Origin: an uncultured Candidatus Saccharibacteria bacterium
GTDB taxonomy: Bacteria > Patescibacteriota > Doudnabacteria > UBA920
Assembly: GCA_964597895.1 (NCBI GenBank)
Contig: CAZQZS010000001.1
Location: 81,008 to 145,007, forward strand
Reading direction: 5' to 3'
Length of the DNA: 64,000 nucleotides
The translations under genes and the position numbers were made by a program. This document shows, piece after piece, positions 1 through 64,000 of the stretch. Position 1 is the first letter of the stretch. Each line of letters opens with the position of its first letter. The notes under the pieces were generated by a model. That model made no database searches and was not told the origin of the DNA. It saw nothing but the letters and a program-made list of their open reading frames with translations.

Positions 1-2
1 CG

Positions 3-431
3 GCTGTGATGGTCTCCACTTTTGCCAATCGCGGCCTAAAGGTAACGCCTTTTATTCCTAAAAAGAATCCTGATGGCACAATGCCGGAGCCAAAAGTCAC
101 CAAAGTGGACTTGCCGGAAGATGTGTTGGATGGCGCAATTCCAGGAATGAAGGGCGCTGCCGAATACGGTACAGCCCACCGGGGAGTGGATGCTTCCAAA
201 GGCATTGCTGGTAAAACCGGCACTTGCCAAGGAACTGGACTATTTGCTTCGGTTGCTCCCATCAGCGATCCAAAGTACACCGTTGTGGTCATCACGCGGG
301 GTGCAAGTGGACGCGGAAGAATAGCCGCAGCAATTGCTGGAAAAATCTATCAAAGCATCATGCCGGAGCTTGAGATCCGGAAGCCTTCAGTTGAGGAGGT
401 AGACACGCCGAGATTAGGTATTTTACAGTAA
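3..431 (+). CDS. penicillin-binding protein (transpeptidase) C-terminal fragment, 5' end outside window
   Basis: ORF runs off the window start; KTG(T) motif (GKTGTCQ) typical of PBP transpeptidase domain. Confidence 0.6.
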   Translation, partial: AVMVSTFANRGLKVTPFIPKKNPDGTMPEPKVTKVDLPEDVLDGAIPGMKGAAEYGTAHRGVDASKGIAGKTGTCQGTGLFASVAPISDPKYTVVVITRGASGRGRIAAAIAGKIYQSIMPELEIRKPSVEEVDTPRLGILQ

Positions 432-484
432 CTTTTCATTTCTTCAATTCTTGTCAGCTTACGGGGAGCTGGCAGGTGGCGAAG

Positions 485-518
485 GAGCTGATCGTATCCG
501 CACGATCAGCTCTTTTTT
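485..518 (+). terminator. rho-independent terminator after PBP gene
   Basis: 10-bp perfect stem gagctgatcg/cgatcagctc followed by TTTTTT. Confidence 0.6.
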
Positions 519-524
519 AATCCA

Positions 525-553
525 TTGACTTATGGCCTGATTTAGCGTATAAT
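525..553 (+). promoter_or_regulatory. sigma70-like promoter of rpmF leader
   Basis: TTGACT - 17 nt - TATAAT read directly. Confidence 0.55.
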
Positions 554-600
554 TATCACATTGACTTTAAGATTAAAACAAATTTTTGCTTGGGCCGACA

Positions 601-672
601 GGTGAAGGCGCGACGAGTGTAGCGAGGAGCGCCGTAGCGAACCCCAAGGTTAAGCGAAAATTTGAGAGGAGA
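601..672 (+). ncRNA. conserved structured motif copy A (candidate leader RNA element of rpmF)
   Basis: About 80% identical to 4743-4814; helix ggcGc...gCgcc vs ggcTc...gAgcc covaries; shared core gagtgtagcga...ggttaagc.aaatttg. Confidence 0.3.
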
Positions 673-738
673 AATTGACGAAGACAGCTAGCGGACAAGT
701 TTGCTTGCCTGCGAGAGGTCGGAGACAATTTTGACGAC

Positions 739-903
739 ATGGGAGTTCCAAAGAAGCATAAAACCCGTAGTGGCCGCGACCAACGTCGCAGTCATCACGC
801 CTTAACCGCCAGCCAACTGGCCAAGTGTAAGAATTGCGGCAGCCCAACTCAGCCTCATCACGCTTGTCCAAACTGTGGTTATTACAAAGGACGCAAGGCT
901 TAA
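739..903 (+). CDS. rpmF: 50S ribosomal protein L32
   Basis: 54-aa ORF MGVPKKHKTRSGRDQRRSHHALTA...CxxC...CxxC zinc-ribbon, below 60-aa cut-off of ORF track. Confidence 0.85.
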   Translation: MGVPKKHKTRSGRDQRRSHHALTASQLAKCKNCGSPTQPHHACPNCGYYKGRKA

Positions 904-1097
904 GTTTGAACCAGCTATTACGAAAAGAAACAGCGAATCGCTGTTTCTTTTCTTTGCCCGATTGCTTTGTCAGAAGCCTGCGTTCGGCTTCGCCGTAACT
1001 TTCATTACGCCTCCGCCGAGCCTCGGCTTCTTGCGCGCACTCGGGCAAAATAGCTAGGTTCTAGCAGTTTGTGGATATTTAAGTTAAACTTAACTAT

Positions 1098-1523
1098 ATG
1101 GCCAACCGACACTTACTTAGAACCATAGCCCTTCAATCTTTGTTTGAGTGGGACTTTCATAACCGCCAAGGGGATTTGGCGGATATTTTGGACAGAGTAT
1201 CCAAAGAGTTTTCTCCCGACCAAGAAGGGTTGGAGTTTGCCAATGAGCTGCTCATGGGCGTAGTTAATAATATAGACGAGCTTGATGCGGTGATTGTAAA
1301 GCATGCTCCAGAATGGCCAATCGAACAGATTACTATCATTGACCGTAATGTTTTGCGGTTGGGGATTTATGAGCTTCTTCACCTTAAAGAAACTCCGGCT
1401 AAGGTAGCAATTAACGAAGCTGTAGAAATGGGCAAGCGTTTCGGCGGGGAATCATCGGGCAAGTTTGTTAATGGTGTACTCGGCGCTTTGTTTAAAGAAT
1501 TGCCCGAGGCTGAACAATCCTAA
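1098..1523 (+). CDS. nusB: transcription antitermination factor NusB
   Basis: 141 aa, NusB-like sequence ([13 protein letters not shown]...). Confidence 0.85.
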
Positions 1524-1535
1524 AACCATAAGTTT

Positions 1536-1566
1536 GCACCTCGCGATTGCGAGGTGTTTTTTTATC
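1536..1566 (+). terminator. rho-independent terminator after nusB
   Basis: cacctcgc-gatt-gcgaggtg hairpin followed by T7. Confidence 0.6.
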
Positions 1567-1642
1567 CCAGTTTGAGTTTTTATTGACTGTGTTTTGAACA
1601 GCGCCATGCATAATTACAACAAGATAATCAGAAAGGAGTATT

Positions 1643-3676
1643 ATGCAACAAAAAGTATTGCTTTGGTTTACAGCATTGGCTGTAGCTATTGGCAGCATGG
1701 CTGGTTTGGCTGTACAGACTGCCCGGGCCGAAGTGGCGGCTCAGCCGATTGTTATTTCGGCAGTTCAAGTCTCCGGAGGGGACGGCTTTGTTAATCAGGA
1801 TTTTATAGAGCTATATAATCCGAATCCGTACCCAATGGATTTAAACGGACATCGATTGGTAAAGCGTTCCGCAAATGGCACTGCGGATAGCTCAATCAAA
1901 TCATTTTCGGCAGAAACAATCATTCCGGCTTATAGTTTTTATCTGTGGGCCAATTCTTCCTGGTTGGATATTGCTGTAGTGCCTGATGCTACAACTTCGG
2001 CTACACTAGCCAACGATAATGGCGTGGCTTTGCGCCAGGGTGCATTAGACACTGGGACGATCATTGATAGCCTAGCTTGGGGAGAAACTAGCAATGGTTT
2101 TGTAACTACAGGTTTATCTAACCCCTCGGGAGGAGAATCTGTAGTCAGGCAAGATTTGTTTGAGAATCTTGGCTATTTTCTGGCTAGCAGCAGCCCGCGA
2201 AACAGCAGTGTTCAAGTGTTGCCAGATCAAATCCCTGAGCTAACCGATAACGCTCAGTGTGGTGTAGAAAATCATTCTGTCCAAGTAGCGCCTGGTCAAT
2301 CCTTGCTGCTGAACCTTAACTTGGTAAATTTAGGAAACACGGTTTGGAGCAGCTCAAATTATTTTGTCCAGCAAAATTATACTTCTAGTGAGCTACGAAT
2401 AAGTTTGGGCAAAGATGTAAATCCTCTAGAACAGATTACGCTTGCTTTAACTCTATCCGCACCCGTACAGATCGGAGAGTACTTTTACCAATGGCAGATG
2501 AATTCTGGAGTACAGCTGTTTGGGGAGGTGTGCTCAATGACCGTGACGGTGCAGGTGGAGGTGCCGGATGATCAACCAGGTAGCCAGGCCAAGACAGTTC
2601 AGATCACCGAATTTCTGCCTAATCCAATCGGGGAGGATAATGGTTTTGAGGTGGTGGAGTTACATAATTTTGGCAATACTGTAATCAACTTAGAAAATTG
2701 GGTTTTAGATGACGTTTTAACAGCACCTTTAAGTTCAAATGCATTTGTCCTGGGAAATCAGACATTGGGAGCAGGGGAATATGTTGCCATAACGATTCCT
2801 TCGGGCAAATTTGGCTTGAATAATAGCGGGGGAGATGGTTTAGGCTTATTTGACCAAGAAGGCGAATTAATCAGCAAAGTTACTTATACGAGCACGGCCC
2901 CAGAAGGTAAGTCGTATAGCTTGATTGGCGGTTCTTGGTACTGGTCAGCGCCAAGCCTGGGATCGGTTAATCTAGAATTGCCGTCAGATAATCCAGACAT
3001 TCCCGATGATTCTGATGACGAAGCACCACCTGTTGATCCTGAGCCTGATGATGAGTCAGTGAATTATGAACTGATAATTTCGGAAATCTACCCAGCGCCC
3101 AAACCAGCGCAAAAGGAGTTTGTGGAGATTTATAACCCCAGCGTTTCATTGGTAAATCTGTCGGCCTACAAACTAGTTATCGGATCTAGGGCACAAGTTT
3201 TGCCTGATGTAGATTTGGGGAGCGGGGAATATTTTATACTAACCGGCCAAGATTTAAAGCTTCCTTTGGCAGATTCAGGGAAATTAATTCAACTGCAATC
3301 TCTTTCGGGCGAGATTATAGATGAAGTTGAGTATCCAAAGGCTCTTAAGGGGAGCAGCTATGCTTGGGCTGAGGATAGTTATGTTTGGACTTTAACGCCA
3401 ACTCCTGGACAAGCTAATCAACTGACTGTGTCTGGTGAGGGTCGCTCAAGCAAGGCTAAGCCTGCCAAAAAAACTGTGCCAGCAAAAGTTGCCAAGCAGC
3501 CCATAGCCGGAGTAAGCGAGACTAATCAGGACAAATTTCCTCAGGAAATTGCTCCAGCTTTAGCTCCTCCAGCCCAACAACCCAAGGCTAACATTATCAA
3601 TGCTATAGCCATTGGTTTTGCAAGCTTAAGCGCTGGTGTTTATGCGCTGTATAAATTCGGAATAGCTGGGCTTTAG
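1643..3676 (+). CDS. secreted/membrane-anchored protein with three lamin-tail-like domains
   Basis: Signal peptide; three repeats of the V.ISE..YNP....EF+ELYN...L.GW pattern (aa about 45, 320, 470); C-terminal TM helix; strong RBS aaaggag. Confidence 0.6.
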   Translation: MQQKVLLWFTALAVAIGSMAGLAVQTARAEVAAQPIVISAVQVSGGDGFVNQDFIELYNPNPYPMDLNGHRLVKRSANGTADSSIKSFSAETIIPAYSFYLWANSSWLDIAVVPDATTSATLANDNGVALRQGALDTGTIIDSLAWGETSNGFVTTGLSNPSGGESVVRQDLFENLGYFLASSSPRNSSVQVLPDQIPELTDNAQCGVENHSVQVAPGQSLLLNLNLVNLGNTVWSSSNYFVQQNYTSSELRISLGKDVNPLEQITLALTLSAPVQIGEYFYQWQMNSGVQLFGEVCSMTVTVQVEVPDDQPGSQAKTVQITEFLPNPIGEDNGFEVVELHNFGNTVINLENWVLDDVLTAPLSSNAFVLGNQTLGAGEYVAITIPSGKFGLNNSGGDGLGLFDQEGELISKVTYTSTAPEGKSYSLIGGSWYWSAPSLGSVNLELPSDNPDIPDDSDDEAPPVDPEPDDESVNYELIISEIYPAPKPAQKEFVEIYNPSVSLVNLSAYKLVIGSRAQVLPDVDLGSGEYFILTGQDLKLPLADSGKLIQLQSLSGEIIDEVEYPKALKGSSYAWAEDSYVWTLTPTPGQANQLTVSGEGRSSKAKPAKKTVPAKVAKQPIAGVSETNQDKFPQEIAPALAPPAQQPKANIINAIAIGFASLSAGVYALYKFGIAGL

Positions 3677-3852
3677 TCAAACAATTTTGCGTGTTAAAAT
3701 GTTCATATCTATGGAATATCTCAAAAAAATCTGGAAGTGGATAGAAATCGGTATAGGGTTTGTAATTAATAGCCTCGGGAATCTCATTCTGCCTGGTTAG
3801 AAAATTTATTTTAGGTATGTTATAATTCAGAAAATCAGTAATTTGATGCTTT

Positions 3853-4164
3853 ATGAGTTTGAACAAATCTGATTTAATTGAGGTTTTGGCAGCCCGTTTG
3901 TCTATCACTTATACAGAAGCCGAACGCATGCTTAATGCCTTTATTAATTTAATCTACGAATCGCTCAAAAACGGCGAGAAAGTTAACATTAGCGGCTTTG
4001 GCCAGTTTAGCGTTTCTCATAGAGCGCCACGCATTGGTGTTAACCCGCGTAATCCTACCCAAAAGATAGAGATTCCAGAATTGAACACCCCAAAGTTTAA
4101 AGCCGGAGAGGCTTTTAAAGAAGCTGTGAAGTTAAGAAAAAATTCTAGCCATATACAAGAATAA
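3853..4164 (+). CDS. hup: HU/IHF family DNA-binding protein
   Basis: 103 aa with HU signature (GFGQFSVSHRAPRIGVNPRNP). Confidence 0.85.
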   Translation: MSLNKSDLIEVLAARLSITYTEAERMLNAFINLIYESLKNGEKVNISGFGQFSVSHRAPRIGVNPRNPTQKIEIPELNTPKFKAGEAFKEAVKLRKNSSHIQE

Positions 4165-4165
4165 A

Positions 4166-4192
4166 TAAAACCGCCGTAAGGCGGTTTTATTC
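4166..4192 (+). terminator. rho-independent terminator after hup
   Basis: aaaaccgcc-gtaa-ggcggtttt hairpin plus T-run. Confidence 0.6.
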
Positions 4193-4230
4193 TAATTAAG
4201 AAAAAAGCACCGAACGAGATGTCTTTTCTT

Positions 4231-4631
4231 TGGAGCGGGTAAGGGGAATTACGCGTCGGCTTTCTGCTGAAAGCCTCCTTGCCCGGGGTTGCGGAAACCT
4301 GCCACTGGCAGCTTTCCGATCGTTCGCTTTCGGTTTTCTCTGCAGAGAAAACCTCAGCTCACTTCAACCCGTTCGATTCCTCTATAATCATTCCAAAGTA
4401 AAAGCCCCAGCTATCGCTGAGGCATTTACTTTGGAGCGGCTAAGGGGAATGTCGCGTCGGCTTTCTACTGAAAGCCTCCTTGCCCGGGGTTGCGGAAACC
4501 TGCCACTGGCAGCTTTCCGATCGTTCGCTTTCGGTTTTCTCTGCAGAGAAAACCTCAGCTCACTTCAACCCGTTCGATTCCGCTAACTCACCAAAATAAA
4601 AAAGTACCAGGCAAGCTGATACTTTTTTATT
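4231..4631. repeat. 200/201-bp tandem repeat (2 copies) ending in the tRNA-Gly gene; each copy begins with a 19-nt duplicate of the tRNA-Gly 3' end
   Basis: tggagcgggtaaggggaat at 4231 and 4432 (1 mismatch) equals the 3' end of tRNA-Gly at 4632; the rest of each unit is near-identical between copies. Confidence 0.75.
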
Positions 4632-4706
4632 TGGAGCGGGTAAGGGGAATCGAACCCCTATCATCAGTTTGGAAAACTGAGATAATAACCATTATACGAT
4701 ACCCGC
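4632..4706 (-). tRNA. tRNA-Gly (anticodon UCC)
   Basis: Manual cloverleaf: acceptor GCGGGTA/TACCCGC, anticodon stem TCAGT/ACTGA, loop TTTCCAA, T-arm AGGGG-TTCGATT-CCCCT, discriminator U, CCA encoded; close to E. coli glyT. Confidence 0.85.
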
Positions 4707-4742
4707 AATCTAATGGTGATCAAATTTCTGCTTGGGGCAAGT

Positions 4743-4814
4743 TGGAGCAGGCTCACGGAGTGTAGCGACGGGAGCCGTCGCGACAACGCAGGTTAAGCAG
4801 AAATTTGTAAGGCA
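4743..4814 (+). ncRNA. conserved structured motif copy B
   Basis: Paralogue of 601-672 with compensatory change in the closing helix. Confidence 0.3.
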
Positions 4815-4883
4815 CAATAATGCGGAAGGTGGAGTGGGTCCGCCAGGGGCGGGCACACGCAACCTGCAGCATTAATTGGGCCG

Positions 4884-4960
4884 TGGTCGGGAACCCGGGA
4901 CTCGAACCCGGAACCTCTCGGTCCCAAACCGAGTGCTCTAGCCAATTGAGCCAGTTCCCG
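4884..4960 (-). tRNA. tRNA-Pro (anticodon UGG)
   Basis: Manual cloverleaf: acceptor CGGGAAC/GTTCCCG, anticodon stem CTCGG/CCGAG, loop TTTGGGA, T-arm CCGGG-TTCGAGT-CCCGG, CCA encoded. Confidence 0.85.
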
Positions 4961-5203
4961 AAGCATGATTGCCTCAAATCTACATATGTTACCGAGCCAC
5001 AGCCATCTAAGGCTAGAGGCACTCGGTGAGTGCACTATCTCTTGGTCTGCCTTGGGCAGAACCCAATTGAGCCAGTTCCCGAAGCATGATTGCCTCAAAT
5101 CTACATATGTTACCGAGCCACAGCCATCTAAGGCTAGAGGCACTCGGTGAGTGCACTATCTCTTGGTCTGCCTTGGGCAGAACCCAATTGAGCCAGTTCC
5201 CGT
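4944..5203. repeat. 121-bp tandem repeat, about 2.1 copies, first copy overlapping the 5' 17 nt of tRNA-Pro
   Basis: aattgagccagttcccgaagc... recurs at 4944, 5065, 5186 with identical units. Confidence 0.8.
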
Positions 5204-5263
5204 CGCACATATACATCAAATACAAGTTATTCTACTAATTTTGTCGTAAAAAATCAAGCTGGA

Positions 5264-5292
5264 TTGACATTTATAGGATTAATCTGTAAAAT
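5264..5292 (+). promoter_or_regulatory. sigma70-like promoter
   Basis: TTGACA - 17 nt - TAAAAT, followed by RBS aaaggagg and ATG 5353. Confidence 0.5.
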
Positions 5293-5352
5293 GATATAAC
5301 TGATTTTAGGTTCGGCAATTGGCCCGTATTTTGTTCAAAGGAGGAAACTAAC

Positions 5353-5886
5353 ATGTTAGGTGGAAGGCAGATCTTTGGTTTGGCGGTTTTTGTTTTTGTC
5401 GTCGTATCGTGGGTCGCATGGTACGATTGGTCGAAGTTTTATAGTTCGGCTTGTGAGGAGTGGGGATCGTCTGCTATTGACTGCAACAGCGAATCCTATC
5501 GTCCTGCCGATAAGGTCAAGCACTTGCACGAGTATGTGCGCAATCCTGGTAATGCCAAAAGTTTTCAGCAGTACCAACAGCTGGATACAAATAGAGTTAA
5601 GTACTCCGCCGCTGTCCTCAAGACAGACAATGGGGTATATTACTTGAACGCTTTTCCAGATTCCCTTCAGGTTTTGTTTGTAAAGAATGGAATGCAAGAT
5701 CCGGAATTTGGCTGGCAGGATTTTGATGCCGACGGCACCATTGATTTTGCCACCAGGAGGTTGGTCGATAAGTCACCTCCAGTAGTCTACGATTCCGAGA
5801 TGGGCTTAAACCGTGACCTTAGACCCATATTCCAAGCTGCTTACTCTATGCACGTAGAGACCATCACTACCAGGCTTGGCCTGTAG
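5353..5886 (+). CDS. hypothetical membrane-anchored protein
   Basis: 177-aa ORF with strong RBS, N-terminal TM helix; no recognisable family. Confidence 0.45.
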   Translation: MLGGRQIFGLAVFVFVVVSWVAWYDWSKFYSSACEEWGSSAIDCNSESYRPADKVKHLHEYVRNPGNAKSFQQYQQLDTNRVKYSAAVLKTDNGVYYLNAFPDSLQVLFVKNGMQDPEFGWQDFDADGTIDFATRRLVDKSPPVVYDSEMGLNRDLRPIFQAAYSMHVETITTRLGL

Positions 5887-5891
5887 GCGTT

Positions 5892-5926
5892 AGCGGTCGT
5901 TGTTAACGGCCGCTTTTTTATTTTGA
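5892..5926 (+). terminator. rho-independent terminator
   Basis: agcggtcg-ttgttaa-cggccgct hairpin and T-rich tail. Confidence 0.45.
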
Positions 5927-6866
5927 CTTTATATTGGTAGATCTCTGCGCAGCTTGCACAAACAAAACTTTAGCTATTTTTAGGCTAGATTATGACTTTT
6001 AAGCCATTTTGCAAGACAATTTGCTCGGCCAGACCTTCAAGCTAACCGTGAATATACCCCCATAATTAGTTGACCTTTTTGGCCAGGTATTTTATAATAT
6101 ATGCACAAATGAAAAAGATTGGTTGCCAATTAAATAGCAATCTCCAAATGCGCAAATAAGCGTATTTTTGCCAAATCTCCGTATTTTGGCAAAAATCTCC
6201 ATATTTTGCGTGTTTTTTGTTACCAAAGTTGGCCCAAAGTAGTAAACATATATACATTAAAAAATCAGCCATTTTTTGTAACAGCTTACTAGTATAGACG
6301 TCTAATTTACCGTAATCTGACAATCCTAGAAACAAACACCTAAAAAATCGAGTTTAGAGTAATGCCTGACAGACAGGTATCACCCTGAACTTGAATTGTG
6401 TCATTCTTGGGCTCTACCCTGAGCTTGTCGAAGGGGAGAGAGCCGGGATCTATAATTTATGGATCCCCGGCCGCCGTCGGCGCCAGGGATGACAACTAAA
6501 GAATTCTCGGGCGTGAACCGGGATTCCACAAGTTCAGTTAGTTCTTTTTAGTTATTGACTCATTTTGTACCGTTTCTCAAAAGGTGACTTACGTATTAAT
6601 CACCGAGGCCGGTTGGTAGTCTGAGTTAGCGTTAGATTCCTTGGTCCTAGATCAGGGAGGCCTATGCAAACTCGCGGCGCTCTTGCAGCGTCCTGCCCAC
6701 CCGTTTTGGCAGTAAGTATCCTTGGTCGAACTTTTGGGAGCGAGCGCGTGCGAAATGAATTATCAATAATCGGTCTATGTTTGAAATAGGCGAGCGTGAA
6801 CTCTAGAGCTCGCTCGAAACTAACAGATATAGCTCGTTAAACCTAATTAATATTTTTTGAATCTTT

Positions 6867-6894
6867 TATTGATTATCTCAATTGAATAATCAAG
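6867..6894. promoter_or_regulatory. palindromic operator-like site upstream of acidic surface protein paralogue A
   Basis: TTATTGATTATCTCAATTGAATAATCAAG; inverted repeat ttgattat/ataatcaa; related copy at 11011-11040. Confidence 0.4.
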
Positions 6895-6969
6895 ACTGGT
6901 ATTCTCTCTCTTGTCCTAATGAACAACGAAAGAGATTCTGCCAGCCCGATTCAAAAAATGGAGTATTAA

Positions 6970-9204
6970 ATGTCTTTATTTAAGAAAATTGCTGTTGGTG
7001 TATCTACAGTAGCTCTTCCTGCCTCTATGTTTTTTGGCAGCGCTGCTGTAACCAAGGCTGCTACTGCTGGTGGAGTTTACTCTACCCCAGACGGTACCGT
7101 ATGGTTCGTCACTAAGGATATGCAGAAGCGTCCTTTCACTAGCGCAGGTGCTTTCTTGAGCTATGGTTTCTTAAACTTCTCTCAAGTTACCCCAGCTGAC
7201 GCTAGCGTAACCGCTTTGCCTACTGGTAGCTTCATCGCTCCAGCTGACGGCAAAATCTTCTGTGCTACCGAAACCAAAGGTACTGACGTAGCCGGAGAAT
7301 GTGCTCTAATCACTGGAAGCAAGAAAGCTTCCTTTACCTCTGCTGCTGTATTCGCAGCACAAGGCCACAGTTTTGCCCGCGCAATGTATGGTGACTCTTC
7401 CTTCTTGGAAAAGACCTCTAACATCAGCGACGGCAGTGCTGCTCACCTTCCAGGTGTGTTAGTAAACAACGGCGGCACCGTTCAAATGGTTGTCTCCGGT
7501 GGTCTATGGGGTATCCCATCTCAAGATGTGTTCAACTCTTGGGGCTACAACTTTGCTGACGTAGTACCTGCAAACTCTGCAGATACCGCTAAGAGCCAAG
7601 TTGGTGTAATCCCAGCTCGTATGGCTGGCGAACTCGTTCCTACTGGTACTACCGGTGGAACTCCTGGTCCATCTGATTGTAACGTTGACGGCGTAGCTGG
7701 TGACGTAACTATCACTTTGGGTAATGAATACTCTGATGAAGAAGTTGGTGAAGGCCAAGAAGAAGTACCAGTAATGGACTTCGATGTTGAAGCTGATGAT
7801 GATTCAGATGTAGCCGTTACTTCTGTAAAGGTTGAATTAGAACAGACTAACGCTGCTGACTCTGACGACATCACTGATTACATCGACGAAGTTGTAATTA
7901 TGTTTGGTGACGAAGTAGTAGGTTCTGCTGATGCAGACGACTTCTCCGAAAACAATGACCGTTACAGCAAGTCCATTTCTTTGGACGATTGTGTAATCGT
8001 TGATGCTGGTGAAGAAGAAACCTTCACTGTTGCTATCACTGCATTAGAATCTTTGGATTCTGCTGACATTGATACCGATGTTTGGGATGTAGAATTAGAC
8101 TCTCTCCGTTTCGAAGACGGTGATGGTGTAACTACTACCGAAACTCCAGCTGCTGACGCAATTGACCGTGCATTTGATTTCGGTACTTTTGCTGCAGTAA
8201 ACGATGTTGAATTGACTATTGCCCTCGCTGATTCAGACGAAGGCGATGCTATCAATGACGCACACGTTATCGACATCGATGAATCTTCTGATACTGACGA
8301 TGTAGAAATTTTATCTTTCACCATGGAAGCTACTGGCGACTCTGACATTAATGTCACCGAAATTCCAGTAACTATTACTACCACTGGTGAAACTGATGAA
8401 GCTGTATTGTTAATCAACGCCACTCTTTGGATGGATGGTGAAGAACTAGCTTCTGAAGATGTACCAACTGGCGGTGCTGTAACCTTCGAAGACCTTGACA
8501 TTGATGTAGAGGCTGACGAAGAAGTTGAGCTCGTAGTTGCAGTTAGCATTCAAGACACTGACGGTGCAGCTGACAATGGCGACACCGTACAAGCTTCCGT
8601 TACCAGTGGTAACGTTGATGCTATTGAAGCTGAAGACGAAACTGGCGAAGATGTAGCTACTACTGACCTCGAAGGTTCTGCAGTAGGCGACACCCATGCC
8701 GTTTACGATGCTGGTATCATGGTTGATTTCGTTTCTGCAGAAGCAGAACGTACTTTCACCGCTGACGCAGCGACTGAAGATGATCAAGGTACTTATGAAA
8801 TCGTATTTGAAGTAACTGCCTTTGACGGCGACGCTTACATCGACACTTCTTGTGAAGATGACAACGGCGCTGACGCAGCTGGTCAAGGTACAGTATTTGA
8901 TATTAACTCATCTGCTGGTACCCCAACCGGTGGCAGCACATGTCTAGTAGACGCTGCAGGAACCGTAACTGGTGATGTAGTAGGTACTTCTTGGCGTGTA
9001 ATTGAAGGTCAGACTCGTGAATTTACTTTCACAGTAACATTGACCGCTGACTCTACCCCAACCGATGGCAATCACCAAGTTATCTTGGAATCCATCAACT
9101 GGGATAATGAAGCTGGCGGTGTAGATGCTACTCCTGACTTCTTCTACAACTTCAACATGGATGACTTCAAGACTCCATACCTGTTCTTGAACGGTATCGC
9201 GTAA
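6970..9204 (+). CDS. secreted acidic (D/E/T-rich) surface protein, paralogue A
   Basis: 744 aa, signal peptide, conserved N-terminal about 200 aa identical to paralogue B, highly acidic variable C-terminal region. Confidence 0.7.
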   Translation: MSLFKKIAVGVSTVALPASMFFGSAAVTKAATAGGVYSTPDGTVWFVTKDMQKRPFTSAGAFLSYGFLNFSQVTPADASVTALPTGSFIAPADGKIFCATETKGTDVAGECALITGSKKASFTSAAVFAAQGHSFARAMYGDSSFLEKTSNISDGSAAHLPGVLVNNGGTVQMVVSGGLWGIPSQDVFNSWGYNFADVVPANSADTAKSQVGVIPARMAGELVPTGTTGGTPGPSDCNVDGVAGDVTITLGNEYSDEEVGEGQEEVPVMDFDVEADDDSDVAVTSVKVELEQTNAADSDDITDYIDEVVIMFGDEVVGSADADDFSENNDRYSKSISLDDCVIVDAGEEETFTVAITALESLDSADIDTDVWDVELDSLRFEDGDGVTTTETPAADAIDRAFDFGTFAAVNDVELTIALADSDEGDAINDAHVIDIDESSDTDDVEILSFTMEATGDSDINVTEIPVTITTTGETDEAVLLINATLWMDGEELASEDVPTGGAVTFEDLDIDVEADEEVELVVAVSIQDTDGAADNGDTVQASVTSGNVDAIEAEDETGEDVATTDLEGSAVGDTHAVYDAGIMVDFVSAEAERTFTADAATEDDQGTYEIVFEVTAFDGDAYIDTSCEDDNGADAAGQGTVFDINSSAGTPTGGSTCLVDAAGTVTGDVVGTSWRVIEGQTREFTFTVTLTADSTPTDGNHQVILESINWDNEAGGVDATPDFFYNFNMDDFKTPYLFLNGIA

Positions 9205-9256
9205 TTGATTCATCTATCGCCAATAGCGAACCTAATCTGCTAATGGCATAGTTGTA

Positions 9257-9284
9257 CAAAACCCCGCCCGAAGGCGGGGTTTTG
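9257..9284. terminator. bidirectional rho-independent terminator between convergent genes
   Basis: aaaaccccgcc-cgaa-ggcggggtttt. Confidence 0.55.
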
Positions 9285-9315
9285 TTTTGCCTGCTAAGCA
9301 CCATGCGAGGCAGGT

Positions 9316-10149
9316 TTATTCATACTCTTCGCTGTATTGATCAGCGAGGATAGATATTTTAGCGTCAAGAATTTTCTGTAAGGCCTCATCATAGTCTGCT
9401 CCATCCATTTCGTCTATAGCTTGTTCAAGTAATAGCTCTTCTTCCTGGGTTAACTCTGTATCTTTACTGAGTTCTACAACATCATTTATTTCGGATTCAA
9501 CTAACTGTTTTTGCTCAGTTTCGTTCGCACTTTCGATAAACATATCCAGCTCATTTTCTATCTCTATATCTATGGTTTGTTCGGCTAAGGCGATATCTTG
9601 GCTTTCTGTTCCTGCTTCGGAAAATAATTCATCCTGAGCATCTAATATGGCTGCCACTTCCACTAGCTGATCAATTTGTAAAGAAGGGGATTGTTCCGAT
9701 TCATTTAATACTACCTCCAGAGCATAATCTTCTATATTTTCGGAAATATAGCTCAGAGTTTCTGAATCCAGCTGCTCTGGTGAAGAGTTTTGCAATTCAT
9801 TTAGCCTTTCGTGAAGTCTTTCAGTAGCAAATTCGTTTTGCTCCTGCCACGGGGAGGTGAGCAGTTCTTCTGCAGGCTCAATTATCATAATTTCTACTCC
9901 ATAAAGCCAACCGCCGGGTCGGCTATTTTGAGCTGCATATGTGAGCGGGGTGGCAATTAATATTAGCAAGAGTGCTACGCTCACAGGCATAGCCACTTTG
10001 CTCTGCAGAAGCTGATGAATTAAGTGACTAATCCCGCTTGGCTGGGCTTTATCGCTCCCAATCACAGCAGTCAGCATTTGTTCCTTTTCCTTGGCCGACA
10101 GCCTAGTTTGATTGGCTTGTTCTGTAAATTTTTGTAATGGGTCAGTCAT
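9316..10149 (-). CDS. putative anti-sigma factor (single TM, acidic extracytoplasmic domain)
   Basis: Overlaps ECF sigma gene by 8 nt (translational coupling); short N-terminal cytoplasmic region, one TM helix, acidic C-terminal domain. Confidence 0.5.
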   Translation of the reverse strand: MTDPLQKFTEQANQTRLSAKEKEQMLTAVIGSDKAQPSGISHLIHQLLQSKVAMPVSVALLLILIATPLTYAAQNSRPGGWLYGVEIMIIEPAEELLTSPWQEQNEFATERLHERLNELQNSSPEQLDSETLSYISENIEDYALEVVLNESEQSPSLQIDQLVEVAAILDAQDELFSEAGTESQDIALAEQTIDIEIENELDMFIESANETEQKQLVESEINDVVELSKDTELTQEEELLLEQAIDEMDGADYDEALQKILDAKISILADQYSEEYE

Positions 10150-10627
10150 AAATTTTTTTAATCTTCTCTAGTCCTCGTTTGATTTGCACCGAGACTGTAT
10201 TTTCTTTGCGGTTAAGTATTTGGGCAATTTCTTGAACTTGCATACCTTCTACATACCTCATAAGTAGCACATCTCTGTATTGTGGATCGATAGATCTAAT
10301 TTTTTCCAGCACTTCATTTTGAAAGACTATTTCCGAGACATTGGCTTTCTGGTCGGGGATGTCGAAGCCAGTATCTAGTAGTTGGTTAAGGGAAATCTCT
10401 TTATTACCTTTGCGGATTTCGTTGATAAAAATGTTCGCCGCGCTACGATAGAGGAAAGCTTTAGGGTGCTCCACGGCATTTCCCTTTTGCAGATACTGCC
10501 AGAAGTTGGAGAAGACATCTTGGGTTAGCTCTTTGGCCCTTTCCCGGTTCGCTAATTTAAAATACAGATACCGAAATATAGCATCTGCGAATTCGTGATA
10601 GATCTTTTCGAATTCTGCTTGGTCCAA
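10142..10627 (-). CDS. ECF-family RNA polymerase sigma factor (sigma-70 regions 2 and 4)
   Basis: 161 aa with sigma-70 region 2/4-like sequence (LLMRYVEGMQVQEIAQILNRKENTVSVQIKRGLEKIKK); TTG start with RBS aaggag. Confidence 0.8.
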   Translation of the reverse strand: MDQAEFEKIYHEFADAIFRYLYFKLANRERAKELTQDVFSNFWQYLQKGNAVEHPKAFLYRSAANIFINEIRKGNKEISLNQLLDTGFDIPDQKANVSEIVFQNEVLEKIRSIDPQYRDVLLMRYVEGMQVQEIAQILNRKENTVSVQIKRGLEKIKKIYD

Positions 10628-11010
10628 CCCGTCTCCTTTATGAAAATAAAAATCCGCTTATTTCCGGATGATTTTTATTGTCAGATTTTCCGGTTTTCTG
10701 TGTCTTTAATTACAGAGGCGGACTTCCGCTTACATAAATCAAGACGTGTTTTGGCTGGGTGTGTTACTTCGCGCTCATTATAACTCACTAATGTATTTCT
10801 GTTAAGTTTGCCGTCCGCCTCTATCTAAATCTTGTTGACTTGTCAGGGGCATACGGATCACCGGACATAGCTGGTGATTGGTCGTGCGTATGTGTTCATT
10901 ACTTTGTCTGCACAAGCAATAAGCAAGAGAGTATAAAGTTTTTGCGATAACTCTAGATAGTCGCTAATTCATTAATATTCTGTTGAGTAATTAATTATGT
11001 TTTCTATAAT

Positions 11011-11040
11011 TATTGATTGTCGCAATTGAGCAATCAATTA
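11011..11040. promoter_or_regulatory. palindromic operator-like site upstream of paralogue B
   Basis: TTATTGATTGTCGCAATTGAGCAATCAATT; inverted repeat ttgattg/caatcaa; TATAAT immediately upstream (11004-11009). Confidence 0.4.
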
Positions 11041-11095
11041 TGAAGACCCTCTAACTTTTGGAAGAGGGTCGCAGTTATAGAAAACGGAGTATCTC

Positions 11096-13342
11096 ATGAA
11101 AACTTTTTTAAGTAAAATAGTAACTGGTTTTTCTGTTGTTGCTTTATCTGCAACAATGTTGGTTATGCCGGCTGCTGTAACCAAGGCTGCTACTGCTGGT
11201 GGAGTTTACTCTACCCCAGACGGTACCGTATGGTTCGTCACTAAGGATATGCAGAAGCGTCCTTTCACTAGCGCAGGTGCTTTCTTGAGCTATGGTTTCT
11301 TAAACTTCTCTCAAGTTACCCCAGCTGACGCTAGCGTAACCGCTTTGCCTACTGGTAGCTTCATCGCTCCAGCTGACGGCAAAATCTTCTGTGCTACCGA
11401 AACCAAAGGTACTGACGTAGCCGGAGAATGTGCTCTAATCACTGGAAGCAAGAAAGCTTCCTTTACCTCTGCTGCTGTATTCGCAGCACAAGGCCACAGT
11501 TTTGCCCGCGCAATGTATGGTGACTCTTCCTTCTTGGAAAAGACCTCTAACATCAGCGACGGCAGTGCTGCTCACCTTCCAGGTGTGTTAGTAAACAACG
11601 GCGGCACCGTTCAAATGGTTGTCTCCGGTGGTCTATGGGGTATCCCATCTATTGATGTATTCAATTCTTGGGGCTACAACTTTGCTGACGTAGTACCTGC
11701 AAACTCTGCAGACTTAGTTAAAGAACAAATTGGTGTGATTCCTGCCCGCCAAGCTGGTGAATTAGTGCCGACTGGCCTTACTGGCGGTCCAACTCCTGGT
11801 CCAAAGGATTGTAATTTGGATGGCTCTGCCGGCTCAATTGACGTGGAATCTTCATCCATTTACAGCAATGAAGAAGTGGGCGAAGGGCAAGAAGAAGTTC
11901 CTGTAATGGCCTTCCGTGTAGAAGCTGATAACGATTCCGACATTGAAATCCGCTCTATCCGTGTTGCTTTGGAACACACTGGTTCTGGATCTCAGGACTT
12001 AGACGATTACGCAACCGAAATCACTGTTTGGCAAGGCGATGATATGGTAGGTTCTGCAGATGTTGATGAATTCACCGAGAATAATGACATCTTTACCAAG
12101 ACCATTAACTTGGATTGTGCAGTGATTGATGCAGACGAAACTGAGGAATTCTCGGTAGCTGTTTCTGCATTGCGCAACATTGACTCCAATGATTTGGATG
12201 AAGTTTGGAACATTGACGTGACCAGCATCCGCTTTATGGATGGTGACGGCGTGACCACTACTGAATCCCAGTCTGGCCTGGATCAAGACTTTACTTTTGT
12301 GGATTTTGTCACTGCTGCTGACGTTGAACTTCGCGTTGCTCTTAATGACGACGAGGAAGACATCAATGACGCGCATAACATCTTGGTAGATGAAGACACC
12401 ACCACCAAGAATGAGCCAGTATTGGCATTCACCTTGGAAGCTCGTGGTGATTCTGACATCACTGTGGATGAAATCCCAGTGTTGTTGACCACTGATGACG
12501 ATGATATGGATTCTGTAGCAACTACTGCTCATCTTTATCAGGGTACGACAAAGTTGAGTACAGAAACAATTACTAGCAGCAATACTGACCATGACAATGA
12601 TGCTCAAACTGCTCTGGTTATCTTCGATGATCTCGACTTTGACATCGACGCAGGCGATAAGGAAGAGTTCCAGGTTCGCTTGGATTTTGCCCGCCGCACT
12701 GTAAGCACTTATGCTGAAGGTACTACCGTCCGTGCAGAAATCACTAGCGCCTTGGCTGATTCTGACTTGGAAGCCGAAGACGAAGAAGGTAATGATTTGA
12801 GCTCTAGTGAAATCAGTGGTTCTGCTCTAGGTGAAGACCACTCCTTGTTTACCCAAGGTATTCAGGTAGAAGTAACTTCTAAGCAAACCAATGTTAACAC
12901 TAACGACGGAGCAGACAACGATTCTGTGGAGTTCGTTTGGGAAGTTACCATTACCAACATTGGTGATGAAGATGTATTCATCAATGCCGACAATGCCGAT
13001 GTAGTATCTAGTGATACTGCAGCAGATGTTGACACTTTGTACGCATCTGAGGACGGTGCAGCAACTCTTGGTAGTTTCAGTGGTACAATCACTGATGAAA
13101 ATGCAACCGAGTCTACCGCTAGTGCCGGCAACTTTAATGGTGAAGTGTTCTACAAGATCGCTGCTGGCGGTTCGGAAGACTTTACCATCACCGTGACTGC
13201 GACTAACAGCGCAGGTGCAGGTCAGGTTCGTGGTTGGTTGACTGCCATCGAATGGACAACCAACATTAATGGTGGGGTAGCTGAGTCTTATACCGCTAAT
13301 CTGGTTCAAGATTCACGCACACCATTCAAGCTGGTAAACTAA
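11096..13342 (+). CDS. secreted acidic surface protein, paralogue B
   Basis: 748 aa; DNA 11171-11650 is 100% identical to 7042-7521, then the sequences diverge. Confidence 0.7.
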   Translation: MKTFLSKIVTGFSVVALSATMLVMPAAVTKAATAGGVYSTPDGTVWFVTKDMQKRPFTSAGAFLSYGFLNFSQVTPADASVTALPTGSFIAPADGKIFCATETKGTDVAGECALITGSKKASFTSAAVFAAQGHSFARAMYGDSSFLEKTSNISDGSAAHLPGVLVNNGGTVQMVVSGGLWGIPSIDVFNSWGYNFADVVPANSADLVKEQIGVIPARQAGELVPTGLTGGPTPGPKDCNLDGSAGSIDVESSSIYSNEEVGEGQEEVPVMAFRVEADNDSDIEIRSIRVALEHTGSGSQDLDDYATEITVWQGDDMVGSADVDEFTENNDIFTKTINLDCAVIDADETEEFSVAVSALRNIDSNDLDEVWNIDVTSIRFMDGDGVTTTESQSGLDQDFTFVDFVTAADVELRVALNDDEEDINDAHNILVDEDTTTKNEPVLAFTLEARGDSDITVDEIPVLLTTDDDDMDSVATTAHLYQGTTKLSTETITSSNTDHDNDAQTALVIFDDLDFDIDAGDKEEFQVRLDFARRTVSTYAEGTTVRAEITSALADSDLEAEDEEGNDLSSSEISGSALGEDHSLFTQGIQVEVTSKQTNVNTNDGADNDSVEFVWEVTITNIGDEDVFINADNADVVSSDTAADVDTLYASEDGAATLGSFSGTITDENATESTASAGNFNGEVFYKIAAGGSEDFTITVTATNSAGAGQVRGWLTAIEWTTNINGGVAESYTANLVQDSRTPFKLVN

Positions 13343-13378
13343 GCTCTATCTGTTGAGCTAGCTCCCTAGCTTTTGTAT

Positions 13379-13432
13379 AAACCCCGCATTAGGTTTGGCA
13401 AGTTTGCGGCCTAAGCGGGGTTTTACTTTTTC
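13379..13432 (+). terminator. long-stem terminator hairpin
   Basis: ccccgc...gcgggg stem followed by ttttactttttcg. Confidence 0.4.
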
Positions 13433-13505
13433 GTTTATAATTAAGGCAGAAAACATTTTCTAAAAAGTGTTACATTTTTTGCTCAGTGCAGTTATAATAG
13501 TTAGT

Positions 13506-14162
13506 ATGGAACCACAATCAAACATTCAAAATAATTCAAACAACCAAAATAATCTCACCAAGGATTTGCCAAACAAGAGTTTCTTGTCTCGGTATTTTTG
13601 GCCGTTAATTTTAATCTTGATTATTGCCTTGGCTACAGGCTATTGGCTTAGCCAGAAGGATCGGGCAACTGACCCAGATCTAAGTCTTTCACCAAACGAA
13701 GTTGAACAGCTGCCAGCTGATCAGCAGAAGGGTGTATTAGAAAAGCAGTTACAAGATTTATTGGGGCAGGAAAAAGCTCTAACATCAGAGTCAGACCGCG
13801 GCGATAGATTCACAGTTTACATTCAACTTGGCGAAGTTTATACAGCCTTAGGGCGTCACGATGAAGCTTTGGCTGTATTAGACAAGCTTAAAGAAGAGCG
13901 CAGTGGCAATACTCGGCTTTGGATGACCTATGCCCAGGTATATAAAAACAAGAATAGCTTGCCAGAAGCACGTGCTAATGTGCGTATGGCTTTAGATATT
14001 GATCCAGAGTTAGCCCAGAACTGGCTGTTTATGCTTGGCATCCTTGAGGATTTAGATAAACCAAGCCAGGAGAGTATTTATAAGGAAGCCCTGCAGCGAA
14101 GTGGTAACCTACCAGAAATACAAGCAGCATATCAAGCTTGGCAGCAAAGTAATCAACAATAA
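13506..14162 (+). CDS. membrane-anchored TPR-like repeat protein
   Basis: ORF 13467-14162; TATAAT at 13493-13498 lies 7 nt before ATG 13506, so the shorter, possibly leaderless start is preferred; one TM helix then helical repeats. Confidence 0.4.
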   Translation: MEPQSNIQNNSNNQNNLTKDLPNKSFLSRYFWPLILILIIALATGYWLSQKDRATDPDLSLSPNEVEQLPADQQKGVLEKQLQDLLGQEKALTSESDRGDRFTVYIQLGEVYTALGRHDEALAVLDKLKEERSGNTRLWMTYAQVYKNKNSLPEARANVRMALDIDPELAQNWLFMLGILEDLDKPSQESIYKEALQRSGNLPEIQAAYQAWQQSNQQ

Positions 14163-14877
14163 ACAAAACCGCCTTCTAGCAGTTTTTCGCTATTTGGTTT
14201 CTTGAGAAATTTTTCAGTAAATCTTGTTCCCAAAAATACATTGACTCAAGCCTGCTCTGAAGGCTAGAATAAATTACTAACCAACTTTTGAATGCTAACG
14301 AATCAAGATATTGAAAAATTAAAAAGCGTTTTTGCTACCAAAGAGGATTTTGGTATTTTCGCAACCAAAGACGACTTTAAATATCTAAAAATCAAAATTA
14401 ATGGCATAGATTCCAAACTTTTGAAGCTTAGAGAGGAAATAAAGAGCATCGGGTAAAGAGACATAGAAGATATCACCGCTTTATCAAAAAGTATTTTGAA
14501 TCATGAGGGTCGTATTAAGATATTGGAGCGTCGGGTCAGACGCGGAATAAAGAGATCAGTATAAACTGCCATTTAGCTGTTTTTTTACATGATATTTATA
14601 ATAAAAATAATTTTTTTGTAGTTTGTATCGTGCAGGTATTGTAGTAGCTGGTATAATCAATTTCATAGGAATTAATTTAAATCATATGACTATAAAAAAG
14701 TGTGATGTGTGCCAAAATGATATTCCAGATAAGTCCTGGTTTTCAGTATCAATCCGTTCCATAGCTATCTTTTATGATTTATGTGATGAATGTAGTAAAC
14801 CTATCAAAGACTATTTGTTTGAAAATAATTTATCTTTAGAAAGATAGTATCGACATTTGGAAAAAGATAACTAAATA

Positions 14878-14886
14878 TGTTATAAT
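14878..14886 (+). promoter_or_regulatory. extended -10 element (TGTTATAAT) upstream of pilB
   Basis: Read directly; about 60 nt upstream of pilB start. Confidence 0.35.
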
Positions 14887-14944
14887 TTAGTCATAAATTC
14901 GCGCACAGGGCGGGAAAATTTTAGAGTTAGAAACCCAAACAAAA

Positions 14945-16687
14945 ATGGTTACAGCTGAGCTCAATCAGCTCCTCAAAAAAAAGCGCATTGTTTCCAGTTC
15001 TGCTTTAACTAAGCTGGAAAAAGAATTCTCTGGACTCAAGCAGCCTATGGCTTGGGAAGATTTTTTGTTGGAGCAAAAAGCTCTCACCGAAGACCAGCTT
15101 CTTAAAGTCAAAGCCGAGGAGTTTGGGGTAGAAATTGTTGATTTGCATGATAAAGATCTTGCTGAATCTGTGCTCAATATGGTTCCCGAACCAATCGCGC
15201 GACGACACCACGTGATTAGTTTTGCCAAAACCAAGAATGAGCTGTCTTTGGCCATGACGGACCCAAGCGACTTGCAAACTAAAGAATTTATAAAAAAGAA
15301 AACCGGCTTGGACATTAAAGTTTTTTTGATCGGCAAGAGTTCGCTTGATCACGGTCTGTCAAAGTATCACACCAACTTAGAAGGCGAAATCAAGCACATG
15401 GTTGATGAGGGCAAGCCTGACGCAGCCGGCGGTACAGATGAAGTTGGTGATGAGCTAAAAAAAATGGCTCAAGAGATTCCGATTATCCGCGTGGTGGACA
15501 CTTTGTTGGAATATGCCGTAATCGAAAAAGCTTCCGATATTCATATTGAGCCACAAGAAACTGCAGTGGTCGTGCGATATCGTATTGACGGCGTACTTCA
15601 TGATGTCATGACTTTGCCTAAGCCAATTCAGGCGGCGCTGGTTGCGCGCATAAAGGTGTTGGCAAACCTTAAAATAGACGAACACCGTTTGCCGCAAGAC
15701 GGCCGCTATAAAATAGAAAAAGACGGTTATAAGTTTTCTTTGCGTATTTCTACGATTCCGATTTTTGATGGTGAAAAAGTTGTAATTCGGTTACTGGATG
15801 AATCCACCAAAGCTATGAACTTGGAGCAGTTGGGTTTCTTAAAGGAGCAGTTGGATATTGTCACCCGGAATATCAAAAAGCCTCATGGCATGATGCTAAT
15901 TACCGGTCCAACTGGAAGCGGTAAATCTACGTCTTTGTATGCTATCTTGACTATCCTTAACACTAAAACTGTTAACATTTCTACCATTGAAGACCCTGTG
16001 GAATATCGTATTGTCGGTGCGAATCAGATGCAGGTCAACCCAAAAATTGGCCTGACCTTTGCTGTAGGATTGCGCGCTTTGCTTCGCCAAGATCCGAACA
16101 TTATTATGATAGGTGAAATTCGCGACCAAGAAACTGCCGAAGAGGCCATGCATGCGGCCATGACCGGGCATATCGTGCTGTCTACGTTACACACTAATTC
16201 GGCCGCCGCTGCTCCACCGCGCCTAATTGATATTGGGATTGAACCTTACCTGATCGCTTCTACTACCAACGCCATCATGGCCCAGCGTTTGGTCCGTGTT
16301 ATTTGTCCTGATTGCAAAGCCGAAGAAAAGCCTGATCCTGCTACGTTTGAATCTTTGGGTAAGCAGTTTAACTTAGACGCCTTAATGTCAGTGTTGGCCC
16401 GCTTAGGCTTGTCTGGTTCGGCTAAGTCTCTTGCAGACATGCCGTTTTATGTTGGCAAAGGCTGTGAAAAATGCGGCAACACCGGCTATAAGGGTCGTAT
16501 CGGTGTTCATGAAATTTTAGAAAATACTCCAGAAATTGAAGATCTAATCGTAAAGCGTGCTACAGCGCAAGATATCGAGGTTGCCGCAGTTAAAAACGGC
16601 ATGATTACCATGTGGCAGGACGCCTTTATTAAAGCCGTGCAGGGCCAGACCACCATAGAAGAAATTCTGCGCGTAACCAAAGAATAA
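14945..16687 (+). CDS. pilB: type IV pilus assembly ATPase PilB (GspE family)
   Basis: 580 aa, Walker A GPTGSGKST, GspE N-terminal domain, tetracysteine motif. Confidence 0.85.
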   Translation: MVTAELNQLLKKKRIVSSSALTKLEKEFSGLKQPMAWEDFLLEQKALTEDQLLKVKAEEFGVEIVDLHDKDLAESVLNMVPEPIARRHHVISFAKTKNELSLAMTDPSDLQTKEFIKKKTGLDIKVFLIGKSSLDHGLSKYHTNLEGEIKHMVDEGKPDAAGGTDEVGDELKKMAQEIPIIRVVDTLLEYAVIEKASDIHIEPQETAVVVRYRIDGVLHDVMTLPKPIQAALVARIKVLANLKIDEHRLPQDGRYKIEKDGYKFSLRISTIPIFDGEKVVIRLLDESTKAMNLEQLGFLKEQLDIVTRNIKKPHGMMLITGPTGSGKSTSLYAILTILNTKTVNISTIEDPVEYRIVGANQMQVNPKIGLTFAVGLRALLRQDPNIIMIGEIRDQETAEEAMHAAMTGHIVLSTLHTNSAAAAPPRLIDIGIEPYLIASTTNAIMAQRLVRVICPDCKAEEKPDPATFESLGKQFNLDALMSVLARLGLSGSAKSLADMPFYVGKGCEKCGNTGYKGRIGVHEILENTPEIEDLIVKRATAQDIEVAAVKNGMITMWQDAFIKAVQGQTTIEEILRVTKE

Positions 16688-16689
16688 GC

Positions 16690-17904
16690 ATGCCAACTTT
16701 TTTATATACAGCAGCCGCTAAAGATGGTAAACAGCAGACTGGCACTATAGAAGCTGCTAATTTTTTGTCAGCAGGACATTTGTTAAAAGAGCAGGGTTTG
16801 ATCCCTATGGATTTGCATGAGCAAAGTACAGGGTTTGACTGGCAAGAATATTTGCAGGGCTTTGCCACCATTCCGCTTAAGGCCAAAATTGCTTTTATTC
16901 AAAATTTGGATTTACTGCTAAAAAGCGGGGTAGCAGCGCCGCGGGCCTTAAGGATTATTGCCAAGCAAACTGCTAATCGCAAGTTTCGTGGCATTATTGA
17001 TAATTTGGCTACAGCTGTAGAAACTGGTAAATCCCTGCACGAAGCTATGGCTGAGTATCCAAATATTTTTTCGCATATCTTTATTAGCATGATAGAGGTA
17101 GGGGAGCTGTCTGGTAATTTGGAAAAGAGCTTAGAATATTTGCGAATTCAATTGCAGCGCGAGGCAGATTTAAAGTCCAAAACAAAAGGAGCAATGATCT
17201 ATCCGGCGGTAATTGTGTCGGCCATGATTGTGATTGGTATTGTGTTGGCTATATTTGTGCTGCCTAAATTAACCGCCACGTTTAAGGAATTTAACACTCA
17301 GCTACCAATCTTAACTAGAATTGTAATTTTTATAAGTGATTGGATGGCAGCCAATTCAATTGTTGTAGTAATTGGTTTTGTGGCTTTGGTAGTGGGTGCG
17401 GTGTTTTTTTTGCGAACCCCTGCTGGCAAGCGCTCCCTGGCTTGGTATTTACTGCACATGCCAATGATCAGCCCGATCACAAAAAAGATCAATATTGCCA
17501 GGTTCTCCAGAATATTGGGTTCGCTCATGAAGTCGGGCATATCGGTAGTGCAGGGCTTAGGTGTTACCGCTGACGCGCTTAGTAATGTGTATTACCAGGA
17601 GGTGCTAGAGGATACGGCCGAAAGCGTGAAGCTGGGCAAGCCGCTTACGGAATCCTTAGCCAAGCACGATAAGCTATTTCCGTTTATTGTTACCCAAATG
17701 CTCGCTATAGGCGAGGAGACTGGTAACTTAGAAGATATCTTAGAGCAGTTGGCGCAGTCTCATGAGGCGGAAATAGATGAAACCATGAAGAATTTGTCAT
17801 CCATCATTGAACCGTTGCTGTTGTTGGTAATAGGTGTTGTGGTTGGTTTCTTAGCGTTGGCATTGATTATGCCAATTTATAATATTACGCAATCAATCTC
17901 TTAA
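16690..17904 (+). CDS. pilC: type IV pilus assembly inner-membrane platform protein PilC (GspF family)
   Basis: 404 aa with duplicated GspF domains and TM helices. Confidence 0.85.
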   Translation: MPTFLYTAAAKDGKQQTGTIEAANFLSAGHLLKEQGLIPMDLHEQSTGFDWQEYLQGFATIPLKAKIAFIQNLDLLLKSGVAAPRALRIIAKQTANRKFRGIIDNLATAVETGKSLHEAMAEYPNIFSHIFISMIEVGELSGNLEKSLEYLRIQLQREADLKSKTKGAMIYPAVIVSAMIVIGIVLAIFVLPKLTATFKEFNTQLPILTRIVIFISDWMAANSIVVVIGFVALVVGAVFFLRTPAGKRSLAWYLLHMPMISPITKKINIARFSRILGSLMKSGISVVQGLGVTADALSNVYYQEVLEDTAESVKLGKPLTESLAKHDKLFPFIVTQMLAIGEETGNLEDILEQLAQSHEAEIDETMKNLSSIIEPLLLLVIGVVVGFLALALIMPIYNITQSIS

Positions 17905-17926
17905 TTTGTTATACTTTTATTAGCAG

Positions 17927-18976
17927 ATGGGGTTATTTAAGAAAAAACATCATTACATTGGACTGCATATTAATAACCACGCCATAAAGGCGTTGCAGTT
18001 TGATGTTTCTAAATCGCGAACTAAGTTGCGCGGCTTTACCAATGTTGTCATGCCAAAGGGTATGATTGTTAGCGATGAGTTTGCGGATGTGGCCGCTTTG
18101 GCAGATTTTATTTCCCGCAGTTTCAAAAAACCACAGCACGGTAGTTTTTCAACCAATCGGGTGGTGGTGGCGATACCAGAATCGAAATCATTTGTACGTA
18201 TTATTCCGCTTCAAAAAATGAAAGAGTCTGAGATTGCCAATGCTATCTTGTTTGAAGCCGAAAGTTATATCCCACTACCTATGGATCAGGTGTACTTTGA
18301 TTGGCAGGTGTTGCGGGAAACAGACGGTGGTTTGGAGATTTTAGTAATTGCTTCACCAAAAGCTTATGTTGATAAGTATATTTCGGTTTTAGAGTCATCT
18401 GGTTTAAAAATTGCTGGCATAGAGACCGAAAGTCAAAGCGTGGCTAGGGCGCTGGTGCCACCATCCGTGCTTGAACCGATTTTAATCGCGGATATGGATG
18501 CTTATAAAACTGCGTTAGTAATGGTTCAGGGCGGCACATTGCAGTTTACTTCGTCGGTACCATTAGCTGGAAATAATTTTACAGAACGGCTAGCCAAAAC
18601 TTTGTCTATTAGCCAGGCCGAAGCAGAAAAAATTAAACGTGACGTTGGCTTTGCCAACACTGTTGAGTACCCAAATTTGAAAATTCAGATGTTACCGGCC
18701 CTAGAGGATCTGGCGGCCGAAATCAAGAATATTTTACGTTTTCACTATGATCACCATCAAGATCATATCGGTAGCTTGGTATTGACTGGCGGGGGAGCAA
18801 AGCTTCAGCATATTGCCGAAGCTTTGGAGACCATGATGGATCAGTATGCGCCGATAAAAGTAACGGTGGCTAATCCATTGGAGCATATTCCCAATTATCG
18901 CGATGAAGCGTTGGGTCCTTATGAAGCCTTAAGCTATACAACGGCCATTGGTTTGGCAATGTGGGAGTTGACCTAA
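17927..18976 (+). CDS. pilM: type IV pilus assembly protein PilM (actin-like ATPase fold)
   Basis: 349 aa, PilM-like; position between pilC and pilN. Confidence 0.7.
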   Translation: MGLFKKKHHYIGLHINNHAIKALQFDVSKSRTKLRGFTNVVMPKGMIVSDEFADVAALADFISRSFKKPQHGSFSTNRVVVAIPESKSFVRIIPLQKMKESEIANAILFEAESYIPLPMDQVYFDWQVLRETDGGLEILVIASPKAYVDKYISVLESSGLKIAGIETESQSVARALVPPSVLEPILIADMDAYKTALVMVQGGTLQFTSSVPLAGNNFTERLAKTLSISQAEAEKIKRDVGFANTVEYPNLKIQMLPALEDLAAEIKNILRFHYDHHQDHIGSLVLTGGGAKLQHIAEALETMMDQYAPIKVTVANPLEHIPNYRDEALGPYEALSYTTAIGLAMWELT

Positions 18977-19540
18977 ATGAAGCGGATTAATTTATTACCA
19001 CAACACAAACAGGTTGAATTATACTACGAAGATCTTTATCATAGCGTCAACGCTCTGGTGGCCTTATCTGCTGTGATTTTGTTGCTTGGCGTGGTGGTTC
19101 AAGTTGGGGTGTGGGTATATTTAGACCGTAAAGAAGCGCGCTTAGTTGCCGAGGTGACTGAACTGCAGCAGGTAATCAATAAAAGCGAAAACGCAGAAGT
19201 GAAGCAGGAGATCAAGGATATAAACGCTCAAATGACCGATTTTGACAAACTGACGACTAGCTCGCCTCAATGGTCGAAAGTCTTAAAAGCTTTTGCCGGT
19301 TTGGTTCCTAACGGGGTGTTGATTAACAACTTTATTTCGGATTCAGAAAGTCAAGAAGTGGAGATTAGCGGGTATAGCCCCACCCGAGAACAGGTGATTG
19401 AGTTATACAACAATATTAATGCTAGCAAGGAATACTTTAAAGACATTAACTATCCTCTTGAAAATGTTGCCAAGCCGACTGATGTGACTTTTAATTTTAA
19501 GTTTTATATCCAAGATGGAATATTAACCCCGACCGAATAA
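18977..19540 (+). CDS. PilN-like pilus assembly protein
   Basis: 187 aa, N-terminal TM and coiled coil, operon position. Confidence 0.5.
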   Translation: MKRINLLPQHKQVELYYEDLYHSVNALVALSAVILLLGVVVQVGVWVYLDRKEARLVAEVTELQQVINKSENAEVKQEIKDINAQMTDFDKLTTSSPQWSKVLKAFAGLVPNGVLINNFISDSESQEVEISGYSPTREQVIELYNNINASKEYFKDINYPLENVAKPTDVTFNFKFYIQDGILTPTE

Positions 19541-20092
19541 ATGTCTAAAGTAAGTTCCAGAGTAAAACTTTTTATTTCTATTATCTCGTTTGCTGGTTTT
19601 GCAGCACTCATGTTTAGTTTTGGTTACAGTATTATGGAAAATCGCAATCAGTCTAGGCTAGAGATTGTCAATCAGAAAAATCTGGAGCTACTAGTTTTAC
19701 AGCGAGAACAGCAGAATTTTGAGCAAGGTAAGCGGGACTTGGCGACCTTACTAGAAAAACCTTATCCACCGCAGGAGTTGTTTAGCCGCGATACTAAGGT
19801 GGTAGGGGAAATCCGTACTTTGGAAGCCATTGCTGCACGGTACAGCTTGGATTTTACCTTGCAAGTTGCTGGTTCCGCCCAAGCAGCCCCCAAGGCTAAA
19901 GGTGTTAGTGGGGAATTGCTGCAAATTCCTTATTCTGTCACAGTGAGCGGACCATTCAATAATATTTTAAAATACATTGAAGCCACCGAGCATGCCAATT
20001 TTATTAACCAGGCACAAGCAATAGAGCTCACGGCAATTTCAGATGGTAATACTCGAGCCACCATTAATTCCCAATTTTATCTGACGCCATGA
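19541..20092 (+). CDS. PilO-like pilus assembly protein
   Basis: 183 aa, TM plus coiled coil, operon position. Confidence 0.45.
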   Translation: MSKVSSRVKLFISIISFAGFAALMFSFGYSIMENRNQSRLEIVNQKNLELLVLQREQQNFEQGKRDLATLLEKPYPPQELFSRDTKVVGEIRTLEAIAARYSLDFTLQVAGSAQAAPKAKGVSGELLQIPYSVTVSGPFNNILKYIEATEHANFINQAQAIELTAISDGNTRATINSQFYLTP

Positions 20093-20379
20093 AATCTCTA
20101 AAACGCTATTTAGATTTACGCAAATTAACCGAACTGCTTGCAACCAAATTTGCCTTGGTGCTTTGGTTGGTTTTGGCTTTGGTCTTGCTCGGCGAGGCCT
20201 GGGTAATCAAGGGTTCTTTGGATAAGATTTTAAAGGCTAATGATAATTCACAGGTTGGTAATGCACAGGTTATTCGAGTTAATTTTTCCTTGTATGACGT
20301 AATTGAGAAGCGTTTAATAGATAATCAAACCTACCTGCCTCCAGAGCCAACCACACGCGATCCTTTTGGTGTGAAGTGA
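20089..20379 (+). CDS. hypothetical small membrane protein (end of pilus operon)
   Basis: 96 aa, ATGA overlap with the pilO-like gene, one TM helix. Confidence 0.35.
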   Translation: MKSLKRYLDLRKLTELLATKFALVLWLVLALVLLGEAWVIKGSLDKILKANDNSQVGNAQVIRVNFSLYDVIEKRLIDNQTYLPPEPTTRDPFGVK

Positions 20380-20457
20380 ACTGAGTAGCCATCGCATGGA
20401 TTCTACAAGGACCTATCTTTTTAGCCATTTAGATATCTAATTTAAAACAACAGGGTT

Positions 20458-20575
20458 GTCTGCTAAAAGCCTCGTTGATCGGGGTTGCGGAAACTTGCCA
20501 CTGGCAGCTTTCTCGATCGTTCAACGCGAATTTTTCTGCAGAAAAATTCTTGCTTCACTTCAACCCGTTCGAGTC
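20458..20575. repeat. tRNA-associated conserved module, copy 3 (22-nt perfect palindrome gaatttttctgcagaaaaattc at 20528-20549)
   Basis: Aligns with 4255-4380 and 4456-4581; shared ggggttgcggaaac.tgccactggcagctttc.cgatcgttc ... cttcaacccgttcga. Confidence 0.55.
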
Positions 20576-20593
20576 ATTCCTAGGAAAACCATA

Positions 20594-20625
20594 AAAAAAT
20601 TCCGAACAAGTCGGAATCTTTTTTT
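20594..20625. terminator. bidirectional terminator (A-run, hairpin, T-run) between pilus operon and tRNA-Lys
   Basis: aaaaaaa-attccga-acaag-tcggaat-cttttttt. Confidence 0.55.
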
Positions 20626-20627
20626 GG

Positions 20628-20700
20628 TGGGTCGGGTGGGACTCGAACCCACGACCGAGTGCTTAAGAGGCACCTGCTCTACCAGCTGAGCTACCGACCC
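20628..20700 (-). tRNA. tRNA-Lys (anticodon CUU)
   Basis: Manual cloverleaf: acceptor GGGTCGG/CCGACCC, anticodon loop CTCTTAA, T-arm GTGGG-TTCGAGT-CCCAC, CCA encoded. Confidence 0.85.
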
Positions 20701-20763
20701 TAGTTTGTAAATACCGCGTAATTATAGCAGATTATAGGGAATTTTGCAACGGATGCGGCTATT

Positions 20764-21435
20764 TTAGAATTTTTTAATGAAATAATCGTTGGCAAACTGC
20801 AGCTGTTTGGGCGTGCCAACTGGAAGCCAGCGAGTAGCACTAACAAGATTGACTTTAGTATTCAGTGCCAGTTTCGCCAAGGTGTGGGGGAGGCTATATT
20901 CAATACCATTTGGCACAGGCACATCAACTAAAGGAATAGAGAAGAACTCTTCTGTTAAGAAGTAGGCACCGCAGTTAATCAAACTGGATTGGTCACTGAA
21001 ACCACCGAAGCTATTGTCTTCATTGCGGACTATTCCATAATTGCTAGTTGCTTGGCTCTGCCAAACTAGCATTGAATTGGGGAGTGCGATGAGCTGTTCT
21101 AGATCTTTCTTCTCATAAAGGTCATCGCCATTCAAGACCAAGAAAGGGCTTTGCAATAAATCTTTAGCCCTGTGCAACGCATCTCCAGTGCCTAGGAGCT
21201 CGGTCTGTTTGACATAATGAATTTGCTTAGTGTTCCAATAACTGCCAAAATGTTCTACGATTTGCTCGCCTAAATAGCCAACCACGATAATAACCTTGTC
21301 TATACTGCTTGGCAAAGCGCCGAGCGTATATTCCAACAAAGGCTGATGGTTGATTTCTATCAAAGGCTTAGGGTGTTTTTCGGTGAATGGCCGGAGGCGC
21401 AGACCTTTGCCGGCGGCGAGAATGACAGCTTGCAT
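20764..21435 (-). CDS. sugar-phosphate nucleotidyltransferase
   Basis: N-terminal MQAVILAAGKGLRLRP nucleotidyltransferase motif; ORF extends to 21474 but the internal ATG is preferred. Confidence 0.65.
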   Translation of the reverse strand: MQAVILAAGKGLRLRPFTEKHPKPLIEINHQPLLEYTLGALPSSIDKVIIVVGYLGEQIVEHFGSYWNTKQIHYVKQTELLGTGDALHRAKDLLQSPFLVLNGDDLYEKKDLEQLIALPNSMLVWQSQATSNYGIVRNEDNSFGGFSDQSSLINCGAYFLTEEFFSIPLVDVPVPNGIEYSLPHTLAKLALNTKVNLVSATRWLPVGTPKQLQFANDYFIKKF

Positions 21436-21502
21436 ATTTTCTAATCCCAAAGGTTCCAGCAGAATTTGGTACAATTAAATTACAATTAATTGGAGGTGTG
21501 AT

Positions 21503-21679
21503 ATGGGTTGCGCTCGTGATAACGAAATGGTAGTGGCTGGTCGGTGTGCCGAACTACAGATTCCATACTTTGCTCCAAGCAAATATCAGTCTAGAAGTTG
21601 GCATAAATTGCTACCAGTAATGAATTTGCTATTAGGCGCTTTTGTCTTTACTGTTTATCGGTTACGATTTTTGATTTAA
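21503..21679 (+). CDS. small hypothetical protein (58 aa, C-terminal TM helix)
   Basis: Strong RBS GGAGGTG 5 nt upstream of ATG; own hairpin terminator immediately after the stop codon. Confidence 0.45.
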   Translation: MGCARDNEMVVAGRCAELQIPYFAPSKYQSRSWHKLLPVMNLLLGAFVFTVYRLRFLI

Positions 21680-21706
21680 ACGGAACTTCTGTTCCGTTTA
21701 TTTTAC
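21680..21706 (+). terminator. rho-independent terminator
   Basis: acggaac-ttct-gttccgt followed by ttatttt. Confidence 0.5.
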
Positions 21707-21716
21707 AATCAAAAAG

Positions 21717-21743
21717 ATTGATGGTGCTCTCGGTAGGATTCGG
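21717..21743 (-). repeat. 27-nt duplicate of the tRNA-Arg(UCG) 3' end, located 204 bp downstream of the tRNA
   Basis: gattgatggtgctctcggtaggattcg is identical at 21717-21743 and 21919-21945. Confidence 0.75.
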
Positions 21744-21924
21744 TCACCTCCCGCTACTCTCCTCTCCTTCGACAAGCTCAGGATCGTCGAGTAACGCTGC
21801 GGCGACCCCCGCCGCTATTGATTGCTCCAAATAGTCGCAACCAATTTCCGCTTGCGCGGAACCGCTCTTTTTCTTATCCTGCTGTGCAATCAATCATTTA
21901 TCATCTACGATGAGAAATGATTGA

Positions 21925-22001
21925 TGGTGCTCTCGGTAGGATTCGAACCTACGACCCCTTGTTCCGAAGACAAGTGCTCTAATCCACTGAGCTACGAGAG
22001 C
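21925..22001 (-). tRNA. tRNA-Arg (anticodon UCG)
   Basis: Manual cloverleaf: acceptor GCTCTCG/CGAGAGC, anticodon stem CTTGT/ACAAG, loop CTTCGGA, T-arm GTAGG-TTCGAAT-CCTAC, CCA encoded. Confidence 0.85.
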
Positions 22002-22062
22002 GAGTAAGAATCCCCGTAAGTTTAGCTCAAAATGGCTTCTAAATCAATGCTATAATCTAGCT

Positions 22063-22989
22063 ATGCTAACTTTACTTATTGGCCAAGATATCTTCGCAAA
22101 ACAGGAGTATTTGGACGCAGAATCAGACAAACACGGTGCAGAGGTAGTAAAATATGATAACATTGCCCAGGTGCCGAATTTAGTTAATCTATCTGGGGCG
22201 AACCTGTTTGGTGGGGCCACGGTCCATGTTTTAATCGGGCTGTTAAAAGAGTATGAATTGCCAGAATTAGAGAAAGCTGCAAGCAGCGAGAGCCTGATTT
22301 ATTTCTGGGAGGATTCGGTAGATAAGCGGCTCACGAAGACTAAGAGCTTAGCAAAAATTGCCGCTATGCAAGAATTCCCGGAACCAGATGCCAACTCGGC
22401 CAGTGCCTGGATCATTAAGCATGCGGGTCAGAATGAAATTAAAATCCAACCTTCTGCGGCAGCTGAGCTCGCAAAGCGTTTATTAGGGGAAACCAAGCTT
22501 GCATTGCCTGTGGTCGCTGCTCACAATGAATTGTTAAAGCTCGCAAGTTACTCGGGCGATAGGGCCATTACCGTAGCTATGGTAGAGGAGCTAACCCCGC
22601 GCGATTTAAGCATTGATATCTTTGGGTTATTAAACCATATTGCTTCTGGGAATAAATCTTTGGCTATGCAGGCCATTAAAAATTATTACGACAACTCCAG
22701 TGAAGATGATAAGGTGCTAACTATTAGATTAGTAGCCTTAATGTCTGATCAGCTGCGCAGTTTGTTGATTGCTAAACAACTTACCGAGCAGGGTTTAACA
22801 GAACAGCAGATTTTAACTGCCACTGGCTGGAAGAGCGGACGTCTTTTTGTTATGAATAAGCTCGGGCGTAATTTTAACCAACCACAGCTGAATACTAGCC
22901 TTACCAAATTATATAATTTAGATAAAGAATTAAAGTCTTCTACATTGCCGCCTCGCGCGGTAATGGATATGATTGTAGCTTCAATTTGA
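22063..22989 (+). CDS. DNA polymerase III delta subunit-like protein
   Basis: 308 aa; weak resemblance to the HolA N-terminal domain; assignment tentative. Confidence 0.4.
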   Translation: MLTLLIGQDIFAKQEYLDAESDKHGAEVVKYDNIAQVPNLVNLSGANLFGGATVHVLIGLLKEYELPELEKAASSESLIYFWEDSVDKRLTKTKSLAKIAAMQEFPEPDANSASAWIIKHAGQNEIKIQPSAAAELAKRLLGETKLALPVVAAHNELLKLASYSGDRAITVAMVEELTPRDLSIDIFGLLNHIASGNKSLAMQAIKNYYDNSSEDDKVLTIRLVALMSDQLRSLLIAKQLTEQGLTEQQILTATGWKSGRLFVMNKLGRNFNQPQLNTSLTKLYNLDKELKSSTLPPRAVMDMIVASI

Positions 22990-23108
22990 TTTTTTGGGGC
23001 ATTTCTGCTATAATTACTTATATGACTACCAAGAAGCGCACGCTTTTAGTTTGCACAGCCATAGCAGTTGCTGCAGCTCTAACTTTTCCAGCACTTGCTT
23101 TATTAGCA

Positions 23109-23150
23109 TAAAAAACCGTCCTTAGCGAAAGCCGAAGGACGGTTTTTTAA
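23109..23150. terminator. bidirectional terminator between convergent genes
   Basis: aaaaaaccgtcctt-agcgaaagccga-aggacggtttttt. Confidence 0.55.
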
Positions 23151-24976
23151 TTGCTGCGTTTTTCTCTTTTACGCTCGTTGGGATCGAGCAGTCGTTTGCG
23201 GATTCGTACGCTTTGGGGTGTGACTTCTACGAGTTCGTCGCTGCCAATGTATTCTAAGGCAAAATCTAACGTAACTTCACGCGGAGGAACCAGAATGATG
23301 CCTTCGTCAGAACCGGAAGCTCGCATATTAGTAAGTTTTTTGCCTTTGCAGACATTAACTTCAATGTCGCTCTCTAAAGCATTCTTTCCGACAACTTGGC
23401 CAAGGTAGACTTCAGTGCCGGGTCCGACAAACATCACGCCGCGCTCTTGGGCATTGTTAAGACCGTAGGCAGTGGTTGTGCCAGCTTCGGAGGCAATCAG
23501 AGAGCCATGCTCGTTGGTTGAAGTGTCAATGTCGTGGGCAGGGCGATAGCTGTCAAATAAGTTGTTGATGACTACAGTACCTTTAGTCCGAGTTAATAAC
23601 AGGTTTTTAAGACCGATTAAGCCTCGGGTGGGAATAATATATTCTGCATGGATATCACCGCTCGCCGCTGTTTCTAGGGTTTGCATTTCGCCGCCACGCT
23701 TGCCGATTTCTTCAATCACTGCTCCTTGATGCTCGGAAGGCACATCAATTGTTAAGTATTCGTAAGGTTCTTTCTTAACTCCATCTTCTTCGTGGAAAAT
23801 AACCTGCGGCTGGGAAACCTGCATTTCAAAACCTTCACGACGCATAGTTTCTATTAAGACAGCTAAGTGAAGTTCGCCGCGTCCTGAGACTAAGAATGAA
23901 TCCCCGGTGGCTTCTTCTACGCGCAGGGCTACGTTGGTTTCTAGTTCGCGCATGAGGCGGTCACGGATTTGGCGGGAAGTTAATAGTTTACCTTCGCGGC
24001 CCGCAAACGGGGAAGTGTTAACGCCAAAGGTCATCTTAATGGTTGGCTGTTCAATTTCTACTGGAGGAATCTGGCGCGGATTGGTAGTGTCGGTAATAGT
24101 GTCGCCGATTTGCACGTTGTCAAAACCGCCGATAGCAACAATATCGCCTGCCGTGGCGCTGTCTACTTCTGCAGTGGCCAAACCTTCATACATCAGGAGG
24201 CTGGTGGCTTTGCTGTTAGTTTTACTGCCGTCGCGGGAAATTAGCGTTACGTTTTGGGCTTTCTTGATGTCGCCAGAGGCAATTTTTCCGATACCGATTT
24301 TGCCTTTGTAGTTGTCGTAACGAAGAGCGAGTACGAGCATAGCAAAAGGTTGGTCCGAAATAGTCGGCGCTTCAATGTTGTTGATGATAGCGTCAAACAC
24401 TGGGGTGATGTCGCCAGGTTCTGTGCCAACAACTGCTGCTTGAGCTTTAGCTAAGTCAGTATGAGCGATTCCTTTTACGCCACTGGCATAGAGAATCGGA
24501 AAGTCTAGCTGTTCGTCAGTTGCACCCAAAGACACAAACAAATCAAAGGTTTTATTTACTACTTCGTCTACCTGTGCGTCCGGCTTGTCTATTTTGTTGA
24601 TTACCACAATTGCTTTATGACCAAGCTCTAGAGCTTTCTTCAGTACGAACTTGGTTTGAGGCATCGGGCCTTCTTTGGCGTCCACTAATAGCAATACGCC
24701 ATCGGCCATACGCAAAGTACGTTCTACCTCGCCGCCGAAGTCAGCGTGGCCAGGAGTGTCTACGATATTGATTTTGATGTCCTTATATTTAAGCGAAGCG
24801 TTCTTAGCAGTGATGGTGATACCGCGTTCCCGTTCAATATCGCCTGAGTCCATGATTAAAACTGCGTCAGTATCCTTGACGGTTTGAGTGGATTTTAGCA
24901 TCGCGTCTACCAGGGTGGTTTTACCGTGGTCAACGTGAGCAATAATGGCAACGTTGCGAATATTATCTCTTTTCAT
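23147..24976 (-). CDS. typA: translational GTPase BipA/TypA
   Basis: 609 aa, N-terminal RNVAIIAHVDHGKTTLVDAML G-domain, EF-G-like architecture, length typical of BipA. Confidence 0.8.
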   Translation of the reverse strand: MKRDNIRNVAIIAHVDHGKTTLVDAMLKSTQTVKDTDAVLIMDSGDIERERGITITAKNASLKYKDIKINIVDTPGHADFGGEVERTLRMADGVLLLVDAKEGPMPQTKFVLKKALELGHKAIVVINKIDKPDAQVDEVVNKTFDLFVSLGATDEQLDFPILYASGVKGIAHTDLAKAQAAVVGTEPGDITPVFDAIINNIEAPTISDQPFAMLVLALRYDNYKGKIGIGKIASGDIKKAQNVTLISRDGSKTNSKATSLLMYEGLATAEVDSATAGDIVAIGGFDNVQIGDTITDTTNPRQIPPVEIEQPTIKMTFGVNTSPFAGREGKLLTSRQIRDRLMRELETNVALRVEEATGDSFLVSGRGELHLAVLIETMRREGFEMQVSQPQVIFHEEDGVKKEPYEYLTIDVPSEHQGAVIEEIGKRGGEMQTLETAASGDIHAEYIIPTRGLIGLKNLLLTRTKGTVVINNLFDSYRPAHDIDTSTNEHGSLIASEAGTTTAYGLNNAQERGVMFVGPGTEVYLGQVVGKNALESDIEVNVCKGKKLTNMRASGSDEGIILVPPREVTLDFALEYIGSDELVEVTPQSVRIRKRLLDPNERKREKRSN

Positions 24977-25074
24977 AAAAAAATGCCCCGCCCTCGGGGC
25001 AATCCAAATTACTGATATATTTTAGCGCTTTTATGCTTAATTGTCAATATTTTGTTATACTATAAAGACTTAAT

Positions 25075-26118
25075 ATGAAACTTATGAGTACAACCAAACG
25101 ACTCCATTCGGTCAGTTTTTTAGTAGCCCTGCTACTAATGTTTTTGTTAATCGGTTGGATTTTACATCCATTTATTAATATCGTGGCCTTTGCCATCATC
25201 GTGGCGATAATTTTTCACCCGCTATATAAATTCTTTTACCGCCGGCTCGGCAAACCAGCCATTGCCAGCTTACTTACTGTATTAAGTATCTTGGGATTAA
25301 TTGGATTACCAATTTGGCTATTTGGCCACATCATCATCTCTGAGCTGATTAATTTGTATGATCGTTATCAGTCTGGAGCATTTGTGATTGATCAGAGCGA
25401 GATTGTGGCCAGTTTGCCGCCCCAGGTTCAAAACTTTATCCAGAATTTTAGCCAAGATATTAATAACTTTGTCGGCCGCGTTTCAAACCAGCTATTTTCT
25501 TCTGTTACTTCCATTCTTGGCAATGTGGCAAGTTTTGTGGTTGCCTTTTTTGCTTTCGTGTTCACAGTTTACTATTTGCTTAAAGACGGCACAAAGATTA
25601 AGCATGTCCTGATGGATATTTCACCGATTTCTAGCCGACAGGAACATCAACTTATTGATAAAATTGTGGCTGCAGTAAATGGGGTAGTAAAAGGTTCATT
25701 CTTGGTTGCGTTTGTGCAGGCTGTGGTGGCAACAGCTGGTTATGCGATTTTTGGTTTGCCAGATCCATTTGTGTGGGGTGCGTTCACATTTGTCGCTGCA
25801 TTAGTGCCGAATGTTGGTACTGCGCTGGCATTGGTCCCGGCAGTAATCTATCTCTTAGTTACAGGTCAAAATCCTCAGGCACTTGGCTTGGCTATTTGGG
25901 GAGCGGTTGCTGTGGGCTTGGTGGACAATTTTATTGGCCCGCGTTTGGTGGGTAGCTCTGCCAGGCTGCATCCGGTGCTGGTATTGTTGTCTGTCCTGGG
26001 CGGTTTGCAGTTCTTCGGAATCCTCGGATTTCTGATCGGCCCGATCATTATGGCGATCTTTGTAGCTATGATAGAGATTTACCGCGATGAGTTTAAAGAT
26101 TATATCAACGCAAAATAA
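25075..26118 (+). CDS. AI-2E family transporter (UPF0118/PerM-like)
   Basis: 347 aa, multi-TM, conserved FVAALVPNVGTALALVP region. Confidence 0.75.
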   Translation: MKLMSTTKRLHSVSFLVALLLMFLLIGWILHPFINIVAFAIIVAIIFHPLYKFFYRRLGKPAIASLLTVLSILGLIGLPIWLFGHIIISELINLYDRYQSGAFVIDQSEIVASLPPQVQNFIQNFSQDINNFVGRVSNQLFSSVTSILGNVASFVVAFFAFVFTVYYLLKDGTKIKHVLMDISPISSRQEHQLIDKIVAAVNGVVKGSFLVAFVQAVVATAGYAIFGLPDPFVWGAFTFVAALVPNVGTALALVPAVIYLLVTGQNPQALGLAIWGAVAVGLVDNFIGPRLVGSSARLHPVLVLLSVLGGLQFFGILGFLIGPIIMAIFVAMIEIYRDEFKDYINAK

Positions 26119-27324
26119 ATGATTTGGCTGTACGCAAGTTTAATAGCAGCCGCGCCTCTATATATTTGGCGGTTTGAATTAGTTGGCCTGCCAACTAATT
26201 TTTTCATGGTTTATGCGTTTGCAGTGGCTTTGGTGGGAGGTTTGACTATTGTATTTCGCGGTCAAACCAAATTGGCATGGCAAGTATCAAAAGAACTTCC
26301 AGCTGTGCTAAAATGGAGCGTTTTGGCTTTTTATTTGGCTACGGTGATATCGCTATTTGTCGGAGGATTGGATTTGCCAAAGTTGGCCCAGTGGCTGGTA
26401 CTTTATGCGCTGCCGATAAAGTTAGCTGGACAATTTTATTTTTTCTTACAACAACAGTCTGACAAAAAAGCAGTGGTCTTAGGTATTATTTATGCTTTTT
26501 TGTTTGGTTCAGGTATTGCCGCGTTGGCGCAGTATTTTTGGCTGATTGGGTTGCCCCAGGACTGGTGGGGAAATAGCAATGAACCTAAACGGGCAATTGG
26601 TTTCTTCGTTCATCCAAACAATTTAGCATTATTCATAACACCATTATTGGCTTACTCTGTGCCGGACTTAAAGCTACGCTTGGAAAAATGGTGGAATTTT
26701 GGAAAGCCAATTTGGTCGCAGAATTTTCTGATCGCTTGTGCTTGGCTCGGGGGAGCAGTGGCTTTATTGCTGTCACTATCGCGCGGCGGCTGGCTGGGCA
26801 TGGTTGCTAGCTCGGCAATCTTCGTTTTCTGGGCAGGAAACAAGCGCCTGCGCTTAATAGCTTTAGCCTTGGCAGTTATCATCATATTAACAGTCGCAGC
26901 TGTGCCGAATTTGCGATATCGCGTAATTCTTCCTTTCTACGGAGAAAAGTCCAGCGTGGCGCGGCTTAGTCTGTGGGATACCGGCAGTAAGATGATAAAG
27001 GATTCGCCAATTTTGGGACAGGGAATTAACGGCTTTAATTATAACTGGGATAAGTTTAATACTGATCCGAATCTGGATCATTATAACTTTCCTCATAATT
27101 TTATTTTGAATACCTGGATTGATTTAGGATTACTAGGCTTATTGTCTTGGCTGACCATTACCGGCTGGGCGATATGGTATGGTTTTCGCAATCGGGCTAA
27201 GCCATACGCATTTGGACTGCTACTGTTTATGATTGCTCTTTTGGCTCATGGACTAATTGATATTCCGTATTTTAAAAATGACCTAGCCATGATTTATTGG
27301 CTGGTCATTGCTTTGGCCTTATAG
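26119..27324 (+). CDS. O-antigen ligase/polymerase family membrane protein
   Basis: 401 aa polytopic membrane protein with Wzy_C-like LSLSRGGWLG loop. Confidence 0.55.
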   Translation: MIWLYASLIAAAPLYIWRFELVGLPTNFFMVYAFAVALVGGLTIVFRGQTKLAWQVSKELPAVLKWSVLAFYLATVISLFVGGLDLPKLAQWLVLYALPIKLAGQFYFFLQQQSDKKAVVLGIIYAFLFGSGIAALAQYFWLIGLPQDWWGNSNEPKRAIGFFVHPNNLALFITPLLAYSVPDLKLRLEKWWNFGKPIWSQNFLIACAWLGGAVALLLSLSRGGWLGMVASSAIFVFWAGNKRLRLIALALAVIIILTVAAVPNLRYRVILPFYGEKSSVARLSLWDTGSKMIKDSPILGQGINGFNYNWDKFNTDPNLDHYNFPHNFILNTWIDLGLLGLLSWLTITGWAIWYGFRNRAKPYAFGLLLFMIALLAHGLIDIPYFKNDLAMIYWLVIALAL

Positions 27325-27352
27325 AAACCTGCTTACGCAGGTTTATTTTTTA
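27324..27352. terminator. bidirectional terminator
   Basis: aaacctgc-ttac-gcaggttt and T-run. Confidence 0.5.
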
Positions 27353-28097
27353 ATAAGTACAGCGCACCCCATAGTCCGGCCATATCATTGAGCCCGGCAA
27401 TTTTAATTTTTGGTACAGTAAAATAGTTTTTAGAAAGAGATGAGAGTTCATCTGATAATTGTTGGAGGCTCCAACCTTTATGGAAAGTCTTACCCCCACC
27501 TAGCACGACAATTTCTGACGGCCACATTAACAGACAGTTAAACAATCCTACAGCCAAAAAGTGAACTTGTTCTTTTGGGGTAGGGGAATTGTCCACTAAG
27601 TATTCCCAGTTGGTAAGTGTTTTAAAGTCTATAATTTGGTGTCCTGGCTCAAAGCTGCCTTGTCCTGCGAGCTGACCATTTACCATCCAGGATCCACCTA
27701 GTCCGGTACCGACAGCAATGTAAAGCACTTGTTTAAAACCTTTTCCTGCACCCAAATTGGCTTCCCCCAAGCCGCCTAGAACAGTATCATTTTCTAAGTA
27801 GATTGGCCGGTTAAAGTGCTGGTGAAGTTTTTCTACGATTGGAAAGTCAATCCATTTGGGTAGATTTTGTGCAGTGTTGAGTGCGGATTTTTGTTCGTTG
27901 AGCACTCCCGGCAAGCCTCCGCCAATGGCTTCAATCGGCTCTCTGCCCGAAGCATCCTCTATCAGCGTGATAAGTTTTTTAATAGCTTCTTCGGGGCGCT
28001 GCGGCGTGCGTACAATTATTGGCTCGCTTAAATTGCGACCATCTATACTGGTCGCGATTCTGATTTTTGAACCGCCGATGTCGAAAACTATCTTCAT
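27333..28097 (-). CDS. ROK/glucokinase-family sugar kinase
   Basis: MKIVFDIGGSKIRIA N-terminal ATPase motif, ENDTVLGGLGE. Confidence 0.6.
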   Translation of the reverse strand: MKIVFDIGGSKIRIATSIDGRNLSEPIIVRTPQRPEEAIKKLITLIEDASGREPIEAIGGGLPGVLNEQKSALNTAQNLPKWIDFPIVEKLHQHFNRPIYLENDTVLGGLGEANLGAGKGFKQVLYIAVGTGLGGSWMVNGQLAGQGSFEPGHQIIDFKTLTNWEYLVDNSPTPKEQVHFLAVGLFNCLLMWPSEIVVLGGGKTFHKGWSLQQLSDELSSLSKNYFTVPKIKIAGLNDMAGLWGALYLLKNKPA

Positions 28098-28098
28098 A

Positions 28099-29103
28099 TT
28101 AGTTGTTACGAAAGATTGGTTTAACTGTTTCTATGAGTGAATTGTCGTTATGAGTTTTAGCTAACCAGTACCACCATTCTGCACCCCAGAAATAATGCTG
28201 CTCTAATCCCGATCTTTTGGCATACTCAATATTCTCAAGCAGAATGTCAGAATTCATTAAGCGCTTGTGTTCTTCGTAAGGAGTTTGGACTGGTCCCGTG
28301 CCGGCAAACCATGGCTCAGCTTGAAGCTCAACCCCAAAGGCCCGATTGGCGCCACTAAACATGCGCACCCAACCTGCTTTTACGCGATAGGTCCACGCCG
28401 GCAGAGGATAGGTGGTATAACGCCGCTCTTTGTCCAAATATACTTCGCGGTACATTGTCGAGCCAAAGATATTTATGCCTGTCCAGGCTGTGGGCAGCCA
28501 GGCGCCTTTCTCGCCGCTGTCTGTGCCAATCACTGGTCGTGGGTCAAGTTCATGGATAATTGCCAGTTGCTGTCTGTATAGCTCGCGTTCAGATACAGGG
28601 CAATCTTCGCCATAATCAAAGAATGGCTCGTTTTCCAGTTGCCAGGCAAAAATATTGTCATAAGTTTGAAAGTGAGTGACAGTGTTCCGGACTTTGTTGA
28701 ACGTGGCTTCTACTTTTTGTTGACCGTCCAGAGTTTCCCACCATTCTGGCACGTGGCATTCAGGCCAGCGCGGCAATTTTCGTCCTACCGCAAGAATGAT
28801 TTGCACATCGCGCTCTTTGGCGATAGTCAGCAGTTCGTCTATTTCGCTGAAGTCGTACTGGCCTTGCTGGGCTTCAATATCGCTCCAGTAAGCTGGTAGG
28901 CGAACGTATTTTACCTGCAGCTCGTCCAACATTTGGGTAAATAACTGTTTTGGTTCAAAACCCAAGCCACGAGCATGGCTGGGAGAAAAGTTAATTCCCC
29001 AAACTGGATCATTTGTAACAGGCGCGGCAAAATACCCCGCTGCTATCAGGAGGGAAAGGGCAAGAATGATGCCGAGGATAATTTTTGCAATTTTTTTTAC
29101 CAT
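28099..29103 (-). CDS. secreted TIM-barrel glycoside hydrolase (GH5-like)
   Basis: Signal/TM N-terminus; LENEP catalytic-acid-like motif; family assignment tentative. Confidence 0.45.
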   Translation of the reverse strand: MVKKIAKIILGIILALSLLIAAGYFAAPVTNDPVWGINFSPSHARGLGFEPKQLFTQMLDELQVKYVRLPAYWSDIEAQQGQYDFSEIDELLTIAKERDVQIILAVGRKLPRWPECHVPEWWETLDGQQKVEATFNKVRNTVTHFQTYDNIFAWQLENEPFFDYGEDCPVSERELYRQQLAIIHELDPRPVIGTDSGEKGAWLPTAWTGINIFGSTMYREVYLDKERRYTTYPLPAWTYRVKAGWVRMFSGANRAFGVELQAEPWFAGTGPVQTPYEEHKRLMNSDILLENIEYAKRSGLEQHYFWGAEWWYWLAKTHNDNSLIETVKPIFRNN

Positions 29104-29993
29104 TGCGTCAGTAAAATTAGGCCAGCGCTAATCATGGCGATAGCAAACAGTTTTTGGAAGATGATAGCCCTGGTCACTTCTTCTTTCAGGATTTTTGGGA
29201 AATACTTGGACAGCGCCACTGTGCCGATTAACAGCAAGGCATACTGCGTGCCTTGCATGGCATTGACGATAGTTACGCTTCCCAAACTGATTGCGTAGTT
29301 TTGCAGAAAGCCAGCGATACTGCCACTCACCCGAGCGCCGTAGTAAAGGTATTTGCTACCAGTGGAAGTTTGCTTCGGCGCATTGAATACAGCTTTGCGA
29401 ACATCTTTAGGAATAAGAAAGCTTAAGGCTACAGCAAAGAAACCTAAACGCGTCCAGATCAGTCCCGAAACTAAATTGTAGTTGTCAAAAATGTACTTCG
29501 TTAAAACGAACGACAGCGCAAACAATATTGCGGCGATCACGGCGTTGGTAAGCGCACGGGAATGCCAGCCAGTCTTTTCTTGTTTGAATGAGATTAGTAC
29601 TGCGCCGCTAACTAAAAAGGCGAAAGCTGCCAGCTGGGTTGGCAGAAGTCGTTCGCCTAAGATTAAGTACGCAAATAATAGAGTAAACACAGGCACCAGC
29701 CCGCCTTCAATCGGTAATATTCTTGAAATAGAAGTTTGGCGAGTCGCTTTGTATAAGAAGTACAGTGCCCAGACAAAAGTCGCGCCGCCGAACAACGCCA
29801 CAAAAAAATCCGAGAATGAAATTAGCTTTAAGCCAAACGGAGCCAACACCAAAGTGAGTGGACCGGTGATGCCGATGTAAAATGCGTATACTGCCGGCGA
29901 GCGAACTTCCTTGGTTAGTAAAAATTTATCAATGATGCCATTAATCGCGTAAAGCGAGTAGGCGATAATGGCTATGGTGATATAAAAGCTCAT
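29097..29993 (-). CDS. EamA/DMT-family permease
   Basis: 298 aa, about 10 TM helices, duplicated EamA-like halves. Confidence 0.5.
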   Translation of the reverse strand: MSFYITIAIIAYSLYAINGIIDKFLLTKEVRSPAVYAFYIGITGPLTLVLAPFGLKLISFSDFFVALFGGATFVWALYFLYKATRQTSISRILPIEGGLVPVFTLLFAYLILGERLLPTQLAAFAFLVSGAVLISFKQEKTGWHSRALTNAVIAAILFALSFVLTKYIFDNYNLVSGLIWTRLGFFAVALSFLIPKDVRKAVFNAPKQTSTGSKYLYYGARVSGSIAGFLQNYAISLGSVTIVNAMQGTQYALLLIGTVALSKYFPKILKEEVTRAIIFQKLFAIAMISAGLILLTQW

Positions 29994-31171
29994 ACGATTT
30001 GTTTAAAGATGTCTGCACTTGGTCTGATGGTGCGCTTTTGGTTTTCAAAATTAACTTCCACTAATCCGAATTTGGGGTCATAGCCGTCGTGCCATTCGTA
30101 AGTGTCAGTGAGTGTCCAGTAAAAGTATCCTCGCACATCTGCTCCGTCTTGGTTGGCTTTACTGATCCATTCTAGGTGTTCGCGAATATAATCCTGTCGC
30201 ATGTCGTCGCGGGCGTTGGCTATGCCATTCTCTGTTATGTAAATAGGTTTGTTGTAGCGCTTATGCAGTTCCATAACGAGATAATAAATACCTTTCGGGT
30301 AGGTGCGCCAGCCCATGTCTGATTTCGGTCCCTCTAAGTTTTTTTGCTTGATGCCATCAAGGCCAACCGACAAAGAATGATAGAAATAATAGTTGAGTCC
30401 GATGAAGTCAAGATGATCTTTGATCATATTTAGAAACCAGTAGTTACCGTACCAGTCATTAATTTTTACTGCCAGACTGTCTAAAAAGTTATCCTTTCGG
30501 TACGCTTCGTTGTATACGTTGTTTTTAGCAATCCCGATCTTCGCTTCTGGTTGAATTGACTTTATGGCCGAATAAGCTTGGCGGTGAGCTTTGGCTAAGA
30601 TTGTAAAGTGGGCTAGTGCGGTTAAGGGGTTTTGCGAGAAGGGCGGCCAGAGCCCTTTGATGTAACCCATGTAGGTGAGCACTTCTGGTTCGTTGATAGT
30701 GTTCCAGAGATCAATTTCTTCGCCGAGCTCTTTTGCGATCAGTTTTGCATAACGTACAAAGTAACTTACATTTTTGTGTGAAGTAAATCCACCCTGTTTT
30801 GCAAACCACTGTGGAAGCGTAAAGTGAAACAGCGTGACCATGCGCGTGAGTCCTTTGGCTTTCATGGTTTCTAGTACACGGTGATAGTGCGCGATTGCGG
30901 CGACATCAAATTGGCCTTCTTGAGGTTCTATACGGCTCCACTCAATAGAGATGCGCATAGCATTGAGTCCGATGTTTTTGGCTAGATCAAAATCTTCCTC
31001 AAAGCGATGGTAATGATCTGTTGCCAGGCCTGATTTAGGGAGTTGGCCTAATTGTTCAAAAGCCCACCAATCATTGTGCGAGTTATTGCCTTCTACTTGG
31101 TGGCTACTGGAAGCCGCACCAAGCAAGAAACTTTTCGGTAATAGTATTGGTGTTGGTTTCAAGTCAGTCAT
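29990..31171 (-). CDS. glycoside hydrolase family 1 beta-glucosidase
   Basis: TINEPEV (acid/base) and IYITENGIA (nucleophile) GH1 signatures. Confidence 0.85.
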   Translation of the reverse strand: MTDLKPTPILLPKSFLLGAASSSHQVEGNNSHNDWWAFEQLGQLPKSGLATDHYHRFEEDFDLAKNIGLNAMRISIEWSRIEPQEGQFDVAAIAHYHRVLETMKAKGLTRMVTLFHFTLPQWFAKQGGFTSHKNVSYFVRYAKLIAKELGEEIDLWNTINEPEVLTYMGYIKGLWPPFSQNPLTALAHFTILAKAHRQAYSAIKSIQPEAKIGIAKNNVYNEAYRKDNFLDSLAVKINDWYGNYWFLNMIKDHLDFIGLNYYFYHSLSVGLDGIKQKNLEGPKSDMGWRTYPKGIYYLVMELHKRYNKPIYITENGIANARDDMRQDYIREHLEWISKANQDGADVRGYFYWTLTDTYEWHDGYDPKFGLVEVNFENQKRTIRPSADIFKQIV

Positions 31172-31392
31172 TAGTAATTTAATTATACTATAAAATGTGC
31201 AGTTTTTTTTGGGACATGAGCTATCTAATTATATGTTGTAAGTTCCTTGCTAAGATGTAAAAAATATGTTATAATTATATTAACTTAGCAGTTTTACTGC
31301 CTAGAAATAGAAACAAAAATACAATTTATCCTAAAGATTATCTGCAGTCTTAAGCATTTCTTTTTGAGTCTGCTGCATCTTTGTAGCGTTAA

Positions 31393-34300
31393 ATGAAAAG
31401 ATTTTATTGGTTCACAATATTTGCGGTCGCGACTTTGGTAGCTGTGGGGCTAGTGGCTCGGTACTTGGACTTGCGCTATATTCCCAGCGGCGCGGATCAG
31501 CAAGTGATAGAAATTACAGCTCGGACTACTGATACTTATGTTGATGCAACTTCTGCAATCAGAGATGGTATAACTCAACTCTCCTCTGGCAATGGGGGAG
31601 TGTTATTTTTTGGTCCTGGTAAATATTTAGTTAGAGAAACAATTGTAGTACCTTCAAATATCACTATTCAAGGCGTCGGCGCTGGTGAAGTTGGGCCAAC
31701 AATGTTAATCTTGGGCACCGACCAAGATATGAATGCTTCTGGTGTGGCGTTGTTAGAAATACAGCCGGGCGCGGAAAATGTAATCATTCAGGATATTGAA
31801 TTGCGCTCCATGACTCCTGGTCCAAATGTTTACCCGCGGTATGATACTGTTAGGATTCGTGATGAGAACACCACAGCTATCCGTATCCCTGGTGGAAGCG
31901 CTACGACTCGTAATTTGCAATTCGAAAATGTCCGCATCGTTAACTTTACTTACGGGATAGATGTTGGTGCGAGTGATGGTAATAATTACAGTATCAGGGA
32001 TGTGAAAATCAAAAGTTTATCTAGCGGTGTTAATCACTGGGCTATGCGAGTGCGTAGTACTAGTGCTACTAATTGGGATCTACAAAATTTTAATGTAGTG
32101 GAGATGCTGGAGGGACAGAATGGTATCTTGTTTGAACGAGCCGGTAAGATGAGTTTTATGCAACTATCTTGCGCGTCCACTTTGCACAATGCTGCGCTGT
32201 GCTTAGATATTAGGGAGCGCTCTGGCGAGCTTTATTTTGTGCAAGCCCATGTAGAGGGGCCAGCTGAAGGCTTTAGGGTAAAGCAACAAAGTTCTCAGCC
32301 AATCTATTTTGTAAATTCAGCTCTGGCAGGTTATGTGGAGCAAGAGAGTGTAATTTACAGTCTCGCCAATAGGTATTGGTCACAGCTGTCATCTAATCGT
32401 ATTCATTTCACTGGGCCAGGCAGTAGTTCTACGCTGTACAGGTGCGGTGATGTATTTACCAATGGGGCTCCGAATCCGCTTGAGGTTTTACCGGCAGAGT
32501 TGTATCCAGGTCTAAGCAGTCTGCCAGAAGAGTGTAACTTTGACCTTAGTTCAATAGCGGTAAATTTTGACACTCACACAGTACCATTTACAGCTTTAGA
32601 TTGGATAATTTCTGGGAACAGTCCATCTGCTGCATATTTAAATGTGCGAAATTTTGGTGCAGTTGGTGATGGCGTGACAGATGATACAGCCGCCTTTCGT
32701 ACAGCTTTGCAAGAGGCCGGTTTTTGGTACAACAGTACGATTGTCGTACCGAATGGCATTTATCGAATCTCCGATACGCTGGTGCTAGACGACGGGATTA
32801 GTATTGTTGGGGCAGGGAATAGCACACTTTTCTTTACAGCCACGGATAAGCCTCTGTTTTTGGTAAGGGCGATGCAGTCAGACACGATTATTAAACGAGG
32901 TATTTCTTTGCAAGCTCTACAAATAGAGCAGGCTAATGCTTCTGACCTTGGCCAGACTACAGCAGTTGAACTGTCCGGCAATCGCGGGGCGGCAAGCGAT
33001 TTTATATTTGAAGATTTAGTGATTAGCAATTTCAATAAAGGCATCATTGTGAAGAATGACAGCGGTGCATTTGATGAGCAACAGCCTCAATTTGATTCTA
33101 TTGCGTTGAGAAATTTAATCTTCTCTAATAACAATATCAGTATAGAGATGAGAGATCAGAATGCGTCTAATTGGAATATTATCAATACCCAAATTCAATC
33201 CATGCGAGTTGGGCAAACAGGAATTAAAGTTGATGGAGGACATGTCGCGATTTCAGATTTAGAATGTGATGGACAATCAGCGCAGAATAAAGCCGAGGCC
33301 TGCATACATTTGTCTAGGCATAGCAATGTGTATGTAGAAAGAGTTCAATCCAGTAACAACAAATTTGCTATGTATGTGGAATGGCCGATCGGTTACATGC
33401 CTTTCCCTGTAGTCGTGAAAGACAGCGACTTGCGCGATGGCTTTTACGCAGCAGGAAAAATATACTTGCTTAGCGTTAACAATATTTTTACAGACAATGG
33501 GCAGGGCGATCCGTTAGGATCGCAGGCTACCTTTTTTAATTCTTCTGGCTCAGATAATCCAGCCAATGTTTATCCTGGCATTGATAGTCGCGTGCGCTCA
33601 TGTAGTGATGAGTTTCGGACTCTCCAAGGAGAACCTTCTGTTAACCCGCCATTTGTTGGGTTAACTAACGCACCAGTAATATGTTCTGCAGTGGTACCCC
33701 CTCCGCCACCTCCCACTGACACCACTGCTCCAGTGATGAGTAATGGTGCACCAAGCAGTAACCAGCCAGCTGGTACCACTCAGGTAGCTATGTCTTTAAC
33801 CACTGATGAATCAGCCACCTGTAAGTATGGCACAGCTACTAACCAAACCTATGCCAATAAACCTAACACCTTTGCAACAACCGGAGCCACCACTCACTCA
33901 ACTACACTCACAGGCTTAACCAACGGCACATCTTACACCTACAGAGTAAGATGCCAAGACACTGCAGGCAATGCTAACACCACTGACTTAGTTATCTCCT
34001 TTGCTGTTTCTAGTCCAGCAGGGGACACCACCGCTCCAACTGTCAGCTTAACTGCTCCAAGCGCTAATGCCACAGTCTCTGGCTCAAGTGTCACTGTCTC
34101 TGCCTCCGCCTCCGACAATGTCGGTGTAGTAGGAGTCCAGTTTAAGCTAGACGGCTCTAATCTTGGAGCAGAAGATACCTCTTCTCCATACAGCATCACC
34201 TGGAACACTACCACAGCTTCTAATGGCACTCATAGTCTAACTGCAGTAGCTAGAGATAGCGCTGGCAACACTACCACCAGTACTGCGGTCTCAGTGACTG

Positions 34301-35292
34301 TTTCTAACACTATCCCTCCTGCAACTGTAGCTAACCCAAGTATCTCACCTAATGGCGGCAGCTTTACGTCTAGCCAGCAAGTTACTCTCTCTACTGCAAC
34401 CACTGGTGCATCTATTAGATATACTACCGATGGTTCAAACCCAACCTCTTCTAATGGCGCTCTCTACAGCAGTCCATTTACTATTACCTCAACTACTACC
34501 ATTAAAGCTATTGCTTACCAGACTGGCTCTACTGATTCAGCTGTTACCTCAGCTACCTTTACTCTCAGCACTCCACCATCATCTGGCGGAGGAGGCGGCG
34601 GAGGAGGCGGCGGAAGCAGTAATCGTCCTCCAAGCACTCCTCCTGGTACTCCTAATCCTCCAAGCACCCCTTCACCATCTGGTGTAGTCCTTCCTCCTAA
34701 TGTGATTGCTGGTCAAACCATCAAGTTCCCAGATAGCCCTGCTGTCTACTTAGTTCAGTCAACAGGCCTGCATCCTTTTGACACTTATGCCTCGTTGCAA
34801 GCCTATCAAGCAGTCAGTGGTGCTGTCATCATCACAAGAAGCGGAACTGCCTCTACTTATACAGTTTCTCCAGTTTTCGCTCGTACCATACTAGATCAGG
34901 GTGGTAATCCGGTTCCTAGCAGCTCTCCACCTGCCAATGGTACCAACTTTGTCTGTTCTGGCAATCCAACTATTTACTACATGCATAATTCACAGAAGTT
35001 AGCGTACAGTGAGCTAGCTTCGTATCAGGCGTGGAATGGTAACAGCTTTGCTGGGGTAATAAGCTTACCTGTTAGTACTTGCGCGACAATTCCTAGTGGC
35101 GGGATTGTACCGATGCCAGAAGGTAGTATTGTAAAAATTCCTGGCGGTCCCGAAATTTATAGAATTGAGGGTACAACTGCCAGACCCTTTACAAGCTACT
35201 CTGCGTTTCTAAGAGACTCCGCAGGCAAAATTACATACACAATTTCGGTTCCTTACTTGCATACTTACTCTCGGGGAGAAAATATTAATTAA
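31393..35292 (+). CDS. large secreted protein with pectate-lyase-like beta-helix, Ig-like domains and a poly-Gly linker
   Basis: 1299 aa; NVRNFGAVGDGVTDDTAAF pectate_lyase_3 motif; Ig-like repeats; chitobiase/beta-hexosaminidase C-terminal-like motif (TIKAIAYQTG); G11 run at 34585-34615. Confidence 0.6.
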   Translation: MKRFYWFTIFAVATLVAVGLVARYLDLRYIPSGADQQVIEITARTTDTYVDATSAIRDGITQLSSGNGGVLFFGPGKYLVRETIVVPSNITIQGVGAGEVGPTMLILGTDQDMNASGVALLEIQPGAENVIIQDIELRSMTPGPNVYPRYDTVRIRDENTTAIRIPGGSATTRNLQFENVRIVNFTYGIDVGASDGNNYSIRDVKIKSLSSGVNHWAMRVRSTSATNWDLQNFNVVEMLEGQNGILFERAGKMSFMQLSCASTLHNAALCLDIRERSGELYFVQAHVEGPAEGFRVKQQSSQPIYFVNSALAGYVEQESVIYSLANRYWSQLSSNRIHFTGPGSSSTLYRCGDVFTNGAPNPLEVLPAELYPGLSSLPEECNFDLSSIAVNFDTHTVPFTALDWIISGNSPSAAYLNVRNFGAVGDGVTDDTAAFRTALQEAGFWYNSTIVVPNGIYRISDTLVLDDGISIVGAGNSTLFFTATDKPLFLVRAMQSDTIIKRGISLQALQIEQANASDLGQTTAVELSGNRGAASDFIFEDLVISNFNKGIIVKNDSGAFDEQQPQFDSIALRNLIFSNNNISIEMRDQNASNWNIINTQIQSMRVGQTGIKVDGGHVAISDLECDGQSAQNKAEACIHLSRHSNVYVERVQSSNNKFAMYVEWPIGYMPFPVVVKDSDLRDGFYAAGKIYLLSVNNIFTDNGQGDPLGSQATFFNSSGSDNPANVYPGIDSRVRSCSDEFRTLQGEPSVNPPFVGLTNAPVICSAVVPPPPPPTDTTAPVMSNGAPSSNQPAGTTQVAMSLTTDESATCKYGTATNQTYANKPNTFATTGATTHSTTLTGLTNGTSYTYRVRCQDTAGNANTTDLVISFAVSSPAGDTTAPTVSLTAPSANATVSGSSVTVSASASDNVGVVGVQFKLDGSNLGAEDTSSPYSITWNTTTASNGTHSLTAVARDSAGNTTTSTAVSVTVSNTIPPATVANPSISPNGGSFTSSQQVTLSTATTGASIRYTTDGSNPTSSNGALYSSPFTITSTTTIKAIAYQTGSTDSAVTSATFTLSTPPSSGGGGGGGGGGSSNRPPSTPPGTPNPPSTPSPSGVVLPPNVIAGQTIKFPDSPAVYLVQSTGLHPFDTYASLQAYQAVSGAVIITRSGTASTYTVSPVFARTILDQGGNPVPSSSPPANGTNFVCSGNPTIYYMHNSQKLAYSELASYQAWNGNSFAGVISLPVSTCATIPSGGIVPMPEGSIVKIPGGPEIYRIEGTTARPFTSYSAFLRDSAGKITYTISVPYLHTYSRGENIN

Positions 35293-35304
35293 CTGAAAAA
35301 GCTA

Positions 35305-35328
35305 AAACCGCCCTTTTGGGCGGTTTTA
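35305..35328. terminator. bidirectional terminator
   Basis: aaaaccgccc-tttt-gggcggtttt. Confidence 0.5.
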
Positions 35329-36033
35329 AAATGGCAATTTCATCGGCACATCAATGGCGATGAATTCTGAATCAGCTGAGGCTTTAATTAGAATATCTGC
35401 TTCGTCCATAATGCGTGCTTGGTCTTCTTTCTCAAACTCAACCCCATTGATTGTAAGTTTTCCTTGTTTAATATAGATGAATAAACCGCGATCATTTTCT
35501 AATTGGTAACGAATTGTTTTGTCTGAATCAAGTTTGGCCAAGTAGATTGTGGATGCGGTGCGGATTTTGATTGCGTCTGGTTTGTTTTGCCCGGAAGCAA
35601 CTGGTATCAGCTGATTCATCGTCATATTGCTAAATCCCTTTTGGGCATATTGGGGCTGTTGATTTTGCTCGTCGGGGAAAATCCAGATCTGGTAAAGATG
35701 TATCGGTTCTTTCTGCTGGTTGACTTCGGCGTGCGTAACGCCAGTGCCTGCAGACATGTATTGCACCTCGCCGGTTTTGATTTGGCCAGTGTTGCCCAGG
35801 CTGTCCTGGTGGGTTAGTGTGCCTTTATGGACGATTGTGATGATTTCCATGTTGTCATGGCTGTGCGCGCCAAAACCAGATTCGCCGTCTATGTAGTCAT
35901 CATTAAATACGCGCAGTGCGCCAAAGTTCATATTGCCTCGGTCGTGATACATGTTGAACGAAAAGAGGTGGTAGGTTTTTAGCCAGTCATGCTCGGCTTT
36001 ATAGCGATTGCTGGCTGGAATTTTTCTAATCAT
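35326..36033 (-). CDS. pirin-family cupin protein
   Basis: 235 aa; HSHDNMEIITIVHKG metal-binding cupin region typical of pirin. Confidence 0.65.
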   Translation of the reverse strand: MIRKIPASNRYKAEHDWLKTYHLFSFNMYHDRGNMNFGALRVFNDDYIDGESGFGAHSHDNMEIITIVHKGTLTHQDSLGNTGQIKTGEVQYMSAGTGVTHAEVNQQKEPIHLYQIWIFPDEQNQQPQYAQKGFSNMTMNQLIPVASGQNKPDAIKIRTASTIYLAKLDSDKTIRYQLENDRGLFIYIKQGKLTINGVEFEKEDQARIMDEADILIKASADSEFIAIDVPMKLPF

Positions 36034-36076
36034 AATATGAGCATAACAAAAAACCGCCCTGAAGGCGATCTATTGC

Positions 36077-36153
36077 TGGGGTGGCTGACGGGTTTTGAAC
36101 CCGCTGCCTCCGCTGCCACAGAGCGGCGCTCTACCGATTGAGCTACAGCCACC
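36077..36153 (-). tRNA. tRNA-His (anticodon GUG) with encoded G-1
   Basis: Manual cloverleaf: extra 5' G pairing with C73, anticodon loop CTGTGGC, T-arm GCGGG-TTCAAAA-CCCGT, CCA encoded. Confidence 0.85.
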
Positions 36154-36272
36154 ATATAAAATAAAAACTCGCACACAGCGAGATGTTTCAAGACTCATAT
36201 CTGCTGTGCCAGATAGGGATTAATCCGAAGCCATTATAGCCCAAAAAAAGCGCCGAGTCAATCGGCGATTTT

Positions 36273-37721
36273 TTATTCATCATCATTATACGGCTTGCGT
36301 TCTAGAAAGAAACCAGAACTGGCTTGCGAGATTTTCTTTAGTGATTGCGGCGGTGCTTTGCGGCCGCGTTCATAATCTGATTGTCTGCGTTTGCGTGTGC
36401 TACCGGAGTTGCTGTCATAGGGCTGGGCATGACTGCGTCGCTTTGAGGGGCTTTCTGGGCGCCTTGATCGTTTTTCCGAACGTTCGCTAGAAGGCGCATA
36501 CTGCCGTGAACTGTTTCTTGGTTTGGCGTTCGGTCTTTGGTGTCCGCGTTCGCGCGGGCTTGGTTCGTAAGGCAGTGATTCGCCCTCAGGCAACGAGGCC
36601 GGTGTTTTTGAGACAGGCAAGGATTTCCGAATCAGTCTTTCAATTGTGTTGATGTCCCGTTTTTGGTCGTGCGTGGCAAATGAGATGGCATGGCCAGTGC
36701 GATCGGCACGGCCGGTGCGGCCGATGCGATGCACGTAATCTTCGGCCTGTTCTGGCAAGTCATAATTGATAACCAACTCTATGCCGGTAACGTCTATGCC
36801 GCGGGCAGCGATATCTGTGGCCACCAAGATTCTATATTTTCCAATTTTGAATCCGTTCAATGCTTCCAGTCGCTGGTTTAAAGTGCGGTTGGAATGAATT
36901 TCGGTTGCAGTTTCACCGTGATTGCGGATGGCTTGGGCAATTTTTTTTGCGCCAAACTTGGTACGAGAAAAGACAAGTACGCTTCCTTTATACTCTTGTA
37001 AAACTTTTTTTAGTAACGGCAGCTTTTGGTTTTTTGCAACAAAGAAAATTTCTTGCGTAATTGACTTTGCGGCAATGCCTGCCGGCGCAACTTCAATTCT
37101 GAGCGGAAGCTCCATATAAGTATCGGCAATCTTCATGATTTCGTTAGGCATTGTTGCAGAGAATAGCAACATCTGTTTTTGCTTCGGCACTGCTGCTAGG
37201 ACTTTTTTAATCTGTGGGGCAAATCCCATATCCAGCATGCGGTCCGCTTCATCCAGTACCACAATATTTGTCTGCGTTAGACTCAAGGTTTTTTGCTCAA
37301 TATGATCAATCAGGCGACCAGGCGTGGCGATGATGATATGCGGTTTGGTTCGCAGCGCGCGGAGCTGTTTGCCCATGGCTTCGCCGCCGATGAGAATCGC
37401 AGTTTTTAAGCCTAGTGAACCGCCGATTTTCTTGAGAGAATCGTTAACTTGTACGGCTAACTCTCTAGTCGGAAGGACTATTAAGCCGCGGCTTTTGCCG
37501 CCGCTTTGGGCCAAACGCTGAATCATCGGCAGACCAAAGGCTAGGGTTTTTCCGGTTCCAGTTTGGGCAATTCCGATTAAATCCTTACCTTCAATAGCAG
37601 CAGGTATAGACTGCTGCTGAATCGGCGTTGGGGTTTTAAAGTTGTGTTTAGCAAGAATATCCAGAAGCTTTGGCGCAATACCGAGGTTTGCGAAGCTGCC
37701 AGAGTTTGTTGGCGTTGTCAT
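36273..37721 (-). CDS. DEAD-box ATP-dependent RNA helicase
   Basis: AQTGTGKT, DEAD, SAT, HRIGRTGR motifs; basic R/S/K-rich C-terminal tail. Confidence 0.9.
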   Translation of the reverse strand: MTTPTNSGSFANLGIAPKLLDILAKHNFKTPTPIQQQSIPAAIEGKDLIGIAQTGTGKTLAFGLPMIQRLAQSGGKSRGLIVLPTRELAVQVNDSLKKIGGSLGLKTAILIGGEAMGKQLRALRTKPHIIIATPGRLIDHIEQKTLSLTQTNIVVLDEADRMLDMGFAPQIKKVLAAVPKQKQMLLFSATMPNEIMKIADTYMELPLRIEVAPAGIAAKSITQEIFFVAKNQKLPLLKKVLQEYKGSVLVFSRTKFGAKKIAQAIRNHGETATEIHSNRTLNQRLEALNGFKIGKYRILVATDIAARGIDVTGIELVINYDLPEQAEDYVHRIGRTGRADRTGHAISFATHDQKRDINTIERLIRKSLPVSKTPASLPEGESLPYEPSPRERGHQRPNAKPRNSSRQYAPSSERSEKRSRRPESPSKRRSHAQPYDSNSGSTRKRRQSDYERGRKAPPQSLKKISQASSGFFLERKPYNDDE

Positions 37722-37808
37722 AAAGATGGAAAAAGCTGGGCAAGCCAGCTTTAAGATAAGTTAAATTGGTAAGCTCATTATAGTGTAAACTTGCGGATTT
37801 AACAAGCC

Positions 37809-38909
37809 CTAAGGGATTAATAGCAATGGATCAATCCAGTCTTCTAAATCTTCTTTGGCCGTCACATAACCCAAGATGTTTATGGTTGTGCCGCGGCGCA
37901 CGCTTAAGTGCAAATGCTTGCGCGCGTCATCAGTTTCTATACCAGGTTCACCGAGTCTGGCAATGTATTGCCCGGATAGTAAAGAATCATTCATACTTGC
38001 GTTAACGCTGGCTAGAGCGATATGTCCGTAGATTACTTGAATAATTTGATCATTGATCTGGCATTGCTGAACCGCATATCCGCCATAACCAGATGCTGTG
38101 CCTTTGCGTTTGAGCGGACCGCTACAAATCGCCTTTACGCTGACTTGTTGCTCTGATTCATTGCCGATAATTTCAAAATCTACGCCGGTGTGATAGCCGT
38201 CAAATTTATCTGGCTGAACAGGGGATGTCTCTGGTGTAATAAAAATCCCGAATGGTTTTTTAGTAACGCGGGATTTGGCTTGCGGGAGCGGTTCAGTATA
38301 GCTTTGAAGGTCATTGTGGAAGCGGAGGCTTTTGAGGAACTCATCAAAAACAGTTTCGTTGAGCGCGGGATTGGCAGCAATAACGAAAAAAGTGCTGGGG
38401 TTGGTGTCGGCATAGCGAACGTCTATCAGCTTATGTTGTTCGTTCCGCCAGGCAGGCTGTGAAGGAAAATTGGCAGCCTCAGGCTGTTTGACAATTTCAT
38501 AACGGACAGCCGCGTGGTTGCCAAGAGTTGTTTCTTCGCGCGACAGAATGTCTACTGTATTAAGGGTTAAGAACGAATTAGCAGAGAAGTTGCGGATAAA
38601 AATTTGGGATTTGTCTAAACTTGTTTCGCCGGCGACATTCGGGTTATAAATGTTCAAACTGTCGTTAGCCGAAACATATTCAACCTCCCAGTCGTTAGAT
38701 ATATACCCAGAAAACTTATATGTGTCGTCAAAATTGCTGAACTCAACAAGTTTTGTGTCGGTGGAGGTGCTTAGTGTCGGCTGACTAGTCACACTTTTGT
38801 CGTCAGAATTTTTAGAATTTTTCTGCTCAGGTTTGGTAAAATAAACAGTACTAACTATCCCAGCGCCTACTAAGGCAAATACGATGATAATTGGCAGGAC
38901 TTTTTTCAT
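37809..38909 (-). CDS. secreted M23-family metallopeptidase
   Basis: Signal/TM N-terminus; GYHTGVDF ... YGH ... HLHLSV M23/LytM motifs. Confidence 0.6.
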   Translation of the reverse strand: MKKVLPIIIVFALVGAGIVSTVYFTKPEQKNSKNSDDKSVTSQPTLSTSTDTKLVEFSNFDDTYKFSGYISNDWEVEYVSANDSLNIYNPNVAGETSLDKSQIFIRNFSANSFLTLNTVDILSREETTLGNHAAVRYEIVKQPEAANFPSQPAWRNEQHKLIDVRYADTNPSTFFVIAANPALNETVFDEFLKSLRFHNDLQSYTEPLPQAKSRVTKKPFGIFITPETSPVQPDKFDGYHTGVDFEIIGNESEQQVSVKAICSGPLKRKGTASGYGGYAVQQCQINDQIIQVIYGHIALASVNASMNDSLLSGQYIARLGEPGIETDDARKHLHLSVRRGTTINILGYVTAKEDLEDWIDPLLLIP

Positions 38910-38942
38910 ATAAAGTTAGTATATCAAGTAATTTTAATTATA

Positions 38943-40487
38943 ATGAAACAAATATCCAAATATATTTTGGCTACAGCAATGGTATTCGGCTTGGTGATGC
39001 CCCAGCCTGCTCTAGCGCAGCTCTCAGCAATTAGAAGCATAATTTTTCCTGTGATAGGGACGGTGACTTACTATGACGATTTTGGAAATGCACGTGATGG
39101 CGGAGCCCGTAGTCATGAAGGTAACGATTTATTTGCAAAAAAAATGACCCCGCTGGTCGCAGCGGTTGACGGCACGATTGTGAATGTGAATTACCCGGAA
39201 GAAAGTTGGGGCATGGCTGTTACCATCCGCGATAAAGATGGCTTCACTTATCATTACATTCATATGAATAATGACACGCCCGGCACTGATGATGGTAATG
39301 GTGATGGCATTAATGCCTATGCAGTAGAAGTAATGGAAGGTAATAAAGTGGTGAAAGGTCAATTGATTGGTTATATCGGCGATAGCGGTAATGCTGAAAC
39401 CACGCCGCCGCATTTGCATTTTGAGATACGCCAGCCTGACCGGCAAGCCTTTAGTCCGTACCAGAGTTTGAAGGCGGCTACTAAAATCACTTCACCTGTT
39501 CCTGCGCCAAAACAAGACGGTGAAATTTTGCCTTACGAAGAGTTTAATGGCGGGGCTTCTTTAGCCGCTGCCAATCTAGACAAAGACGAAGATACTATTG
39601 AGTTGGTAACAGGAGCTGGCCCAGGCGGCGGCCCGTTAGTAAAAGTTTTTGATGAAGCCGGCAAACAGCTTGCTGCTTTTTATGCTTATGATCCAAACTT
39701 CAGCGGGGGAGTGGATGTTGCGGCCGCAGATGTTGATGATGACGGCGTAGCCGAGATAATCACCGCACCAGGCCCAGGCGGCGGCCCGCATATTAGAATT
39801 TTTGACAGCAAGGGTACTCCAATCAATAATAGTGCAATTAAAGAATTTTTTGCATATGATACCAACTTTACTGGAGGTGTATTTATAGATGCAGGAGATA
39901 TAGATAATGACGGAGTAGCCGAGATTGCCACAGGAGCTGGTCCAGGCGGCGGCCCGCATGTCAAAATTTTTAAACCTAACGGCAGCGCGATTAAAGATTT
40001 TTTTCCTTATGACTCTAATTTTCGTGGGGGAGTAGATGTTGCGGTCATTCCAGCTGGGCGCAGTTCTTCCAGAAATTCTCGCATTACACCTGGTGGTGTT
40101 GTTACCGCACCAGGCCCAGGCGGCGGCCCGCATGTGCGTATCTACGACGAAGATTTTGTACTGGACAATGAGTTCTTTGCCTATGATGGAAACTTTAATG
40201 TTGGTCTCAGGGTTTCTGCCGGTAATGCTGACACGAGCGAAGCCGGGATGGAAATCGCAACCGTGCCGGCAACTAGCGGTGGTCCGCATGCTAAGCTGTT
40301 TAGCCGCAGCGGCGAACAGATCTTTAGTGGCCTGATTGAGTTTGAGCCATGGTGGCGCGGCGGTTATGATATCGCGTTGCATGATGGCGGCGGGTACAAG
40401 AGCAGTTTCGGGGGTAGACGAGCTAGCGTGCGTGAAGCATCTTTTCGATCATTCAGTTTGGATCGTGATTGGCGCGATAGAAATTAA
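38943..40487 (+). CDS. M23 peptidase fused to five FG-GAP-like repeats
   Basis: HEGNDLFA...PPHLHFEIR M23 motifs, then five repeats of G(A/P)GPGGGPHV(K/R)IF; signal peptide. Confidence 0.7.
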   Translation: MKQISKYILATAMVFGLVMPQPALAQLSAIRSIIFPVIGTVTYYDDFGNARDGGARSHEGNDLFAKKMTPLVAAVDGTIVNVNYPEESWGMAVTIRDKDGFTYHYIHMNNDTPGTDDGNGDGINAYAVEVMEGNKVVKGQLIGYIGDSGNAETTPPHLHFEIRQPDRQAFSPYQSLKAATKITSPVPAPKQDGEILPYEEFNGGASLAAANLDKDEDTIELVTGAGPGGGPLVKVFDEAGKQLAAFYAYDPNFSGGVDVAAADVDDDGVAEIITAPGPGGGPHIRIFDSKGTPINNSAIKEFFAYDTNFTGGVFIDAGDIDNDGVAEIATGAGPGGGPHVKIFKPNGSAIKDFFPYDSNFRGGVDVAVIPAGRSSSRNSRITPGGVVTAPGPGGGPHVRIYDEDFVLDNEFFAYDGNFNVGLRVSAGNADTSEAGMEIATVPATSGGPHAKLFSRSGEQIFSGLIEFEPWWRGGYDIALHDGGGYKSSFGGRRASVREASFRSFSLDRDWRDRN

Positions 40488-40490
40488 ATT

Positions 40491-41885
40491 ATGGTACAAA
40501 AATCAAAACAAAATCTTTCGCCATGGCTTCATTATTCAGCTTGCGACCGCCCGGTTAAAAAACTATCAGAAGACGAGCAGGTAGAAGTGGCCATTACTGG
40601 TGCTGGGATTGCGGGCGTTGCCAGCGCTTATTTTTTACTCAAGCATACAAGCATTCCTAGAATCGCTTTGGTAGAAGCCAGGCGTGTGGCTCATGGGGCC
40701 AGCGGCCACAACGGCGGTTTCTTGGCGACGTATTTTGAGCGCAGCTTTCGTGACTTGGTCTCTGAGTTTGGTTTGGACATGGCCAGTAGCGGTCAGCGCG
40801 ACATGGACAGCGCTTGGGATTTGCTAGATCAAATGATTGCTGATACACATATTAACGTACCAGTTCAAAAATTTACTGGTTACACAGCCATCCAAACCAA
40901 AGAGCAAATCTTTGCTTTTTTGGAAGACAATAGACTTCGTACGCAGGGCGGCTTGCCAACCGAACCGATGTTGATTTCAGACACTCAGTCTTGGCTCGAT
41001 CAAATTCCAAAAAAGTATCAGCCATTTTATACTCTGGCGAGTCATGCTGATATTTTGGCATTACTGCAATCAAAAGACGATAGTTATATCGGATTACTGC
41101 AAACCCCTAAAGGCACAGCCAATAGTGCGATGCTTTGTGAGCAATTGGTTTGCTGGATGCTGGAACGTTATCCCGAACGCTTTCAATTATATGAAGAAAC
41201 TAAGATTGACGAGTTGGTCCTAAAGCAAGACTTTGCTGTGCTCGCAACAGACGGCGGCCAGAAAATCACTGCCGGCAAGATAGTCCTATGTACCAACGGT
41301 TTTGAAAATTTTAAGATTGTTAACGAAAATGGGCCGGAGATTGACAGCAAGTTTCATCACTTGGTGCGTGGTATTGTCGGTTATATGGCTGGCTATATAG
41401 AAGATCGTTTGGTGCCGGCAGGGGAGACCAGCTTTCTGCCGAAAGGGATGACTAATCCTAGACGAGATATTTTTTCTGAGGAAGCATATTTTTATTTAAC
41501 AAAGCGTCCTATGCAAATTGATAATCAAAGCTCAACTTTGGTTTGTTTAGGTGGCCCCGAAACTTTACTAGAAGATACAGCAAATTATGATCATCAAGAG
41601 CCTTATCCAGATTTTGCTTTACACCAATTTAACAATTTTTTGCAAAAAACTTACCAGTTAAAAGTTCACGATAGACTGCATTATAGGTTTTTATGGCACG
41701 GCTTGATGGGTTTTACACCTAATGGAGTTCGTCTGATTGGTCCAGAGCCAAGGAATCCGATTTTACTTTATAATCTAGGTTGCAACGGCGTGGGTTTATT
41801 GCCATCTATATTTGGCGGCCGTAAAATCGCCAGCTTCCTGGCTGGCGAAAAGCTGGCTCCGTCTATGTTTGATCCGCAACAATAA
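40491..41885 (+). CDS. FAD-dependent oxidoreductase (DAO family)
   Basis: VAITGAGIAGVASAY Rossmann GxGxxG motif, 464 aa. Confidence 0.6.
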   Translation: MVQKSKQNLSPWLHYSACDRPVKKLSEDEQVEVAITGAGIAGVASAYFLLKHTSIPRIALVEARRVAHGASGHNGGFLATYFERSFRDLVSEFGLDMASSGQRDMDSAWDLLDQMIADTHINVPVQKFTGYTAIQTKEQIFAFLEDNRLRTQGGLPTEPMLISDTQSWLDQIPKKYQPFYTLASHADILALLQSKDDSYIGLLQTPKGTANSAMLCEQLVCWMLERYPERFQLYEETKIDELVLKQDFAVLATDGGQKITAGKIVLCTNGFENFKIVNENGPEIDSKFHHLVRGIVGYMAGYIEDRLVPAGETSFLPKGMTNPRRDIFSEEAYFYLTKRPMQIDNQSSTLVCLGGPETLLEDTANYDHQEPYPDFALHQFNNFLQKTYQLKVHDRLHYRFLWHGLMGFTPNGVRLIGPEPRNPILLYNLGCNGVGLLPSIFGGRKIASFLAGEKLAPSMFDPQQ

Positions 41886-41905
41886 AACTCAGAGCAAACT
41901 GAGTT

Positions 41906-43540
41906 TTAATTGTGCCGCAAATGTTCGGTGTAGTAGCTCATGTTGGCTTCGGTTTTTTTGTGCGGATTAAAGATATTCTCTGGATCAAAGATTTTTTTCA
42001 CCTGTTTGAACAGGGCAAAGATTTCTGGACCGTACATGTGTTCCAAGAATGGACCGCGTACTAGGCCGTCGTTATGTTCGGCGGTAATAGTGCCATCATA
42101 TTCCTTAACTAAATCAAACACTGCGTTACTCATTTCTACTACTTGACGGCGGTGTTCTTCGGTGGATAAGTCAATTAATGGAATAATGTGGAAATTAGCA
42201 TCGCCTGCGTGGCCGGCTAGAGTTGAAATAAAGTCTGGATACCGCTTGATAATCTTATTGAGTTTAGGAATAAAACTTGGCAGCTGATCAGGGTGGACAG
42301 CAATGTCTTCAATGAATGGCGCGCTGATTTTTCGGGCATTGTGCTGACGCAGTAAGTTGTAGCTTTCACGGCGGAATGTCCAGTATTTTTGGGCTTGCTC
42401 GAAAGTTTTACAAACTTTTACGGACAGATTGAAGTGTTGGTTTAAGTTTTGGGCAGCTTCGTGAGCGGCTTTGGCGGCTTGTTCTTGGGTTGGTGCAGTG
42501 AATTCTGCTAACAATACCAATTTTGGTAAACCACCAGTCATAAAACTTAACATGTCCGGCAGGAATTGCTTTAGTAGTTTAAGCTTGGAGCCTTTCATTC
42601 GCGATAGCATCTCTGGCCAATACTTAATTGCCAATCGAAAAGTTTGATCGTCAAATACTTCAAAACTTTCTGGCTTAAGTTCGTTCACATGGTTGATGAT
42701 CTCGCCAAGCAGTTTAAGGTCATGCAGGTAGAAGACAATTAGCTGGCGGCCACGTTCAACCGGTACAAGCTTCCACTTGATATTGGTAATTATTCCCAGA
42801 GTGCCTTGCGAGCCCACAAATAATTTGGTGAGATCAAAAGTATTGTTATCCCATACATCCCACAAAAAATAACCAGCTGCATTCTTGGATGTCGTGGGTT
42901 TGGCTTTTTGGATTTTTTGGAAGTTGTTGCGTACGAGCTCATAAACTTGTTTATAGAGTCGTCCTTCAAAATCGTCTTTGGCAATTTTTGAGTCTAGTTC
43001 AGAAGAGGTGAGGGGTTTGATGTGGTAGGTATTGCCGTCGGCTAAGACTACGTCTAGTTCGACTACATAATTTTTTACTTGCCCGAACTTAAAAGTCTTT
43101 TCACCGCCTGCATTATTGCCAACCATGCCGCCGGTTGCGCACCAGGCTTTGGAAACAGGGTAAGCCGGCATAATCACATTCTTGGCCAGTAGCCTGGGTT
43201 CTAGATCGCGGAAGAATACTCCGGGCCCGGTTTCTACTGACTCATTGGTCAGGTTATTTATATGATTGAGGTGTGCTACATTCACAATCAAAGAATCATT
43301 GATACTGCCGCCAGTCATATCTGTTCCGCCAGCGCGGGGAGTAAGGGAGAGCTCTGGAAATTTTGCTTTGTTTGCGTTTACATATTTTACCAAAGCGCAA
43401 ACATCAGCGCTGTCTTGCGGACTTACAACGGCAGTCGGATGGATTTCAAAAATGCTCGCGTCGCGAGAGAATTTTGTGAGGGTTGCTTCGTCAGTTGTAA
43501 TTTCGCCTTTAAAATTTTGTTTCAAACCGTCTAGGTCCAT
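41906..43540 (-). CDS. FAD-linked oxidase (GlcD / D-lactate dehydrogenase-like)
   Basis: 544 aa with FAD_binding_4-like N-terminal domain and FAD-oxidase C-terminal domain. Confidence 0.65.
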   Translation of the reverse strand: MDLDGLKQNFKGEITTDEATLTKFSRDASIFEIHPTAVVSPQDSADVCALVKYVNANKAKFPELSLTPRAGGTDMTGGSINDSLIVNVAHLNHINNLTNESVETGPGVFFRDLEPRLLAKNVIMPAYPVSKAWCATGGMVGNNAGGEKTFKFGQVKNYVVELDVVLADGNTYHIKPLTSSELDSKIAKDDFEGRLYKQVYELVRNNFQKIQKAKPTTSKNAAGYFLWDVWDNNTFDLTKLFVGSQGTLGIITNIKWKLVPVERGRQLIVFYLHDLKLLGEIINHVNELKPESFEVFDDQTFRLAIKYWPEMLSRMKGSKLKLLKQFLPDMLSFMTGGLPKLVLLAEFTAPTQEQAAKAAHEAAQNLNQHFNLSVKVCKTFEQAQKYWTFRRESYNLLRQHNARKISAPFIEDIAVHPDQLPSFIPKLNKIIKRYPDFISTLAGHAGDANFHIIPLIDLSTEEHRRQVVEMSNAVFDLVKEYDGTITAEHNDGLVRGPFLEHMYGPEIFALFKQVKKIFDPENIFNPHKKTEANMSYYTEHLRHN

Positions 43541-43660
43541 AGCTGTATTATAGCAGATAGCTTGACAAATCGTTAAAAAATGCTATAATTTAGATGAATT
43601 AAATACTCGTGGCAGGGAAGTATTTTTTTGTTGCTGTAATTAATCAAGGAAGGGAGTCCT

Positions 43661-44143
43661 ATGGCACCTAAACATCAAAAACCAGTTGTGAGCGGGGTGG
43701 AGCGCTTGGCGGCTAAGTTTACTGCCTGGCTAGGATCTCCGGCATCTATTATTGCCCACACCTTTGTTTTTATTGGCGCGTTTGTTTTTGTTTTGCTCGG
43801 CACGCCTTTAAATACTGTGTTGCTGGTATTAACGACTGCTGTTTCGCTTGAAGCAATTTATCTGGCGCTATTTATTCAGATGAGCGTAAATAAGAATACA
43901 CAAAGCTTAGCCGAAGTTGAGGAAGACATTGAAGAAATCGCCGAAGACGTTGAGGGGATCGAAAAAGACATTGATGAAATCGAAAAAGACATTGATGAAA
44001 TCCAAGAGGATGTAGAAGAGATCGAAAAGGATGATGAAGATGATTTACATGATGCTGAAACAATGAAGACTCTTTCTGAGTTGCAAAACCACATGATTAC
44101 CATCACCAAAGAAATTCAAAACCTCAAAGAACAGAAAAAATGA
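43661..44143 (+). CDS. DUF1003-like membrane protein with acidic repeat tail
   Basis: Two TM helices then EDIEEIAEDVEGIEKDIDEIEKDIDEIQEDVEEIEKD repeats. Confidence 0.45.
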   Translation: MAPKHQKPVVSGVERLAAKFTAWLGSPASIIAHTFVFIGAFVFVLLGTPLNTVLLVLTTAVSLEAIYLALFIQMSVNKNTQSLAEVEEDIEEIAEDVEGIEKDIDEIEKDIDEIQEDVEEIEKDDEDDLHDAETMKTLSELQNHMITITKEIQNLKEQKK

Positions 44144-44185
44144 ATTGAGTTATAAAGAAGCGCCAGCTAGAATGCTGGCGCTTTG

Positions 44186-44869
44186 TTATTCAATTGGCTT
44201 GCTGACAAAAGTGGCTTGGCCTAACGAGCTATTGGCTTCGTATTTTCTTGTCACGATACCCAGTAGTGTTTCGCCGTCACGCGAGTAGATGCAGCCTCCA
44301 GAGATGCCGCTGTCTACGTATTGTGCGGAGATAATTTTCTTGTCGGTAAGCACTCGCTTCGTGTTTTCATCAACAGCGTCACTCAGGATTTTGCCAGGCT
44401 GGACTAATGTACTGAACCCTCCCGGACTACCAACAATGATGATATCGTGGTTATCACCAAAGCTATTGTAGTTGTCTAATTCGGCATGCCGTTTATCAAT
44501 CTCGGCAAAAGTTGAGAGTACTGCTAAATCCAGTTCTTGGTTTCTGATTGGGTCGGATATTAATCTGGCCCTCTCGTCATTTACTGCAATCGCTGGGTTA
44601 GCGTTCAGGTCTCCCAGGCAGTGGAGCGCAGTTAGTACGTAACCTTTTCGGATTAAACAGCCCGAGCATTGCGAACCCCCGGCAGTCACAGTAACTGAGC
44701 GGTTTTTGGTCTTAGCTTTCACTTCTGGTGGTATATCAAACCAGGGCTTCACAGTGAGCTGGGGTAATTGCACGGGAGTGAGGCCAAAGAAATGTGCCGT
44801 CACCATACCAAGACCAAAAGTTATCACCACAACCATCACTCTCAAAAATATGGACAGCTTATTGTTCAT
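44186..44869 (-). CDS. secreted trypsin-like (S1) serine peptidase
   Basis: TALHC (His) and DSGISGG (Ser) catalytic motifs; signal/TM N-terminus. Confidence 0.6.
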   Translation of the reverse strand: MNNKLSIFLRVMVVVITFGLGMVTAHFFGLTPVQLPQLTVKPWFDIPPEVKAKTKNRSVTVTAGGSQCSGCLIRKGYVLTALHCLGDLNANPAIAVNDERARLISDPIRNQELDLAVLSTFAEIDKRHAELDNYNSFGDNHDIIIVGSPGGFSTLVQPGKILSDAVDENTKRVLTDKKIISAQYVDSGISGGCIYSRDGETLLGIVTRKYEANSSLGQATFVSKPIE

Positions 44870-44997
44870 TTTGACCTCCTGTCTAGTTTTCAGTATTTGG
44901 TATTTTTATCGTAGCATATACGGGTTTGTGGATAAAATCCTTTTATTAAAAAAACTATATGGGATAATATAGCTATATTTAATTAACACAAAAATCC

Positions 44998-45855
44998 ATG
45001 GGTAATTCTAAAGGAAAATTTTTGAATTATTTTACGAGACAGCATTTAATGCTTTTATTGCTTTTAGTGGTCGCTGCAGGGGGATTAGTGTATTGGCGCT
45101 ATTATAGTGCAAATCCTCCGAGTGCATTGTATTCTAGTGCAGATGAACAGCCTCCTCACTGGTCACATACAGAGGATTTTCCAGTTAGCATACCTTTGCT
45201 TAATCATACTTCTTTTCAGTGGCAACCCCCACTCAATAAGGCTTTAGGTATTTGGGAGTCAAGTGGTTTAGTTGATTATGAAGAACTTGCTGGAGGCGAT
45301 TTTGAGTGTTATCCAATCAGATTAGATCCAGAAAAAATGAATATTTGTAATTTTTCTGAGTCAGGAATCTATCCAGCCATCGCAGCTATGTACGTTGCCC
45401 CGAATGGCTATATTCACGGTGGCACTGTCGCGCTCAATGATTATTATCTATTTGATCCCAAGTCAGAATATGGTAATGATATTATTCGTCAAAAAATACT
45501 TTGCTGGGGATTAGGGTGGACTTTTGGTTCCCCGATGAGATATCTGGATCCCAATGATGCTAAAAGTTGTATGAATGCGTTTTATACCGTAGAGACAGCT
45601 GCGAACATGCAAGAGCCAGATGAGTATGACTATCGCGCCTTAAAGAACATCTATTCTCATCAGGGTATACCATCTTCTAGTGCTGTGACTTATAAAATGC
45701 AGCAAGCCAATGTGCTCTTGAGTCAAAATTATTTTGGTACACTTGATGCAAAACAAAGTAATGAGCTTGTAGACTATTATGTTATGGATTTAGGTGAGGG
45801 GTTTGAAGTGCTTGTTATGGGAATAAAAAATATATCAGGAAGCGTTACAAAATAA
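44998..45855 (+). CDS. hypothetical secreted protein
   Basis: 285 aa, N-terminal TM/signal; no recognisable family. Confidence 0.35.
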   Translation: MGNSKGKFLNYFTRQHLMLLLLLVVAAGGLVYWRYYSANPPSALYSSADEQPPHWSHTEDFPVSIPLLNHTSFQWQPPLNKALGIWESSGLVDYEELAGGDFECYPIRLDPEKMNICNFSESGIYPAIAAMYVAPNGYIHGGTVALNDYYLFDPKSEYGNDIIRQKILCWGLGWTFGSPMRYLDPNDAKSCMNAFYTVETAANMQEPDEYDYRALKNIYSHQGIPSSSAVTYKMQQANVLLSQNYFGTLDAKQSNELVDYYVMDLGEGFEVLVMGIKNISGSVTK

Positions 45856-45892
45856 AAAAACCGTCCTGGGGCAAGCTCAGGACGGTTTTTTT
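45855..45892. terminator. bidirectional terminator
   Basis: aaaaaaccgtcctg-gggcaagc-tcaggacggttttttt. Confidence 0.55.
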
Positions 45893-47633
45893 ATTTGCTG
45901 GCCACTTGTTGTCGCCAGAGGGCGGCATAGAGACCGCCTTGTTTGAGGAGTTGCTCATGGGTACCACTTTCGGCAATGGAACCCTTTTCGAGTACGTAAA
46001 TAGTGTCAGCGTGAATAATGGTGGAGAGTCGGTGCGCTACCAGTATGCGGATTAAATCAGGGTGCTGTTTTTCGATGTCTTTGATTGTGCTGGTAATGGA
46101 TTCTTCGGTAATGGAGTCTAGACTCGAAGTCGCCTCATCGAAAATAAGGATGTCAGGGCGGCGGAGGAGTGCGCGGGCGATTGCTAAGCGTTGTTTTTCA
46201 CCACCGGAAAGTTTCAGGCCACCCTCGCCAATTTTTGTATCTAAGCCTTTTTCACCGCGCTCGATTAAGCTTTCCGCGCTGGCAGCTCGCAAAGCATCAA
46301 TAGCTTCACCATCAGTCGCATCGGGGCGGACAAACAACAGGTTTTCGCGAATAGTGCCAGCAAATAATTGCGTATCTTGAGCCACCAAACCAATGCGATT
46401 ACGCAAAGCCACTAAATCAATTTCCGTGCTTGGGATGCCGTTGAATTTTACTTGGCCGCCAGTGGGGTGATACAGACCCACAATCATTTTCACTGTGGTG
46501 CTCTTGCCGCTACCAGAAGGACCCACAAATGCTACGGTTTGTCCGGAGTTAATTTTTAAATCAATCGCATTTAATGCGTGATCATTTCCTGACTGGTAAC
46601 CAAAAGAAACTTTTTCAAAGCTGATATCCTTGATATTTTCCACTGGGCGCGGATTCTTGGGGTGATCTTCTTTTTCCTGGTCGAGAATTTCTTCAAGTTT
46701 TTCTAGGCTCGCTTTAGCTTCTTGATAAGTGGTTGCTACATTGCCGAGTTCTGAAAGCGGGCCAAACACAAAGAATGAGTAGAATAATAAGCTGAAAAAT
46801 TCACCCAACGTAATCGCTTGATTAAAAATTAACCAGAGCATTAAGAAAATTAATCCGGAGCGGAAAGCATTGATGATTGTTCCTTGAATAAAACTGTAAG
46901 TGCGGACAATGCGAACTTTTTTAAGTTCTAATTCAAGGATTTTGTCGTTGGTAGAATTAAGGCGGTCAATTTCTTGGCCTTCCAGGCCGAGCGACTTCAC
47001 TAATTCAACGTTGCGCAAAGTTTCTGTGGTACTGCCAGCTAAAGCTTGAGTTTCGGCTACTATTTCGGTCTGAGCCTGTTTGATTTTACGGGTTAGGCGG
47101 AAAGTAATTATGCCAAGCACTGGAATCATTACCACTAAAGCTAAACCGATCTGCCAGTGCACAATGAAAGAATAGATGAGTACGAATACAACTCCAACTA
47201 AAGTTAAGAAAACAATATTGATAAATTGTTGGATTAAGCGTTGACTATCTTTGCGGGCGTCTTGAAGTTTGGATAAAAATTCACCGCTGCGTTGATCTTC
47301 AAATACAGCGTAGGGGAGTGAGAAGGAGTGAGTGACAGCGTCGTTATATAATTTGGCGCCAAGTCGTTGGGTAATAACATTCGTGTAGTAATCCTGGAAA
47401 GTTTTGGCAACCCGGGACACGAATGCTACTGCCATGATTCCAAGTAGTAATAACAACACGCCTTGCACATAATCACGCGCGCTAAGTTCTGCAAAGCGAT
47501 TGGCATAGTTATCTACAATAACTCGAAAAATTTGCGGGTCTAGCAAAGAAAAAACCTGATTGATGGCTGCTAAAACCAATGCGGCAGCAATCAGGCCTTT
47601 GTAGGTTTTTAAGTAGTTCCAAAGTAATCTCAT
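45891..47633 (-). CDS. ABC exporter, fused permease/ATPase (MsbA-like)
   Basis: Six-TM domain plus Walker A GPSGSGKST, LSGGEKQR signature, Walker B. Confidence 0.9.
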   Translation of the reverse strand: MRLLWNYLKTYKGLIAAALVLAAINQVFSLLDPQIFRVIVDNYANRFAELSARDYVQGVLLLLLGIMAVAFVSRVAKTFQDYYTNVITQRLGAKLYNDAVTHSFSLPYAVFEDQRSGEFLSKLQDARKDSQRLIQQFINIVFLTLVGVVFVLIYSFIVHWQIGLALVVMIPVLGIITFRLTRKIKQAQTEIVAETQALAGSTTETLRNVELVKSLGLEGQEIDRLNSTNDKILELELKKVRIVRTYSFIQGTIINAFRSGLIFLMLWLIFNQAITLGEFFSLLFYSFFVFGPLSELGNVATTYQEAKASLEKLEEILDQEKEDHPKNPRPVENIKDISFEKVSFGYQSGNDHALNAIDLKINSGQTVAFVGPSGSGKSTTVKMIVGLYHPTGGQVKFNGIPSTEIDLVALRNRIGLVAQDTQLFAGTIRENLLFVRPDATDGEAIDALRAASAESLIERGEKGLDTKIGEGGLKLSGGEKQRLAIARALLRRPDILIFDEATSSLDSITEESITSTIKDIEKQHPDLIRILVAHRLSTIIHADTIYVLEKGSIAESGTHEQLLKQGGLYAALWRQQVASK

Positions 47634-47690
47634 AGGTTTGAATTATACTACAAATATTGCTAATATGCCTAAAATCACAGGAGGTGAAAT

Positions 47691-47954
47691 ATGATAGGTA
47701 AGTTGCTGTGTTGGCTAGGTCGTCATAAGCCCCACCAGGAACCATTTCATCGGGAATTGCTAAAAGACGAAGGAAGCTTTATTCTTTGGAGTTTCGCGGT
47801 TCAAAAAGGCATCACCAAATGCGCCCGAGAAGGCTGCCAAGTTGAAATTAAAGTTTATCGTAGTGGAATCTGCGGGTCAGGTGGAGACGCGTCGCCGTGG
47901 CGAGAGCTTTCGGAGGAACTAGAAGCACACATCGATCGGTTGCCCGTATTATAA
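47691..47954 (+). CDS. small hypothetical Cys-containing protein
   Basis: 87 aa; strong RBS aggaggtg; own terminator. Confidence 0.4.
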   Translation: MIGKLLCWLGRHKPHQEPFHRELLKDEGSFILWSFAVQKGITKCAREGCQVEIKVYRSGICGSGGDASPWRELSEELEAHIDRLPVL

Positions 47955-47959
47955 TTTTA

Positions 47960-47984
47960 AAAGAGGCGCAAGCCTCTTTTTTAT
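47960..47984. terminator. bidirectional terminator
   Basis: aaagaggc-gcaa-gcctcttttttatt. Confidence 0.5.
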
Positions 47985-48748
47985 TTGCTGACGATGATGA
48001 TGTCTTTGTCCAAAGTGTTAACTTCTTTGGTGGAATGTGAATAATTACCGGCAGCCGCTTCAACAGTGTCAAAAGTATATTCATAATTTTCGCCGCGACG
48101 CGTACCAGGGTCATTGGTGATAAAATAATCAACGCCGTTTTCGGTGTAATAGCCAGTGATTACGAACATATGGTAGGGCGGACCTGGGGGAGTGAAGTTA
48201 GGATTACCTAGTAGTTGTCCTTGCGCCGGTACAATCACTAACTTTCCTTCAGCTAAGGCTTGCTTGATTGTGTCAGCATTAAAAGATTTGATTTCAGTTT
48301 CCAAGCCATAAACTTGCTGGGCCATGCGCGCAGTTTCTGGTGTTGTGATGCTAAGGTAGTAACCGTAATTATCCTGTTGCCACTTTGTGAGCTTGGTTAT
48401 TTCTGCTTCTACGGTAGTAGGGGGTAGGGAAGTGATGTCGTTAAAATAAGCCCAGGCCATAATGACGCTAGCTTCCTCGCAAGCTTCGTTATGAAGTTCG
48501 TCCCAGTTGCCAGTAGGTGCCTGCGAGGTAAATGGAACTGTTAGTTTCAACTCCTCTGGTAGAGACGTTGTTTCAGTTGGCGTTTGTTGGTTTGCGGGAG
48601 TTTCTTGCTCAGTAGATATGGGTTGCTCGGATAACTCAGCAGTAGGCGAATTATCTTTTAAAATAAAAACTATCCCAGCTATCAGTGCCAGTGTAAAGAT
48701 AGCCAGCCAGATCGTTTTGGCTGTTTGATTTATTTGATGCATTAACAT
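47981..48748 (-). CDS. secreted peptidase-C39-like domain protein (YvpB/BtrH-like)
   Basis: Signal/TM N-terminus; HNEACEEASVIMAWAYF resembles the C39_2 catalytic Cys region; tentative. Confidence 0.4.
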   Translation of the reverse strand: MLMHQINQTAKTIWLAIFTLALIAGIVFILKDNSPTAELSEQPISTEQETPANQQTPTETTSLPEELKLTVPFTSQAPTGNWDELHNEACEEASVIMAWAYFNDITSLPPTTVEAEITKLTKWQQDNYGYYLSITTPETARMAQQVYGLETEIKSFNADTIKQALAEGKLVIVPAQGQLLGNPNFTPPGPPYHMFVITGYYTENGVDYFITNDPGTRRGENYEYTFDTVEAAAGNYSHSTKEVNTLDKDIIIVSK

Positions 48749-48750
48749 GC

Positions 48751-49434
48751 TTATAGAATATCGCTTTTCTGGACTTCAATATACTCTCCGGGAGCGATAT
48801 TGGGCAGTTTGAGCTTATTGATGCGGACTCTTTTTAGATTATGCACGCCTAAGCCGACAGCATTAAACATGCGTCTTACTTGTCGTTTTTTGCCTTCGTG
48901 CACAGTAATGTAAATTTTGCCGCTGCGCTGTTTTATAGCAGCGGGGGAGGTGAGACCTGTTGGCAGTTCAATACCATCACGCAGCTTTTCTAGCTGAGCT
49001 GGCTTAGGTTCGCCATCTGTAATGACTTCATATTCTTTATCATGCTCGTATTTAGGGTGGGAGAGCTCTTGCGTTAAATCGCCGTCGTTCGTCAGTAATA
49101 ACAAGCCTTCAGTATCGTAGTCTAATCGGCCGACATTATGCACCTTAGTTCGTAAGTCTTCTGGCAGTAGGGAAAATACAGTCTTGCGTCCCCGTGGATC
49201 GCGTTTGCTAACCACAACGCCTTTAGGTTTATTGAGGGCGATATAAATTTTTCGTTCAGAATGCTTTACGATTTTACCGTAAACTTTTACCTCATCTTTT
49301 TCTGGATCAACTTTGTCGCCAAGCTTGGCTTTGCGTCCATTAATTGAAACTTGGCCAGACTTAATAAACTCCTCGGCTTTTCGCCGAGAAGCTATCCCCT
49401 GCTCACTTAAAAATTTTTGAACGCGTTCTTGCAT
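48751..49434 (-). CDS. pseudouridine synthase, RsuA/RluB family
   Basis: N-terminal S4 domain plus VGRLDYDTEGLLLLTNDG catalytic motif. Confidence 0.8.
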   Translation of the reverse strand: MQERVQKFLSEQGIASRRKAEEFIKSGQVSINGRKAKLGDKVDPEKDEVKVYGKIVKHSERKIYIALNKPKGVVVSKRDPRGRKTVFSLLPEDLRTKVHNVGRLDYDTEGLLLLTNDGDLTQELSHPKYEHDKEYEVITDGEPKPAQLEKLRDGIELPTGLTSPAAIKQRSGKIYITVHEGKKRQVRRMFNAVGLGVHNLKRVRINKLKLPNIAPGEYIEVQKSDIL

Positions 49435-49437
49435 AAA

Positions 49438-49761
49438 TTATGAGCCTGTGACCACAAAGATAATCATAAAGGCGATGATTACGAATAAGAGAATCCAGCC
49501 TAAGGTATAACCTAAAAAGAAAAATGCATCTCGCTTTAAATTATTTAAAAATAGATAGACAGGGCGACCGAACACGAGGATGGCCATAACCGCAACCGAG
49601 AGTACTAATAACAGCAGCATGGCAATCGGGGCCATAAAGGTATCAGGGGTGTTGGCGAAGTACTTTTCTAGATTGGTCATCAGGGTGACGACTAGGCTGA
49701 TGTAGACAACTACGCCGGCGGCGTGCCCAAAGCTATGTAAAAGCATTTTTGATTTGTTCAT
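49438..49761 (-). CDS. small hypothetical membrane protein
   Basis: 107 aa with three predicted TM helices. Confidence 0.35.
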   Translation of the reverse strand: MNKSKMLLHSFGHAAGVVVYISLVVTLMTNLEKYFANTPDTFMAPIAMLLLLVLSVAVMAILVFGRPVYLFLNNLKRDAFFFLGYTLGWILLFVIIAFMIIFVVTGS

Positions 49762-49987
49762 AAAACTCCTTTGTTACATAATTTTGTAACGATTGGGTAA
49801 TGGTAATTGTAACAATCATATGGTAGCTCCGGCTGGGATTGCACCAGCGACCGCGTCGTATCGGGCTTCGCCCGTGCGACGCCAACTTTCGTTGGGTCGC
49901 AACTCAGCTTCGCCGATACTCCTTTAACTTTCTTACTTAACCTCGCTTTACTCGGCCCAAGTAAGAAAGTTGTCCATGAACTCTTGC

Positions 49988-50064
49988 TGGTGGCCTCGAC
50001 TGGGATCGAACCAGTGACCTTGGGCTTAGAAGTCCCCTGCTCTATCCAACTGAGCTACGAGGCC
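49988..50064 (-). tRNA. tRNA-Arg (anticodon UCU), non-canonical anticodon stem
   Basis: Perfect acceptor and T-arm, D-arm identical to E. coli argU, loop CTTCTAA; anticodon stem has G27.A43 and A31.G39 mismatches. Confidence 0.6.
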
Positions 50065-50090
50065 ATCAGCAAGAGTTCATTAATTACTCG

Positions 50091-50125
50091 AAGCCCCTGC
50101 TCTATCCAACTGAGCTTCGGAGCCG
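50091..50125 (-). pseudogene. tRNA-Arg 5'-half fragment (acceptor, D-arm, start of anticodon stem)
   Basis: GGCTCCGAAGCTCAGTTGGATAGAGCAGGGGCTTC is about 90% identical to tRNA-Arg(UCU) nucleotides 1-35. Confidence 0.5.
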
Positions 50126-50167
50126 TGATGCTTATATTATAACAAAAACCGCTGTTTGCGGTTTTCG

Positions 50168-50244
50168 TGGTGCACCCGACAGGATTCGAACCTATGACCT
50201 CTCGCTCCGCAAGCGAACGCTCTATCCAGCTGAGCTACGGGTGC
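50168..50244 (-). tRNA. tRNA-Arg (anticodon GCG as read)
   Basis: Manual cloverleaf: acceptor GCACCCG/CGGGTGC, anticodon stem TTCGC/GCGAG, loop TTGCGGA, T-arm ATAGG-TTCGAAT-CCTGT, CCA encoded. Confidence 0.7.
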
Positions 50245-50405
50245 ACGTCGTAGTTTTCTTCGGGTTTACGAAATCGGCTAAAGCCAATTTCTACCGCCCT
50301 CCGTAAACTACTCCTGTCACATTCACGATTAACTTCGCTCTGCTCGGCCCAAGTGTGAATGTGGTCTAGAGTAACAACTAAAGAATTATAATGAAAAATA
50401 GAGAA

Positions 50406-51362
50406 TTAATCAAGCTCGGCTTGGACGACTTTTTCAGCTTCGGCAGCGGTTTTGCATTCGTATAATTTTGCGCGCAGTTCGGCAGCGCCGTCAAAGCCAT
50501 GTACGTACGCTTTAAAATGGCGCTTCATAACATCAAAGTGTTTGATGTTATTAAATAATTCGTGATAAAGCCTGACATGCTCAAGTAGAACTGTTAATTT
50601 TTCCTCACGGTTTGGTTGGTGTTCAGAAAATAGCCACGGATTTCCAAAAATTGCCCGACCCATCATCACTCCATCACAGCCTGTTTCTGCAACTTTCTGC
50701 TTGGCTTCTTCCACTGAACGGACATCTCCATTGCCGATAATGACCGGCCGGGTTTCTGGCGTTGTCTGTGCGTGGATAAATTTCACAATTTCTAGCATAA
50801 GCTCCCAGTGCGCTGGTACTTTGGACATTTCTTTGCGTGTGCGCAGGTGAATTGCAATTGCGGCTGGCTGTGCTTCTAATAATTTACCGATCCAGTTTTG
50901 CCAATCTACTTTAGTATCGCCAATTCTAATTTTGCAGGATACTGGTAAATCCCCAGCGCCTTCTTTAGCAGCTAGAATAATTTCTTTGGCGAGTTCGGGT
51001 GTGTGAAATAAACCGGCACACGAACCTGTTTTAATAATTGCTTTGTCGGGACAACCCATGTTGATATCAATACCGTCAAATCCAAGCTCACGAGCCAGCT
51101 TGGCTGTATCTTTAAACTTGTCTGGTTTGGTGCCAAAGATTTGCGCCACTACAGGATGCTCGCCGTCACTCAGCCAGAGGTGATGGATAAGCTTTTCCCG
51201 TCCGGCACTCATCAAGCCATCAGTTGACACAAACTCAGTATAAAAGACATCTGGCTTGCCATATTTGGCGATGATGCGGCGAAATGCTTCGTCGGTCACA
51301 TCATACAGCGGCGCCAGAGCCATAATCGGTTTAGGTAAAGTTTTCCAAAAATTCTTAGACAT
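50406..51362 (-). CDS. dus: tRNA-dihydrouridine synthase
   Basis: 318 aa TIM-barrel flavoenzyme with Dus-like N-terminus (LAPLYDVTDEAFRRI). Confidence 0.8.
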   Translation of the reverse strand: MSKNFWKTLPKPIMALAPLYDVTDEAFRRIIAKYGKPDVFYTEFVSTDGLMSAGREKLIHHLWLSDGEHPVVAQIFGTKPDKFKDTAKLARELGFDGIDINMGCPDKAIIKTGSCAGLFHTPELAKEIILAAKEGAGDLPVSCKIRIGDTKVDWQNWIGKLLEAQPAAIAIHLRTRKEMSKVPAHWELMLEIVKFIHAQTTPETRPVIIGNGDVRSVEEAKQKVAETGCDGVMMGRAIFGNPWLFSEHQPNREEKLTVLLEHVRLYHELFNNIKHFDVMKRHFKAYVHGFDGAAELRAKLYECKTAAEAEKVVQAELD

Positions 51363-51429
51363 GCCGTATATTTTACACAGAAATTGAAAATAAAGAAAGG
51401 CACCACGAATGTGGTGCCTAAATACCTGC

Positions 51430-52233
51430 TTAATTGTAGCGGATGAAGAATTTTCCTATTACAGAATTACGCTCATGCACTTGGCCAGAAAAGAATCTGG
51501 AATAGTCCAGTCCTCCCCCTAAGCATAGTCTGTTGAATCGGTATCCGATCATCAAGTCTAAATTGCCGATAGTTCGCTTGCCTGGCTGAATTGCGCCGTT
51601 ATCCCAAATTATTTGAGCTGTTGGCTGAAGCCAAATCCGACCGAGGCTGATGCGGTTTTCAATGCCGCCAGAAACTGTATATCCTCTGTTGATTCGGAAC
51701 CCTGCTTCTGTAGGAGTAAAGTACTCCACTTTGGAAAACAGTTCTGTGCGTTCAATTCGCGGCCGGGATTCCGATAGATCAATTCCTGCTTCGTGGAGCT
51801 TGGCGTTAACCCCAGCATACACCGAAGAAAAGCGCCTTGTTCTGGTGTAATGGTATGAACCACCTACTTTGAGATCAAAAGCTTGGCTTAGTCGCTGGTT
51901 GCGTTCCACCGCAAAACCTAGGTAATGATTGTTTAAAGTTTGCTTGCTGGCAAAGCCAAACAGTGACTTGAGTTCGGTTCGGCCGTAGCGGTCCGCTTTG
52001 CTGAACTGGGCGCTGGTTAAGCTCACCGGCGCATCAATCAGCGACAGTTTGTTATCCGTTTCGAGTTTGCTCTGGAAAGTGGCAGTAAAAGAAAGCTTCC
52101 ACTGGGGTTGATTTTGCTCTGAAGGCGGCCAGTCTGTCGGCGTTTCAAAGGTGATGTCTTGGCAGCGGGCTGCAGCGTACAAAACCACAAGCAAAATGAC
52201 AAGCACGAAAAATCTGCCTATGTTGGTAATCAT
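51430..52233 (-). CDS. hypothetical secreted protein (possible beta-barrel)
   Basis: Signal peptide, alternating amphipathic strands, C-terminal aromatic residue. Confidence 0.35.
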   Translation of the reverse strand: MITNIGRFFVLVILLVVLYAAARCQDITFETPTDWPPSEQNQPQWKLSFTATFQSKLETDNKLSLIDAPVSLTSAQFSKADRYGRTELKSLFGFASKQTLNNHYLGFAVERNQRLSQAFDLKVGGSYHYTRTRRFSSVYAGVNAKLHEAGIDLSESRPRIERTELFSKVEYFTPTEAGFRINRGYTVSGGIENRISLGRIWLQPTAQIIWDNGAIQPGKRTIGNLDLMIGYRFNRLCLGGGLDYSRFFSGQVHERNSVIGKFFIRYN

Positions 52234-52346
52234 CCGGTAGTTCCTCCTGTTCAGTTGTCGGGTCAGATTACAATTATATCTGACGGAAACCCGAGGTCAA
52301 GTCACCTAGGTGCAACCTTTCAAGCTAGTAATGACCGGATTTAAGG

Positions 52347-53312
52347 TTATTTTTTATTGTGAAATTTTTTATGCACGTCTCGCAATTGCTGGTTTGTAAC
52401 GTGAGTGTAGATTTGAGTTGTTGTGATTGAAGCATGCCCTAAAAGAGTCTGTACGCTGCGAATATCTGCCCCATTTTGCAATAAATCAGTCGCGAACGAA
52501 TGGCGAAAGGTGTGCGGCGTAACTTTATGCATGATTCCCGCCAGCATGGCATATTTTTGAACTAACCTCTGCACACTGCGTGCGGTTAGTCCTGGCACTT
52601 TATTATGACCGCCAACGCTTTCCATTTGCCGCTCTACGGTATTGCCAATTTTTGAATGGCTCACAAACAAAGCTGGGTTGTTATCATGCCTTTTCTTTAA
52701 GTAAGACTGAATCGCTCTAATTGCTTCTTCGGACATAAAGGCCAGGCGCAGCTTGTCGCCTTTGCCGCGTACAGTGAATTCGCCGCTTTTAAAGTTTAGT
52801 TGAGTAATTTTTAATTGAACTAGCTCGGAAATACGGATTCCGCTAGAAAACAGCAATTCTAATATGGCGGCATCGCGCAGGCGGTTCATTTCGATCTTTT
52901 CTTCTGCTGTGGCGTCTTTAATGCGCTGGACTTCTTCGTTTGTCATTACGGACACCTCGCGGCTGGGATTCTTGGCTAATTCTATTTTTTCTGCAGAAAG
53001 GGTATTTACGTCTCGTTTAGCCAGGTATTTTAAAAAGGCCCGAACAGCGATTACGTGGTAGTTTTGCGTAATGAGCTTTAAGCGGCGGCCTTTGTCGTCC
53101 TCAAACCGGTTTAGATATAGACGGAAGCTCCGCACGGTATCTAAATTGATATCTTCAGGTCTAAAAATGCCATTTTGTTTGCAAAAATCAGAAAAGCGGG
53201 CGAGATAGTGCCTATAATTGCGGATTGTTAAATCGCTCTTATTTCTTTCTATTTCACAGTAGTCTAGGAAGTCCTGGATGTACTTATCTATTTTTGTTCT
53301 GTTTTCGGCCAT
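52347..53312 (-). CDS. tyrosine site-specific recombinase (XerC/XerD-like)
   Basis: N-terminal SAM-like domain plus HTFRHSFATDLL ... LLGHASITTTQIYTHV catalytic region. Confidence 0.8.
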   Translation of the reverse strand: MAENRTKIDKYIQDFLDYCEIERNKSDLTIRNYRHYLARFSDFCKQNGIFRPEDINLDTVRSFRLYLNRFEDDKGRRLKLITQNYHVIAVRAFLKYLAKRDVNTLSAEKIELAKNPSREVSVMTNEEVQRIKDATAEEKIEMNRLRDAAILELLFSSGIRISELVQLKITQLNFKSGEFTVRGKGDKLRLAFMSEEAIRAIQSYLKKRHDNNPALFVSHSKIGNTVERQMESVGGHNKVPGLTARSVQRLVQKYAMLAGIMHKVTPHTFRHSFATDLLQNGADIRSVQTLLGHASITTTQIYTHVTNQQLRDVHKKFHNKK

Positions 53313-53489
53313 TTTATTTTAATTTCTAGATAGAATAGGCTACTTTGATTATATACCCGCGTCGTAAATTATTCAATTGTGCGACAAGGACCAAAACTTG
53401 CGATTTTTAGCGATAATTGTTATAATTGCTTTGTAATTAACCACGCGCTGGAAATATACTGCCAGCGTCGTGAAGAAGGATTAAAGTAT

Positions 53490-53765
53490 ATGTTAACTAA
53501 AAAGGAAAAAGACGCGATCATTAAAAAGTATCAGGTCCACAAAGATGATACTGGCTCCCCTGAGGTACAGATCGCTATTCTTACCAAAGAGATTGAGCAA
53601 GTCAGCGAACACCTTAAGGAACACCGCAAAGACAATCACTCTCGCCGCGGACTTCTGAAGATGGTTGGTAATCGCCGCAGACTGCTTCGCTACCTAAAAG
53701 GTGAAGACCAGACTCGCTACGAAAAGATTGCCGACAAACTCAAGTTAAAGCGCGATTCAAATTAA
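53490..53765 (+). CDS. rpsO: 30S ribosomal protein S15
   Basis: 91 aa, S15 signature; RBS aagga; ORF-track entry extended upstream. Confidence 0.85.
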
Positions 53766-53801
53766 AGATTCTAGCCTCATCTTTTTAGGTGGGGCTTTGT
53801 A

Positions 53802-54215
53802 ATGTTTATGGAAAATACCAACACTAATCCCGCATTAGATGCGGAAGAGTTTGAAAGAATTTGGATTTCTTGCAACGAAGGCATTATTAAAGACATCATG
53901 GCGGATTCGGATATAGAGCAAATTAAGCAAGAAGTTCGCAACAAGGGCCATGTAACTGACGAACATAAAGATCAGTTTATTCGTAAAGTCAACGAAATCA
54001 AGAACAAGCATATCAATAAACAGTTTGGGGATGTAGGCACCGAAGACTATACCAAATTTATAAGACAGTGGGAGAACTGGCAGAGATTGCGCGGCAAGGA
54101 TCGGCCAAAGCCCGAAAATATGTTTGAAGATAATATCAACCACTTGTTGTACGGCAGTACACCAGATCCAGATCTGTTTTTGCGCGACTTTAATATCTAC
54201 ACTGATATCAATTAA
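53802..54215 (+). CDS. hypothetical protein between rpsO and pnp
   Basis: 137 aa with RBS aggtgggg; no recognisable family. Confidence 0.35.
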   Translation: MFMENTNTNPALDAEEFERIWISCNEGIIKDIMADSDIEQIKQEVRNKGHVTDEHKDQFIRKVNEIKNKHINKQFGDVGTEDYTKFIRQWENWQRLRGKDRPKPENMFEDNINHLLYGSTPDPDLFLRDFNIYTDIN

Positions 54216-54337
54216 TTAACGCGCCGATCTATAATATAGACCGAGTAGAGTAGGAGGTTCCCAAGGTATTGCGCCGTAAGCGGCTCAGCACTTTGGAAAT
54301 CTTCCCGCTCGGATAAGGATTGGCGCCAAGGACATTT

Positions 54338-56623
54338 ATGACCTCACAAACCATTACCACCCAAGTTGGTGGCAAAGAGTGGAAGTTTGAAACCGGCAAG
54401 TTAGCCGGTCAGGCCAATGGCGCGGTTTTAGCACGCCTAGGCGATACGGTAGTACTAGCTACTGCAGTTATGAGCAAGCAAGTTCGCGAGGGGATGGACT
54501 TTTTCCCATTGCTCGTGGATTATGAAGAACGTTTATACGCTGCTGGAAAAATTAAAGGCAGCCGCTGGGTCAAGCGCGAAGGTCGCGCCACCGATGAAGC
54601 TATTTTGACCGGCCGTATTATTGACCGCACTCTGCGGCCAATGTTTGTTGACAACATGCGTAACGATGTACAAGTTGTTGCAACTGTTTTGTCTGTGGAC
54701 GGTGAAAATGACCCCGACATGGTGGCTGTAAATGCTGCGGCAATGGCGCTGCATATTTCTGACATTCCTTTTGACGGGCCGGTAGCCGGTGTCCGCGTCG
54801 GAAAAGTAGACGGCCAGTATGTAGTCAATCCAACCAACTCTCAGCGCGAGCAATCTGATTTGGACTTGATTGTTTGCGGTACTGCCGTGCACATCATTAT
54901 GGTAGAAGCAGGGGCTAATTTGGTGCCTGAATCTGATATCGTTGGCGGAATTGAATTTGCCCAGGCGCATTTAAAGGAGCTTACTGATGTCCAAGCTGAC
55001 TTCCATAAACAAGTTGGTAAAACCAAAGCTACTCCAATTATCAAAGAATATTCTGCTGAAGTAATGGAAAAAGTAACAGCCTTGCTTACAGACGATAAGA
55101 TTGAGGCTGCTGTTTACGTGCCTGTTAAAGCGGAGCGCGATATGAACATCCAGAATCTGACAGCAGAAATTACAGAGCAAGTTAAGGCAGAACTTGGCGA
55201 GCGAACAGATATTAACATCGCCAAAGAAGTAGCAGGTAGCGTTGATAAACTTCTCAAAAAGTATCAGCAAAAGCAAATTTTAGAAAACGAACGCCGTGTG
55301 GATGGTCGTAAATTAAACGAGACGCGCTTGATTACCGCTGAGGTTGGCGTATTACCTCGCGCTCACGGCAGTGCTTTGTTCACTCGCGGGGAAACCCAAA
55401 TCCTAACCGTGGTTACGCTCGGCAGCAAAGGCGATGAACAGTTGTTGGATGGCATGGATGATCCAACCGAAGGCCGGGCCAAGCGTTACATTCACCATTA
55501 CAATTTTCCTGGCTATAGCGTTGGTGAAGTTTCGCCGATGCGCGGTCCAGGCCGCCGCGAAGTTGGTCATGGCGCGCTCGCTGAACGCGCAGTAGAAATT
55601 GCTTTACCAAAACAAGAAGACTTCCCTTACACTATGCGGCTCGTGTCTGAAACCATGTCTTCTAACGGTTCTACTTCCATGGCGTCTACCTGCGGTTCAA
55701 CACTCTCACTTATGGATGCTGGTGTGCCAATCTCTACTATTATTGGTGGTGTGGCTATGGGTTTGGTCATGGATGAGAGCAATCCAGAGAAATTTAAAGT
55801 TCTAACCGATATTGCTGGCATTGAAGACTTTAATGGTCATATGGACTTTAAAGTAACCGGAAATGAACAGGGTGTTTCTGCTCTCCAATTAGATATCAAA
55901 GTAAAAGGTTTGACTGCAGCAATTTTGGCGCAAGCTTTAGAAGAAGCCAAGCCAGCTCGTATGCACATTCTTTCCAAGATGAAAGAAGCTTTGTCTGAAC
56001 CTCGTCCGGAACTTTCACCTTATGCTCCTCGGATTGTTTCCTTTATGATCAAGCCAGATCAGATCCGCGACGTTATCGGCAGTGGCGGGAAAACCATTAA
56101 CGGCATTATTGCGGAATGTCCTGGCGTCAAGATTGATATTGAAGACGACGGCTTGGTAATGGTAGCTTCAGTTGATGCAGAAATGGGCCAGAAGGCTGTA
56201 AAGATGATTAAAGATTTAACTCGGGAGATTGCAGTTGGTGAAGAATTTGAAGGTAAGGTTGTTCGTATTATGGACTTTGGTGCGTTCGTAGAAATTCTAC
56301 CTGGCCGTGATGGCATGGTGCATGTTTCGCAGCTTGCTAACTATCATGTTAATAAAGTAGAAGACGTCGTAAAGTTGGGCGACATGCTCAAAGTAAAAGT
56401 TCAGGAAATTGACGATCAGGGACGCATTAATTTAACACATAAGCCTTACGCACCAGCTCCAACTCCAGAACAGCTGGCAGCGGCAGGTGAGCGCGGCGGC
56501 CGCGGTTTTGACTGGAAGCCAAAGTTTGGCGGCGGTCGCGGCGGCGATCGCGGTCCGCGTGGCGGCGGAGCGCGAGACGGTCACCGTTCCCGTGCACCGC
56601 GTCCAAATGGCGCTAATAGATAA
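54338..56623 (+). CDS. pnp: polyribonucleotide nucleotidyltransferase (PNPase) with RGG-rich C-terminal tail
   Basis: Two RNase PH domains, KH and S1 domains; ATG 54338 with RBS aagga preferred over upstream TTG. Confidence 0.9.
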   Translation: MTSQTITTQVGGKEWKFETGKLAGQANGAVLARLGDTVVLATAVMSKQVREGMDFFPLLVDYEERLYAAGKIKGSRWVKREGRATDEAILTGRIIDRTLRPMFVDNMRNDVQVVATVLSVDGENDPDMVAVNAAAMALHISDIPFDGPVAGVRVGKVDGQYVVNPTNSQREQSDLDLIVCGTAVHIIMVEAGANLVPESDIVGGIEFAQAHLKELTDVQADFHKQVGKTKATPIIKEYSAEVMEKVTALLTDDKIEAAVYVPVKAERDMNIQNLTAEITEQVKAELGERTDINIAKEVAGSVDKLLKKYQQKQILENERRVDGRKLNETRLITAEVGVLPRAHGSALFTRGETQILTVVTLGSKGDEQLLDGMDDPTEGRAKRYIHHYNFPGYSVGEVSPMRGPGRREVGHGALAERAVEIALPKQEDFPYTMRLVSETMSSNGSTSMASTCGSTLSLMDAGVPISTIIGGVAMGLVMDESNPEKFKVLTDIAGIEDFNGHMDFKVTGNEQGVSALQLDIKVKGLTAAILAQALEEAKPARMHILSKMKEALSEPRPELSPYAPRIVSFMIKPDQIRDVIGSGGKTINGIIAECPGVKIDIEDDGLVMVASVDAEMGQKAVKMIKDLTREIAVGEEFEGKVVRIMDFGAFVEILPGRDGMVHVSQLANYHVNKVEDVVKLGDMLKVKVQEIDDQGRINLTHKPYAPAPTPEQLAAAGERGGRGFDWKPKFGGGRGGDRGPRGGGARDGHRSRAPRPNGANR

Positions 56624-56661
56624 ACTTAACTGGGCCACAACTGTGGCCCTTTGTTAACTTC

Positions 56662-57825
56662 ATGGCTTATTTTGATATTACAAAAAAAGACCCCAACTCC
56701 CAGGCCCGACTCGGGGTTATTCATACTGCGCACGGCGATGTGCAAACACCGCAGTTTTTACCTATTGGCACAAAAGGCACAGTAAAAACTGTCACCAGTG
56801 AAGAACTAAAGTTTTGGGGCGCGACCATGGTGCTGGCCAATACTTATCACTTGTGGCAACGCCCAAGTGATGTTTTGGTTTATAAAGCGGGTGGCCTGCA
56901 CAAGTTCATGAACTGGAAAGGCCCGATTTTTACCGACTCTGGCGGTTTTCAAGTTTACTCATTAGCGAAGATGCGCAAAGTCATGGAAGCGGGTGTGTTA
57001 TTCCAATTTGATTTAGATGGTAAGCAAGAAATTCTTTCCCCAGAAAAATCCATTCAAATTCAAGCTAACCTAGGTAGTGATATTGCGTTAATTTTAGATG
57101 ATTTTCCTGGCTACCCATTTGAGTATGAACGAAGCAAGCAGTCAATTGAATTAACCGAGCGTTGGGCGGAACGGGCAGTGCGTGAACACAAACGCATTGT
57201 TGAAGATGGTGATCCTGTTAATCCAGGTCAAAAGTTGTGGGGGATTGTTCAAGGTGCAAGTTTTGAAGACTTGCGCAAGCAGTCTGCTGAAACCATGGCT
57301 AATTTTGGTTTCGAAGGTTTTGCTATCGGTGGCGTGGCAGTTGGTGAACCGCACGAAGAAATGATGAAGGCTATTGAGTATGCCATTCCGTATTTGCCAG
57401 AAACAGCGCCAAAGCACTTGCTTGGCGTTGGAACGCCTTTTGATATTGTCCAAGGTGTGGCGCGCGGATGTGACACTTTTGACTGCGTTATTCCCACCCG
57501 CGAAGCTCGTCATGGCCGTCTATATATTTCTGCAAAGGACGAAGCAGGTAATGACGGCTATCAAACTATTGATATTCGTCTGGAAAAGTTTAAAGAAGAC
57601 TTCACGCCGATTGATTCAACTTGTAATTGTTATGCTTGTTTAAACCATACGCGCGCTTATGTCCGACATTTGATGACTAGCGAAGAGTTGTTAGGAGTCA
57701 GGCTAGCAACAATGCACAATTTGCGTTTTTATTTAAACTTGATGGAAAAAATTCGCAAAGCGATTGAGTTTGATTATTTTGATGATATGATTAAAAATTT
57801 CCGCGACCTTACCAAAAAGAAGTGA
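56662..57825 (+). CDS. tgt: queuine tRNA-ribosyltransferase
   Basis: 387 aa; Tgt catalytic region and zinc site CxCxxC...H. Confidence 0.9.
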   Translation: MAYFDITKKDPNSQARLGVIHTAHGDVQTPQFLPIGTKGTVKTVTSEELKFWGATMVLANTYHLWQRPSDVLVYKAGGLHKFMNWKGPIFTDSGGFQVYSLAKMRKVMEAGVLFQFDLDGKQEILSPEKSIQIQANLGSDIALILDDFPGYPFEYERSKQSIELTERWAERAVREHKRIVEDGDPVNPGQKLWGIVQGASFEDLRKQSAETMANFGFEGFAIGGVAVGEPHEEMMKAIEYAIPYLPETAPKHLLGVGTPFDIVQGVARGCDTFDCVIPTREARHGRLYISAKDEAGNDGYQTIDIRLEKFKEDFTPIDSTCNCYACLNHTRAYVRHLMTSEELLGVRLATMHNLRFYLNLMEKIRKAIEFDYFDDMIKNFRDLTKKK

Positions 57826-57883
57826 TATAATTTTATTATCTAGTTCAGTACAAGGGGAAATCTCAAACCGTAGGAGGTCGACC

Positions 57884-58036
57884 ATGGGATACAATGACGA
57901 TAACCGGAACGATGGTGGTGTTGTGTTGATTATTTTCGTCATAGTTCTTGCCTTCTTAGTGATTTGGTTAAAGCCAGGGTTTTTTGCCCAAGTACCGTCC
58001 AAACAGAGCGCTGTTAGCTATTTCACAGATAGGTGA
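57884..58036 (+). CDS. small hypothetical membrane protein (50 aa)
   Basis: Strong RBS aggaggtcgacc before ATG; one TM helix. Confidence 0.4.
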   Translation: MGYNDDNRNDGGVVLIIFVIVLAFLVIWLKPGFFAQVPSKQSAVSYFTDR

Positions 58037-58102
58037 GTCCCTCGAAAAGTCTCTAGTGAGGCTTTTCTTTTCGTTTGCGTGGTTTTTTGCTATAATTCCT
58101 TC

Positions 58103-59431
58103 ATGAATACGCCTGATTTGATGGATAAAATTGTCTCCCTGGCCAAACGTCGGGGTTTTGTATTTCCTGGTTCCGAAATTTACGGTGGCCTAGCTAACTC
58201 ATGGGATTATGGTCCTTTGGGTACTGAACTAAAGAACAACATCAAGAATTTGTGGTGGAAGCGCTTCGTGCAGCAGCGCGACGACATGGTAGGGATTGAT
58301 GCGGCTTTGGTGATGAACCCAAAAGTTTGGGAAGCTAGCGGTCATTTGGCTACTTTTACCGACCCGTTGGTTGAATGTAAAAAGTGTAACGAACGTTTGC
58401 GGGCTGACAACTTGCCCGAAGATTTAAACTGCGCTAAAGGCGGTCAGCATGAATTTACCGAAGCCAAGCAATTCAATTTAATGTTGAAAACTTTCCTTGG
58501 TCCTGCCGAGGAAGCAGCAAACGTGGCTTACTTCCGTCCGGAAACTGCACAGGCGATGTTTGTTCAGTTCAAAAATATTGCCACAACTTCTCGCAAACCC
58601 ATACCATTTGGTATCGCTCAAGTTGGAAAAGCTTTTCGTAACGAAATCACTCCAGGAAATTTTGTGTTTCGAACTCGCGAGTTTGAACAAATGGAAGTTG
58701 AGTATTTTATTCCTCACCCAAAAAGCGATGAAGAGTGGAATAAATATTTTGAAATGTGGCGTGTGGAAATGAATAAGTGGCTTAGTGATGATTTGAAATT
58801 AAACATGGATAGCGTTCATGAAGTTGAAATTCCAGAAGCCGACCGCGCGCATTATTCTAAGCGCACAATAGATTTTGAGTTTGATTATCCATTCGGCCGT
58901 AAAGAACTTTATGGTCTGGCCTACCGCGGCGATTTTGATCTGAAGAATCATCAGGATGCAAGCGGCGAAAATTTGGAGTATACAGATCCTCATACCAACG
59001 AAAAATATTTACCGCACGTGATTGAGCCGAGCTTGGGCGTGGACCGCAGCGTGCTGGCAGTGCTCTTGTCACACTACCATGAAGACGGCGAGGGCGATGA
59101 TAAGCGCGTTTGGCTCTCTTTGCCAGCTAGACTCGCGCCTTATAAAGCTGCGGTGTTCCCACTTCTCAAGAATAAGCCAGAATTAGTAGACAAGGCTCGC
59201 TCTATATATGATGAGCTGCGCAAGCATTTTAGCGTGGCCTGGGATGATCGCGGTAACGTAGGCAAGCGCTACTTTAGCCAAGATGAAATCGGCACGCCTT
59301 ATGGCATTACCGTTGACTTTGAGACTTTAGAAAACAACACTGTTACAATCCGCCATCGCGACACCATGCAGCAGGAACGTGTTAACGTGGATGATCTAAA
59401 GAATAAGATTCAAACTAAATTAGAAGAATAA
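58103..59431 (+). CDS. glyQS: glycyl-tRNA synthetase, single-chain class II (GlyQS type)
   Basis: Class II motifs; TATAAT (58091-58096) 6 nt before ATG 58103, so the GTG at 58079 is probably not the start. Confidence 0.85.
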   Translation: MNTPDLMDKIVSLAKRRGFVFPGSEIYGGLANSWDYGPLGTELKNNIKNLWWKRFVQQRDDMVGIDAALVMNPKVWEASGHLATFTDPLVECKKCNERLRADNLPEDLNCAKGGQHEFTEAKQFNLMLKTFLGPAEEAANVAYFRPETAQAMFVQFKNIATTSRKPIPFGIAQVGKAFRNEITPGNFVFRTREFEQMEVEYFIPHPKSDEEWNKYFEMWRVEMNKWLSDDLKLNMDSVHEVEIPEADRAHYSKRTIDFEFDYPFGRKELYGLAYRGDFDLKNHQDASGENLEYTDPHTNEKYLPHVIEPSLGVDRSVLAVLLSHYHEDGEGDDKRVWLSLPARLAPYKAAVFPLLKNKPELVDKARSIYDELRKHFSVAWDDRGNVGKRYFSQDEIGTPYGITVDFETLENNTVTIRHRDTMQQERVNVDDLKNKIQTKLEE

Positions 59432-60718
59432 ATGAAATATCACAAACGAGTTTTAAAAAATAAATTAACTATTATCGAAGTTCCTTCCACTGATGCCGAA
59501 AGCGTAGTGGTGGATTTTTTTGTGAAGACAGGTTCGCGCAGCGAAACAGCAAAGGAAAACGGCATCTCGCACTTCCTGGAGCATTTCTTATTTAAAGGAA
59601 CCAAGAAGTATCCAAGCGCTATGGCGATTACCGAATTAGTAGACGGTATTGGCGGCGAAATGAATGCCAACACTGGCAAAGAACATACCCAGTACTTCAT
59701 TAAAGCTCATCATAGCCGCTTGGAAATGATCTTTGAAATTCTCACAGACATGATTCAACAACCGTTGTTGGACAAGCCGGAGCTGGAGCGAGAGAAAGGT
59801 GTTATCGTAGAAGAAATTAACATGTATCAGGATAGTCCTCGTTCGGTAGTAGCAAATTTGTTAGAGGAGACGATGTGGCCCAAGCAGGCACTGGGCAGAG
59901 ATATTGCCGGCACCCCAGAAACTGTGACGAAATTTACTCAAGCTATGTTTAGAAGTTATCTTGAACGCCACTACCAAACCGGCAACATGATAGTTGGCAT
60001 TTCGGGTAAATATGATCGCAAGAAACTAAATTCTCTCATCAAAAAATATTGGGAAAAAATTCCAGCCAAAAAGTTTAACGGCTGGGATAAATCCAAAAAC
60101 CATCAAACTGAACCACGCGTAGCAGTGAAGTTTAAGGATACTCAGCAAGCTCACTTTGACTTGGGTTTTAAATCTTTTGGCTACGATGATAAGCGCGGCC
60201 GGATTGCCGCGGTACTCAGTTCGGTGTTGGGCGGCGGCATGAGCAGCCGGTTGTTTACAGAGATTCGCGAGAAGCGGGGATTGGCCTATTATGTTCGCGC
60301 CGGGCAAAGCGCCTACATTGATACCGGTGTCTTTGATATTTCTGCTGGAGTCCAGGTGGCAAAGTTAGAAGAGGCAGTTGCGGTCACTTTGCAAGAATTG
60401 GATAAAATCAAGGCCGGTGATATTTCGGATAAAGAGTTAGTCAAAGCCAAAGAGTACTTAAAAGGCCGCACTACTATATATTTGGAAGACAACCAGGCTC
60501 GGCTTGATTGGTTTTTGGAGCAAACAGCATTTAAGAAGGAAGTAAAGACTCCGGCTCAGGCTTTTAAGGAAATTGATAGCGTGACTAAGGCGGAGATAGT
60601 AAAAATCGCCAAAGACTTGTTTGTGCCAGAAAAATTGAGTTTTGCCGTGGTCGGCCCATATAAAAAACCGATGGAAGCCAAAATTAACAAAATTATCCGA
60701 GCATGGGCAAGCAAATAG
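59432..60718 (+). CDS. M16-family zinc peptidase (pitrilysin/insulinase-like)
   Basis: HFLEHFLFKGT inverted zincin HxxEH motif. Confidence 0.8.
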   Translation: MKYHKRVLKNKLTIIEVPSTDAESVVVDFFVKTGSRSETAKENGISHFLEHFLFKGTKKYPSAMAITELVDGIGGEMNANTGKEHTQYFIKAHHSRLEMIFEILTDMIQQPLLDKPELEREKGVIVEEINMYQDSPRSVVANLLEETMWPKQALGRDIAGTPETVTKFTQAMFRSYLERHYQTGNMIVGISGKYDRKKLNSLIKKYWEKIPAKKFNGWDKSKNHQTEPRVAVKFKDTQQAHFDLGFKSFGYDDKRGRIAAVLSSVLGGGMSSRLFTEIREKRGLAYYVRAGQSAYIDTGVFDISAGVQVAKLEEAVAVTLQELDKIKAGDISDKELVKAKEYLKGRTTIYLEDNQARLDWFLEQTAFKKEVKTPAQAFKEIDSVTKAEIVKIAKDLFVPEKLSFAVVGPYKKPMEAKINKIIRAWASK

Positions 60719-61575
60719 CACACTCTCTGATTGGCTGCCACGTTTCTATTGCCGGCGGGTTATTTAATGCGCCAGCTCGCGCTAAAGAACTAGGTTGCGA
60801 AACTTTTCAGATTTTTAGTCGTAGCCCGCAAGGTGGGGCCGCGCCAACAATAACCAAAGACACCCAGCAGCAGTTTGCGGCCGAGATGAAGTCTGCTGGT
60901 CTGGATACCTTTGTGATTCACGCGCCGTATATTTTAAATTTTGGCTCAGGCAAAAAATCCACCTTTCATGGGTCGGTAAACTTGGTTCGCACTGATTTGG
61001 AGCGGGGCAGTCAGCTCGGCGCTAAGTATGTGATGTTTCATCCCGGCAGTTTTAAGGACCTCGGCGAAGTGGCTGGCATGAAGCAGGCAAAAGAAGGCCT
61101 AAAACAAGTGCTGGATGGGTACAAAGGCACCACCAAGCTGCTCATAGAGATTTCGGCAGGAGCCGGCAGCGTGATCGGCGATACTTTTGAAGAATTGGCC
61201 GAGCTGATGAAGCCGATCCGCAAGAACAAGCATTTCGGCGGCATTTGCTTTGATACCCAGCATGCCTTCGGCAGCGGTTATGATCTGCGCGATGAGGCTG
61301 CAGTCAAGAAATTATTCAAGCAATTCGATAAAGTCATTGGTTTAGAGTATTTTGCCATGAGCCATGTCAACGATTCCAAGGTAGAATTAGGCTCCCATCG
61401 CGACCGTCATGAGCATATTGGCGACGGGCATATCGGCAAATCCGGCTTCAGCGCTTTCTTGGCCGAATTATCTCGTCGTAAAATGGAAATTCCCTTGATT
61501 CTGGAAACTGAGCATGATAAAGTTGAGTCAGATATTAAATTACTCAAGGTTTTAAGAGATAAAGCCAAGAAATAA
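60703..61575 (+). CDS. nfo: endonuclease IV (AP endonuclease family 2)
   Basis: 290 aa TIM-barrel with Nfo-like metal-binding His/Asp/Glu pattern. Confidence 0.8.
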   Translation: MGKQIAHSLIGCHVSIAGGLFNAPARAKELGCETFQIFSRSPQGGAAPTITKDTQQQFAAEMKSAGLDTFVIHAPYILNFGSGKKSTFHGSVNLVRTDLERGSQLGAKYVMFHPGSFKDLGEVAGMKQAKEGLKQVLDGYKGTTKLLIEISAGAGSVIGDTFEELAELMKPIRKNKHFGGICFDTQHAFGSGYDLRDEAAVKKLFKQFDKVIGLEYFAMSHVNDSKVELGSHRDRHEHIGDGHIGKSGFSAFLAELSRRKMEIPLILETEHDKVESDIKLLKVLRDKAKK

Positions 61576-61770
61576 AAGAAAGGTCATATGGGATTCATGA
61601 GCGAGATAGCGCCAGGATTTGGCGCAGAGGTAACAAAGAATTATCCAGAACTCAAATTAGTCGATATCAAAGAGATGTCGGAAATGAGTTATCATCGCAA
61701 TAATTTTGTTGAATTAGGAAAAAGCGTTGATCCCAGCTTTGAAGCTCCGGAAAGCAACTAGTACACACAT

Positions 61771-62001
61771 ATGGACGAAAAATTAGAAAAAATCATACAT
61801 TTGATTGAACAGTCTGCGCTTGATAGAACAATCAAAGATATTTTAATTCGCGACATTCAGAACGAGGGGTTGACTGATTTTTTGCGTGAACAGATTCGCG
61901 TCTACTGTTTGGAAGGCATTAAGCAACTTGATGCCCAGATGGCTGAGGCTAAAGCAGCTCTTGAAAACAATCCCGACCAATCATCCGAAAATCCAGCCTA
62001 G
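61771..62001 (+). CDS. small hypothetical protein
   Basis: 76 aa ORF; no recognisable family. Confidence 0.3.
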   Translation: MDEKLEKIIHLIEQSALDRTIKDILIRDIQNEGLTDFLREQIRVYCLEGIKQLDAQMAEAKAALENNPDQSSENPA

Positions 62002-62033
62002 CTGGATTTTTATGTTTTGATATAATTTAATTA

Positions 62034-63050
62034 ATGGAATATCGTTTAGACAACTCAACTAAGATCATCCTCCGTGTGGTGGTTATTTTGCTGGTCTTGA
62101 TGTTTTTGTGGCTCATCCGCGATATCGTGATCGTAGTTCTGCTGGGCTTAGTGTTGGCTTCTGCTATGGAGCCGATGGCAGATTATTTTCACAAATATAA
62201 AATCCCGAAATTTGTCAGCGTTTTGGCGGCCTACATTTTAGTATTTGGCCTCTTTGGTTTAGTGGCAGCATTAATGGCACCTCTAGTAGCGGATCAGGCG
62301 AGAGTTTTGGCGGCTAATTTACCGGCCCTGGCGGTTGAGCTTCAGGCGCGCTATCCAAACCTAACTATCTTGTTTGGTGGGGCCAACTTGTCTGCCATTG
62401 TGGATGCGCTGTTATCCAACAGCGGTTTTGGTAGTAATTTATTTGACCGCACTTTAGGTTTGTTTAATGGATTGGTAGCAATTGTCACTGTGTTGGTAAT
62501 TTCCTTTTACTTGGTGGCTGCCGATCGCGGCATGAAGCGTTTCGTCGGTGAATTGGTTCCAAAACAGTATCAAGACACTACAGTTCGCCTGATTGCGAAA
62601 ATTCAGAGAAAAATGGGAATGTGGGTTGTTGGCCAGTTTATCTTGAGCGTCTTTATTTTTGCTTTGACTTATATCGGATTAAGTATTTTAGGGGTAGAGT
62701 ATGCTTTGGTGTTAGCGCTGATCGCTGGCTTGCTGGAAGTCGTGCCATATATTGGTCCGTTCGTGTCAGCGATACCCGCGGTATTTTTTGCATTAATCCA
62801 GAGCCCGCCGCTCGTAATCGGTGTGATTGTGATGTATATTCTAATTCAAAAAACCGAAGGCTATATTTTAGTGCCAAAGATTATGGAAAAAACTGTTGGC
62901 ACTTCGCCTCTGGTCGTACTACTAGCTTTATTAATCGGGTTTAAATTGGCGGGGATTTTGGGCGTCCTCTTGGCTGTGCCTTTGGCCGGGGCGATTACTG
63001 TGATTTTGCAAGAATTCTTTCATACTCAACCAGCCAAAGCCGAAGGCTAA
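62034..63050 (+). CDS. AI-2E family transporter (second copy)
   Basis: 338 aa multi-TM; UPF0118 conserved region LLEVVPYIGPFVSAIP. Confidence 0.75.
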   Translation: MEYRLDNSTKIILRVVVILLVLMFLWLIRDIVIVVLLGLVLASAMEPMADYFHKYKIPKFVSVLAAYILVFGLFGLVAALMAPLVADQARVLAANLPALAVELQARYPNLTILFGGANLSAIVDALLSNSGFGSNLFDRTLGLFNGLVAIVTVLVISFYLVAADRGMKRFVGELVPKQYQDTTVRLIAKIQRKMGMWVVGQFILSVFIFALTYIGLSILGVEYALVLALIAGLLEVVPYIGPFVSAIPAVFFALIQSPPLVIGVIVMYILIQKTEGYILVPKIMEKTVGTSPLVVLLALLIGFKLAGILGVLLAVPLAGAITVILQEFFHTQPAKAEG

Positions 63051-63116
63051 TCGGCTTGTGAGTGCATAGATAAATAGCTATAATAAAAGAGCTCAATTTA
63101 GAGCTTTTTTACGTAT

Positions 63117-64000
63117 ATGAACAACAAATTTTTCGTCACTACCGCAATTGACTACATCAATGGCAAGCCTCACATTGGCCATTCTTACGAGAAGGTCGCA
63201 GCAGATGTGCTGGCCCGTCTTTATCGTGCACAAGGAAAAGATGTGCGTTTTTTGACAGGCACAGATGAACACGGCGCCAAGATTGAGAAGTTTGCCGCGG
63301 ACTCTGGTTTGCCAATTGAACAATTTGCTGATGAAGCAGCTGCGGGATTCAAGCTAGCTTGGGATAATTTAAATTTGAGCTACGATCGATTCATCCGCAC
63401 GACCGACGAAGATCATGTCAAAACTGTTGAAGAGCTAGTCACGAAAATTAAAGATAATGGATTTTTGTACGAAGCTGATTATGAAGGCTTGTACTGTGTT
63501 GGTCATGAGGCGTTTATCACTGAAAAAGATTTGGTGGACGGCGTTTGCCCAGAACACAAAAAAGCGCCGGAGTTGATTAAAGAAAAAAACTGGTTCTTTA
63601 AAGTTTCTGCTTTCACAGACACTATCAAGCAAAAAATTGAAAACAATGAGCTTCAGATTTATCCAGAACATTCCCGTAAAGAAATTTTGGCAATGCTAGA
63701 GGAAGGCTTTAATGATATTGCCGCAACTCGCCCAAATGTAAAGTGGGGAATACAAGTTCCTTGGGACAAAGAGCAAACCATTTATGTTTGGGTTGATGCG
63801 CTAATCAATTATTACACTGGCGGTAAAGATTTTTGGCCGGCAGATGTTCATGTGATTGGTCCGGACATTGCTAAGTTCCATTGTATTATCTGGCCAGCAC
63901 TACTGCTTGCGGCAGGTTTGGATATTCCGAAAAAAGTTGCGGTTCATGGCTTCTTAACTTTAAATCACGAAAAAATTTCTAAGAGCACAGGCAATATCAT
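63117..64000 (+). CDS. metG: methionyl-tRNA synthetase, N-terminal part (3' end outside window)
   Basis: HIGH motif (KPHIGHSY), zinc knuckle, KISKS variant at window end; absent from ORF track because no stop codon. Confidence 0.85.
   Translation, partial: MNNKFFVTTAIDYINGKPHIGHSYEKVAADVLARLYRAQGKDVRFLTGTDEHGAKIEKFAADSGLPIEQFADEAAAGFKLAWDNLNLSYDRFIRTTDEDHVKTVEELVTKIKDNGFLYEADYEGLYCVGHEAFITEKDLVDGVCPEHKKAPELIKEKNWFFKVSAFTDTIKQKIENNELQIYPEHSRKEILAMLEEGFNDIAATRPNVKWGIQVPWDKEQTIYVWVDALINYYTGGKDFWPADVHVIGPDIAKFHCIIWPALLLAAGLDIPKKVAVHGFLTLNHEKISKSTGNI

Follow-up and report, generated by a model that had tools for sequence, protein, structure and literature searches.

A two-domain structured RNA before tRNA, ribosomal-protein and RNA polymerase genes of Patescibacteria, a putative portable 5' leader

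What kind of sequence recurs both in the leader of a ribosomal-protein gene and between two tRNA genes of the same patescibacterial genome? The 64,000-nt stretch analysed here (the window) contains two such repeats, at 601-672 before rpmF and at 4743-4814 between tRNA-Gly and tRNA-Pro, which an earlier note had described as about 80% identical copies of a motif with a covarying helix. Both stretches were confirmed at these coordinates, and exact-word searches placed GAGTGTAGCGA at 615 and 4758, AGGTTAAGCNRAAATTTG at 647 and 4790, and neither anywhere else (0.04 occurrences expected). The likeness is real but the figure is slightly generous, as the identity is 73% over these coordinates with gaps included and 79% in a MAFFT alignment that includes the flanks. 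The covarying helix, GGCGC/GCGCC in the first repeat (copy A) and GGCTC/GAGCC in the second (copy B), holds up as helix P3 of a larger fold and varies further in other copies (GGCAC/GTGCC, GGGCT/AGCCC). The promoter upstream of copy A (score 11/12), the rpmF start and the absence of a plus-strand gene after copy B in the tRNA-Gly/tRNA-Pro spacer were also borne out.

The repeated unit is larger than first noted. It starts at 579 in copy A and at 4721 in copy B with a 15-bp closing stem, P1, and runs on to 738 and 4883, respectively, through a second hairpin domain. The motif of the earlier note is domain 1 (D1) of a lineage-specific two-domain structured RNA with the order hairpin D1, an A.AGGAG box, hairpin D2, a GACG tail and the gene (Table 1); copies A and B lie on the plus strand. 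Two further copies, C and D, are found on the minus strand of the window at tRNA-Arg genes near 50 kb.

Table 1. Coordinates of the four copies of the element and of adjoining features in the window
Feature	Position	Strand	Details
Promoter of the rpmF transcript, sigma-70 type	525..553	+	TTGACT-17-TATAAT, 11/12 match; outside the repeated unit
Copy A, domain 1, full form (noted motif)	579..664	+	P1 579-593/650-664, 15 bp including G.U; fold -33.5 kcal/mol, z -3.8; model R1, 102 bits
Copy A, domain 1, loop	615-625	+	11-nt loop GAGUGUAGCGA; inner helices P2 and P3 lie between P1 and the loop
Copy A, linker	665..671	+	AGAGGAG, canonical Shine-Dalgarno sequence of the organism; from alignment
Copy A, domain 2	672..731	+	60-nt hairpin; closing helix AAAUUG/CAAUUU (6 bp + 48 nt + 6 bp); model R2, 74 bits
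Copy A, tail	732..738	+	UGACGAC; rpmF ATG (739) directly after
rpmF, ribosomal protein L32	739..903	+	Gene behind copy A; Pfam PF01783 homologs
tRNA-Gly	4632-4706	-	Neighbour of copy B
Copy B, domain 1, full form	4721..4807	+	P1 4721-4735/4793-4807; loop GAGUGUAGCGA at 4758-4768 as in copy A; fold -40.2 kcal/mol, z -5.5; model R1, 108 bits
Copy B, linker, domain 2 and tail	4808..4883	+	Degenerate linker UAAGGCA and degenerate tail GGCCG; from sequence and fold
Copy B, domain 2	4815-4878	+	Closed by CAAUAAUGC/GCAUUAAUUG; model R2, 48 bits
tRNA-Pro	4884-4960	-	Neighbour of copy B; its 3' end abuts the 3' end of copy B on the opposite strand
Copy D, short form	49853..49971	-	Model R1, 38.5 bits; model R2, 60.7 bits; after tRNA-Arg(tct), before a 5'-truncated tRNA piece (49852-49821)
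Copy D, parts	D1 49971-49926, D2 49918-49859	-	Linker AAAGGAG, tail CGACGC
Copy C, short form	50245..50363	-	Model R1, 37.7 bits; model R2, 74 bits; ends at +1 of tRNA-Arg(gcg) (50244); TATAAT upstream at 50391-50386
Copy C, parts	D1 50363-50318, linker 50317-50311, D2 50310-50251, tail 50250-50245	-	Linker ACAGGAG, tail CGACGU; tiny hairpin in place of P2/P3 in D1

The motif is not confined to the two copies first noticed. The family comprises 14 copies in 7 assemblies, including the four of the window, and covers about five populations of a single clade of Patescibacteria; in one carrier, the metagenome-assembled genome CAZBOT01, the Dus protein is 91% identical. Outside the window, the element precedes rpsL, rpsG, rpoC, tRNA-Arg(gcg), tRNA-His and one other tRNA gene, in agreement with the earlier suggestion that it is not a gene-specific rpmF leader, and no copy is present at any of ten rpmF loci that are syntenic in relatives (L32 identity 67-87%). 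Eleven of the 14 copies are in sense orientation directly before a gene, ending 0-2 nt from the start codon or tRNA +1; two more precede a 5'-truncated tRNA, and copy B is the sole exception. Given that pattern, from which B alone departs, the element can be described as a shared, portable 5' leader module, and the independent small RNA that had been proposed does not match the behaviour of the family. No known family was recognized with the covariance models of Rfam 15: copies A and B had no match at the gathering score or at E<=10, the region of copies C and D and locus L093 had none at E<=5, and L011, L018, L020 and L022 were also without a match. A metagenome scan and a loose viral scan yielded no true members, only chance matches and an unrelated hairpin repeat (the viral matches were assessed in bulk), and a literature search found no description of the element. 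Matches at 30-44% protein identity, considered as signs of distant conservation or horizontal transfer, are probably paralogs, and all carriers belong to one clade. The element is a new, narrowly distributed RNA family.

The structure itself is well supported, in line with the original view of the motif as a structured RNA. RNAalifold independently recovers the same fold, and its pairs covary: in alignments of 13 distinct sequences, which were fitted to the structure model, D1 is 94.9% paired with double changes in 18 of 30 pairs, and D2 is 90.2% paired with double changes in 10 of 15 pairs. Slid controls are 21-41% paired, and none of 500 shuffles reaches the observed score. An element encoded on the minus strand was rejected because the folds of that strand are weaker and the two invariant G.U pairs at the top of P1 would turn into A.C mismatches. 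Units range in size from 119 to 193 nt, the short form being about 120 nt, and D1 occurs in forms of 92 nt and 46 nt; P2, P3 and the loop are absent from five of the 14 copies. An invariant internal loop, CUUGGGCC.A/AGGUUAAG, is present in both forms of D1, which makes it likely that D1 serves all copies as an accessory domain for binding or stabilisation; a protein may bind to it. In the long form there is also an 11-nt loop, GAGUGUARCGA, which is near-invariant and whose closing pair covaries. AGGAG is invariant in 13 of the 14 aligned copies and the GACG tail is present in 12, the tRNA-His copy having UACG and copy B GGCCG. In the paralogs L018 and L022, the sequence does not differ anywhere from 1 nt upstream of P1 through GACG. 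Two smaller candidates were dropped: a UUG-started reading frame in D2 of copy A, a potential leader peptide, is not conserved in other copies, and a pseudoknot between the apical loop UAGCG and CGCUA of D2, present in copy A and L018, is missing from L011.

In mRNA contexts, the element seems to supply the ribosome-binding site. In six copies (A, L011, L020, L093-1, L093-2 and L018) AGGAG, which also serves as the Shine-Dalgarno (SD) sequence of other genes in the window (e.g. 5338-5355), is located 64-89 nt upstream of AUG or GUG, and no second SD is found near the start codon. Domain 2 opens right after AGGAG and closes, with a covarying helix, 4-7 nt before the start codon. The junctions between tail and start, marked here by a slash, are GACGAC/AUG for rpmF, GGACGAA/AUG for rpsL, GGACGAU/AUG for rpsG and GAC/GUG for rpoC. 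Empty rpsL sites read ...CGAAAGGTCAAAGAA/GTG, and filled sites carry the element in place of SD and spacer. Two intercistronic copies (L018, L093-2) lie, without a promoter, in the rpoB-rpoC and rpsL-rpsG spacers. Accessibility is predicted to be higher in the linker than in the remainder of the leader (probability of being unpaired 0.49-0.99 against 0.27-0.38; 0.60 against 0.37 in copy A), and the predicted accessibility of the tail is inconsistent (0.11-0.86). These leaders show, at the level of sequence and predicted fold, two features of a split ribosome-binding site: a canonical SD at a non-functional linear distance and a structure restoring functional spacing. We give an even chance to the reading that the element is a portable cis-acting 5' leader, with a split ribosome-binding site in the mRNA copies and removal of the module as a 5' leader in the tRNA copies. 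AGGAG would then act as the SD of the mRNA copies, folding of D2 would leave about 4-7 unpaired nt between it and the start codon, and the two hairpins together would hold both in a fixed single-stranded frame regardless of the sequence upstream. The split-site reading assigns no role to D1 or its invariant loop, and copies D and B, which have no intact sense gene behind them, stand against a leader function.

At tRNA genes, the corresponding junctions are GACGU/G and GACGA/G (tRNA +1) and, for tRNA-His, UACGA/G(-1), where the whole module would form a 5' leader that is removed, presumably by RNase P, at the boundary between tail and tRNA. AGGAG is equally conserved in these tRNA leaders, which do not need an SD, and therefore may serve another or an additional purpose. 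Copy B kept both folds, but it has lost both conserved single-stranded boxes and is antisense in its tRNA spacer, which makes it an orphan.

Divergence between orthologous loci shows purifying selection on the leaders, with orthologous copies more conserved than the adjoining genes. Between the window and L092, the dus gene is 71% identical and the spacers are 62-69% identical, as against 84% and about 93% for the leaders, the higher figure being also that of the copy D ortholog; copy C has orthologs in both L090 and L092. Between L011 and L093, identity is 92% for the rpsL gene and 97% for its leader. At the same time, the element is missing from four loci of close relatives (rpmF, rpsL, the rpsL-rpsG spacer and tRNA-Arg(gcg)), and relative L004 retains the rpmF promoter without the element. 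This polymorphism could reflect selfish mobile DNA, either resembling a MITE or PATE or carried by a site-specific recombinase, which multiplies inside genomes, passes from one to another and is tolerated before genes. Several copies per genome, stem sequence types common to unrelated genes, the end of contig L088 at the expected element position 24 nt past dus, the inversion of copy B relative to its tRNA neighbours and the tRNA fragments that adjoin copy D and X units all point the same way. We nevertheless consider mobile DNA unlikely. The inverted repeat P1 encloses D1 alone and the unit continues for 75-100 nt on its 3' side, no target-site duplication distinguishes filled from empty sites, and no locus has an adjacent transposase. 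The uniform gene orientation of the sense copies, 0-2 nt from the start, is not expected of random insertion, and compensatory changes that keep the helices, the strand-specific G.U pairs and the conservation of orthologs beyond that of genes also argue against it. An integron attC site was rejected as well: GTTAAGC fits the GTTRRRY core, but it is partnered on the 5' side by GCTTGGG, no cassette array is present and the surrounding genes have housekeeping functions.

The coherent set of target genes, all parts of the expression machinery, and the invariant and near-invariant loops of D1, typical of a specific binding site, would suit an operator at which a shared trans-acting factor (an RNA-binding protein, ribosomal protein or small ligand) co-regulates tRNA, ribosomal-protein and RNA polymerase genes, with D1 as the sensor. 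This too appears improbable, to about the same degree, as the leaders contain no intrinsic terminator or terminator-like site, minimum free energy folds leave AGGAG unpaired, and a non-exhaustive search of alternative folds found no pairing that hides AGGAG or the start codon; besides, the supposed sensor P2/P3/loop is dispensable in five of the 14 copies, tRNA genes are unusual targets of riboswitches or ribosomal-protein operators, and close relatives live without the element. Lower still we place the idea that the leader is itself the product, a stable small RNA or RNP part released at the tail (e.g. an AGGAG decoy for 30S), with copy B as a free-standing gene. RNase P would free a structured leader of 120-190 nt with a defined 3' end in tRNA contexts, where AGGAG is kept, and B retains both folds with no downstream sense gene; yet B has no recognizable plus-strand promoter, AGGAG and GACG, the most conserved single-stranded parts, are what it lost, and the mRNA copies have no known cleavage mechanism. 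We regard it as a comparably long shot that the element is a new self-defining RNA processing cassette, whose hairpins and boxes would direct a cut at the 3' boundary, by itself or via a dedicated nuclease, giving mature tRNA 5' ends and leaderless mRNAs, and which through the chemistry of that boundary would be able to reach further gene starts and, as in copy D, enter a tRNA gene. Least probable is self-processing proper, by a new self-cleaving ribozyme or an intron-like RNA making the same cut and perhaps spreading by the reverse reaction. The sharp ends seen in L018 and L022, the 3' end that always abuts the first functional nucleotide and the location of copy D inside an interrupted tRNA-Arg gene, conserved in L092, speak in its favour, and Patescibacteria are rich in introns (PMC13011429). 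On the other side, the Rfam models of ribozymes and introns give no match even at E<=5-10, the short form is far below the size of a group I intron (about 200 nt or more), no conserved junction resembling a catalytic core is evident, and rejoining the two tRNA pieces that flank copy D does not restore a tRNA, as the anticodon stem is left without its 3' strand.

The closest parallel to the proposed split ribosome-binding site is found in T4 genes 38 and 25, where a hairpin between a far-upstream SD and the start codon cuts the effective spacing to 5-11 nt (PMC3014915). The element similarly places AGGAG before a predicted hairpin of 60-90 nt, which a tail of 4-7 nt separates from AUG or GUG, but its intervening structure is much larger, of fixed size and conserved as a family across unrelated genes. 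That structure also comes together with another hairpin domain farther upstream and is found before tRNA genes as well. With the ribosomal-protein leaders of Rfam (L10, L20, S15, rpsL) it shares the character of a structured, covarying, sense-strand 5' leader adjacent to the ribosome-binding site. Those leaders, however, are specific to one operon, bind their own protein and are conserved across orders, whereas the element is common to rpmF, rpsL, rpsG, rpoC and tRNA genes and comes and goes among close relatives. Putative mobile promoters, highly similar upstream regions that recur ahead of genes without homology, both inside one genome and across genomes (Matus-Garcia et al. 2012, PMC3488235), are reused in a similar manner. 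Here, however, the reused part is a structured RNA leader with a putative ribosome-binding site, and the promoter lies outside it: similarity between flanks breaks off 1 nt before P1, the promoter regions farther upstream show no homology from copy to copy, and two of the copies sit between cistrons. Like MITEs and REP-type palindromic repeats, the element is short, multi-copy, hairpin-forming, intergenic and patchy, its copies being dispersed and polymorphic; unlike them, it is an asymmetric two-domain unit of fixed orientation and position relative to gene starts, without terminal inverted repeats spanning the unit.

A structured 5' leader usually belongs to one operon only. Here, the same covarying RNA module serves tRNA and ribosomal-protein genes and rpoC, apparently brings the ribosome-binding site along, and varies among close relatives. 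If the split-site reading is true, the element would be a naturally occurring, portable cassette for translation initiation in organisms whose genomes are tiny and whose regulators are few, and could be used as it stands in expression design; should the processing reading hold instead, it would represent a new route to 5'-end maturation. Under either, a well-supported RNA family is added to a phylum whose non-coding RNAs are, to our knowledge, almost unexplored. The element also flags tRNA-associated rearrangements missed by standard annotation.

The resemblance between a stretch in the rpmF 5' leader of the window (copy A) and one between tRNA-Gly and tRNA-Pro (copy B), reported in an earlier note, is real: two words, GAGTGTAGCGA (615 and 4758) and AGGTTAAGCNRAAATTTG (647 and 4790), are each found at these two positions and nowhere else, with a chance expectation of 0.04. 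The identity, put at about 80%, is 73% over the boundaries then used and rises to 79% when MAFFT aligns a wider stretch; the repeated core stands and those boundaries do not, as the similarity begins further 5' (579 and 4721). The promoter at 525-553 (11 of 12 positions match), the rpmF start at 739, the flanking helix and the position of copy B between two minus-strand tRNA genes were all borne out.

The element has two hairpin domains. The first, D1 (helices P1-P3), is closed by a 15-bp stem that pairs CAAATTT(T/C)TGCTTGG (579 and 4721) with TTAAGC..AAATTTG (650-664 and 4793-4807). It is followed in every copy by a single-stranded A.AGGAG box (the linker), the second domain, D2, whose closing helix opens immediately 3' of AGGAG, and a short tail, (N)GACG(N)(N). 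D2 comprises exactly 6 bp, 48 nt and 6 bp in copies A, C and D. Short-form copies retain P1, the CUUGGGCC.A/AGGUUAAG loop, linker, D2 and tail, with a tiny hairpin in place of P2, P3 and an 11-nt loop. All leaders, folded individually, recovered the common two-hairpin shape; predicted accessibility is higher in the linker than elsewhere in the leader. Plus-strand folding energies were -33.5 kcal/mol (z -3.8) for copy A and -40.2 kcal/mol (z -5.5) for copy B, and the minus-strand folds were weaker.

Searches with models of D1 (R1) and D2 (R2) added two short-form copies within the window, and further copies came from comparison loci (L numbers) reached via neighbouring proteins, giving 14 copies in 7 assemblies. 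A scan of species-representative genomes yielded four homologs with identical spacing, plus 11 chance hits in other phyla. To date the element is known only from a narrow group of Patescibacteria, and all of its carriers fall within a single clade: MAG CAZBOT01 holds both L020 and a Dus protein 91% identical. Contigs of carrier MAGs break in or beside the element or its tRNA (L088, CAZBOT010000093, 24 nt past dus; L022, inside the tRNA); assemblies probably break up at such repeats, and the copy number may therefore be too low.

Copies of the element and other features of the window and comparison loci
Feature	Location	Strand	Context
Copy A	window		5' of rpmF
Copy B	window		tRNA-Gly/tRNA-Pro spacer
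Copy C	window 50363-50245	minus	5' of tRNA-Arg(gcg)
Copy D	window 49971-49853	minus	3' of tRNA-Arg(tct)
Element	L011		5' of rpsL
Element	L020		5' of rpsL
Element	L093-1		5' of rpsL
Element	L093-2		between rpsL and true rpsG start
Element	L018		between rpoB and rpoC
Element	L022		5' of tRNA truncated by contig end
Element	L090		5' of tRNA-Arg(gcg)
Element	L092-i		5' of tRNA-Arg(gcg)
Element	L092-ii		copy D ortholog
Element	L092-iii		5' of tRNA-His
rpsG start	L093 809-1192		
rpsL upstream region	L020 ~330-480	minus	
rpsL upstream region	L094 ~420-545		
rpsL upstream region	L098 ~9655-9790		
201-nt tandem units	window 4224-4585	minus	beside tRNA-Gly
121-nt tandem units	window 4942-5221		tRNA-Pro
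GIY-YIG ORF	L004 10952-11263		tRNA-Gly/tRNA-Pro spacer
Interrupted tRNA-Arg	window 50124-49821	minus	
Interrupted tRNA-Arg	L092 11252-11557		
Intact counterpart	L091 12251-12327		
tRNA-Arg(gcg) with fragment	L091 11498-11694		
YrlA match	window 50067-50223	minus	

The helices have evolved by compensatory change. In the first alignment, made with MAFFT only, 95.2% of cells pair, compared with 25-43% for slid partners, and none of 500 shuffles reached the observed score. Unguided RNAalifold gives the same fold, with 10 of 30 pairs changed on both sides in D1 (six sequences) and 9 of 15 in D2. With 13 distinct sequences, 94.9% of D1 cells are paired (slid controls, 25-41%; 18 of 30 pairs changed on both sides) and 90.2% of D2 cells (21-40%; 10 of 15), in alignments that were fitted to R1 and R2 and so carry some bias toward the structure. 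The functional strand is fixed by two invariant G.U pairs, which lie at the top of P1.

The first functional nucleotide lies 0-2 nt from the end of the tail: GACGAC/AUG at rpmF, GGACGAA/AUG at rpsL, GGACGAU/AUG at rpsG, GAC/GUG at rpoC, GACGU/G and GACGA/G at tRNA position +1, and UACGA/G(-1) at tRNA-His. In L093, the rpsG start had been called at 902; the real one is the ATG at 809 (MPRRARSF...), adjoining the tail. Two paralogs (L018 and L022) are identical from 1 nt 5' of P1 through GACG and unrelated beyond, so the promoter is not part of the unit. The rpmF site is empty in relatives L001-L010, the tRNA-Arg(gcg) site in L091 and the rpsL site in L094-L100, and the rpsL-rpsG spacer of L011 lacks the element. 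Empty rpsL sites read ...CGAAAGGTCAAAGAA directly before GTG; in filled ones, the native SD and spacer are replaced by the element. The leaders are under purifying selection, given their identity relative to neighbouring sequence: between the window and L092, identity is 100% for the tRNAs, ~93% for leader D, 84% for leader C, 71% for dus and 62-69% for spacers, and between L011 and L093, rpsL is 92% and its leader 97% identical. The element is a structured sense-strand RNA, modular and conserved, that adjoins gene starts and can replace the native RBS. A separate conserved structured region (AATTCATTTGAAGCCCCTAACTGAAGGAATTACTGACACATTG ... GACTGACTCTTGGGTCGGTTTTT) lies 5' of rpsL with or without the element, 3' of a TTGACT/TATAAT promoter, and ends with a terminator-like hairpin; an attenuator and a small RNA are both possible.

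On mRNAs, folding of D2 would place AGGAG, the usual SD of this organism, 4-7 unpaired nucleotides from the start codon, forming a split RBS; the layout resembles that known from T4 genes 38 and 25 (PMC3014915). On tRNAs, before which AGGAG is also conserved, the module would be a 5' leader cut off at the tail/tRNA junction, presumably by RNase P. That the leader so released is itself the product, as a small RNA, seems to us quite unlikely, and we give even less credence to a self-processing RNA, for which no match to Rfam ribozyme or intron models was found.

Mobile DNA merely tolerated at gene starts would account for the patchy distribution but leaves unexplained both the fixed orientation and position and the compensatory evolution of the helices; with terminal repeats and target duplications also lacking, we consider it unlikely. 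D1, with its invariant loops, might plausibly be a site for a shared regulator or ligand, although no expression platform is visible in the predicted folds and the odds appear equally low. The closest concepts to the element are the T4 split RBS, ribosomal-protein leaders and the reuse of upstream regions (PMC3488235); none of the copies searched matches a family in Rfam 15, and nothing comparable was found in the literature. The element is a new RNA family, an unusual variant of the structured leader.

Copy B still forms both hairpins, and its helices carry compensatory changes when compared with copy A. The linker reads UAAGGCA and the tail GGCCG, no recognisable promoter precedes the copy on the plus strand, and its 3' end adjoins the CCA terminus of the opposite-strand tRNA-Pro. 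We read it as an orphan copy, possibly inverted, which may have a separate role. The spacer is a variable insertion spot, as L004 has a 103-aa GIY-YIG nuclease ORF in place of copy B. Nearby lies a tandem pair of 201-nt units, which share 96% identity. Each encodes a ~150-nt structured RNA that ends in CAAGGAG-GCUUUC AGUA GAAAGC-CGACGCGAC, a minimal form of the AGGAG-hairpin-GACG syntax of the leader, joined to the 3'-terminal 19 nt of tRNA-Gly and a terminator; its 5' GCGG pairs with 3' CCGC, leaving UCCA in an acceptor-stem-like end. The first ~20 nt of tRNA-Pro, with its upstream leader, recur in three tandem 121-nt units, of which only the last runs on into the complete tRNA; either a genuine duplication or an artefact of assembly may be responsible.

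The window and L092 share a tRNA-Arg gene interrupted in the anticodon loop, its counterpart being intact in L091. The insert consists of a 14-bp stem (ATGAACTCTTGCTG/CAGCAAGAGTTCAT) around a second, complete tRNA-Arg(tct), then copy D, 3' of which the outer tRNA resumes at the variable loop; the outer anticodon is TCG in the window versus TCT in L092. Elsewhere in L091, a complete tRNA-Arg(gcg) is followed by a ~190-nt insert, a duplicated 3' fragment of that tRNA (GAATCCTGTCGGGTGCACCA) and a terminator, matching the pattern of the units beside tRNA-Gly. A sub-threshold Rfam match to YrlA (Y RNA-like; 28.5 bits, gathering threshold 69, E 0.0006) covers tRNA-Arg(gcg) and the outer tRNA half in the window and is probably caused by the tRNA-like parts. 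Six other loci (L070, L073, L080, L084, L085 and L086) carry an unrelated marine-metagenome hairpin repeat, CTAACCGGCCATTTATAC-AGAGTGTAGCGAAGCGAAACGGC-GTATAAATGGTCGGGTTAAGC, which has the same two words by chance and looks attC- or REP-like.

Follow-up and report, generated by a model that had tools for sequence, protein, structure and literature searches.

The tRNA-Gly(UCC) gene in the 64-kb stretch of bacterial DNA analysed here (hereafter "the window", meaning the whole 64,000 nt) is followed on its own strand by two tandem units, each of which joins a structured body to a copy of the final 19 nucleotides of the tRNA. We think that these units are probably RtT-like non-coding RNA modules which belong to the tRNA operon, i.e., counterparts in design of the repeats found behind the tyrT gene of E. 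coli. This reading draws on the layout of the array, on a predicted fold with extensive covariation, on a closing helix that matches whichever tRNA gene lies next to it and on related units behind other tRNA genes in this and other genomes.

Layout of the array behind tRNA-Gly(UCC)

The last 19 nt of the tRNA (positions 58-76) read ATTCCCCTTACCCGCTCCA in tRNA orientation, and this is the segment that has been copied downstream. The 19-mer TGGAGCGGGTAAGGGGAAT has three sites in the 64-kb window (4231-4249, 4432-4450 and 4632-4650, the last of these within the tRNA), and 100 shuffles gave an expectation of 0.00 chance matches with three or fewer mismatches. The elements of the array are as follows, in the order in which they occur in tRNA sense, with the evidence for each in brackets:

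4632-4706, minus strand: intact tRNA-Gly(UCC) (ARAGORN; Rfam tRNA model, 62.9 bits)
about 4594-4632, minus strand: hairpin A, terminator-like (inverted repeat I6, fold, sequence reading)
4444-4583, minus strand: unit G2, a type-A structured body with helices P1-P5 (covariance model R1, fold, covariation)
4432-4450, minus strand: middle copy of the tRNA 3' end, ATTCCCCTTAGCCGCTCCA (18/19 against the adjacent tRNA)
about 4392-4435, minus strand: hairpin B, terminator-like (inverted repeat I3)
4243-4382, minus strand: unit G1, a type-A structured body (model R1, TRF)
4231-4249, minus strand: distal copy of the tRNA-Gly(UCC) 3' end (exact, 19/19)
4197-4230, minus strand: hairpin C, a putative, weak and decayed hairpin after the distal copy (sequence comparison)

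The terminator of the HU gene, which is convergent with the array, comes after hairpin C.

A preliminary description of this locus had given its layout as a tRNA followed by two rounds of about 180 nt plus a 19-nt tRNA 3' end, with a full tRNA at the third site only. The 19-mer sites and TRF bear out this layout, and the one full tRNA is indeed the tRNA-Gly(UCC) at the third site, as both ARAGORN and Rfam report. The same 19-mer was said to head all three units, which is exact for the distal copy, but the middle copy has a single mismatch to the adjacent tRNA (G to C). The middle copy, TTAGCCGC, is instead of the GCC type, being the exact 3' end of tRNA-Gly(GCC) in two of the contigs listed below (L007 and L029). 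Its first 8 nt form the P1 3' strand of unit G2 and the remainder forms the tail. The repeat length, described as about 200 bp, holds for the spacing of the 3' end copies (201 and 200 nt in a repeat search), and on 4224-4585 TRF finds 1.8 copies that are 96% identical, with a period of 201. However, a stretch of about 45 nt at the end of each unit nearest the tRNA is unrepeated, the two stretches being different terminator-like hairpins. Because hairpins A and B are unrelated in sequence, the repeated part is about 160 nt, not 200.

The two bodies are 96% identical and match covariance model R1 with similar scores (154.9 bits, E = 3e-43 for G2; 158.3 bits, E = 3e-44 for G1). Hairpin A lies directly past the tRNA's CCA, with arms (I6) at 4594-4610 and 4616-4632, an A-tract and a U-tract at its flanks, and one position that is a U·G wobble on the minus but a C·A mismatch on the plus strand. 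In hairpin B, the stem opens with the TCCA of the middle copy, a G·U wobble is confined to the minus strand, and a terminator-like site lies at 4423-4404 on that strand. Hairpin B also occurs in two strains with 98%-identical HU (L035 and L036). Hairpin C resembles the hairpin directly 3' of tRNA-Gly(UCC) in contig L022.

The sole minus-strand promoter-like site upstream of the array is at 5257-5229, which is upstream of tRNA-Pro and its repeats, and no promoter-like sites were found inside the array. The units contain no plausible ORFs, in agreement with the earlier statement that they carry no integrase. A 118-aa plus-strand ORF (4230-4586) is a by-product of the repeat.

Relatives, fold and match to the neighbouring tRNA

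Type-A relatives were recovered by exact-pattern scans of public genome and metagenome collections. The genome scan gave 14 matches, three of them real (L001, L007 and L011), and the metagenome scan gave 19, about 11 of them real; the rest were chance matches in GC-rich coding DNA. A scan of 2.9 million viral contigs gave no matches to the units. Including a third body elsewhere in the window (unit K), there are three type-A copies in the window and about 13 in Saccharibacteria/Patescibacteria contigs, so the locus does belong to a tRNA-linked repeat family, one of the possibilities raised in the preliminary description. Unit K and the relatives in other assemblies are these:

Unit K, 20441-20578, minus strand: third type-A body in the window (blastn; model R1, 97.5 bits)
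L001, Saccharibacteria MAG: after tRNA-Ser(GCU)
L007 (= L018), 496-kb Patescibacteria contig: after tRNA-Gly(GCC)
L011: after tRNA-Gln
L016 (= L031): after tRNA-Lys(UUU)
L022: after tRNA-Gly(UCC)
L023: three units, one of them behind a tRNA gene that a group I intron interrupts
L024: type-A relative
L029 (= L032): after tRNA-Gly(GCC)
L030: type-A relative
L033: tandem units after tRNA-Glu
L043, orthologous locus in a related species (HU 93% identical): one unit behind tRNA-Gly(UCC)

All but a few copies lie 30-60 nt past a tRNA in the same orientation as that tRNA. The preceding tRNAs are Gly-UCC, Gly-GCC, Ser, Lys-UUU, Lys-CUU, Glu, Gln and the one with a group I intron; at least 11 related units follow tRNAs, and orientation is identical in all 17 of 17 units. 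Tandem type-A units occur in L023, L033 and L011 as well as in the window. Unit K, approximately 82% identical to G1 and G2, comes after a hairpin that itself follows tRNA-Lys(CUU) (20625-20700). It is decayed towards its 3' end and lacks a copy of the tRNA-Lys 3' end. A search for exact matches to the HU protein encoded in the window gave none; the protein shares 95% identity with its counterpart in the MAG which yielded L001, which places the host among the Saccharibacteria/Patescibacteria, and strains with 95-98% identical HU differ in their distal units. Unit content likewise differs among L035, L036, L040 and L043, whose contigs break inside the array. Relatives of the unit do occur and sister genomes have duplicated tRNA 3' ends as well, so the refuting condition set in the preliminary description does not hold.

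A complete unit, read in tRNA sense, consists of a terminator-like hairpin with a stem that starts from the CCA before it, an inverted segment, a body of about 125 nt and the direct copy of tRNA positions 58-76. The inverted segment corresponds to tRNA positions 53-65 in reverse complement, as in AGGGGAAUCGAAC (Gly) and GAGGGAUUCGAAC (Ser). The consensus from 14 aligned units has five helices: P1 closes the unit, an invariant P2 (GGGUUG with CAACCC) encloses hairpins P3 and P4, and P5 comes next. Junction nucleotides inside the type-A body are strongly conserved. RNAalifold predicts 44 pairs from the 14-unit alignment, with compensatory changes in 30 of them; in the model alignment, 94.2% of cells are paired (75.5% in shuffles) and 31 of 43 pairs show double changes (17.6 ± 2.2 in shuffles, 6-11 in slid controls), a covariation signal that is the same for RNA and for folded single-stranded DNA.

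The two strands differ in how well they pair. On the tRNA-sense strand, G·U combinations outnumber A·C combinations by 21 to 6, hairpins A and B likewise pair better on that strand, and the fold z-score of a single unit is -5.7 in sense and -4.4 in antisense. The G·U bias lends only indirect support to the sense strand being the RNA strand.

P1 is formed by the copied T-loop/T-stem 3' strand (tRNA positions 58-65) and its upstream complement, and in the predicted fold the copied acceptor 3' strand, discriminator base and CCA make up an 11-nt single-stranded 3' tail. In Gly units the 5' strand of P1 reads AGGGGAAU, in Ser units GAGGGAUU and in the Gly variant of L022 GCGGGAGU. Each complements the copied 3' end beside it, and both strands vary with the neighbouring tRNA. 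This tracking of the T-arm extends even to orthologous tRNA-Gly(UCC) genes with different T-arms (the window and L022). One body type, 91-95% identical, is joined to Gly, Ser and Glu ends with perfectly matched P1 strands. Point mutation by itself is an unlikely source of such matched strands, so we suspect a templated step. The match to the neighbouring tRNA goes beyond what mimicry of tRNA processing would need and points to a templated step at the DNA level; this tells against the RtT-like reading, which leaves that step vague.

The boundary of the copy is constant, at tRNA positions 56-58, and E. coli RtT is no exception. A full copy of the tRNA end is present in nine of the 16 family members, and K, L016, L011 and L030 are among those without one, which suggests that the tail is dispensable for the persistence of a unit. 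In L043, a 20-nt palindrome lies between P1 and the tail, and the tail is retained.

Type-A units are not the only repeats linked to tRNA genes in the window. Two further cases are:

21722-21924, minus strand: type-B unit (hairpin, body and 19-nt copy) downstream of tRNA-Arg(UCG), 21925-22001
4942-5202, minus strand: mirror-image array on the 5' side of tRNA-Pro(UGG), tRNA at 4884-4960 (TRF, 100% identity)

The type-B unit has its 19-nt copy of the tRNA-Arg(UCG) 3' end at 21722-21740. Its body is unrelated to type A and is set in the same frame; type-B bodies also follow tRNA-Ser in L001 and tRNA-Leu in L029. The tRNA-Pro array has 2.2 copies of a 121-nt unit, each of which, read in tRNA sense, opens with the tRNA's first 19 nt. 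This unit is present as a single copy in L034, the assembly of a 99%-identical strain, and is conserved in L043. Partial 5' and 3' tRNA copies are common around the tRNA genes of the window. The tRNA-Arg(UCU) gene, for example, is flanked by partial 5' and 3' copies. Of the window's seven tRNA genes, four carry such modules.

Likeness to the E. coli RtT repeats

The closest precedent for the array, absent from the preliminary description, is the set of tyrT/RtT repeats in E. coli. The tyrT repeats and the associated rtT RNA have been regarded as a curiosity from the late 1970s onwards and are poorly understood. To our knowledge, rtT RNA has no settled function. It is encoded by the gene rttR and reportedly derives from one tyrT repeat unit, according to the passage in PMC3318445 that cites Bösl and Kersten (1991); the origin of the rttR/rtT sRNA from a repeat unit is also given in bioRxiv 10.1101/2024.07.17.603846. 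We checked the E. coli tyrT-tyrV locus on its sequence: it has 3.1 copies of a 178-bp unit, and each unit ends in AATCCTTCCCCCACCACCA, which is the 19-nt tRNA-Tyr 3' end from A58. The Rfam RtT model (RF00391) matches four units at this locus. Its consensus has a closing helix of GGGGAAGGAU with AUCCUUCCCC, an unpaired CACCACCA tail and an inner stem that encloses two hairpins.

The window units share this design in several respects. In both systems, the repeats stand in tandem immediately 3' of a tRNA gene and share its strand (178 bp × 3.1 in E. coli, about 200 bp × about 2.1 in the window). Both types of unit end in a 19-nt copy of the tRNA 3' end from A58, CCA included. The closing helix is made of the copy and an upstream complement, leaving the acceptor strand and CCA unpaired, and the inner stem encloses two hairpins in both. 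There are also differences. The window units are separated by a terminator-like hairpin and have no tpr-like ORF. At least seven tRNAs carry the window-type body, each with an end to match, and the frame is shared by another type of body. The host belongs to the Patescibacteria, another phylum than that of E. coli.

Likeness in design does not extend to detectable similarity in sequence. Rfam searches, at E ≤ 10 for the region and across the whole window, returned tRNAs only, with no ribozyme, riboswitch, tmRNA, Y RNA or RtT. RF00391 in particular had no match at E ≤ 10 in 3500-6000, and nothing in the whole window reached its gathering threshold (45 bits). In the reverse comparison, model R1 ranked the four RtT units first to fourth among its matches at the E. 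coli locus, all on the correct strand, but with scores of 5.7-9.4 bits and E no better than 0.033, which is suggestive at most. As there is no significant cross-match between RF00391 and R1, we class the window units as working like RtT and not as members of RF00391. The published literature that we searched holds no account of such units in Patescibacteria.

A looser parallel is provided by rrA, rrB and rrF, which are read-through sRNAs between the dual terminators of rRNA operons (PMC8144298). Like the RNAs proposed for the window units, these are small RNAs made by read-through past the first terminator of a stable-RNA operon; however, their sequence is unrelated, they contain no copied upstream 3' end and they do not form tandem arrays.

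If the window units are RtT-like modules of the tRNA operon, the array would be transcribed from the promoter upstream of tRNA-Pro, with transcription reading through the hairpins. Since each unit ends like a tRNA, the enzymes of tRNA 3'-end maturation could cut or trim it at the CCA, and unit-length RNAs may be released by analogy with what is reported for E. coli rtT RNA. The most likely class for the released RNA would be a mimic of the 3' end of uncharged tRNA. Changes in copy number and movement of modules between tRNA loci may result from recombination at the 19-26-nt tRNA-end repeats, the hairpins and the bodies. Exchange among loci at the DNA level is supported by several features of the sequences: the GCC-type middle copy, a hairpin sequence common to the trailers of the window's tRNA-Lys and the L029 tRNA-Gly, body types mixed within one array (type A then type B in L001, and also a mixture in L043) and distal units that differ between strains.

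Alternative explanations

Islands and CIMEs that integrate into tRNA genes have direct repeats of 15-25 nt from the tRNA 3' end flanking the insert, and internal att-like copies when in tandem. The preliminary description put forward serial site-specific integration into a tRNA 3' end, with a miniature element among its candidates. In its CIME-like form, i.e., an att-flanked unit of about 200 bp that uses a tyrosine recombinase in trans and accretes serially into the tRNA 3' end, we consider this reading unlikely, though it is the most probable of the alternatives. The general likeness is plain: tRNA 3' direct repeats bracket the units like attL and attR, the arrays are tandem and units differ within an array. 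The signs of exchange listed above speak for integration as well, namely the heterogeneous arrays, the variation in unit content between close strains, the hairpin module shared by two tRNA trailers and the middle copy, whose tRNA-Gly(GCC) type suggests a unit from another locus. In addition, the hairpin closest to the tRNA-proximal hairpin of L022 sits distal to the window array, and the genome does encode a tyrosine recombinase.

Other findings tell against this reading. The preliminary description had pointed to a Xer-like gene at 52347-53312, and the gene is present, but it has an ordinary XerC/D-type layout (SAM-like and catalytic domains) and lies between the Dus and PNPase genes, among housekeeping genes and 48 kb from the array, and we found no link between the two. 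It is the only recombinase that we found, and there is no integrase in or adjoining any array examined. A unit of about 180 nt that is free of genes differs from a CIME, and viral contigs gave no matches. The CIME-like reading also leaves unexplained the multi-helix, RNA-type fold conserved in the body, its conserved junction nucleotides, the G·U bias and the inverted complement of the att-like repeat, which co-varies with the tRNA; a leftover attR would lack this complement. The common orientation of all 17 units and the copy boundary fixed at positions 56-58, even in E. coli RtT, tell against it too, and no clean pair of empty and occupied sites was found. What stands of the preliminary description is therefore its observation, layout, repeat family and some DNA shuffling, but not integration as the main explanation.

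A more far-reaching proposal, which we regard as rather doubtful, keeps the structured RNA and adds a route for its spread. RtT-type modules of E. coli and Patescibacteria would then be one class of non-autonomous element that colonises tRNA genes in a templated, T-loop-directed manner, each insertion writing the 3' end of the host tRNA, as a direct and as an inverted copy, around a structured RNA that it carries as cargo. As a candidate route, a housekeeping enzyme of the Xer type would recombine a folded single strand.

Single-stranded-DNA hairpin elements (of the CTXphi/IMEX, REPIN or IS200/IS605 kind) offer another explanation, in which a stem formed in the folded strand by the upstream complement and the tRNA-end copy mimics the 3' duplex of the tRNA gene and is used by a Xer or HUH enzyme; we judge this improbable. 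On anatomical reasoning, the order of tRNA end, hairpin, inverted copy, body and direct copy is what a CTXphi-type event would leave behind. The tRNA-end copy, hairpin and inverted copy together make an imperfect palindrome of 75-85 nt (I1, I3), and the covariation fits folded single-stranded DNA equally well. CTXphi IMEX and integron attC arrays similarly alternate structured bodies with imperfect palindromic joints and use a stem that mimics the target duplex. However, the window joints are tRNA-specific, not generic, and do not fit the attC R-box: the palindrome ends GTTCGA...TCGAAC depart from attC (RYYYAAC...GTTRRRY) in both polarity and sequence. No Rep, TnpA, RAYT-like or intI genes were found among the 10 window ORFs scanned. 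The conserved junction nucleotides of the body are more typical of RNA tertiary structure, and an element of this kind gives no account of how stems could be re-matched to new tRNAs without being broken.

There is also only a slim chance that the units are neutral debris, i.e., functionless, decayed partial copies of tRNA genes that tandem duplications broken within the T-loop left behind. In E. coli, the RtT unit minus its last 19 nt shows weak colinearity with tRNA-Tyr (p about 0.04 in a semi-global alignment), the 5' flank of G1 agrees with tRNA-Gly positions 40-53 at 10 of 12 bases, and partial tRNA copies are, as noted, common in the window. Against this, the colinearity of the window units with tRNA is non-significant (p = 0.28 and 0.16), and four helices show compensatory evolution and the junctions are invariant despite up to about 35% divergence and at least seven tRNA species. 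Moreover, the units are kept in very small CPR genomes.

An assembly artefact caused by repeat threading in metagenome assembly can very nearly be dismissed: the tRNA-Pro units are identical in the window and reduced to one in a near-identical strain's assembly, and short-read contigs carrying the neighbouring HU gene all break 20-155 nt after it (as expected, since the array is a repeat), but the two Gly units are 4% apart and flanked by different hairpins, the architecture recurs in independent assemblies of other species (L043, L007, L029, L033 and L022) and the E. coli precedent comes from finished genomes.

Several narrower candidates were tried and rejected. A unit is not a pseudo-tRNA whose 5' flank is a direct copy of positions 38-53: the best case (G1, 10/12) has p = 0.16, and the only reading of the 5' flank that is significant, in several units, is the inverted one that forms P1. 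Colinearity of the whole unit with tRNA is weak for E. coli RtT and non-significant for G1 (the p of 0.28 above). The joints are not integron attC sites, being of opposite polarity with one mismatch, and no intI was among the ORFs scanned. A TnpB/IscB scaffold-plus-guide RNA or a bridge RNA would have half of its guide paired in P1 and would target the cell's own tRNA gene, and no such protein gene is nearby. An invertible segment does not fit the single orientation of the units.

Implications

The design of what was a single-locus curiosity in E. coli recurs in ultra-small Patescibacteria with a new sequence, on many tRNAs and with at least two unrelated bodies. What these cases have in common is a frame in which a copied tRNA T-stem strand closes a structured RNA, while the acceptor strand and CCA form the tail. 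Recurrence across phyla, tRNAs and bodies argues that this frame is selected or actively generated, and is not one enterobacterial accident.

The type-A family is absent from Rfam and is diverse enough for its structure to be approached through covariation. It may therefore serve to test ideas that bear on RtT as well, e.g., whether mimicry of the tRNA 3' end plays a part in processing, CCA addition or the sensing of uncharged tRNA, and how repeats of tRNA ends originate. If the templated-colonisation proposal were true, these modules would represent a new kind of mobile RNA-gene cassette that targets tRNA genes.

Repeats on the 5' side of tRNA genes

The tRNA-Pro(UGG) gene carries an array on its 5' side that is the mirror image of the 3'-side array of the tRNA-Gly gene:

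4942-5202, minus strand: 5'-side repeat array of tRNA-Pro(UGG), the tRNA itself lying at 4884-4960

The array consists of a 121-nt unit repeated 2.2 times with 100% identity between copies, each unit starting (in tRNA orientation) with the first 19 nt of the tRNA and carrying tRNA positions 18-32 as an inverted copy. A strain contig that is 99% identical (L034) has a single copy of the unit, versus 2.2 in the window, and a related species keeps the unit core at its orthologous locus (L043, 3800-3879). Partial copies also surround a second tRNA gene:

49820-50130, minus strand: tRNA-Arg(UCU) with partial copies, gene at 49988-50064

Here, a 31-nt partial copy of the 5' end (~85% identical) lies ~25 nt upstream of the gene, and a diverged 3'-end copy (15/19 identical) lies ~170 nt downstream, beside a T-arm-like hairpin.

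A second structured body and a small hairpin motif

Type B is a second conserved structured body, with the sequence pattern ...GCGACTATTTGGAGC...GGGGTCGCCGCAGCG...GCGGGAGGTGACCG, and it occurs in three units:

window 21722-21924, minus strand: after tRNA-Arg(UCG)
L001 (a Saccharibacteria MAG) 6612-6805: after tRNA-Ser
L029 4432-4612: after tRNA-Leu(GAG)

In each, a hairpin is followed by the body and then by a 19-nt 3'-end copy of the preceding tRNA. Compensatory changes were found in 14 of the 40 predicted pairs, a count drawn from only three sequences.

A smaller hairpin motif, of the form stem-CTTGGGCCGAG...GGTTAAG-stem, is repeated in the window:

579-664, plus strand: site 1
4721-4810, plus strand: site 2
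~50325-50372, minus strand: site 3
~49935-49985, minus strand: site 4

At three of these four sites the motif is followed by a leader, AGGAG-stem...stem-GACGAC, which adjoins the 5' end of tRNA-Arg(GCG), the rpmF ATG (739) and a partial tRNA-like 3' fragment (~49822-49842), at one site each. Leaders of this design also precede tRNA-Ser in L001 and tRNA-Phe in L007 (a Patescibacteria contig). Neither motif nor leader had an Rfam match.

Coding potential and strain variation of the Gly array

One ORF runs antisense through both Gly units:

4230-4586, plus strand: 118-aa ORF with a TTG start

It is repetitive, lacks support as a gene and probably arose as a side effect of the repeat. On the sense strand, nothing equivalent to the tpr ORF of E. 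coli was seen.

Contigs with close homologues of HU, the convergent gene beyond the distal end of the array, comprise L035-L042. The short-read contigs among them all stop 20-155 nt past the HU gene, i.e., inside the array, and distal units differ or are truncated in strains whose HU is 95-98% identical.

Relatives in other genomes

In L043 (3213-3262), the tRNA-Gly end copy is broken precisely where the T-stem strand meets the acceptor strand, and a 20-nt perfect palindrome (GCCTGCCGGCAGGC-like) lies in the gap. ARAGORN missed the tRNA ahead of unit L023a (L023 5134-5459) because it is split by an intron of group I (59 bits to Rfam RF00028). This agrees with a report that group I introns are abundant in the tRNAs of Patescibacteria (PMC13011429). 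A 9.6-kb contig from an Acidobacteriaceae bin (L011, JBLMZH010000076.1) carries two units with the type-A body, the five-helix structure of the Gly units, downstream of tRNA-Gln. Either this is a mis-binned Patescibacteria contig or the type-A family reaches beyond Patescibacteria.

Follow-up and report, generated by a model that had tools for sequence, protein, structure and literature searches.

The window, a 64-kb stretch of DNA, carries a short palindrome-rich sequence (module A) beside tRNA genes, which raises the question of whether this module is an RNA gene, a binding site for a protein, or part of an element that inserts at tRNA genes. The window contained three copies of ~120 nt, two at a tRNA-Gly locus and one at a tRNA-Lys locus. 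Repeat finding placed them in one family at 4224-4384, 4425-4585 (96% identical), and 20420-20580 (61%, ungapped), and a covariance model built from the module scored 141 bits at 4258-4373, 141 bits at 4459-4574, and 106 bits at 20454-20569, with no further match in the 64 kb. These results bear out the initial annotation, made from the sequence alone, which had described three copies with two hairpins each. Hairpin 1 (H1; CGGAAACCTGCC-act-GGCAGCTTTCCG) was present in all three, and hairpin 2 (H2) was a perfect 22-nt palindrome at 4332-4353 and 4533-4554 (both GGTTTTCTCTGCAGAGAAAACC) and at 20528-20549 (GAATTTTTCTGCAGAAAAATTC). These were the sole loop-less perfect palindromes with arms of at least 9 nt in the window, in which 16 hairpins with arms of at least 9 nt were observed, compared to 1.6 expected from shuffled sequences. 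ORFs with homologues were absent from the ~200-bp units containing the module, and only spurious calls spanned it. A comparison with Rfam, proposed in the initial annotation, returned no family matching the module: tRNAs alone reached the gathering threshold in the window (release 15), the best module matches within 4100-5000 at E values up to 10 attained at most about half of their gathering scores, and the only matches at related loci were tRNAs and a single group I intron.

The features of the two loci, with their strands and the evidence for each, were as follows.

4195..4230, minus strand: T3, the oldest and outermost terminator-like hairpin, following the distal tRNA-Gly 3' fragment (sequence reading)
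4231..4249, minus strand: S2 of the distal unit, ATTCCCCTTACCCGCTCCA, a perfect 19-nt direct repeat of the end of tRNA-Gly, from T-loop position 58/59 through CCA
4258..4373, plus strand: module A core, distal (covariance model, 141 bits; folds; covariation), with H0 at 4258-4264/4269-4275, P1 at 4286-4291/4365-4370, H1 at 4292-4303/4307-4318, and H2 at 4332-4353
4371..4380, plus strand: S1 of the distal unit, GTTCGATTCC, corresponding to tRNA-Gly positions 53-62 in inverted orientation
4381..4431, minus strand: spacer and terminator T2 between the two Gly-locus units, stem at 4404-4423 (terminator scan)
4432..4450, minus strand: S2 of the proximal unit, a tRNA-Gly 3' fragment that differs by one substitution (TAGCCGC for TACCCGC)
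4459..4574, plus strand: module A core, proximal, with H2 at 4533-4554 (covariance model, 141 bits)
4572..4581, plus strand: S1 of the proximal unit, GTTCGATTCC (match to tRNA-Gly)
4582..4631, minus strand: spacer and terminator T1, right behind tRNA-Gly
4632..4706, minus strand: intact tRNA-Gly(TCC), to which the array is attached (ARAGORN and Rfam)
20454..20569, plus strand: Lys-locus copy of the module A core, with H2 at 20528-20549 (covariance model, 106 bits; pair table)
20567..20575, plus strand: Lys-locus S1, GTTCGAGTC, matching tRNA-Lys positions 53-61
20576..20624, minus strand: spacer and terminator after tRNA-Lys, stem at 20593-20623 (terminator scan)
20625..20700, minus strand: intact tRNA-Lys(CTT)
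20749-20721, minus strand: sigma70-like promoter of tRNA-Lys

Read in the direction of the tRNA, a unit consisted of the tRNA, a unit-borne terminator, S1, the folded core, the right end, S2, and an older terminator. S1 was a 9- to 13-nt inverted copy of the T-loop and 3' T-stem of the adjacent tRNA, and its best or tied-best match was the neighboring tRNA in all nine copies compared (Gly, Lys, Ser, Leu, and Thr-like). The tail that had been likened to a tRNA T-loop is thus more than a resemblance, being an inverted copy of the neighbor's own T-loop. The conserved right end, ...GAGGCGGAA, lay directly before S2; the copies in the window have a diverged form of it (GACGCGTAA). S2 was an 18- to 19-nt direct repeat of the tRNA 3' end, with limits at positions 58/59-76 at tRNA-Gly (two copies), tRNA-Ser, tRNA-Leu, tRNA-Lys (genomes L068 and L072), and a Thr-like tRNA. 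Acceptor strands matched in all adjacent tRNAs checked, and S1 is able to pair with S2 positions 59-65, closing the domain. The initial annotation had missed both flanks, the 3'-end direct repeat as well as the inverted T-loop copy. It had also placed every copy just beyond the 3' end of a tRNA gene, Gly twice and Lys once; this held for Lys, but the window has a single tRNA-Gly gene, and the distal copy adjoins the 19-nt fragment at 4432-4450. A second tRNA-Gly 3' fragment lies at 4231-4249.

The sequence of T2 was unrelated to those of T1 and T3; T1 was similar to the terminator that the L068 unit carries at tRNA-Lys, and a homologue of T3 occupied the equivalent position in the conspecific strain L091. 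The TAGCCGC variant of the proximal S2 recurred in strains P0001 and L091. With H0 decayed and S2 missing, the Lys-locus copy is a distally truncated relic; L061 holds an orthologous copy that is truncated further, and S1 at this locus reaches 13 nt in L061 and L068. A second module type, B, was unrelated to A, of like architecture, and tandem-stacked with it.

The core is, as predicted from sequence, a three-way junction (P1, H1, and H2) with a separate hairpin, H0. RNA folding was far more stable than that of shuffled sequences on the two strands (z = -4.1 and -4.7), as was DNA folding of the module (z = -4.75). The Gly- and Lys-locus versions of H2 differed at three places in the arms (pairs 123:143, 124:142, and 128:138), and all three changes were compensatory, from one Watson-Crick pair to another, as had first been noted. 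Across nine copies from three genomes, 93% of cells were paired and 12 base pairs showed double-sided compensatory changes; none of 500 shuffles equaled the observed covariation, and pairing fell to 33 to 56% when the register was slid. Sequence varied freely along most of H1 and in the outer H2 arms, always pairwise. These patterns indicate selection to keep the hairpins paired. G.T pairs were few (plus strand, 6; minus strand, 3; 333 cells in total), and most of them occurred in decayed or altered copies. Conservation of sequence itself was seen in unpaired linkers such as CGATCGTTCG and CTCACTTC, in the center of H2, where the palindrome is unbroken (CTGCAG) and TTCTGCAGAA was invariant across all intact copies, and in a CTGCC-N3-GGCAG motif that modules A and C share with a single copy of module B. 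The fold may act as RNA, as single-stranded DNA or a cruciform, or as a protein site.

Outside the window, module A was found at tRNA-Ser and tRNA-Leu (metagenome-assembled genome CAZBOT01) and at Thr-like and Lys tRNAs (other genomes). A unit of ~200 bp with constant limits occupied at least six independent tRNA loci in five genomes. Among 185,579 species representatives, only one further genome carried the family; a metagenome scan gave none, and phage, plasmid, and viral collections contained no match to module A. Copy number differed between closely related strains. L091, in which a flanking gene was 99.5% identical to that of the window strain, had one A unit at tRNA-Gly, compared to two in the window, with a different terminator; at tRNA-Pro, where the units form a mirror image on the 5' side of the tRNA, it had one 121-bp unit and the window two. 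The orthologous tRNA-Arg site held B plus S2 (window and L061), a scar (L064), nothing (L068 and L070), or a remnant of the left end of a GIY-YIG cassette (L072); its outer terminator was conserved in all compared genomes, and S2 in L064 retained the older tRNA allele of the lineage. At tRNA-Lys, the occupant was an A relic, a GIY-YIG cassette, or an A unit beside the remains of an old GIY-YIG cassette. In L068, tRNA-Lys was separated by an A unit from a displaced copy of positions 59-76 that was still attached to the left end of an older GIY-YIG-type cassette. All tRNA-Lys loci examined were occupied, and neither an excised circle nor a clean empty site was seen for module A. Truncation or broken hairpins marked decay in the copies W3, L061, L023a/b, and L070.

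The tRNA-derived flanks, tandem stacking, copy-number differences between strains, and decay indicate an insertion cassette rather than a stand-alone RNA gene. We consider it reasonably probable that a noncoding, nonautonomous cassette of ~200 bp, with module A as its conserved core, inserts at tRNA 3' ends in a narrow clade of Saccharibacteria. The cassette is probably a small selfish element; a new RNA gene is not proven. A unit would enter by recombination at T-loop position 58/59 or, equivalently, would insert behind the tRNA end and duplicate 18 bp of the target. It would bring a new 3' end and a terminator, so that the tRNA remains intact, and the resident 3' end would be displaced outward to become S2. 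Successive entries would build tandem arrays, with old units decaying from the outside. Several points count against the cassette, among them the lack of a linked mobilizing enzyme, of an excised circle, and of a clean empty site, and an S1 without counterpart in the GIY-YIG cassettes; tandem copy-number change is explicable by unequal homologous recombination, and a covarying three-way junction of ~120 nt with conserved single-stranded linkers also fits a functional RNA.

That functional RNA would be a stand-alone small noncoding RNA (ncRNA) gene family tied to tRNA genes, with a three-way junction, a tRNA-like tail (positions 59-76 with CCA), and a terminator of its own. Its transcription would come from read-through or an unrecognized promoter, and the tRNA flanks would serve processing, stability, or pairing with tRNA. 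The strength of the structural covariation and the conserved linkers are what such a gene would show; on the minus strand, a tRNA 3' end and an intrinsic terminator follow every unit, much as in a tRNA gene, the pairing of S1 with S2 could close the domain, and in the Lys copy two G.T pairs within H1 lean slightly toward the plus strand. However, no promoter-like site was found on either strand near the units, each of which lies right behind a terminator, and G.U pairs were nearly absent, with wobble counts (6 versus 3) that single out no clear strand. Copies decay or are truncated and yet persist, conspecific strains differ in copy number, the tRNA beside the module changes from genome to genome, and the clade is very narrow. 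An ncRNA gene family is therefore considered unlikely.

If the units are cassettes, they may lack genes altogether and be moved in trans, either by gene conversion that a nuclease initiates (homing) between naturally competent cells, driven by GIY-YIG cassettes at shared sites, or by a tyrosine recombinase. An ORF annotated as GIY-YIG (PF01541) occurred only in an alternative cassette at the shared site, in L072 and L056, and A units had none. At tRNA-Lys in L072, this ORF encoded 85 aa, and the junction (GAGGCGGAA followed by positions 59-76) was that of the A units; the right end common to the two kinds of cassette was 9 nt only, and their left ends were unrelated. In two further lineages of the candidate phyla radiation (CPR), GIY-YIG cassettes also adjoined tRNA 3' ends, with neither the S2 duplication nor S1. 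The predicted GIY-YIG proteins were 79 to 85 aa long and appear to comprise the catalytic domain alone. The tRNA alleles were patchily distributed, as expected from co-conversion. Neither a GIY-YIG gene nor the left-end motif was found in the window, and no mobilizing enzyme was found linked to module A. The sole recombinase of the window was an Xer-like tyrosine recombinase (Phage_integrase domain; 52347-53312), ~30 kb away; Pfam scans of the window's large ORFs gave no HUH transposase, and the window held no integron integrase.

Among known systems, homing-endonuclease cassettes also supply a replacement gene end and leave a duplicate downstream. Fungal mitochondrial mORFs (in atp6, atp9, cox2, and nad3) are mobile cassettes fused to the 3' part of a gene, for which they bring an end while the native end persists as a downstream duplicate (PMC3630166). 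The orthologous tRNA-Arg and tRNA-Lys sites likewise showed presence/absence polymorphism and a native gene end displaced downstream, and the GIY-YIG cassette of L072 shares the tRNA-Lys site and junction; unlike homing cassettes, A units contain no endonuclease gene. The GIY-YIG enzyme SegB of phage T4 reportedly targets a tRNA gene region.

Elements that integrate at tRNA genes (T-loop tyrosine integrase elements, CIMEs, and tycheposons) offer a second comparison. Their classic signature is a direct repeat that spans the tRNA from T-loop to 3' end, and A units likewise sit behind an intact tRNA with such a repeat on the distal side. In tycheposons, newer elements displace older ones outward and leave stacked partial tRNAs (10.1101/2020.12.28.424599). 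These parallels, and an A unit in L003 that adjoins a defence island (NERD and ThsB-TIR) and another sequence resembling a tRNA 3' end, would suit passive scars, that is, att and arm-site leftovers of integrase islands or prophages deleted from the T-loop, with tandems arising by unequal crossing-over and hairpins representing former arm sites. We regard scars as very unlikely: no larger parent element was found, with no match in phage, plasmid, or viral collections, independent deletions would not share the identical boundaries seen across the tRNA loci, and compensatory changes imply selection for intrastrand pairing and not for a fixed protein-binding sequence. An A unit differs from tRNA-integrating elements in its size (only ~200 bp; 121 bp at tRNA-Pro), its lack of an integrase, any other gene, or a linked recombinase, its conserved three-way-junction fold, and its inverted target T-loop. 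To our knowledge, S1 has no equivalent in attP or classical integrase att sites.

The weakest option is the symmetric protein site, which the initial annotation had offered alongside a hairpin (the part that stood): palindromes acting as double-stranded operators, at which a dimeric regulator controls tRNA operons, would suit an H2 that is perfect through its invariant center and the recurrent CTGCC-N3-GGCAG motif, but they are barely plausible, since a base-reading protein would not tolerate the free pairwise changes seen in the outer H2 arms and over most of H1, P1 joins segments ~75 nt apart to no purpose in an operator, and the units lie downstream of terminators and not at promoters.

The cassette reading leaves the fold itself to be explained. 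It may be a DNA part, single stranded or cruciform, that the mobilizing machinery recognizes, and S1 may be the element that matches a unit with its target tRNA. REP/BIME sequences, palindromes derived from IS200/IS605, attC sites, and attP(+) of CTX phage are similarly short, gene-less, and hairpin rich, with structure conserved over sequence and pairing kept by compensation. The ends of IS608 resemble those of A units in geometry (~18 nt from junction to hairpin on one side, a hairpin plus 9 to 10 nt on the other). Assignment to an IS200/IS605 element or REP was rejected: these insertion sequences make no target duplication, A units have the 18-nt direct repeat, the terminator hairpins are unrelated to H0, and terminators vary between units. 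In attC, R'' (RYYYAAC) lies upstream and R' (GTTRRRY) downstream at the base of a bulged hairpin; an attC/CALIN origin was rejected since the inverted T-loop copies read GTTCGA...TCGAAC, opposite to the R''/R' order on either strand.

In omega RNA (TnpB/IscB) and IS110 bridge RNA, a structured scaffold adjoins segments that match the target and is encoded beside the effector gene. The unit has a scaffold-like fold flanked on both sides by target-matching segments; the window and related loci held no gene for a guide-RNA effector, and were the 18 nt a guide, their identity with the intact tRNA alongside would mean that the element targets itself. A guide-directed mobile element, in which S1, an antisense copy of 10 to 13 nt of the target's T-arm held near the reactive right end by a fold acting as single-stranded DNA or RNA, selects the tRNA and sets the 58/59 junction, is quite unlikely. 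If it were true, an altered S1 would retarget the element to another tRNA, and module A would represent a very small reprogrammable insertion system, akin in its logic to IS200/IS605 guides, the folded sites of attC and CTX, and bridge RNAs, yet distinct from them.

Three units of a palindrome-rich module (module A, a folded core of ~120 nt) were found beside tRNA genes by sequence inspection and repeat finding, at the positions proposed in the initial annotation. A covariance model of module A, the check suggested there, recovered these three cores and no further match in the window. Each core contains a 22-nt palindrome (stem H2); apart from these three, the 64 kb contain no loop-less perfect palindrome whose arms reach 9 nt or more.

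Module A cores, palindromes, and tRNA-Gly in the window
4258-4373, core, 141 bits; palindrome at 4332-4353
4459-4574, core, 141 bits; palindrome at 4533-4554
20454-20569, core, 106 bits; palindrome at 20528-20549
4632-4706, minus strand, tRNA-Gly

The Gly-locus and Lys-locus palindromes differ at three arm positions, every one compensated, as first described. The tRNA-Gly gene had been counted twice and is single; the distal Gly-locus copy adjoins a 19-nt fragment of the tRNA-Gly 3' end, with no second tRNA.

The structure proposed from nine copies comprises stems H0 (7 bp), P1 (6 bp), H1 (12 bp), P3 (3 bp), and H2 (9 bp). Across these copies 93.4% of the proposed pairs are formed, with two-sided changes in 12 pairs (26 cells). 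None of 500 shuffles matched the observed pairing and covariation, and pairing reached only 33 to 56% when the 3' partners were slid by 1 to 3 columns. An additional version of H1 at L068, a tRNA-Lys locus from a relative, is fully compensated (CACAAGATTGCC/GGCAATCTTGTG). Folding greatly exceeded that of shuffles on either strand, as RNA or DNA. G.T wobbles occupied six of 333 cells on the plus strand and three on the minus strand, mostly in decayed or altered copies, and therefore assign neither strand to the module. The near absence of G.U intermediates, the perfection of the palindrome through its centre (CTGCAG), and the location of the units behind terminators, where no promoter-like site was found, incline us, short of proof, to a role for the pairing in the DNA itself or on both strands.

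Along the tRNA direction (window minus strand), the tRNA (1-76) is followed by a spacer that contains an intrinsic terminator, then by S1, the core, a right end (...GCGGAA or GCGTAA), S2, and the next terminator. In S1, the T-loop and 3' T-stem of the unit's own tRNA (positions 53 to 61-65) are copied in inverted orientation; in S2, positions 59-76 are copied directly, and the A in front of them is possibly A58. The longest S1 match was the neighbouring tRNA in nine of nine cases (for example, GTTCGATTCC at Gly, GTTCGAGTCCCAC at Lys, GTTCGAATCCCTC at Ser, GTTCAAGTCC at Leu, and GTTCGAATCCCA at a Thr-like tRNA). At the Gly locus two units stand in tandem with a 201-bp period; their cores are 96% identical, and the three terminators there are wholly unrelated. 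The Lys-locus copy has S1, lacks S2, and has a broken outer hairpin H0. S1 was also considered as a full inverted copy of positions 53-76, but TGGT recurs after the terminators regardless of the discriminator base and is thus better taken as belonging to the unit. The P1-H0 linker is complementary to the acceptor part of S2 in the Gly copies only, which was treated as chance.

A scan of 185,579 species representatives gave confirmed copies of the module in one genome only, the Candidatus Saccharibacteria MAG CAZBOT01 (loci L002, L003, and L014); the other 12 matches, in unrelated taxa, were judged to be chance without inspection, ~17 chance matches being expected. Metagenome contigs scanned with module A gave chance matches only, viral contigs matched neither module A nor a second type, module B (all 30 short-pattern matches there were rejected by the covariance model), and blastn against phage and plasmid collections gave no match. 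A spurious ORF spanning the modules, used as a protein query, led to two more genomes, one of which (GCA_022842405.1, locus L023) holds three further module A copies; a protein-coding reading was rejected, as this long ORF matches only two other spurious module-spanning ORFs. Orthologous loci in conspecific strains, and in relatives at 73 to 89% protein identity, were reached through homologues of the NTP-transferase gene, which lies between tRNA-Lys and tRNA-Arg. Sequencing runs that contain conspecific strains are SRR21707662, SRR21707664, SRR28758106, ERR2586215/6, and SRR28154522. At the orthologous tRNA-Lys loci module A is full in L068 and L069, truncated in L061, and degenerate in L070 and L071. 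In a search for empty sites of module A, every tRNA-Lys locus recovered was occupied, and HU (3853-4164), the gene adjoining the Gly array, gave no exact record.

Beside the module array of L023, at 10396-11030, a group I intron of ~540 nt (84 bits against Rfam Intron_gpI) interrupts a Thr-like tRNA (acceptor TCGGGAG/CTCCCGA) that ARAGORN does not call; the region includes a 73-aa ORF that looks HNH-endonuclease-like by eye. In CAZBOT01 a small defence-type island (L003 2536-5520; NERD nuclease, ThsB-like TIR protein) adjoins a module A unit and comes after another tRNA-3'-end-like sequence. With respect to the flanking NTP-transferase and pilus genes, five relatives (L064 and L068-L072) have the entire tRNA-Lys segment, with its promoter, gene, and cassette array, in the opposite orientation to the window (20380-20763), L054, and L061; in the chimeric Logan contig L056 both arrangements are joined through tRNA-Lys.

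Comparison of these loci suggests that the units were inserted. S1 and S2 invariably match the local tRNA. At L068 an A unit separates tRNA-Lys from a displaced 59-76 copy, and this copy is still joined to the left end of an older cassette of GIY-YIG type, which marks the newest unit as the one adjoining the tRNA. In the conspecific strain L091, whose flanking gene is 99.5% identical to that of the window, tRNA-Gly carries one A unit versus two in the window, and the terminator there is a fourth, different one; terminators thus differ even among strains this close. Chimeric flanks occur: the S2 of L023b derives from a different sequence, and a C-to-G variant in the proximal S2 of the window recurs in strains P0001 and L091. 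Decay was also seen: the L061 copy has lost all parts distal to mid-H1, H2 is broken in L023a and L023b, and L057 has point changes in P1 and S1. From this flank matching, stacking, polymorphism, and decay, we judge it somewhat probable that the units are insertions. As side observations, a 17-nt perfect palindrome (CCTGCCTAATGGCAGGC) lies within the S2 repeat of L068 (~3330-3346) and a 16-nt one (TCCGCCAGCTGGCGGA) replaces part of the P1 3' strand in L003 (~2316-2331), which suggests a separate class of mini-palindrome insertions.

Units of other kinds occupy neighbouring tRNA genes.

Module B and tRNA-Pro features, and states of the orthologous tRNA-Arg site
21743-21914 (region 21712-21945), module B (gtcacctcccgc...ctgcggcgacccccgccgct...), downstream of tRNA-Arg(TCG)
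4884-4960, minus strand, tRNA-Pro; 5'-side array at 4942-5221
tRNA-Arg site in the window, L054, and L061: module B plus S2
tRNA-Arg site in L064: scar, a right-end remnant plus S2 of a different tRNA allele
tRNA-Arg site in L068 and L070: empty
tRNA-Arg site in L072: GIY-YIG left-end remnant

Module B is unrelated to module A in sequence but alike in architecture, and in CAZBOT01 the two are stacked together, both at tRNA-Ser and at tRNA-Leu. In the window, a 21-nt repeat of the tRNA-Arg(TCG) 3' end plus ~10 nt beyond delimits module B, the duplicated segment extending ~10 nt past CCA; att identity blocks often run past the tRNA CCA. The outer terminator is conserved in the window, L061, and L072. 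On the 5' side of tRNA-Pro, two identical 121-bp tandem units and a third, partial one mirror the arrangement seen on the 3' side: each combines positions 1-19 copied in direct orientation, a short module, and positions 18-32 copied in inverted orientation. The hairpin of the short module (CTGCC-TTG-GGCAG) has the CTGCC-N3-GGCAG motif of module A. The sole promoter-like site at this array (5257-5229) is upstream of all of it, and L091 and L093 have one such unit versus two in the window. The 177-nt spacer between tRNA-Pro and tRNA-Gly (4707-4883) is closed by a long stem (AAATTTCTGCTT...AAGCAGAAATTT) that encloses GC-rich hairpins, and it has no Rfam match.

Further tRNA-associated structures were noted at 49810-50366 of the window. 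Within 49810-50130, a complete tRNA-Arg(TCT) gene is flanked by a perfect 12-bp inverted repeat (ATGAACTCTTGC/GCAAGAGTTCAT) and lies between the two parts of an older and diverged tRNA-Arg-like gene, of which positions 1 to ~35 are at 50094-50124 (5' part) and the T-arm through CCA at ~49810-49845 (3' part); the arrangement looks like insertion of an entire new tRNA gene into the anticodon loop of the old one. A hairpin element at 49917-49974 and 50309-50366 has an 11- to 13-bp stem fully compensated between copies and a conserved loop, CTTGGGCCGAG.A.AGCGA.GTTAA. A ~65-nt leader (50245-50310) stops 4 nt short of the mature tRNA-Arg(GCG) 5' end and recurs, with compensatory changes, before tRNA-Ser in another genome (L002 ~6250-6316).

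A link to GIY-YIG genes was found at L072 (GCA_964594755.1), where NTP-transferase DNA is ~75% identical to that of the window. The order there is tRNA-Lys, a conserved structured leader (CTGCTTCGCTAAAGC...), an 85-aa GIY-YIG ORF at 4001-4258, ...GGCTGAGGCGGAA directly followed by GTCCCACCCGACCCACCA, and the old terminator; the right-end motif and the 59-76 repeat are common to this cassette and module A units. Homologous 79-aa GIY-YIG genes are widespread in CPR bacteria. In two other lineages sampled, the leader begins directly after a tRNA 3' end or 3' fragment (tRNA-Val; tRNA-Arg(GCG)), and S1 and S2 are absent from their cassettes.

GIY-YIG leaders in three CPR lineages (genes of 79 to 85 aa)
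L072, 3890-4000
L074, ~1410-1460
L081, 1062-1200

The shared leader start (CTGCTTCGC...GCAGTGCA) lies immediately 3' of the tRNA end, and in L081 it pairs with a GCGAAGCAGTG segment shortly before the ORF. The small GIY-YIG genes probably owe their expression to read-through from the tRNA promoter. The window itself contains neither a GIY-YIG gene nor the leader. Its tRNA-Arg(TCG) allele is that of the distant L064, whereas nearer relatives hold another allele, and the L064 scar retains the older allele of its own lineage. Overwriting of tRNA ends, or of entire tRNA genes, by conversion from foreign DNA would be expected to give such a pattern. It parallels fungal mitochondrial endonuclease cassettes, which supply a new end for the gene while the native one stays downstream (PMC3630166), and T4 SegB, a GIY-YIG enzyme active in a tRNA cluster (PMC2330249). 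In tycheposons, partial tRNAs are stacked by successive integrations (10.1101/2020.12.28.424599).

The anatomy of the units, flank-target matching, stacking order, polymorphism, decay, and selection on the fold are matters of observation, and module A is, on balance, likely to form the folded, conserved centre of a miniature cassette that has no genes and targets the 3' ends of tRNAs. A unit would enter at 58/59, replacing the tRNA 3' end and terminator or, in equivalent wording, inserting behind the gene with an 18-bp duplication. One candidate route is gene conversion initiated by GIY-YIG among naturally competent cells, in connection with which the type IV pilus proteins encoded in the window are noted; another is a tyrosine recombinase, and an Xer-like one is encoded at 52347-53312. 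The other large window ORFs with Pfam matches are housekeeping genes. Two paralogous ORFs of ~745 aa (6970-9204 and 11096-13342), 4.1 kb apart and 90% identical over their first 300 nt (repeat family D1), have no Pfam match, and a Peptidase_M23 protein (38943-40487) contains five to six tandem ~160-nt coding repeats with a GPGGGP-type motif (39600-40300).

The strongest competing view, that of a new structured RNA beside tRNAs, retains the selected fold; the S1 and S2 flanks, stacking, polymorphism, and decay favour an insertion cassette instead. In the Rfam comparison also proposed initially, which covered the window and related loci, no family matched module A at gathering or permissive thresholds. 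That S1 and the fold constitute a guide-directed insertion mechanism is improbable. An omega-RNA-type guide (scaffold plus 18-nt flank) survives only in that form, as its target would be the adjoining intact tRNA and the window and related loci have no effector gene. A retroviral primer-binding-site analogy (18 nt ending at A58) leaves S1 and the order of parts unexplained, and reverse transcriptase is absent. A tRNA-like fold of module and flanks lacks the T-stem/acceptor partner strand, and a hammerhead-like core (CUGA...GAAA around H2, minus strand) is not kept in the Lys copy and has no Rfam match. The integron attC model fails on box order, and the IS200/IS605 model on the target repeat and the unlike end hairpins.

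The logic of the cassette is like that of tRNA-integrating and homing cassettes, but it lacks their enzyme gene; its unusual features are the covarying three-way junction and the inverted copy of the target's T-loop. It belongs to a wider traffic of small cassettes at CPR tRNA genes that is undescribed as far as we found. Repeats of these cassettes break assemblies, with several contigs ending within them and one Logan contig chimeric through tRNA-Lys, and produce spurious ORF calls.

Saccharibacteria and other CPR bacteria have tiny genomes in which few mobile elements are recognised. The tRNA loci examined here are busy: cassettes of ~120 to 200 bp are stacked both 3' and 5' of the genes, terminators have been exchanged and tRNA alleles replaced, one locus is inverted, and small GIY-YIG genes adjoin tRNA ends. 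Should module A be a structure-dependent cassette that is mobilised in trans, it would represent a minimal form of tRNA-targeted mobility and, through the covariance model, the 58/59 junction, and a candidate nuclease, offer a handle on DNA movement among naturally competent episymbionts. The inverted T-loop copy, which tracks the target tRNA, could reveal a targeting principle for site-specific insertion.

Follow-up and report, generated by a model that had tools for sequence, protein, structure and literature searches.

A probable tandem duplication of a conserved tRNA-derived leader module on the 5' side of a tRNA-Pro gene in an uncultured CPR bacterium

Organization of the tRNA-Pro locus

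The window analyzed here, a stretch of DNA of 64,000 nucleotides, contains on its minus strand an intact tRNA-Pro(UGG) gene with an encoded CCA end (4884-4960), detected by ARAGORN and by the Rfam tRNA model (66.5 bits), and, downstream of it on the same strand, a tRNA-Gly(UCC) gene (4632-4706; ARAGORN and Rfam). A tandem array occupies positions 4942-5202, between tRNA-Pro and an ORF of 177 aa, and the gene encoding an HU protein (hup) is located 700 bp away; among the close homologues of this HU protein is one assigned by its source to Candidatus Doudnabacteria, and the genome belongs to the CPR/Patescibacteria. Since tRNA-Pro is encoded on the minus strand, the array forms the 5' leader of the gene, upstream of it. 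It is not situated in the hup-tRNA interval to which the initial annotation had assigned it.

Tandem Repeats Finder describes this array with a period of 121, 2.2 copies, 100% matches and no indels. Counted as perfect 121-bp units it comprises 2.16 copies, bearing out the 121-bp repeat of approximately 2.1 copies that had been annotated, and a repeat search returns two full 121-nt copies with 100% identity plus a partial third copy. The block common to the tRNA and the units is CGGGAACTGGCTCAATTGG, corresponding to nt 1-19 of tRNA-Pro, which is present three times on the minus strand of the window (4942-4960, 5063-5081 and 5184-5202) against a chance expectation of 0.02 occurrences; three copies were not reached in any of 100 shuffles. 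The earlier observation that the units carry the 5' end of tRNA-Pro is hence correct, with a shared length of 19 nt instead of about 17 nt, and the repeat reported from position 4944 is real in a register that may begin at 4942. As had also been proposed, the intact gene supplies one of the copies: the innermost block (4942-4960) is the first 19 nt of tRNA-Pro itself.

Read on the minus strand, the locus presents a promoter-like site, a leader of ~25 nt, two successive combinations of CGGGAACTGGCTCAATTGG with 102 nt, and the intact tRNA. Both 102-nt stretches between tRNA fragments are identical in a scripted comparison, and tandem-repeat and identity comparisons thus delimit an inner 121-nt leader module (4961-5081, minus strand) and an outer one (5082-5202, minus strand) that are 100% identical to each other. 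The units keep tRNA sequence in direct orientation only for nt 1-19 and nt 21-30, and both ARAGORN and the Rfam tRNA model detect the intact gene alone, which discards the units as tRNA genes or pseudogenes with a cloverleaf. No dispersed copies of the unit were found in the 64-kb window and 37 loci of relatives (designated here by L numbers), in which it is confined to tRNA-Pro, and an interpretation as a REP or MITE dispersed repeat was accordingly rejected. A coding repeat, like tpr in tyrT, was also rejected, because the ORFs across the array are not conserved and the indels between lineages are not multiples of three.

A consensus scan identified a sigma-70-like promoter, TTGATT-17-TAGAAT (5229-5257, minus strand; 9/12 matches), ~25 nt 5' of the outermost tRNA fragment. 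Equivalent promoters are found at the matching position in L010, L014, L022 and L025, and this site is likely to be the promoter of a leader/tRNA-Pro/tRNA-Gly transcript. The same type of scan detected no promoter or minus-strand terminator within the units, and flagged one of their hairpins (hairpin 2, described below) as terminator-like on the plus strand (5019-5033 and 5140-5154). With an external promoter, and with no promoter or minus-strand terminator inside the units, the array is most likely a long 5' leader. Removal of tRNA 5' leaders by RNase P is an established pathway, and the sequence layout suggests that the whole array would be transcribed from the promoter 5' of the outermost fragment and, most likely, cut off by RNase P at +1 of the true tRNA.

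Anatomy of the 121-nt module

On the minus strand, the inner module is composed of the copy of tRNA nt 1-19 (5081-5063), hairpin 1, a linker, hairpin 2 and a tail (5009-4961). In the RNAalifold consensus, hairpin 1 (GGGUUCUGCC-CAA-GGCAGACC) spans 20 nt (5044-5063; 5165-5184 in the outer unit), forms eight pairs and is inserted 3' of G19 of the pseudo-copy. Hairpin 2 (UAG-U-GCACUC-ACC-GAGUGC-CU-CUA), delimited by alignment and consensus fold, lies at 5017-5036 and, in the outer unit, at 5138-5157, again on the minus strand. The 5' arm, within the 102-nt part, directly repeats tRNA nt 21-30 (module, TAGTGCACTC; tRNA, TAGAGCACTC), and the 3' arm is supplied by an inverted copy. Local alignment further delineated a minus-strand block of 17 nt, ACCGAGTGCCTCTAGCC (5011-5027; outer unit 5132-5148), that is the antisense of nt 18-33 of tRNA-Pro apart from a single additional base. 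This inverted copy attains an alignment score of 27, compared to a shuffle mean of 14.5 (sd 2.1), with none of 500 shuffles reaching 27, and the last four nucleotides of the block, AGCC, are able to pair with the GGCU of fragment nt 9-12 (stem S0, which is part of the consensus fold). The tRNA-derived content of the unit is thus larger than the 5' end that had been recognized initially, when both the direct copy of nt 21-30 and the inverted copy of nt 18-33 were missed.

The tail encompasses ~50 nt. In L010 it resembles that locus's own promoter-proximal leader, with 8 of 1000 shuffles scoring as high; the similarity is not significant in the window, L014 and L027, and a leader origin of the tail is supported for L010 but not for these three. 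The simplest reading of the sequence is that the module would derive from the 5' region of the tRNA-Pro gene itself, copied in part and rearranged. From this layout we infer that the leader and the 5' part of the tRNA would have been duplicated long ago, with a snap-back inverted junction and an extra hairpin in the D loop of the pseudo-copy.

The module in related bacteria

The orthologous loci with which the initial annotation had proposed to compare tRNA-Pro were reached through HU homologues of the hup/tRNA-Gly/tRNA-Pro region, with L019-L021 added by a pattern scan of a genome collection. The 177-aa neighbor yields a single cluster of 99% identical homologues in a set of 5.8 billion proteins and is of no use for locating distant loci; contigs encoding an identical or 99% identical neighbor were assigned to the same species as the window. 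The comparison reveals zero-copy, single-copy and shorter-variant states. The conspecific contigs L003, L005 and L035 contain exactly one module (tRNA, 102 nt and 19-nt fragment), identical to the inner module of the window, within flanks that are ~99.4% identical to it. One copy is also present 5' of tRNA-Pro in L010/L019, L014/L021, L020 and L027, so that four Candidatus Doudnabacteria lineages carry the module besides the species of the window. An empty site, with a plain promoter, leader and tRNA and no fragment, is seen in L022 and L031/L032; L013 and L025 harbor a shorter variant made up of a 13-nt fragment and a REP-like hairpin, and L026 has a different insert inside the leader. These data do not support the proposal that the array was templated directly by the tRNA, since a single-copy module pre-exists in other strains of the species and in four other Doudnabacteria lineages.

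The window, L010, L025 and L026 share a conserved leader upstream of the outermost fragment, and the 19-nt fragment of the outer module (5202-5184) occupies the position of the tRNA start in relatives with an empty site. The conservation of this outer leader indicates that the gene originally began at the outer fragment. L013 and L014, although near-identical strains, differ in their alleles (P2 and P1, respectively), a pattern more readily explained by allele exchange or mobility than by simple vertical decay. Pattern scans of JGI metagenomes for the module returned 0 matches, as did scans of viral contigs with the patterns of hairpin 2 and of the type A and type B cassettes described below; BLAST comparison of the unit with phages and plasmids gave no match, and a literature search found no description of the Pro leader module. 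REP-like hairpins with arms CCTGCGAAGC and GCTTCGCAGG surround tRNA genes in L025 (3870-4120, 4310-4345 and 5306-5734) and L013 (6245-6270). The insert of the shorter P2 leader is one such hairpin, and a gene for a Y1 transposase (PF01797) lies 1 kb away in L025.

Evidence for copy-number variation

The number of modules differs among samples, with one in the three conspecific contigs versus two in the window. The junctions of the array can be told apart by diagnostic 31-mers: TTGGGCAGAACCCAATTGAGCCAGTTCCCGA for unit-to-unit, the same 30-mer followed by T for unit-to-leader, and GAGTGCTCTAGCCAATTGAGCCAGTTCCCGT for tRNA-to-leader, the zero-copy state. The 30-mer common to the unit-to-unit and unit-to-leader junctions is TTGGGCAGAACCCAATTGAGCCAGTTCCCG, and contigs L001, L002 and L004, from three other samples, start exactly at this 30-mer and continue with T. 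Logan contigs are, as we take it, built at k=31. In a graph of that order, a start at TTGGGCAGAACCCAATTGAGCCAGTTCCCG implies that a second successor, the A of the unit-to-unit junction, was present in the reads, which argues that arrays of at least two copies really occur, at these contig ends, in three other samples. Likewise, L005 starts exactly at the 30-mer preceding the tRNA-to-unit junction, and a zero-copy allele would by the same reasoning, applied to this one contig, coexist in that sample. Both copies in the window match each other and the conspecific single copy perfectly, as expected of a very recent event.

The short-read contigs L006-L009, L017 and L018, from related strains, end 18-156 nt past hup, where the region of the Gly cassettes begins. 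Repeats of this kind appear to cause systematic fragmentation of the assemblies in this clade. At tRNA loci, assemblies from short reads are broken by such arrays, and many contigs end in them.

Conservation and predicted folding of the module

In an alignment of the module from five lineages (A1), hairpin 2 with the AGCC that follows it, nt 8-19 and the base of hairpin 1 are invariant or nearly so. Nt 1-7 are variable, with C1 replaced by T in L010 and a deletion in L020, and the tail can hardly be aligned. The Y-shaped fold predicted by RNAalifold has three helices, namely a closing stem (UGGCU/AGCCA), hairpin 1 and hairpin 2, in which 98% of the cells are paired on the consensus structure, compared to 23-47% with the partners slid (five sequences). 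The central four pairs of hairpin 1 have been replaced on both sides, yielding three versions (TCTG/CAGA, CGAA/TTCG and TTAG/CTAA). Overall, 4 of the 21 pairs changed on both sides, all of them in hairpin 1, a count that stems from five sequences and that self-correction of a DNA palindrome could produce in imitation of RNA-level selection. Taken by itself, the unit of the window lacks hairpin 2 at minimum energy and has a folding z-score of only -0.9; the full leader and tRNA fold with z = -3.7 against shuffles, a value inflated by the tRNA and by the two identical units.

In the predicted minimum-energy fold of leader and tRNA, the outer decoy acceptor strand pairs with the 3' strand of the tRNA and one antisense block pairs with tRNA nt 18-33. 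These pairings point to a risk of mispairing from the decoy strand and from the antisense block. Nt 8-19, the hairpins and the closing stem are kept, with the decoy acceptor strand (nt 1-7) and the tail free to change, and we read the conserved Y-shaped fold as a putative device for self-insulation, whereby the 17-nt anti-tRNA block and the copy of the D arm would stay paired within the module. Hairpin 2 would lock the antisense block inside the module, hindering its mispairing with the real tRNA. We infer this function from the structural models; a positive regulatory role of the module is conceivable but speculative. No Rfam family was found beside the tRNAs in permissive searches of 3500-6300 and 20300-22100 (E-values up to 10), nor in a search of the whole window at the gathering threshold. 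Decoy and antisense segments of a tRNA in its own precursor leader raise the question of how RNase P processing proceeds under a minimal RNA-processing machinery.

Comparison with known tRNA-associated repeats

The repeat of the E. coli tyrT/tyrV locus was reportedly first described by Egan and Landy in 1978. In NC_000913 it consists of a 178-bp unit in 3.1 copies with 95% matches, in which the last 19 nt of tRNA-Tyr, AATCCTTCCCCCACCACCA, recur every 178 bp (rttR RNA, tpr). Similarly, each unit of the Pro array bears a 19-nt terminal block of the tRNA, the first copy of which is supplied by the gene. In contrast with tyrT/tyrV, the Pro array is located 5' of its gene, carries nt 1-19 together with inverted nt 18-33, and has no rtT sequence or Rfam similarity and no conserved ORF. 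The tyrT repeat is the closest known case, and the Pro array is a mirror image of its layout on the 5' side, extending the classical picture to that side of a tRNA gene. A close counterpart of tyrT/tyrV, on the downstream 3' side, is provided by a second array at this locus, with units of 201 bp that contain the last 19 nt of tRNA-Gly.

Integrating elements commonly leave partial tRNA genes behind (PMC9897764). Elements with an integrase, among them the T-loop class of tyrosine integrases exemplified by mycobacteriophage Ms6 (PMC1762012), span kilobases, bear the integrase gene and duplicate the 3' part of a tRNA, starting at the anticodon loop or the T loop and extending to the 3' end (PMC1762012; PMC9897764). 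The Pro module resembles these attL/attR duplications in that a direct repeat of a tRNA terminus brackets the inserted DNA and in that relatives have an empty site; it differs from them in duplicating the 5' 19 nt and in having an insert of 102 nt. Positions 1-30,000 contain 20 ORFs of at least 150 aa, and none of them showed an integrase or recombinase domain when scanned with Pfam. The att pattern is a better fit for the type A and type B cassettes at tRNA-Gly and tRNA-Arg than for the Pro module.

As in a VNTR generated by unequal recombination or slippage, the Pro units are identical head-to-tail copies that vary in number, with a progenitor situated between 19-bp direct repeats, a single module between two 19-nt copies being found in L003, L005 and L035 (same species), L010, L014 and L027. 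Unlike an ordinary VNTR, the unit is a conserved, structured and tRNA-derived sequence rather than anonymous DNA. Rearrangement by snap-back or quasipalindrome template switching is a general mechanism, and the direct partial copy immediately followed by its inverted copy that constitutes hairpin 2 is what such an event would leave; this likeness concerns anatomy only, and hairpin 1 is left unexplained by it.

Proposed origin of the array and alternative explanations

We consider it probable that the array is a copy-number variant of a pre-existing tRNA-Pro leader module, which would have arisen through an old rearrangement followed by a recent duplication. The first step, common to several Doudnabacteria lineages, would be a partial duplication and rearrangement of the 5' region of the gene, producing the ancestral promoter and leader, tRNA nt 1-19, the 20-nt hairpin, nt 21-30, inverted nt 18-33, a leader copy of ~50 nt and the intact gene. 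The layout suggests as its cause a break near the anticodon loop, followed by aberrant break repair or template switching; GIY-YIG endonuclease genes adjoin tRNA-Pro in L022 and L028, an observation that we count in favor of this account. In the second step, recent and specific to the lineage of the window, a second identical 121-bp module would have been added at once by unequal homologous recombination between the 19-bp direct repeats, which lie 121 bp apart, or by slippage between them during replication, and the same process can delete a module precisely. Recombination or slippage at these repeats would account for the zero-, one- and two-copy states seen or deduced at this locus.

A different origin would be the accretion, in two successive insertions, of a small mobile or integrative cassette, non-autonomous and directed at the D-loop region of tRNA-Pro, with a copy of nt 1-19 as part of the cassette itself. 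Such an element would fit the exact boundaries between presence and absence (L022 and L031 being empty) and the different inserts of the sister strains L013 and L014, and it finds a parallel in type B cassettes, which are absent in L025, present in L026 with a 20-nt duplication, and bracketed, as cassettes of this kind are, by tRNA-end repeats; moreover, partial tRNA genes are known to arise most commonly from the integration of mobile elements (PMC9897764). We regard it as improbable, given that no integrase, transposase or reverse transcriptase was detected by Pfam in the 20 ORFs of at least 150 aa at positions 1-30,000, that the 5' end of the tRNA is duplicated here and the 3' part by known tRNA-targeting integrases, that tRNA-Pro is the sole site in the window and 37 loci, with no match in viral contigs, phages or plasmids, and that the tail is poorly conserved across lineages, as a mobile unit would not be. 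The complete identity of both copies and of their conspecific single-copy progenitor also fits duplication in place. The identity of the two copies, together with a unit length of 121 bp close to typical read and k-mer lengths and the one copy of three conspecific contigs, is at the same time what would be expected if the assembler had expanded a single-copy locus. We deem such an artefact very unlikely, since contigs of three other samples start at the k-1 boundary expected of a unit-to-unit junction and since perfect tandem repeats are usually collapsed during assembly, expansion being rare.

The module could also have a function of its own as a structured RNA. Acting either as a cis-regulatory leader or as a small RNA that RNase P sets free, it would adjust the maturation or the yield of tRNA-Pro and tRNA-Gly, and its duplication would be an adaptive change in dose. 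The Y-shaped fold kept in five lineages, with compensatory changes in hairpin 1 amid neighboring sequence saturated with changes, the invariance of nt 8-19, hairpin 2 and AGCC, the complementarity of the 17-nt block to the D arm and anticodon stem of the tRNA, and the better folding of the whole leader and tRNA than of shuffles (z = -3.7) are in line with such a role. This explanation is nevertheless doubtful: the module is absent in L022 and L031 and replaced by a different, shorter insert in L013 and L025, it has no Rfam match, much of its conserved sequence is tRNA-derived, and the z-score of the full transcript owes part of its size to the tRNA and to the two identical units. A group I intron was rejected, since such introns interrupt tRNAs at position 35/36 (PMC13011429) and since no intron model matched. 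On balance, the array is probably a recent and likely polymorphic duplication of an older, conserved, tRNA-derived leader module, and not a new kind of system. It offers a natural worked example of an array of variable copy number that was seeded by a short partial duplication at a tRNA gene, with zero-, one- and two-copy states visible or deduced in wild populations of an uncultured CPR bacterium.

Other cassettes at tRNA gene ends

The Gly array noted in the initial annotation is real (4224-4585, minus strand; 1.8 copies of a 201-bp unit, 96%), and, in partial support of the hotspot of tRNA-templated duplications proposed there, the region is rich in partial tRNA copies: 4 of the 7 tRNA genes in the window have one nearby, and a fifth, tRNA-Lys, has a downstream cassette. 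In each unit of the Gly array a structured core, here called type A, precedes the 3'-terminal 19 nt of tRNA-Gly and a hairpin resembling a terminator. Type A cores (CGAACGGGUUGAAG...GCAACCCCGG...) are ~110-140 nt long and have no Rfam match. In the window they are located at 4224-4585 (two copies, downstream of tRNA-Gly) and at 20459-20575 (downstream of tRNA-Lys), and in relatives downstream of tRNA-Gly in L010 (4222-4393), L026 (700-822) and L028 (5016-5172). Their RNAalifold structure comprises 38 pairs, 20 of which changed on both sides in at least one sequence, and the strand signal is balanced, at 6 G-U cells versus 5 C-A/A-C cells. On these models, type A may constitute an undescribed RNA or mobile-element family.

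A second cassette, type B (…GAAAAAGAGCG…TTGCGACTATTTGGAGCAATC…AGCGGCGGGGGTCGCCGCAGCGT…AGCGGGAGGTGACC), is ~176-190 nt long. It follows tRNA-Arg(UCG) in the window (21716-21945, with the insert at 21743-21918), tRNA-Pro in L013, L014 (~5950-6110) and L026 (1082-1260), tRNA-Gly in L027 (~5905-6130), and tRNA-Ala in L037 (6940-7090), the single locus obtained from the JGI metagenome pattern scan. Its intact distal end is a direct copy of 20-27 nt of the 3' end of its own tRNA, reduced to 6 nt in L037, and its insertion polymorphism is clean, with L025 empty and L026 filled and carrying a 20-nt duplication. Cassettes of both types open, past the terminator hairpin of the tRNA, with a diverged inverted copy of the 3' end of their own tRNA, and their intact distal end is a direct copy running from the T loop to CCA; this fragment is wholly or partly missing at tRNA-Lys and in L037. 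Their layout mirrors that of the Pro module.

It is conceivable, if unlikely, that the Pro module and the cassettes of types A and B, which lie downstream of tRNA-Gly, Lys, Arg, Pro and Ala, together form one unrecognized class of small structured CPR cassettes, which would colonize the ends of tRNA genes by direct and inverted copying of the terminus (5' end to D loop upstream; T loop to CCA downstream) and whose conserved folds would act as RNA on tRNA maturation. The trigger might be a break by a homing endonuclease or tRNA-primed reverse transcription, and candidate generators of the cassettes are integrase scars, repair of endonuclease breaks with snap-back, and tRNA-primed reverse transcription halting in the T loop. 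As covarying elements bracketed by tRNA 3' ends, these cassettes are candidates for a new RNA or mobile-element family, and they may be a more novel lead than the Pro array.

Small GIY-YIG genes are found next to or between tRNA-Pro and tRNA-Gly in L022 (4119-4430), L028 (5359-5613) and L010 (6004-6261), and the encoded endonucleases are a possible source of breaks at these tRNA genes. The gene in L028 is bracketed by GGGTTCCCGACCAAAT repeats, which consist of the 3' end of tRNA-Pro and three trailer bases.

A further partial copy lies at 50094-50124 on the minus strand, where a 31-nt pseudo-copy of nt 1-31 of tRNA-Arg(UCU), with a diverged acceptor strand, is located 30 nt 5' of the intact gene (49988-50064). 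It stops at the edge of the anticodon loop, as does the Pro pseudo-copy, and the gene is enclosed by the inverted repeat ATGAACTCTTGC/GCAAGAGTTCAT. In the spacer from tRNA-Pro to tRNA-Gly (4707-4883, minus strand), the first ~94 nt are 86% conserved with L010, and the spacer also contains a long hairpin with a covarying stem (CAAATTTCTGCTT/AAGCAGAAATTTG in the window, CAATCTTTCACTT/AAGTGAAAGATTG in L010), and a copy of this hairpin region with 74% identity is present at 579-664 of the window. Two other short tandem repeats were observed in the window: a 20-bp unit in 2.5 copies at 6161-6208, in the intergenic region past the 177-aa ORF, and a 21-bp unit in five copies at 43923-44028, within the ORF at 43661-44143.
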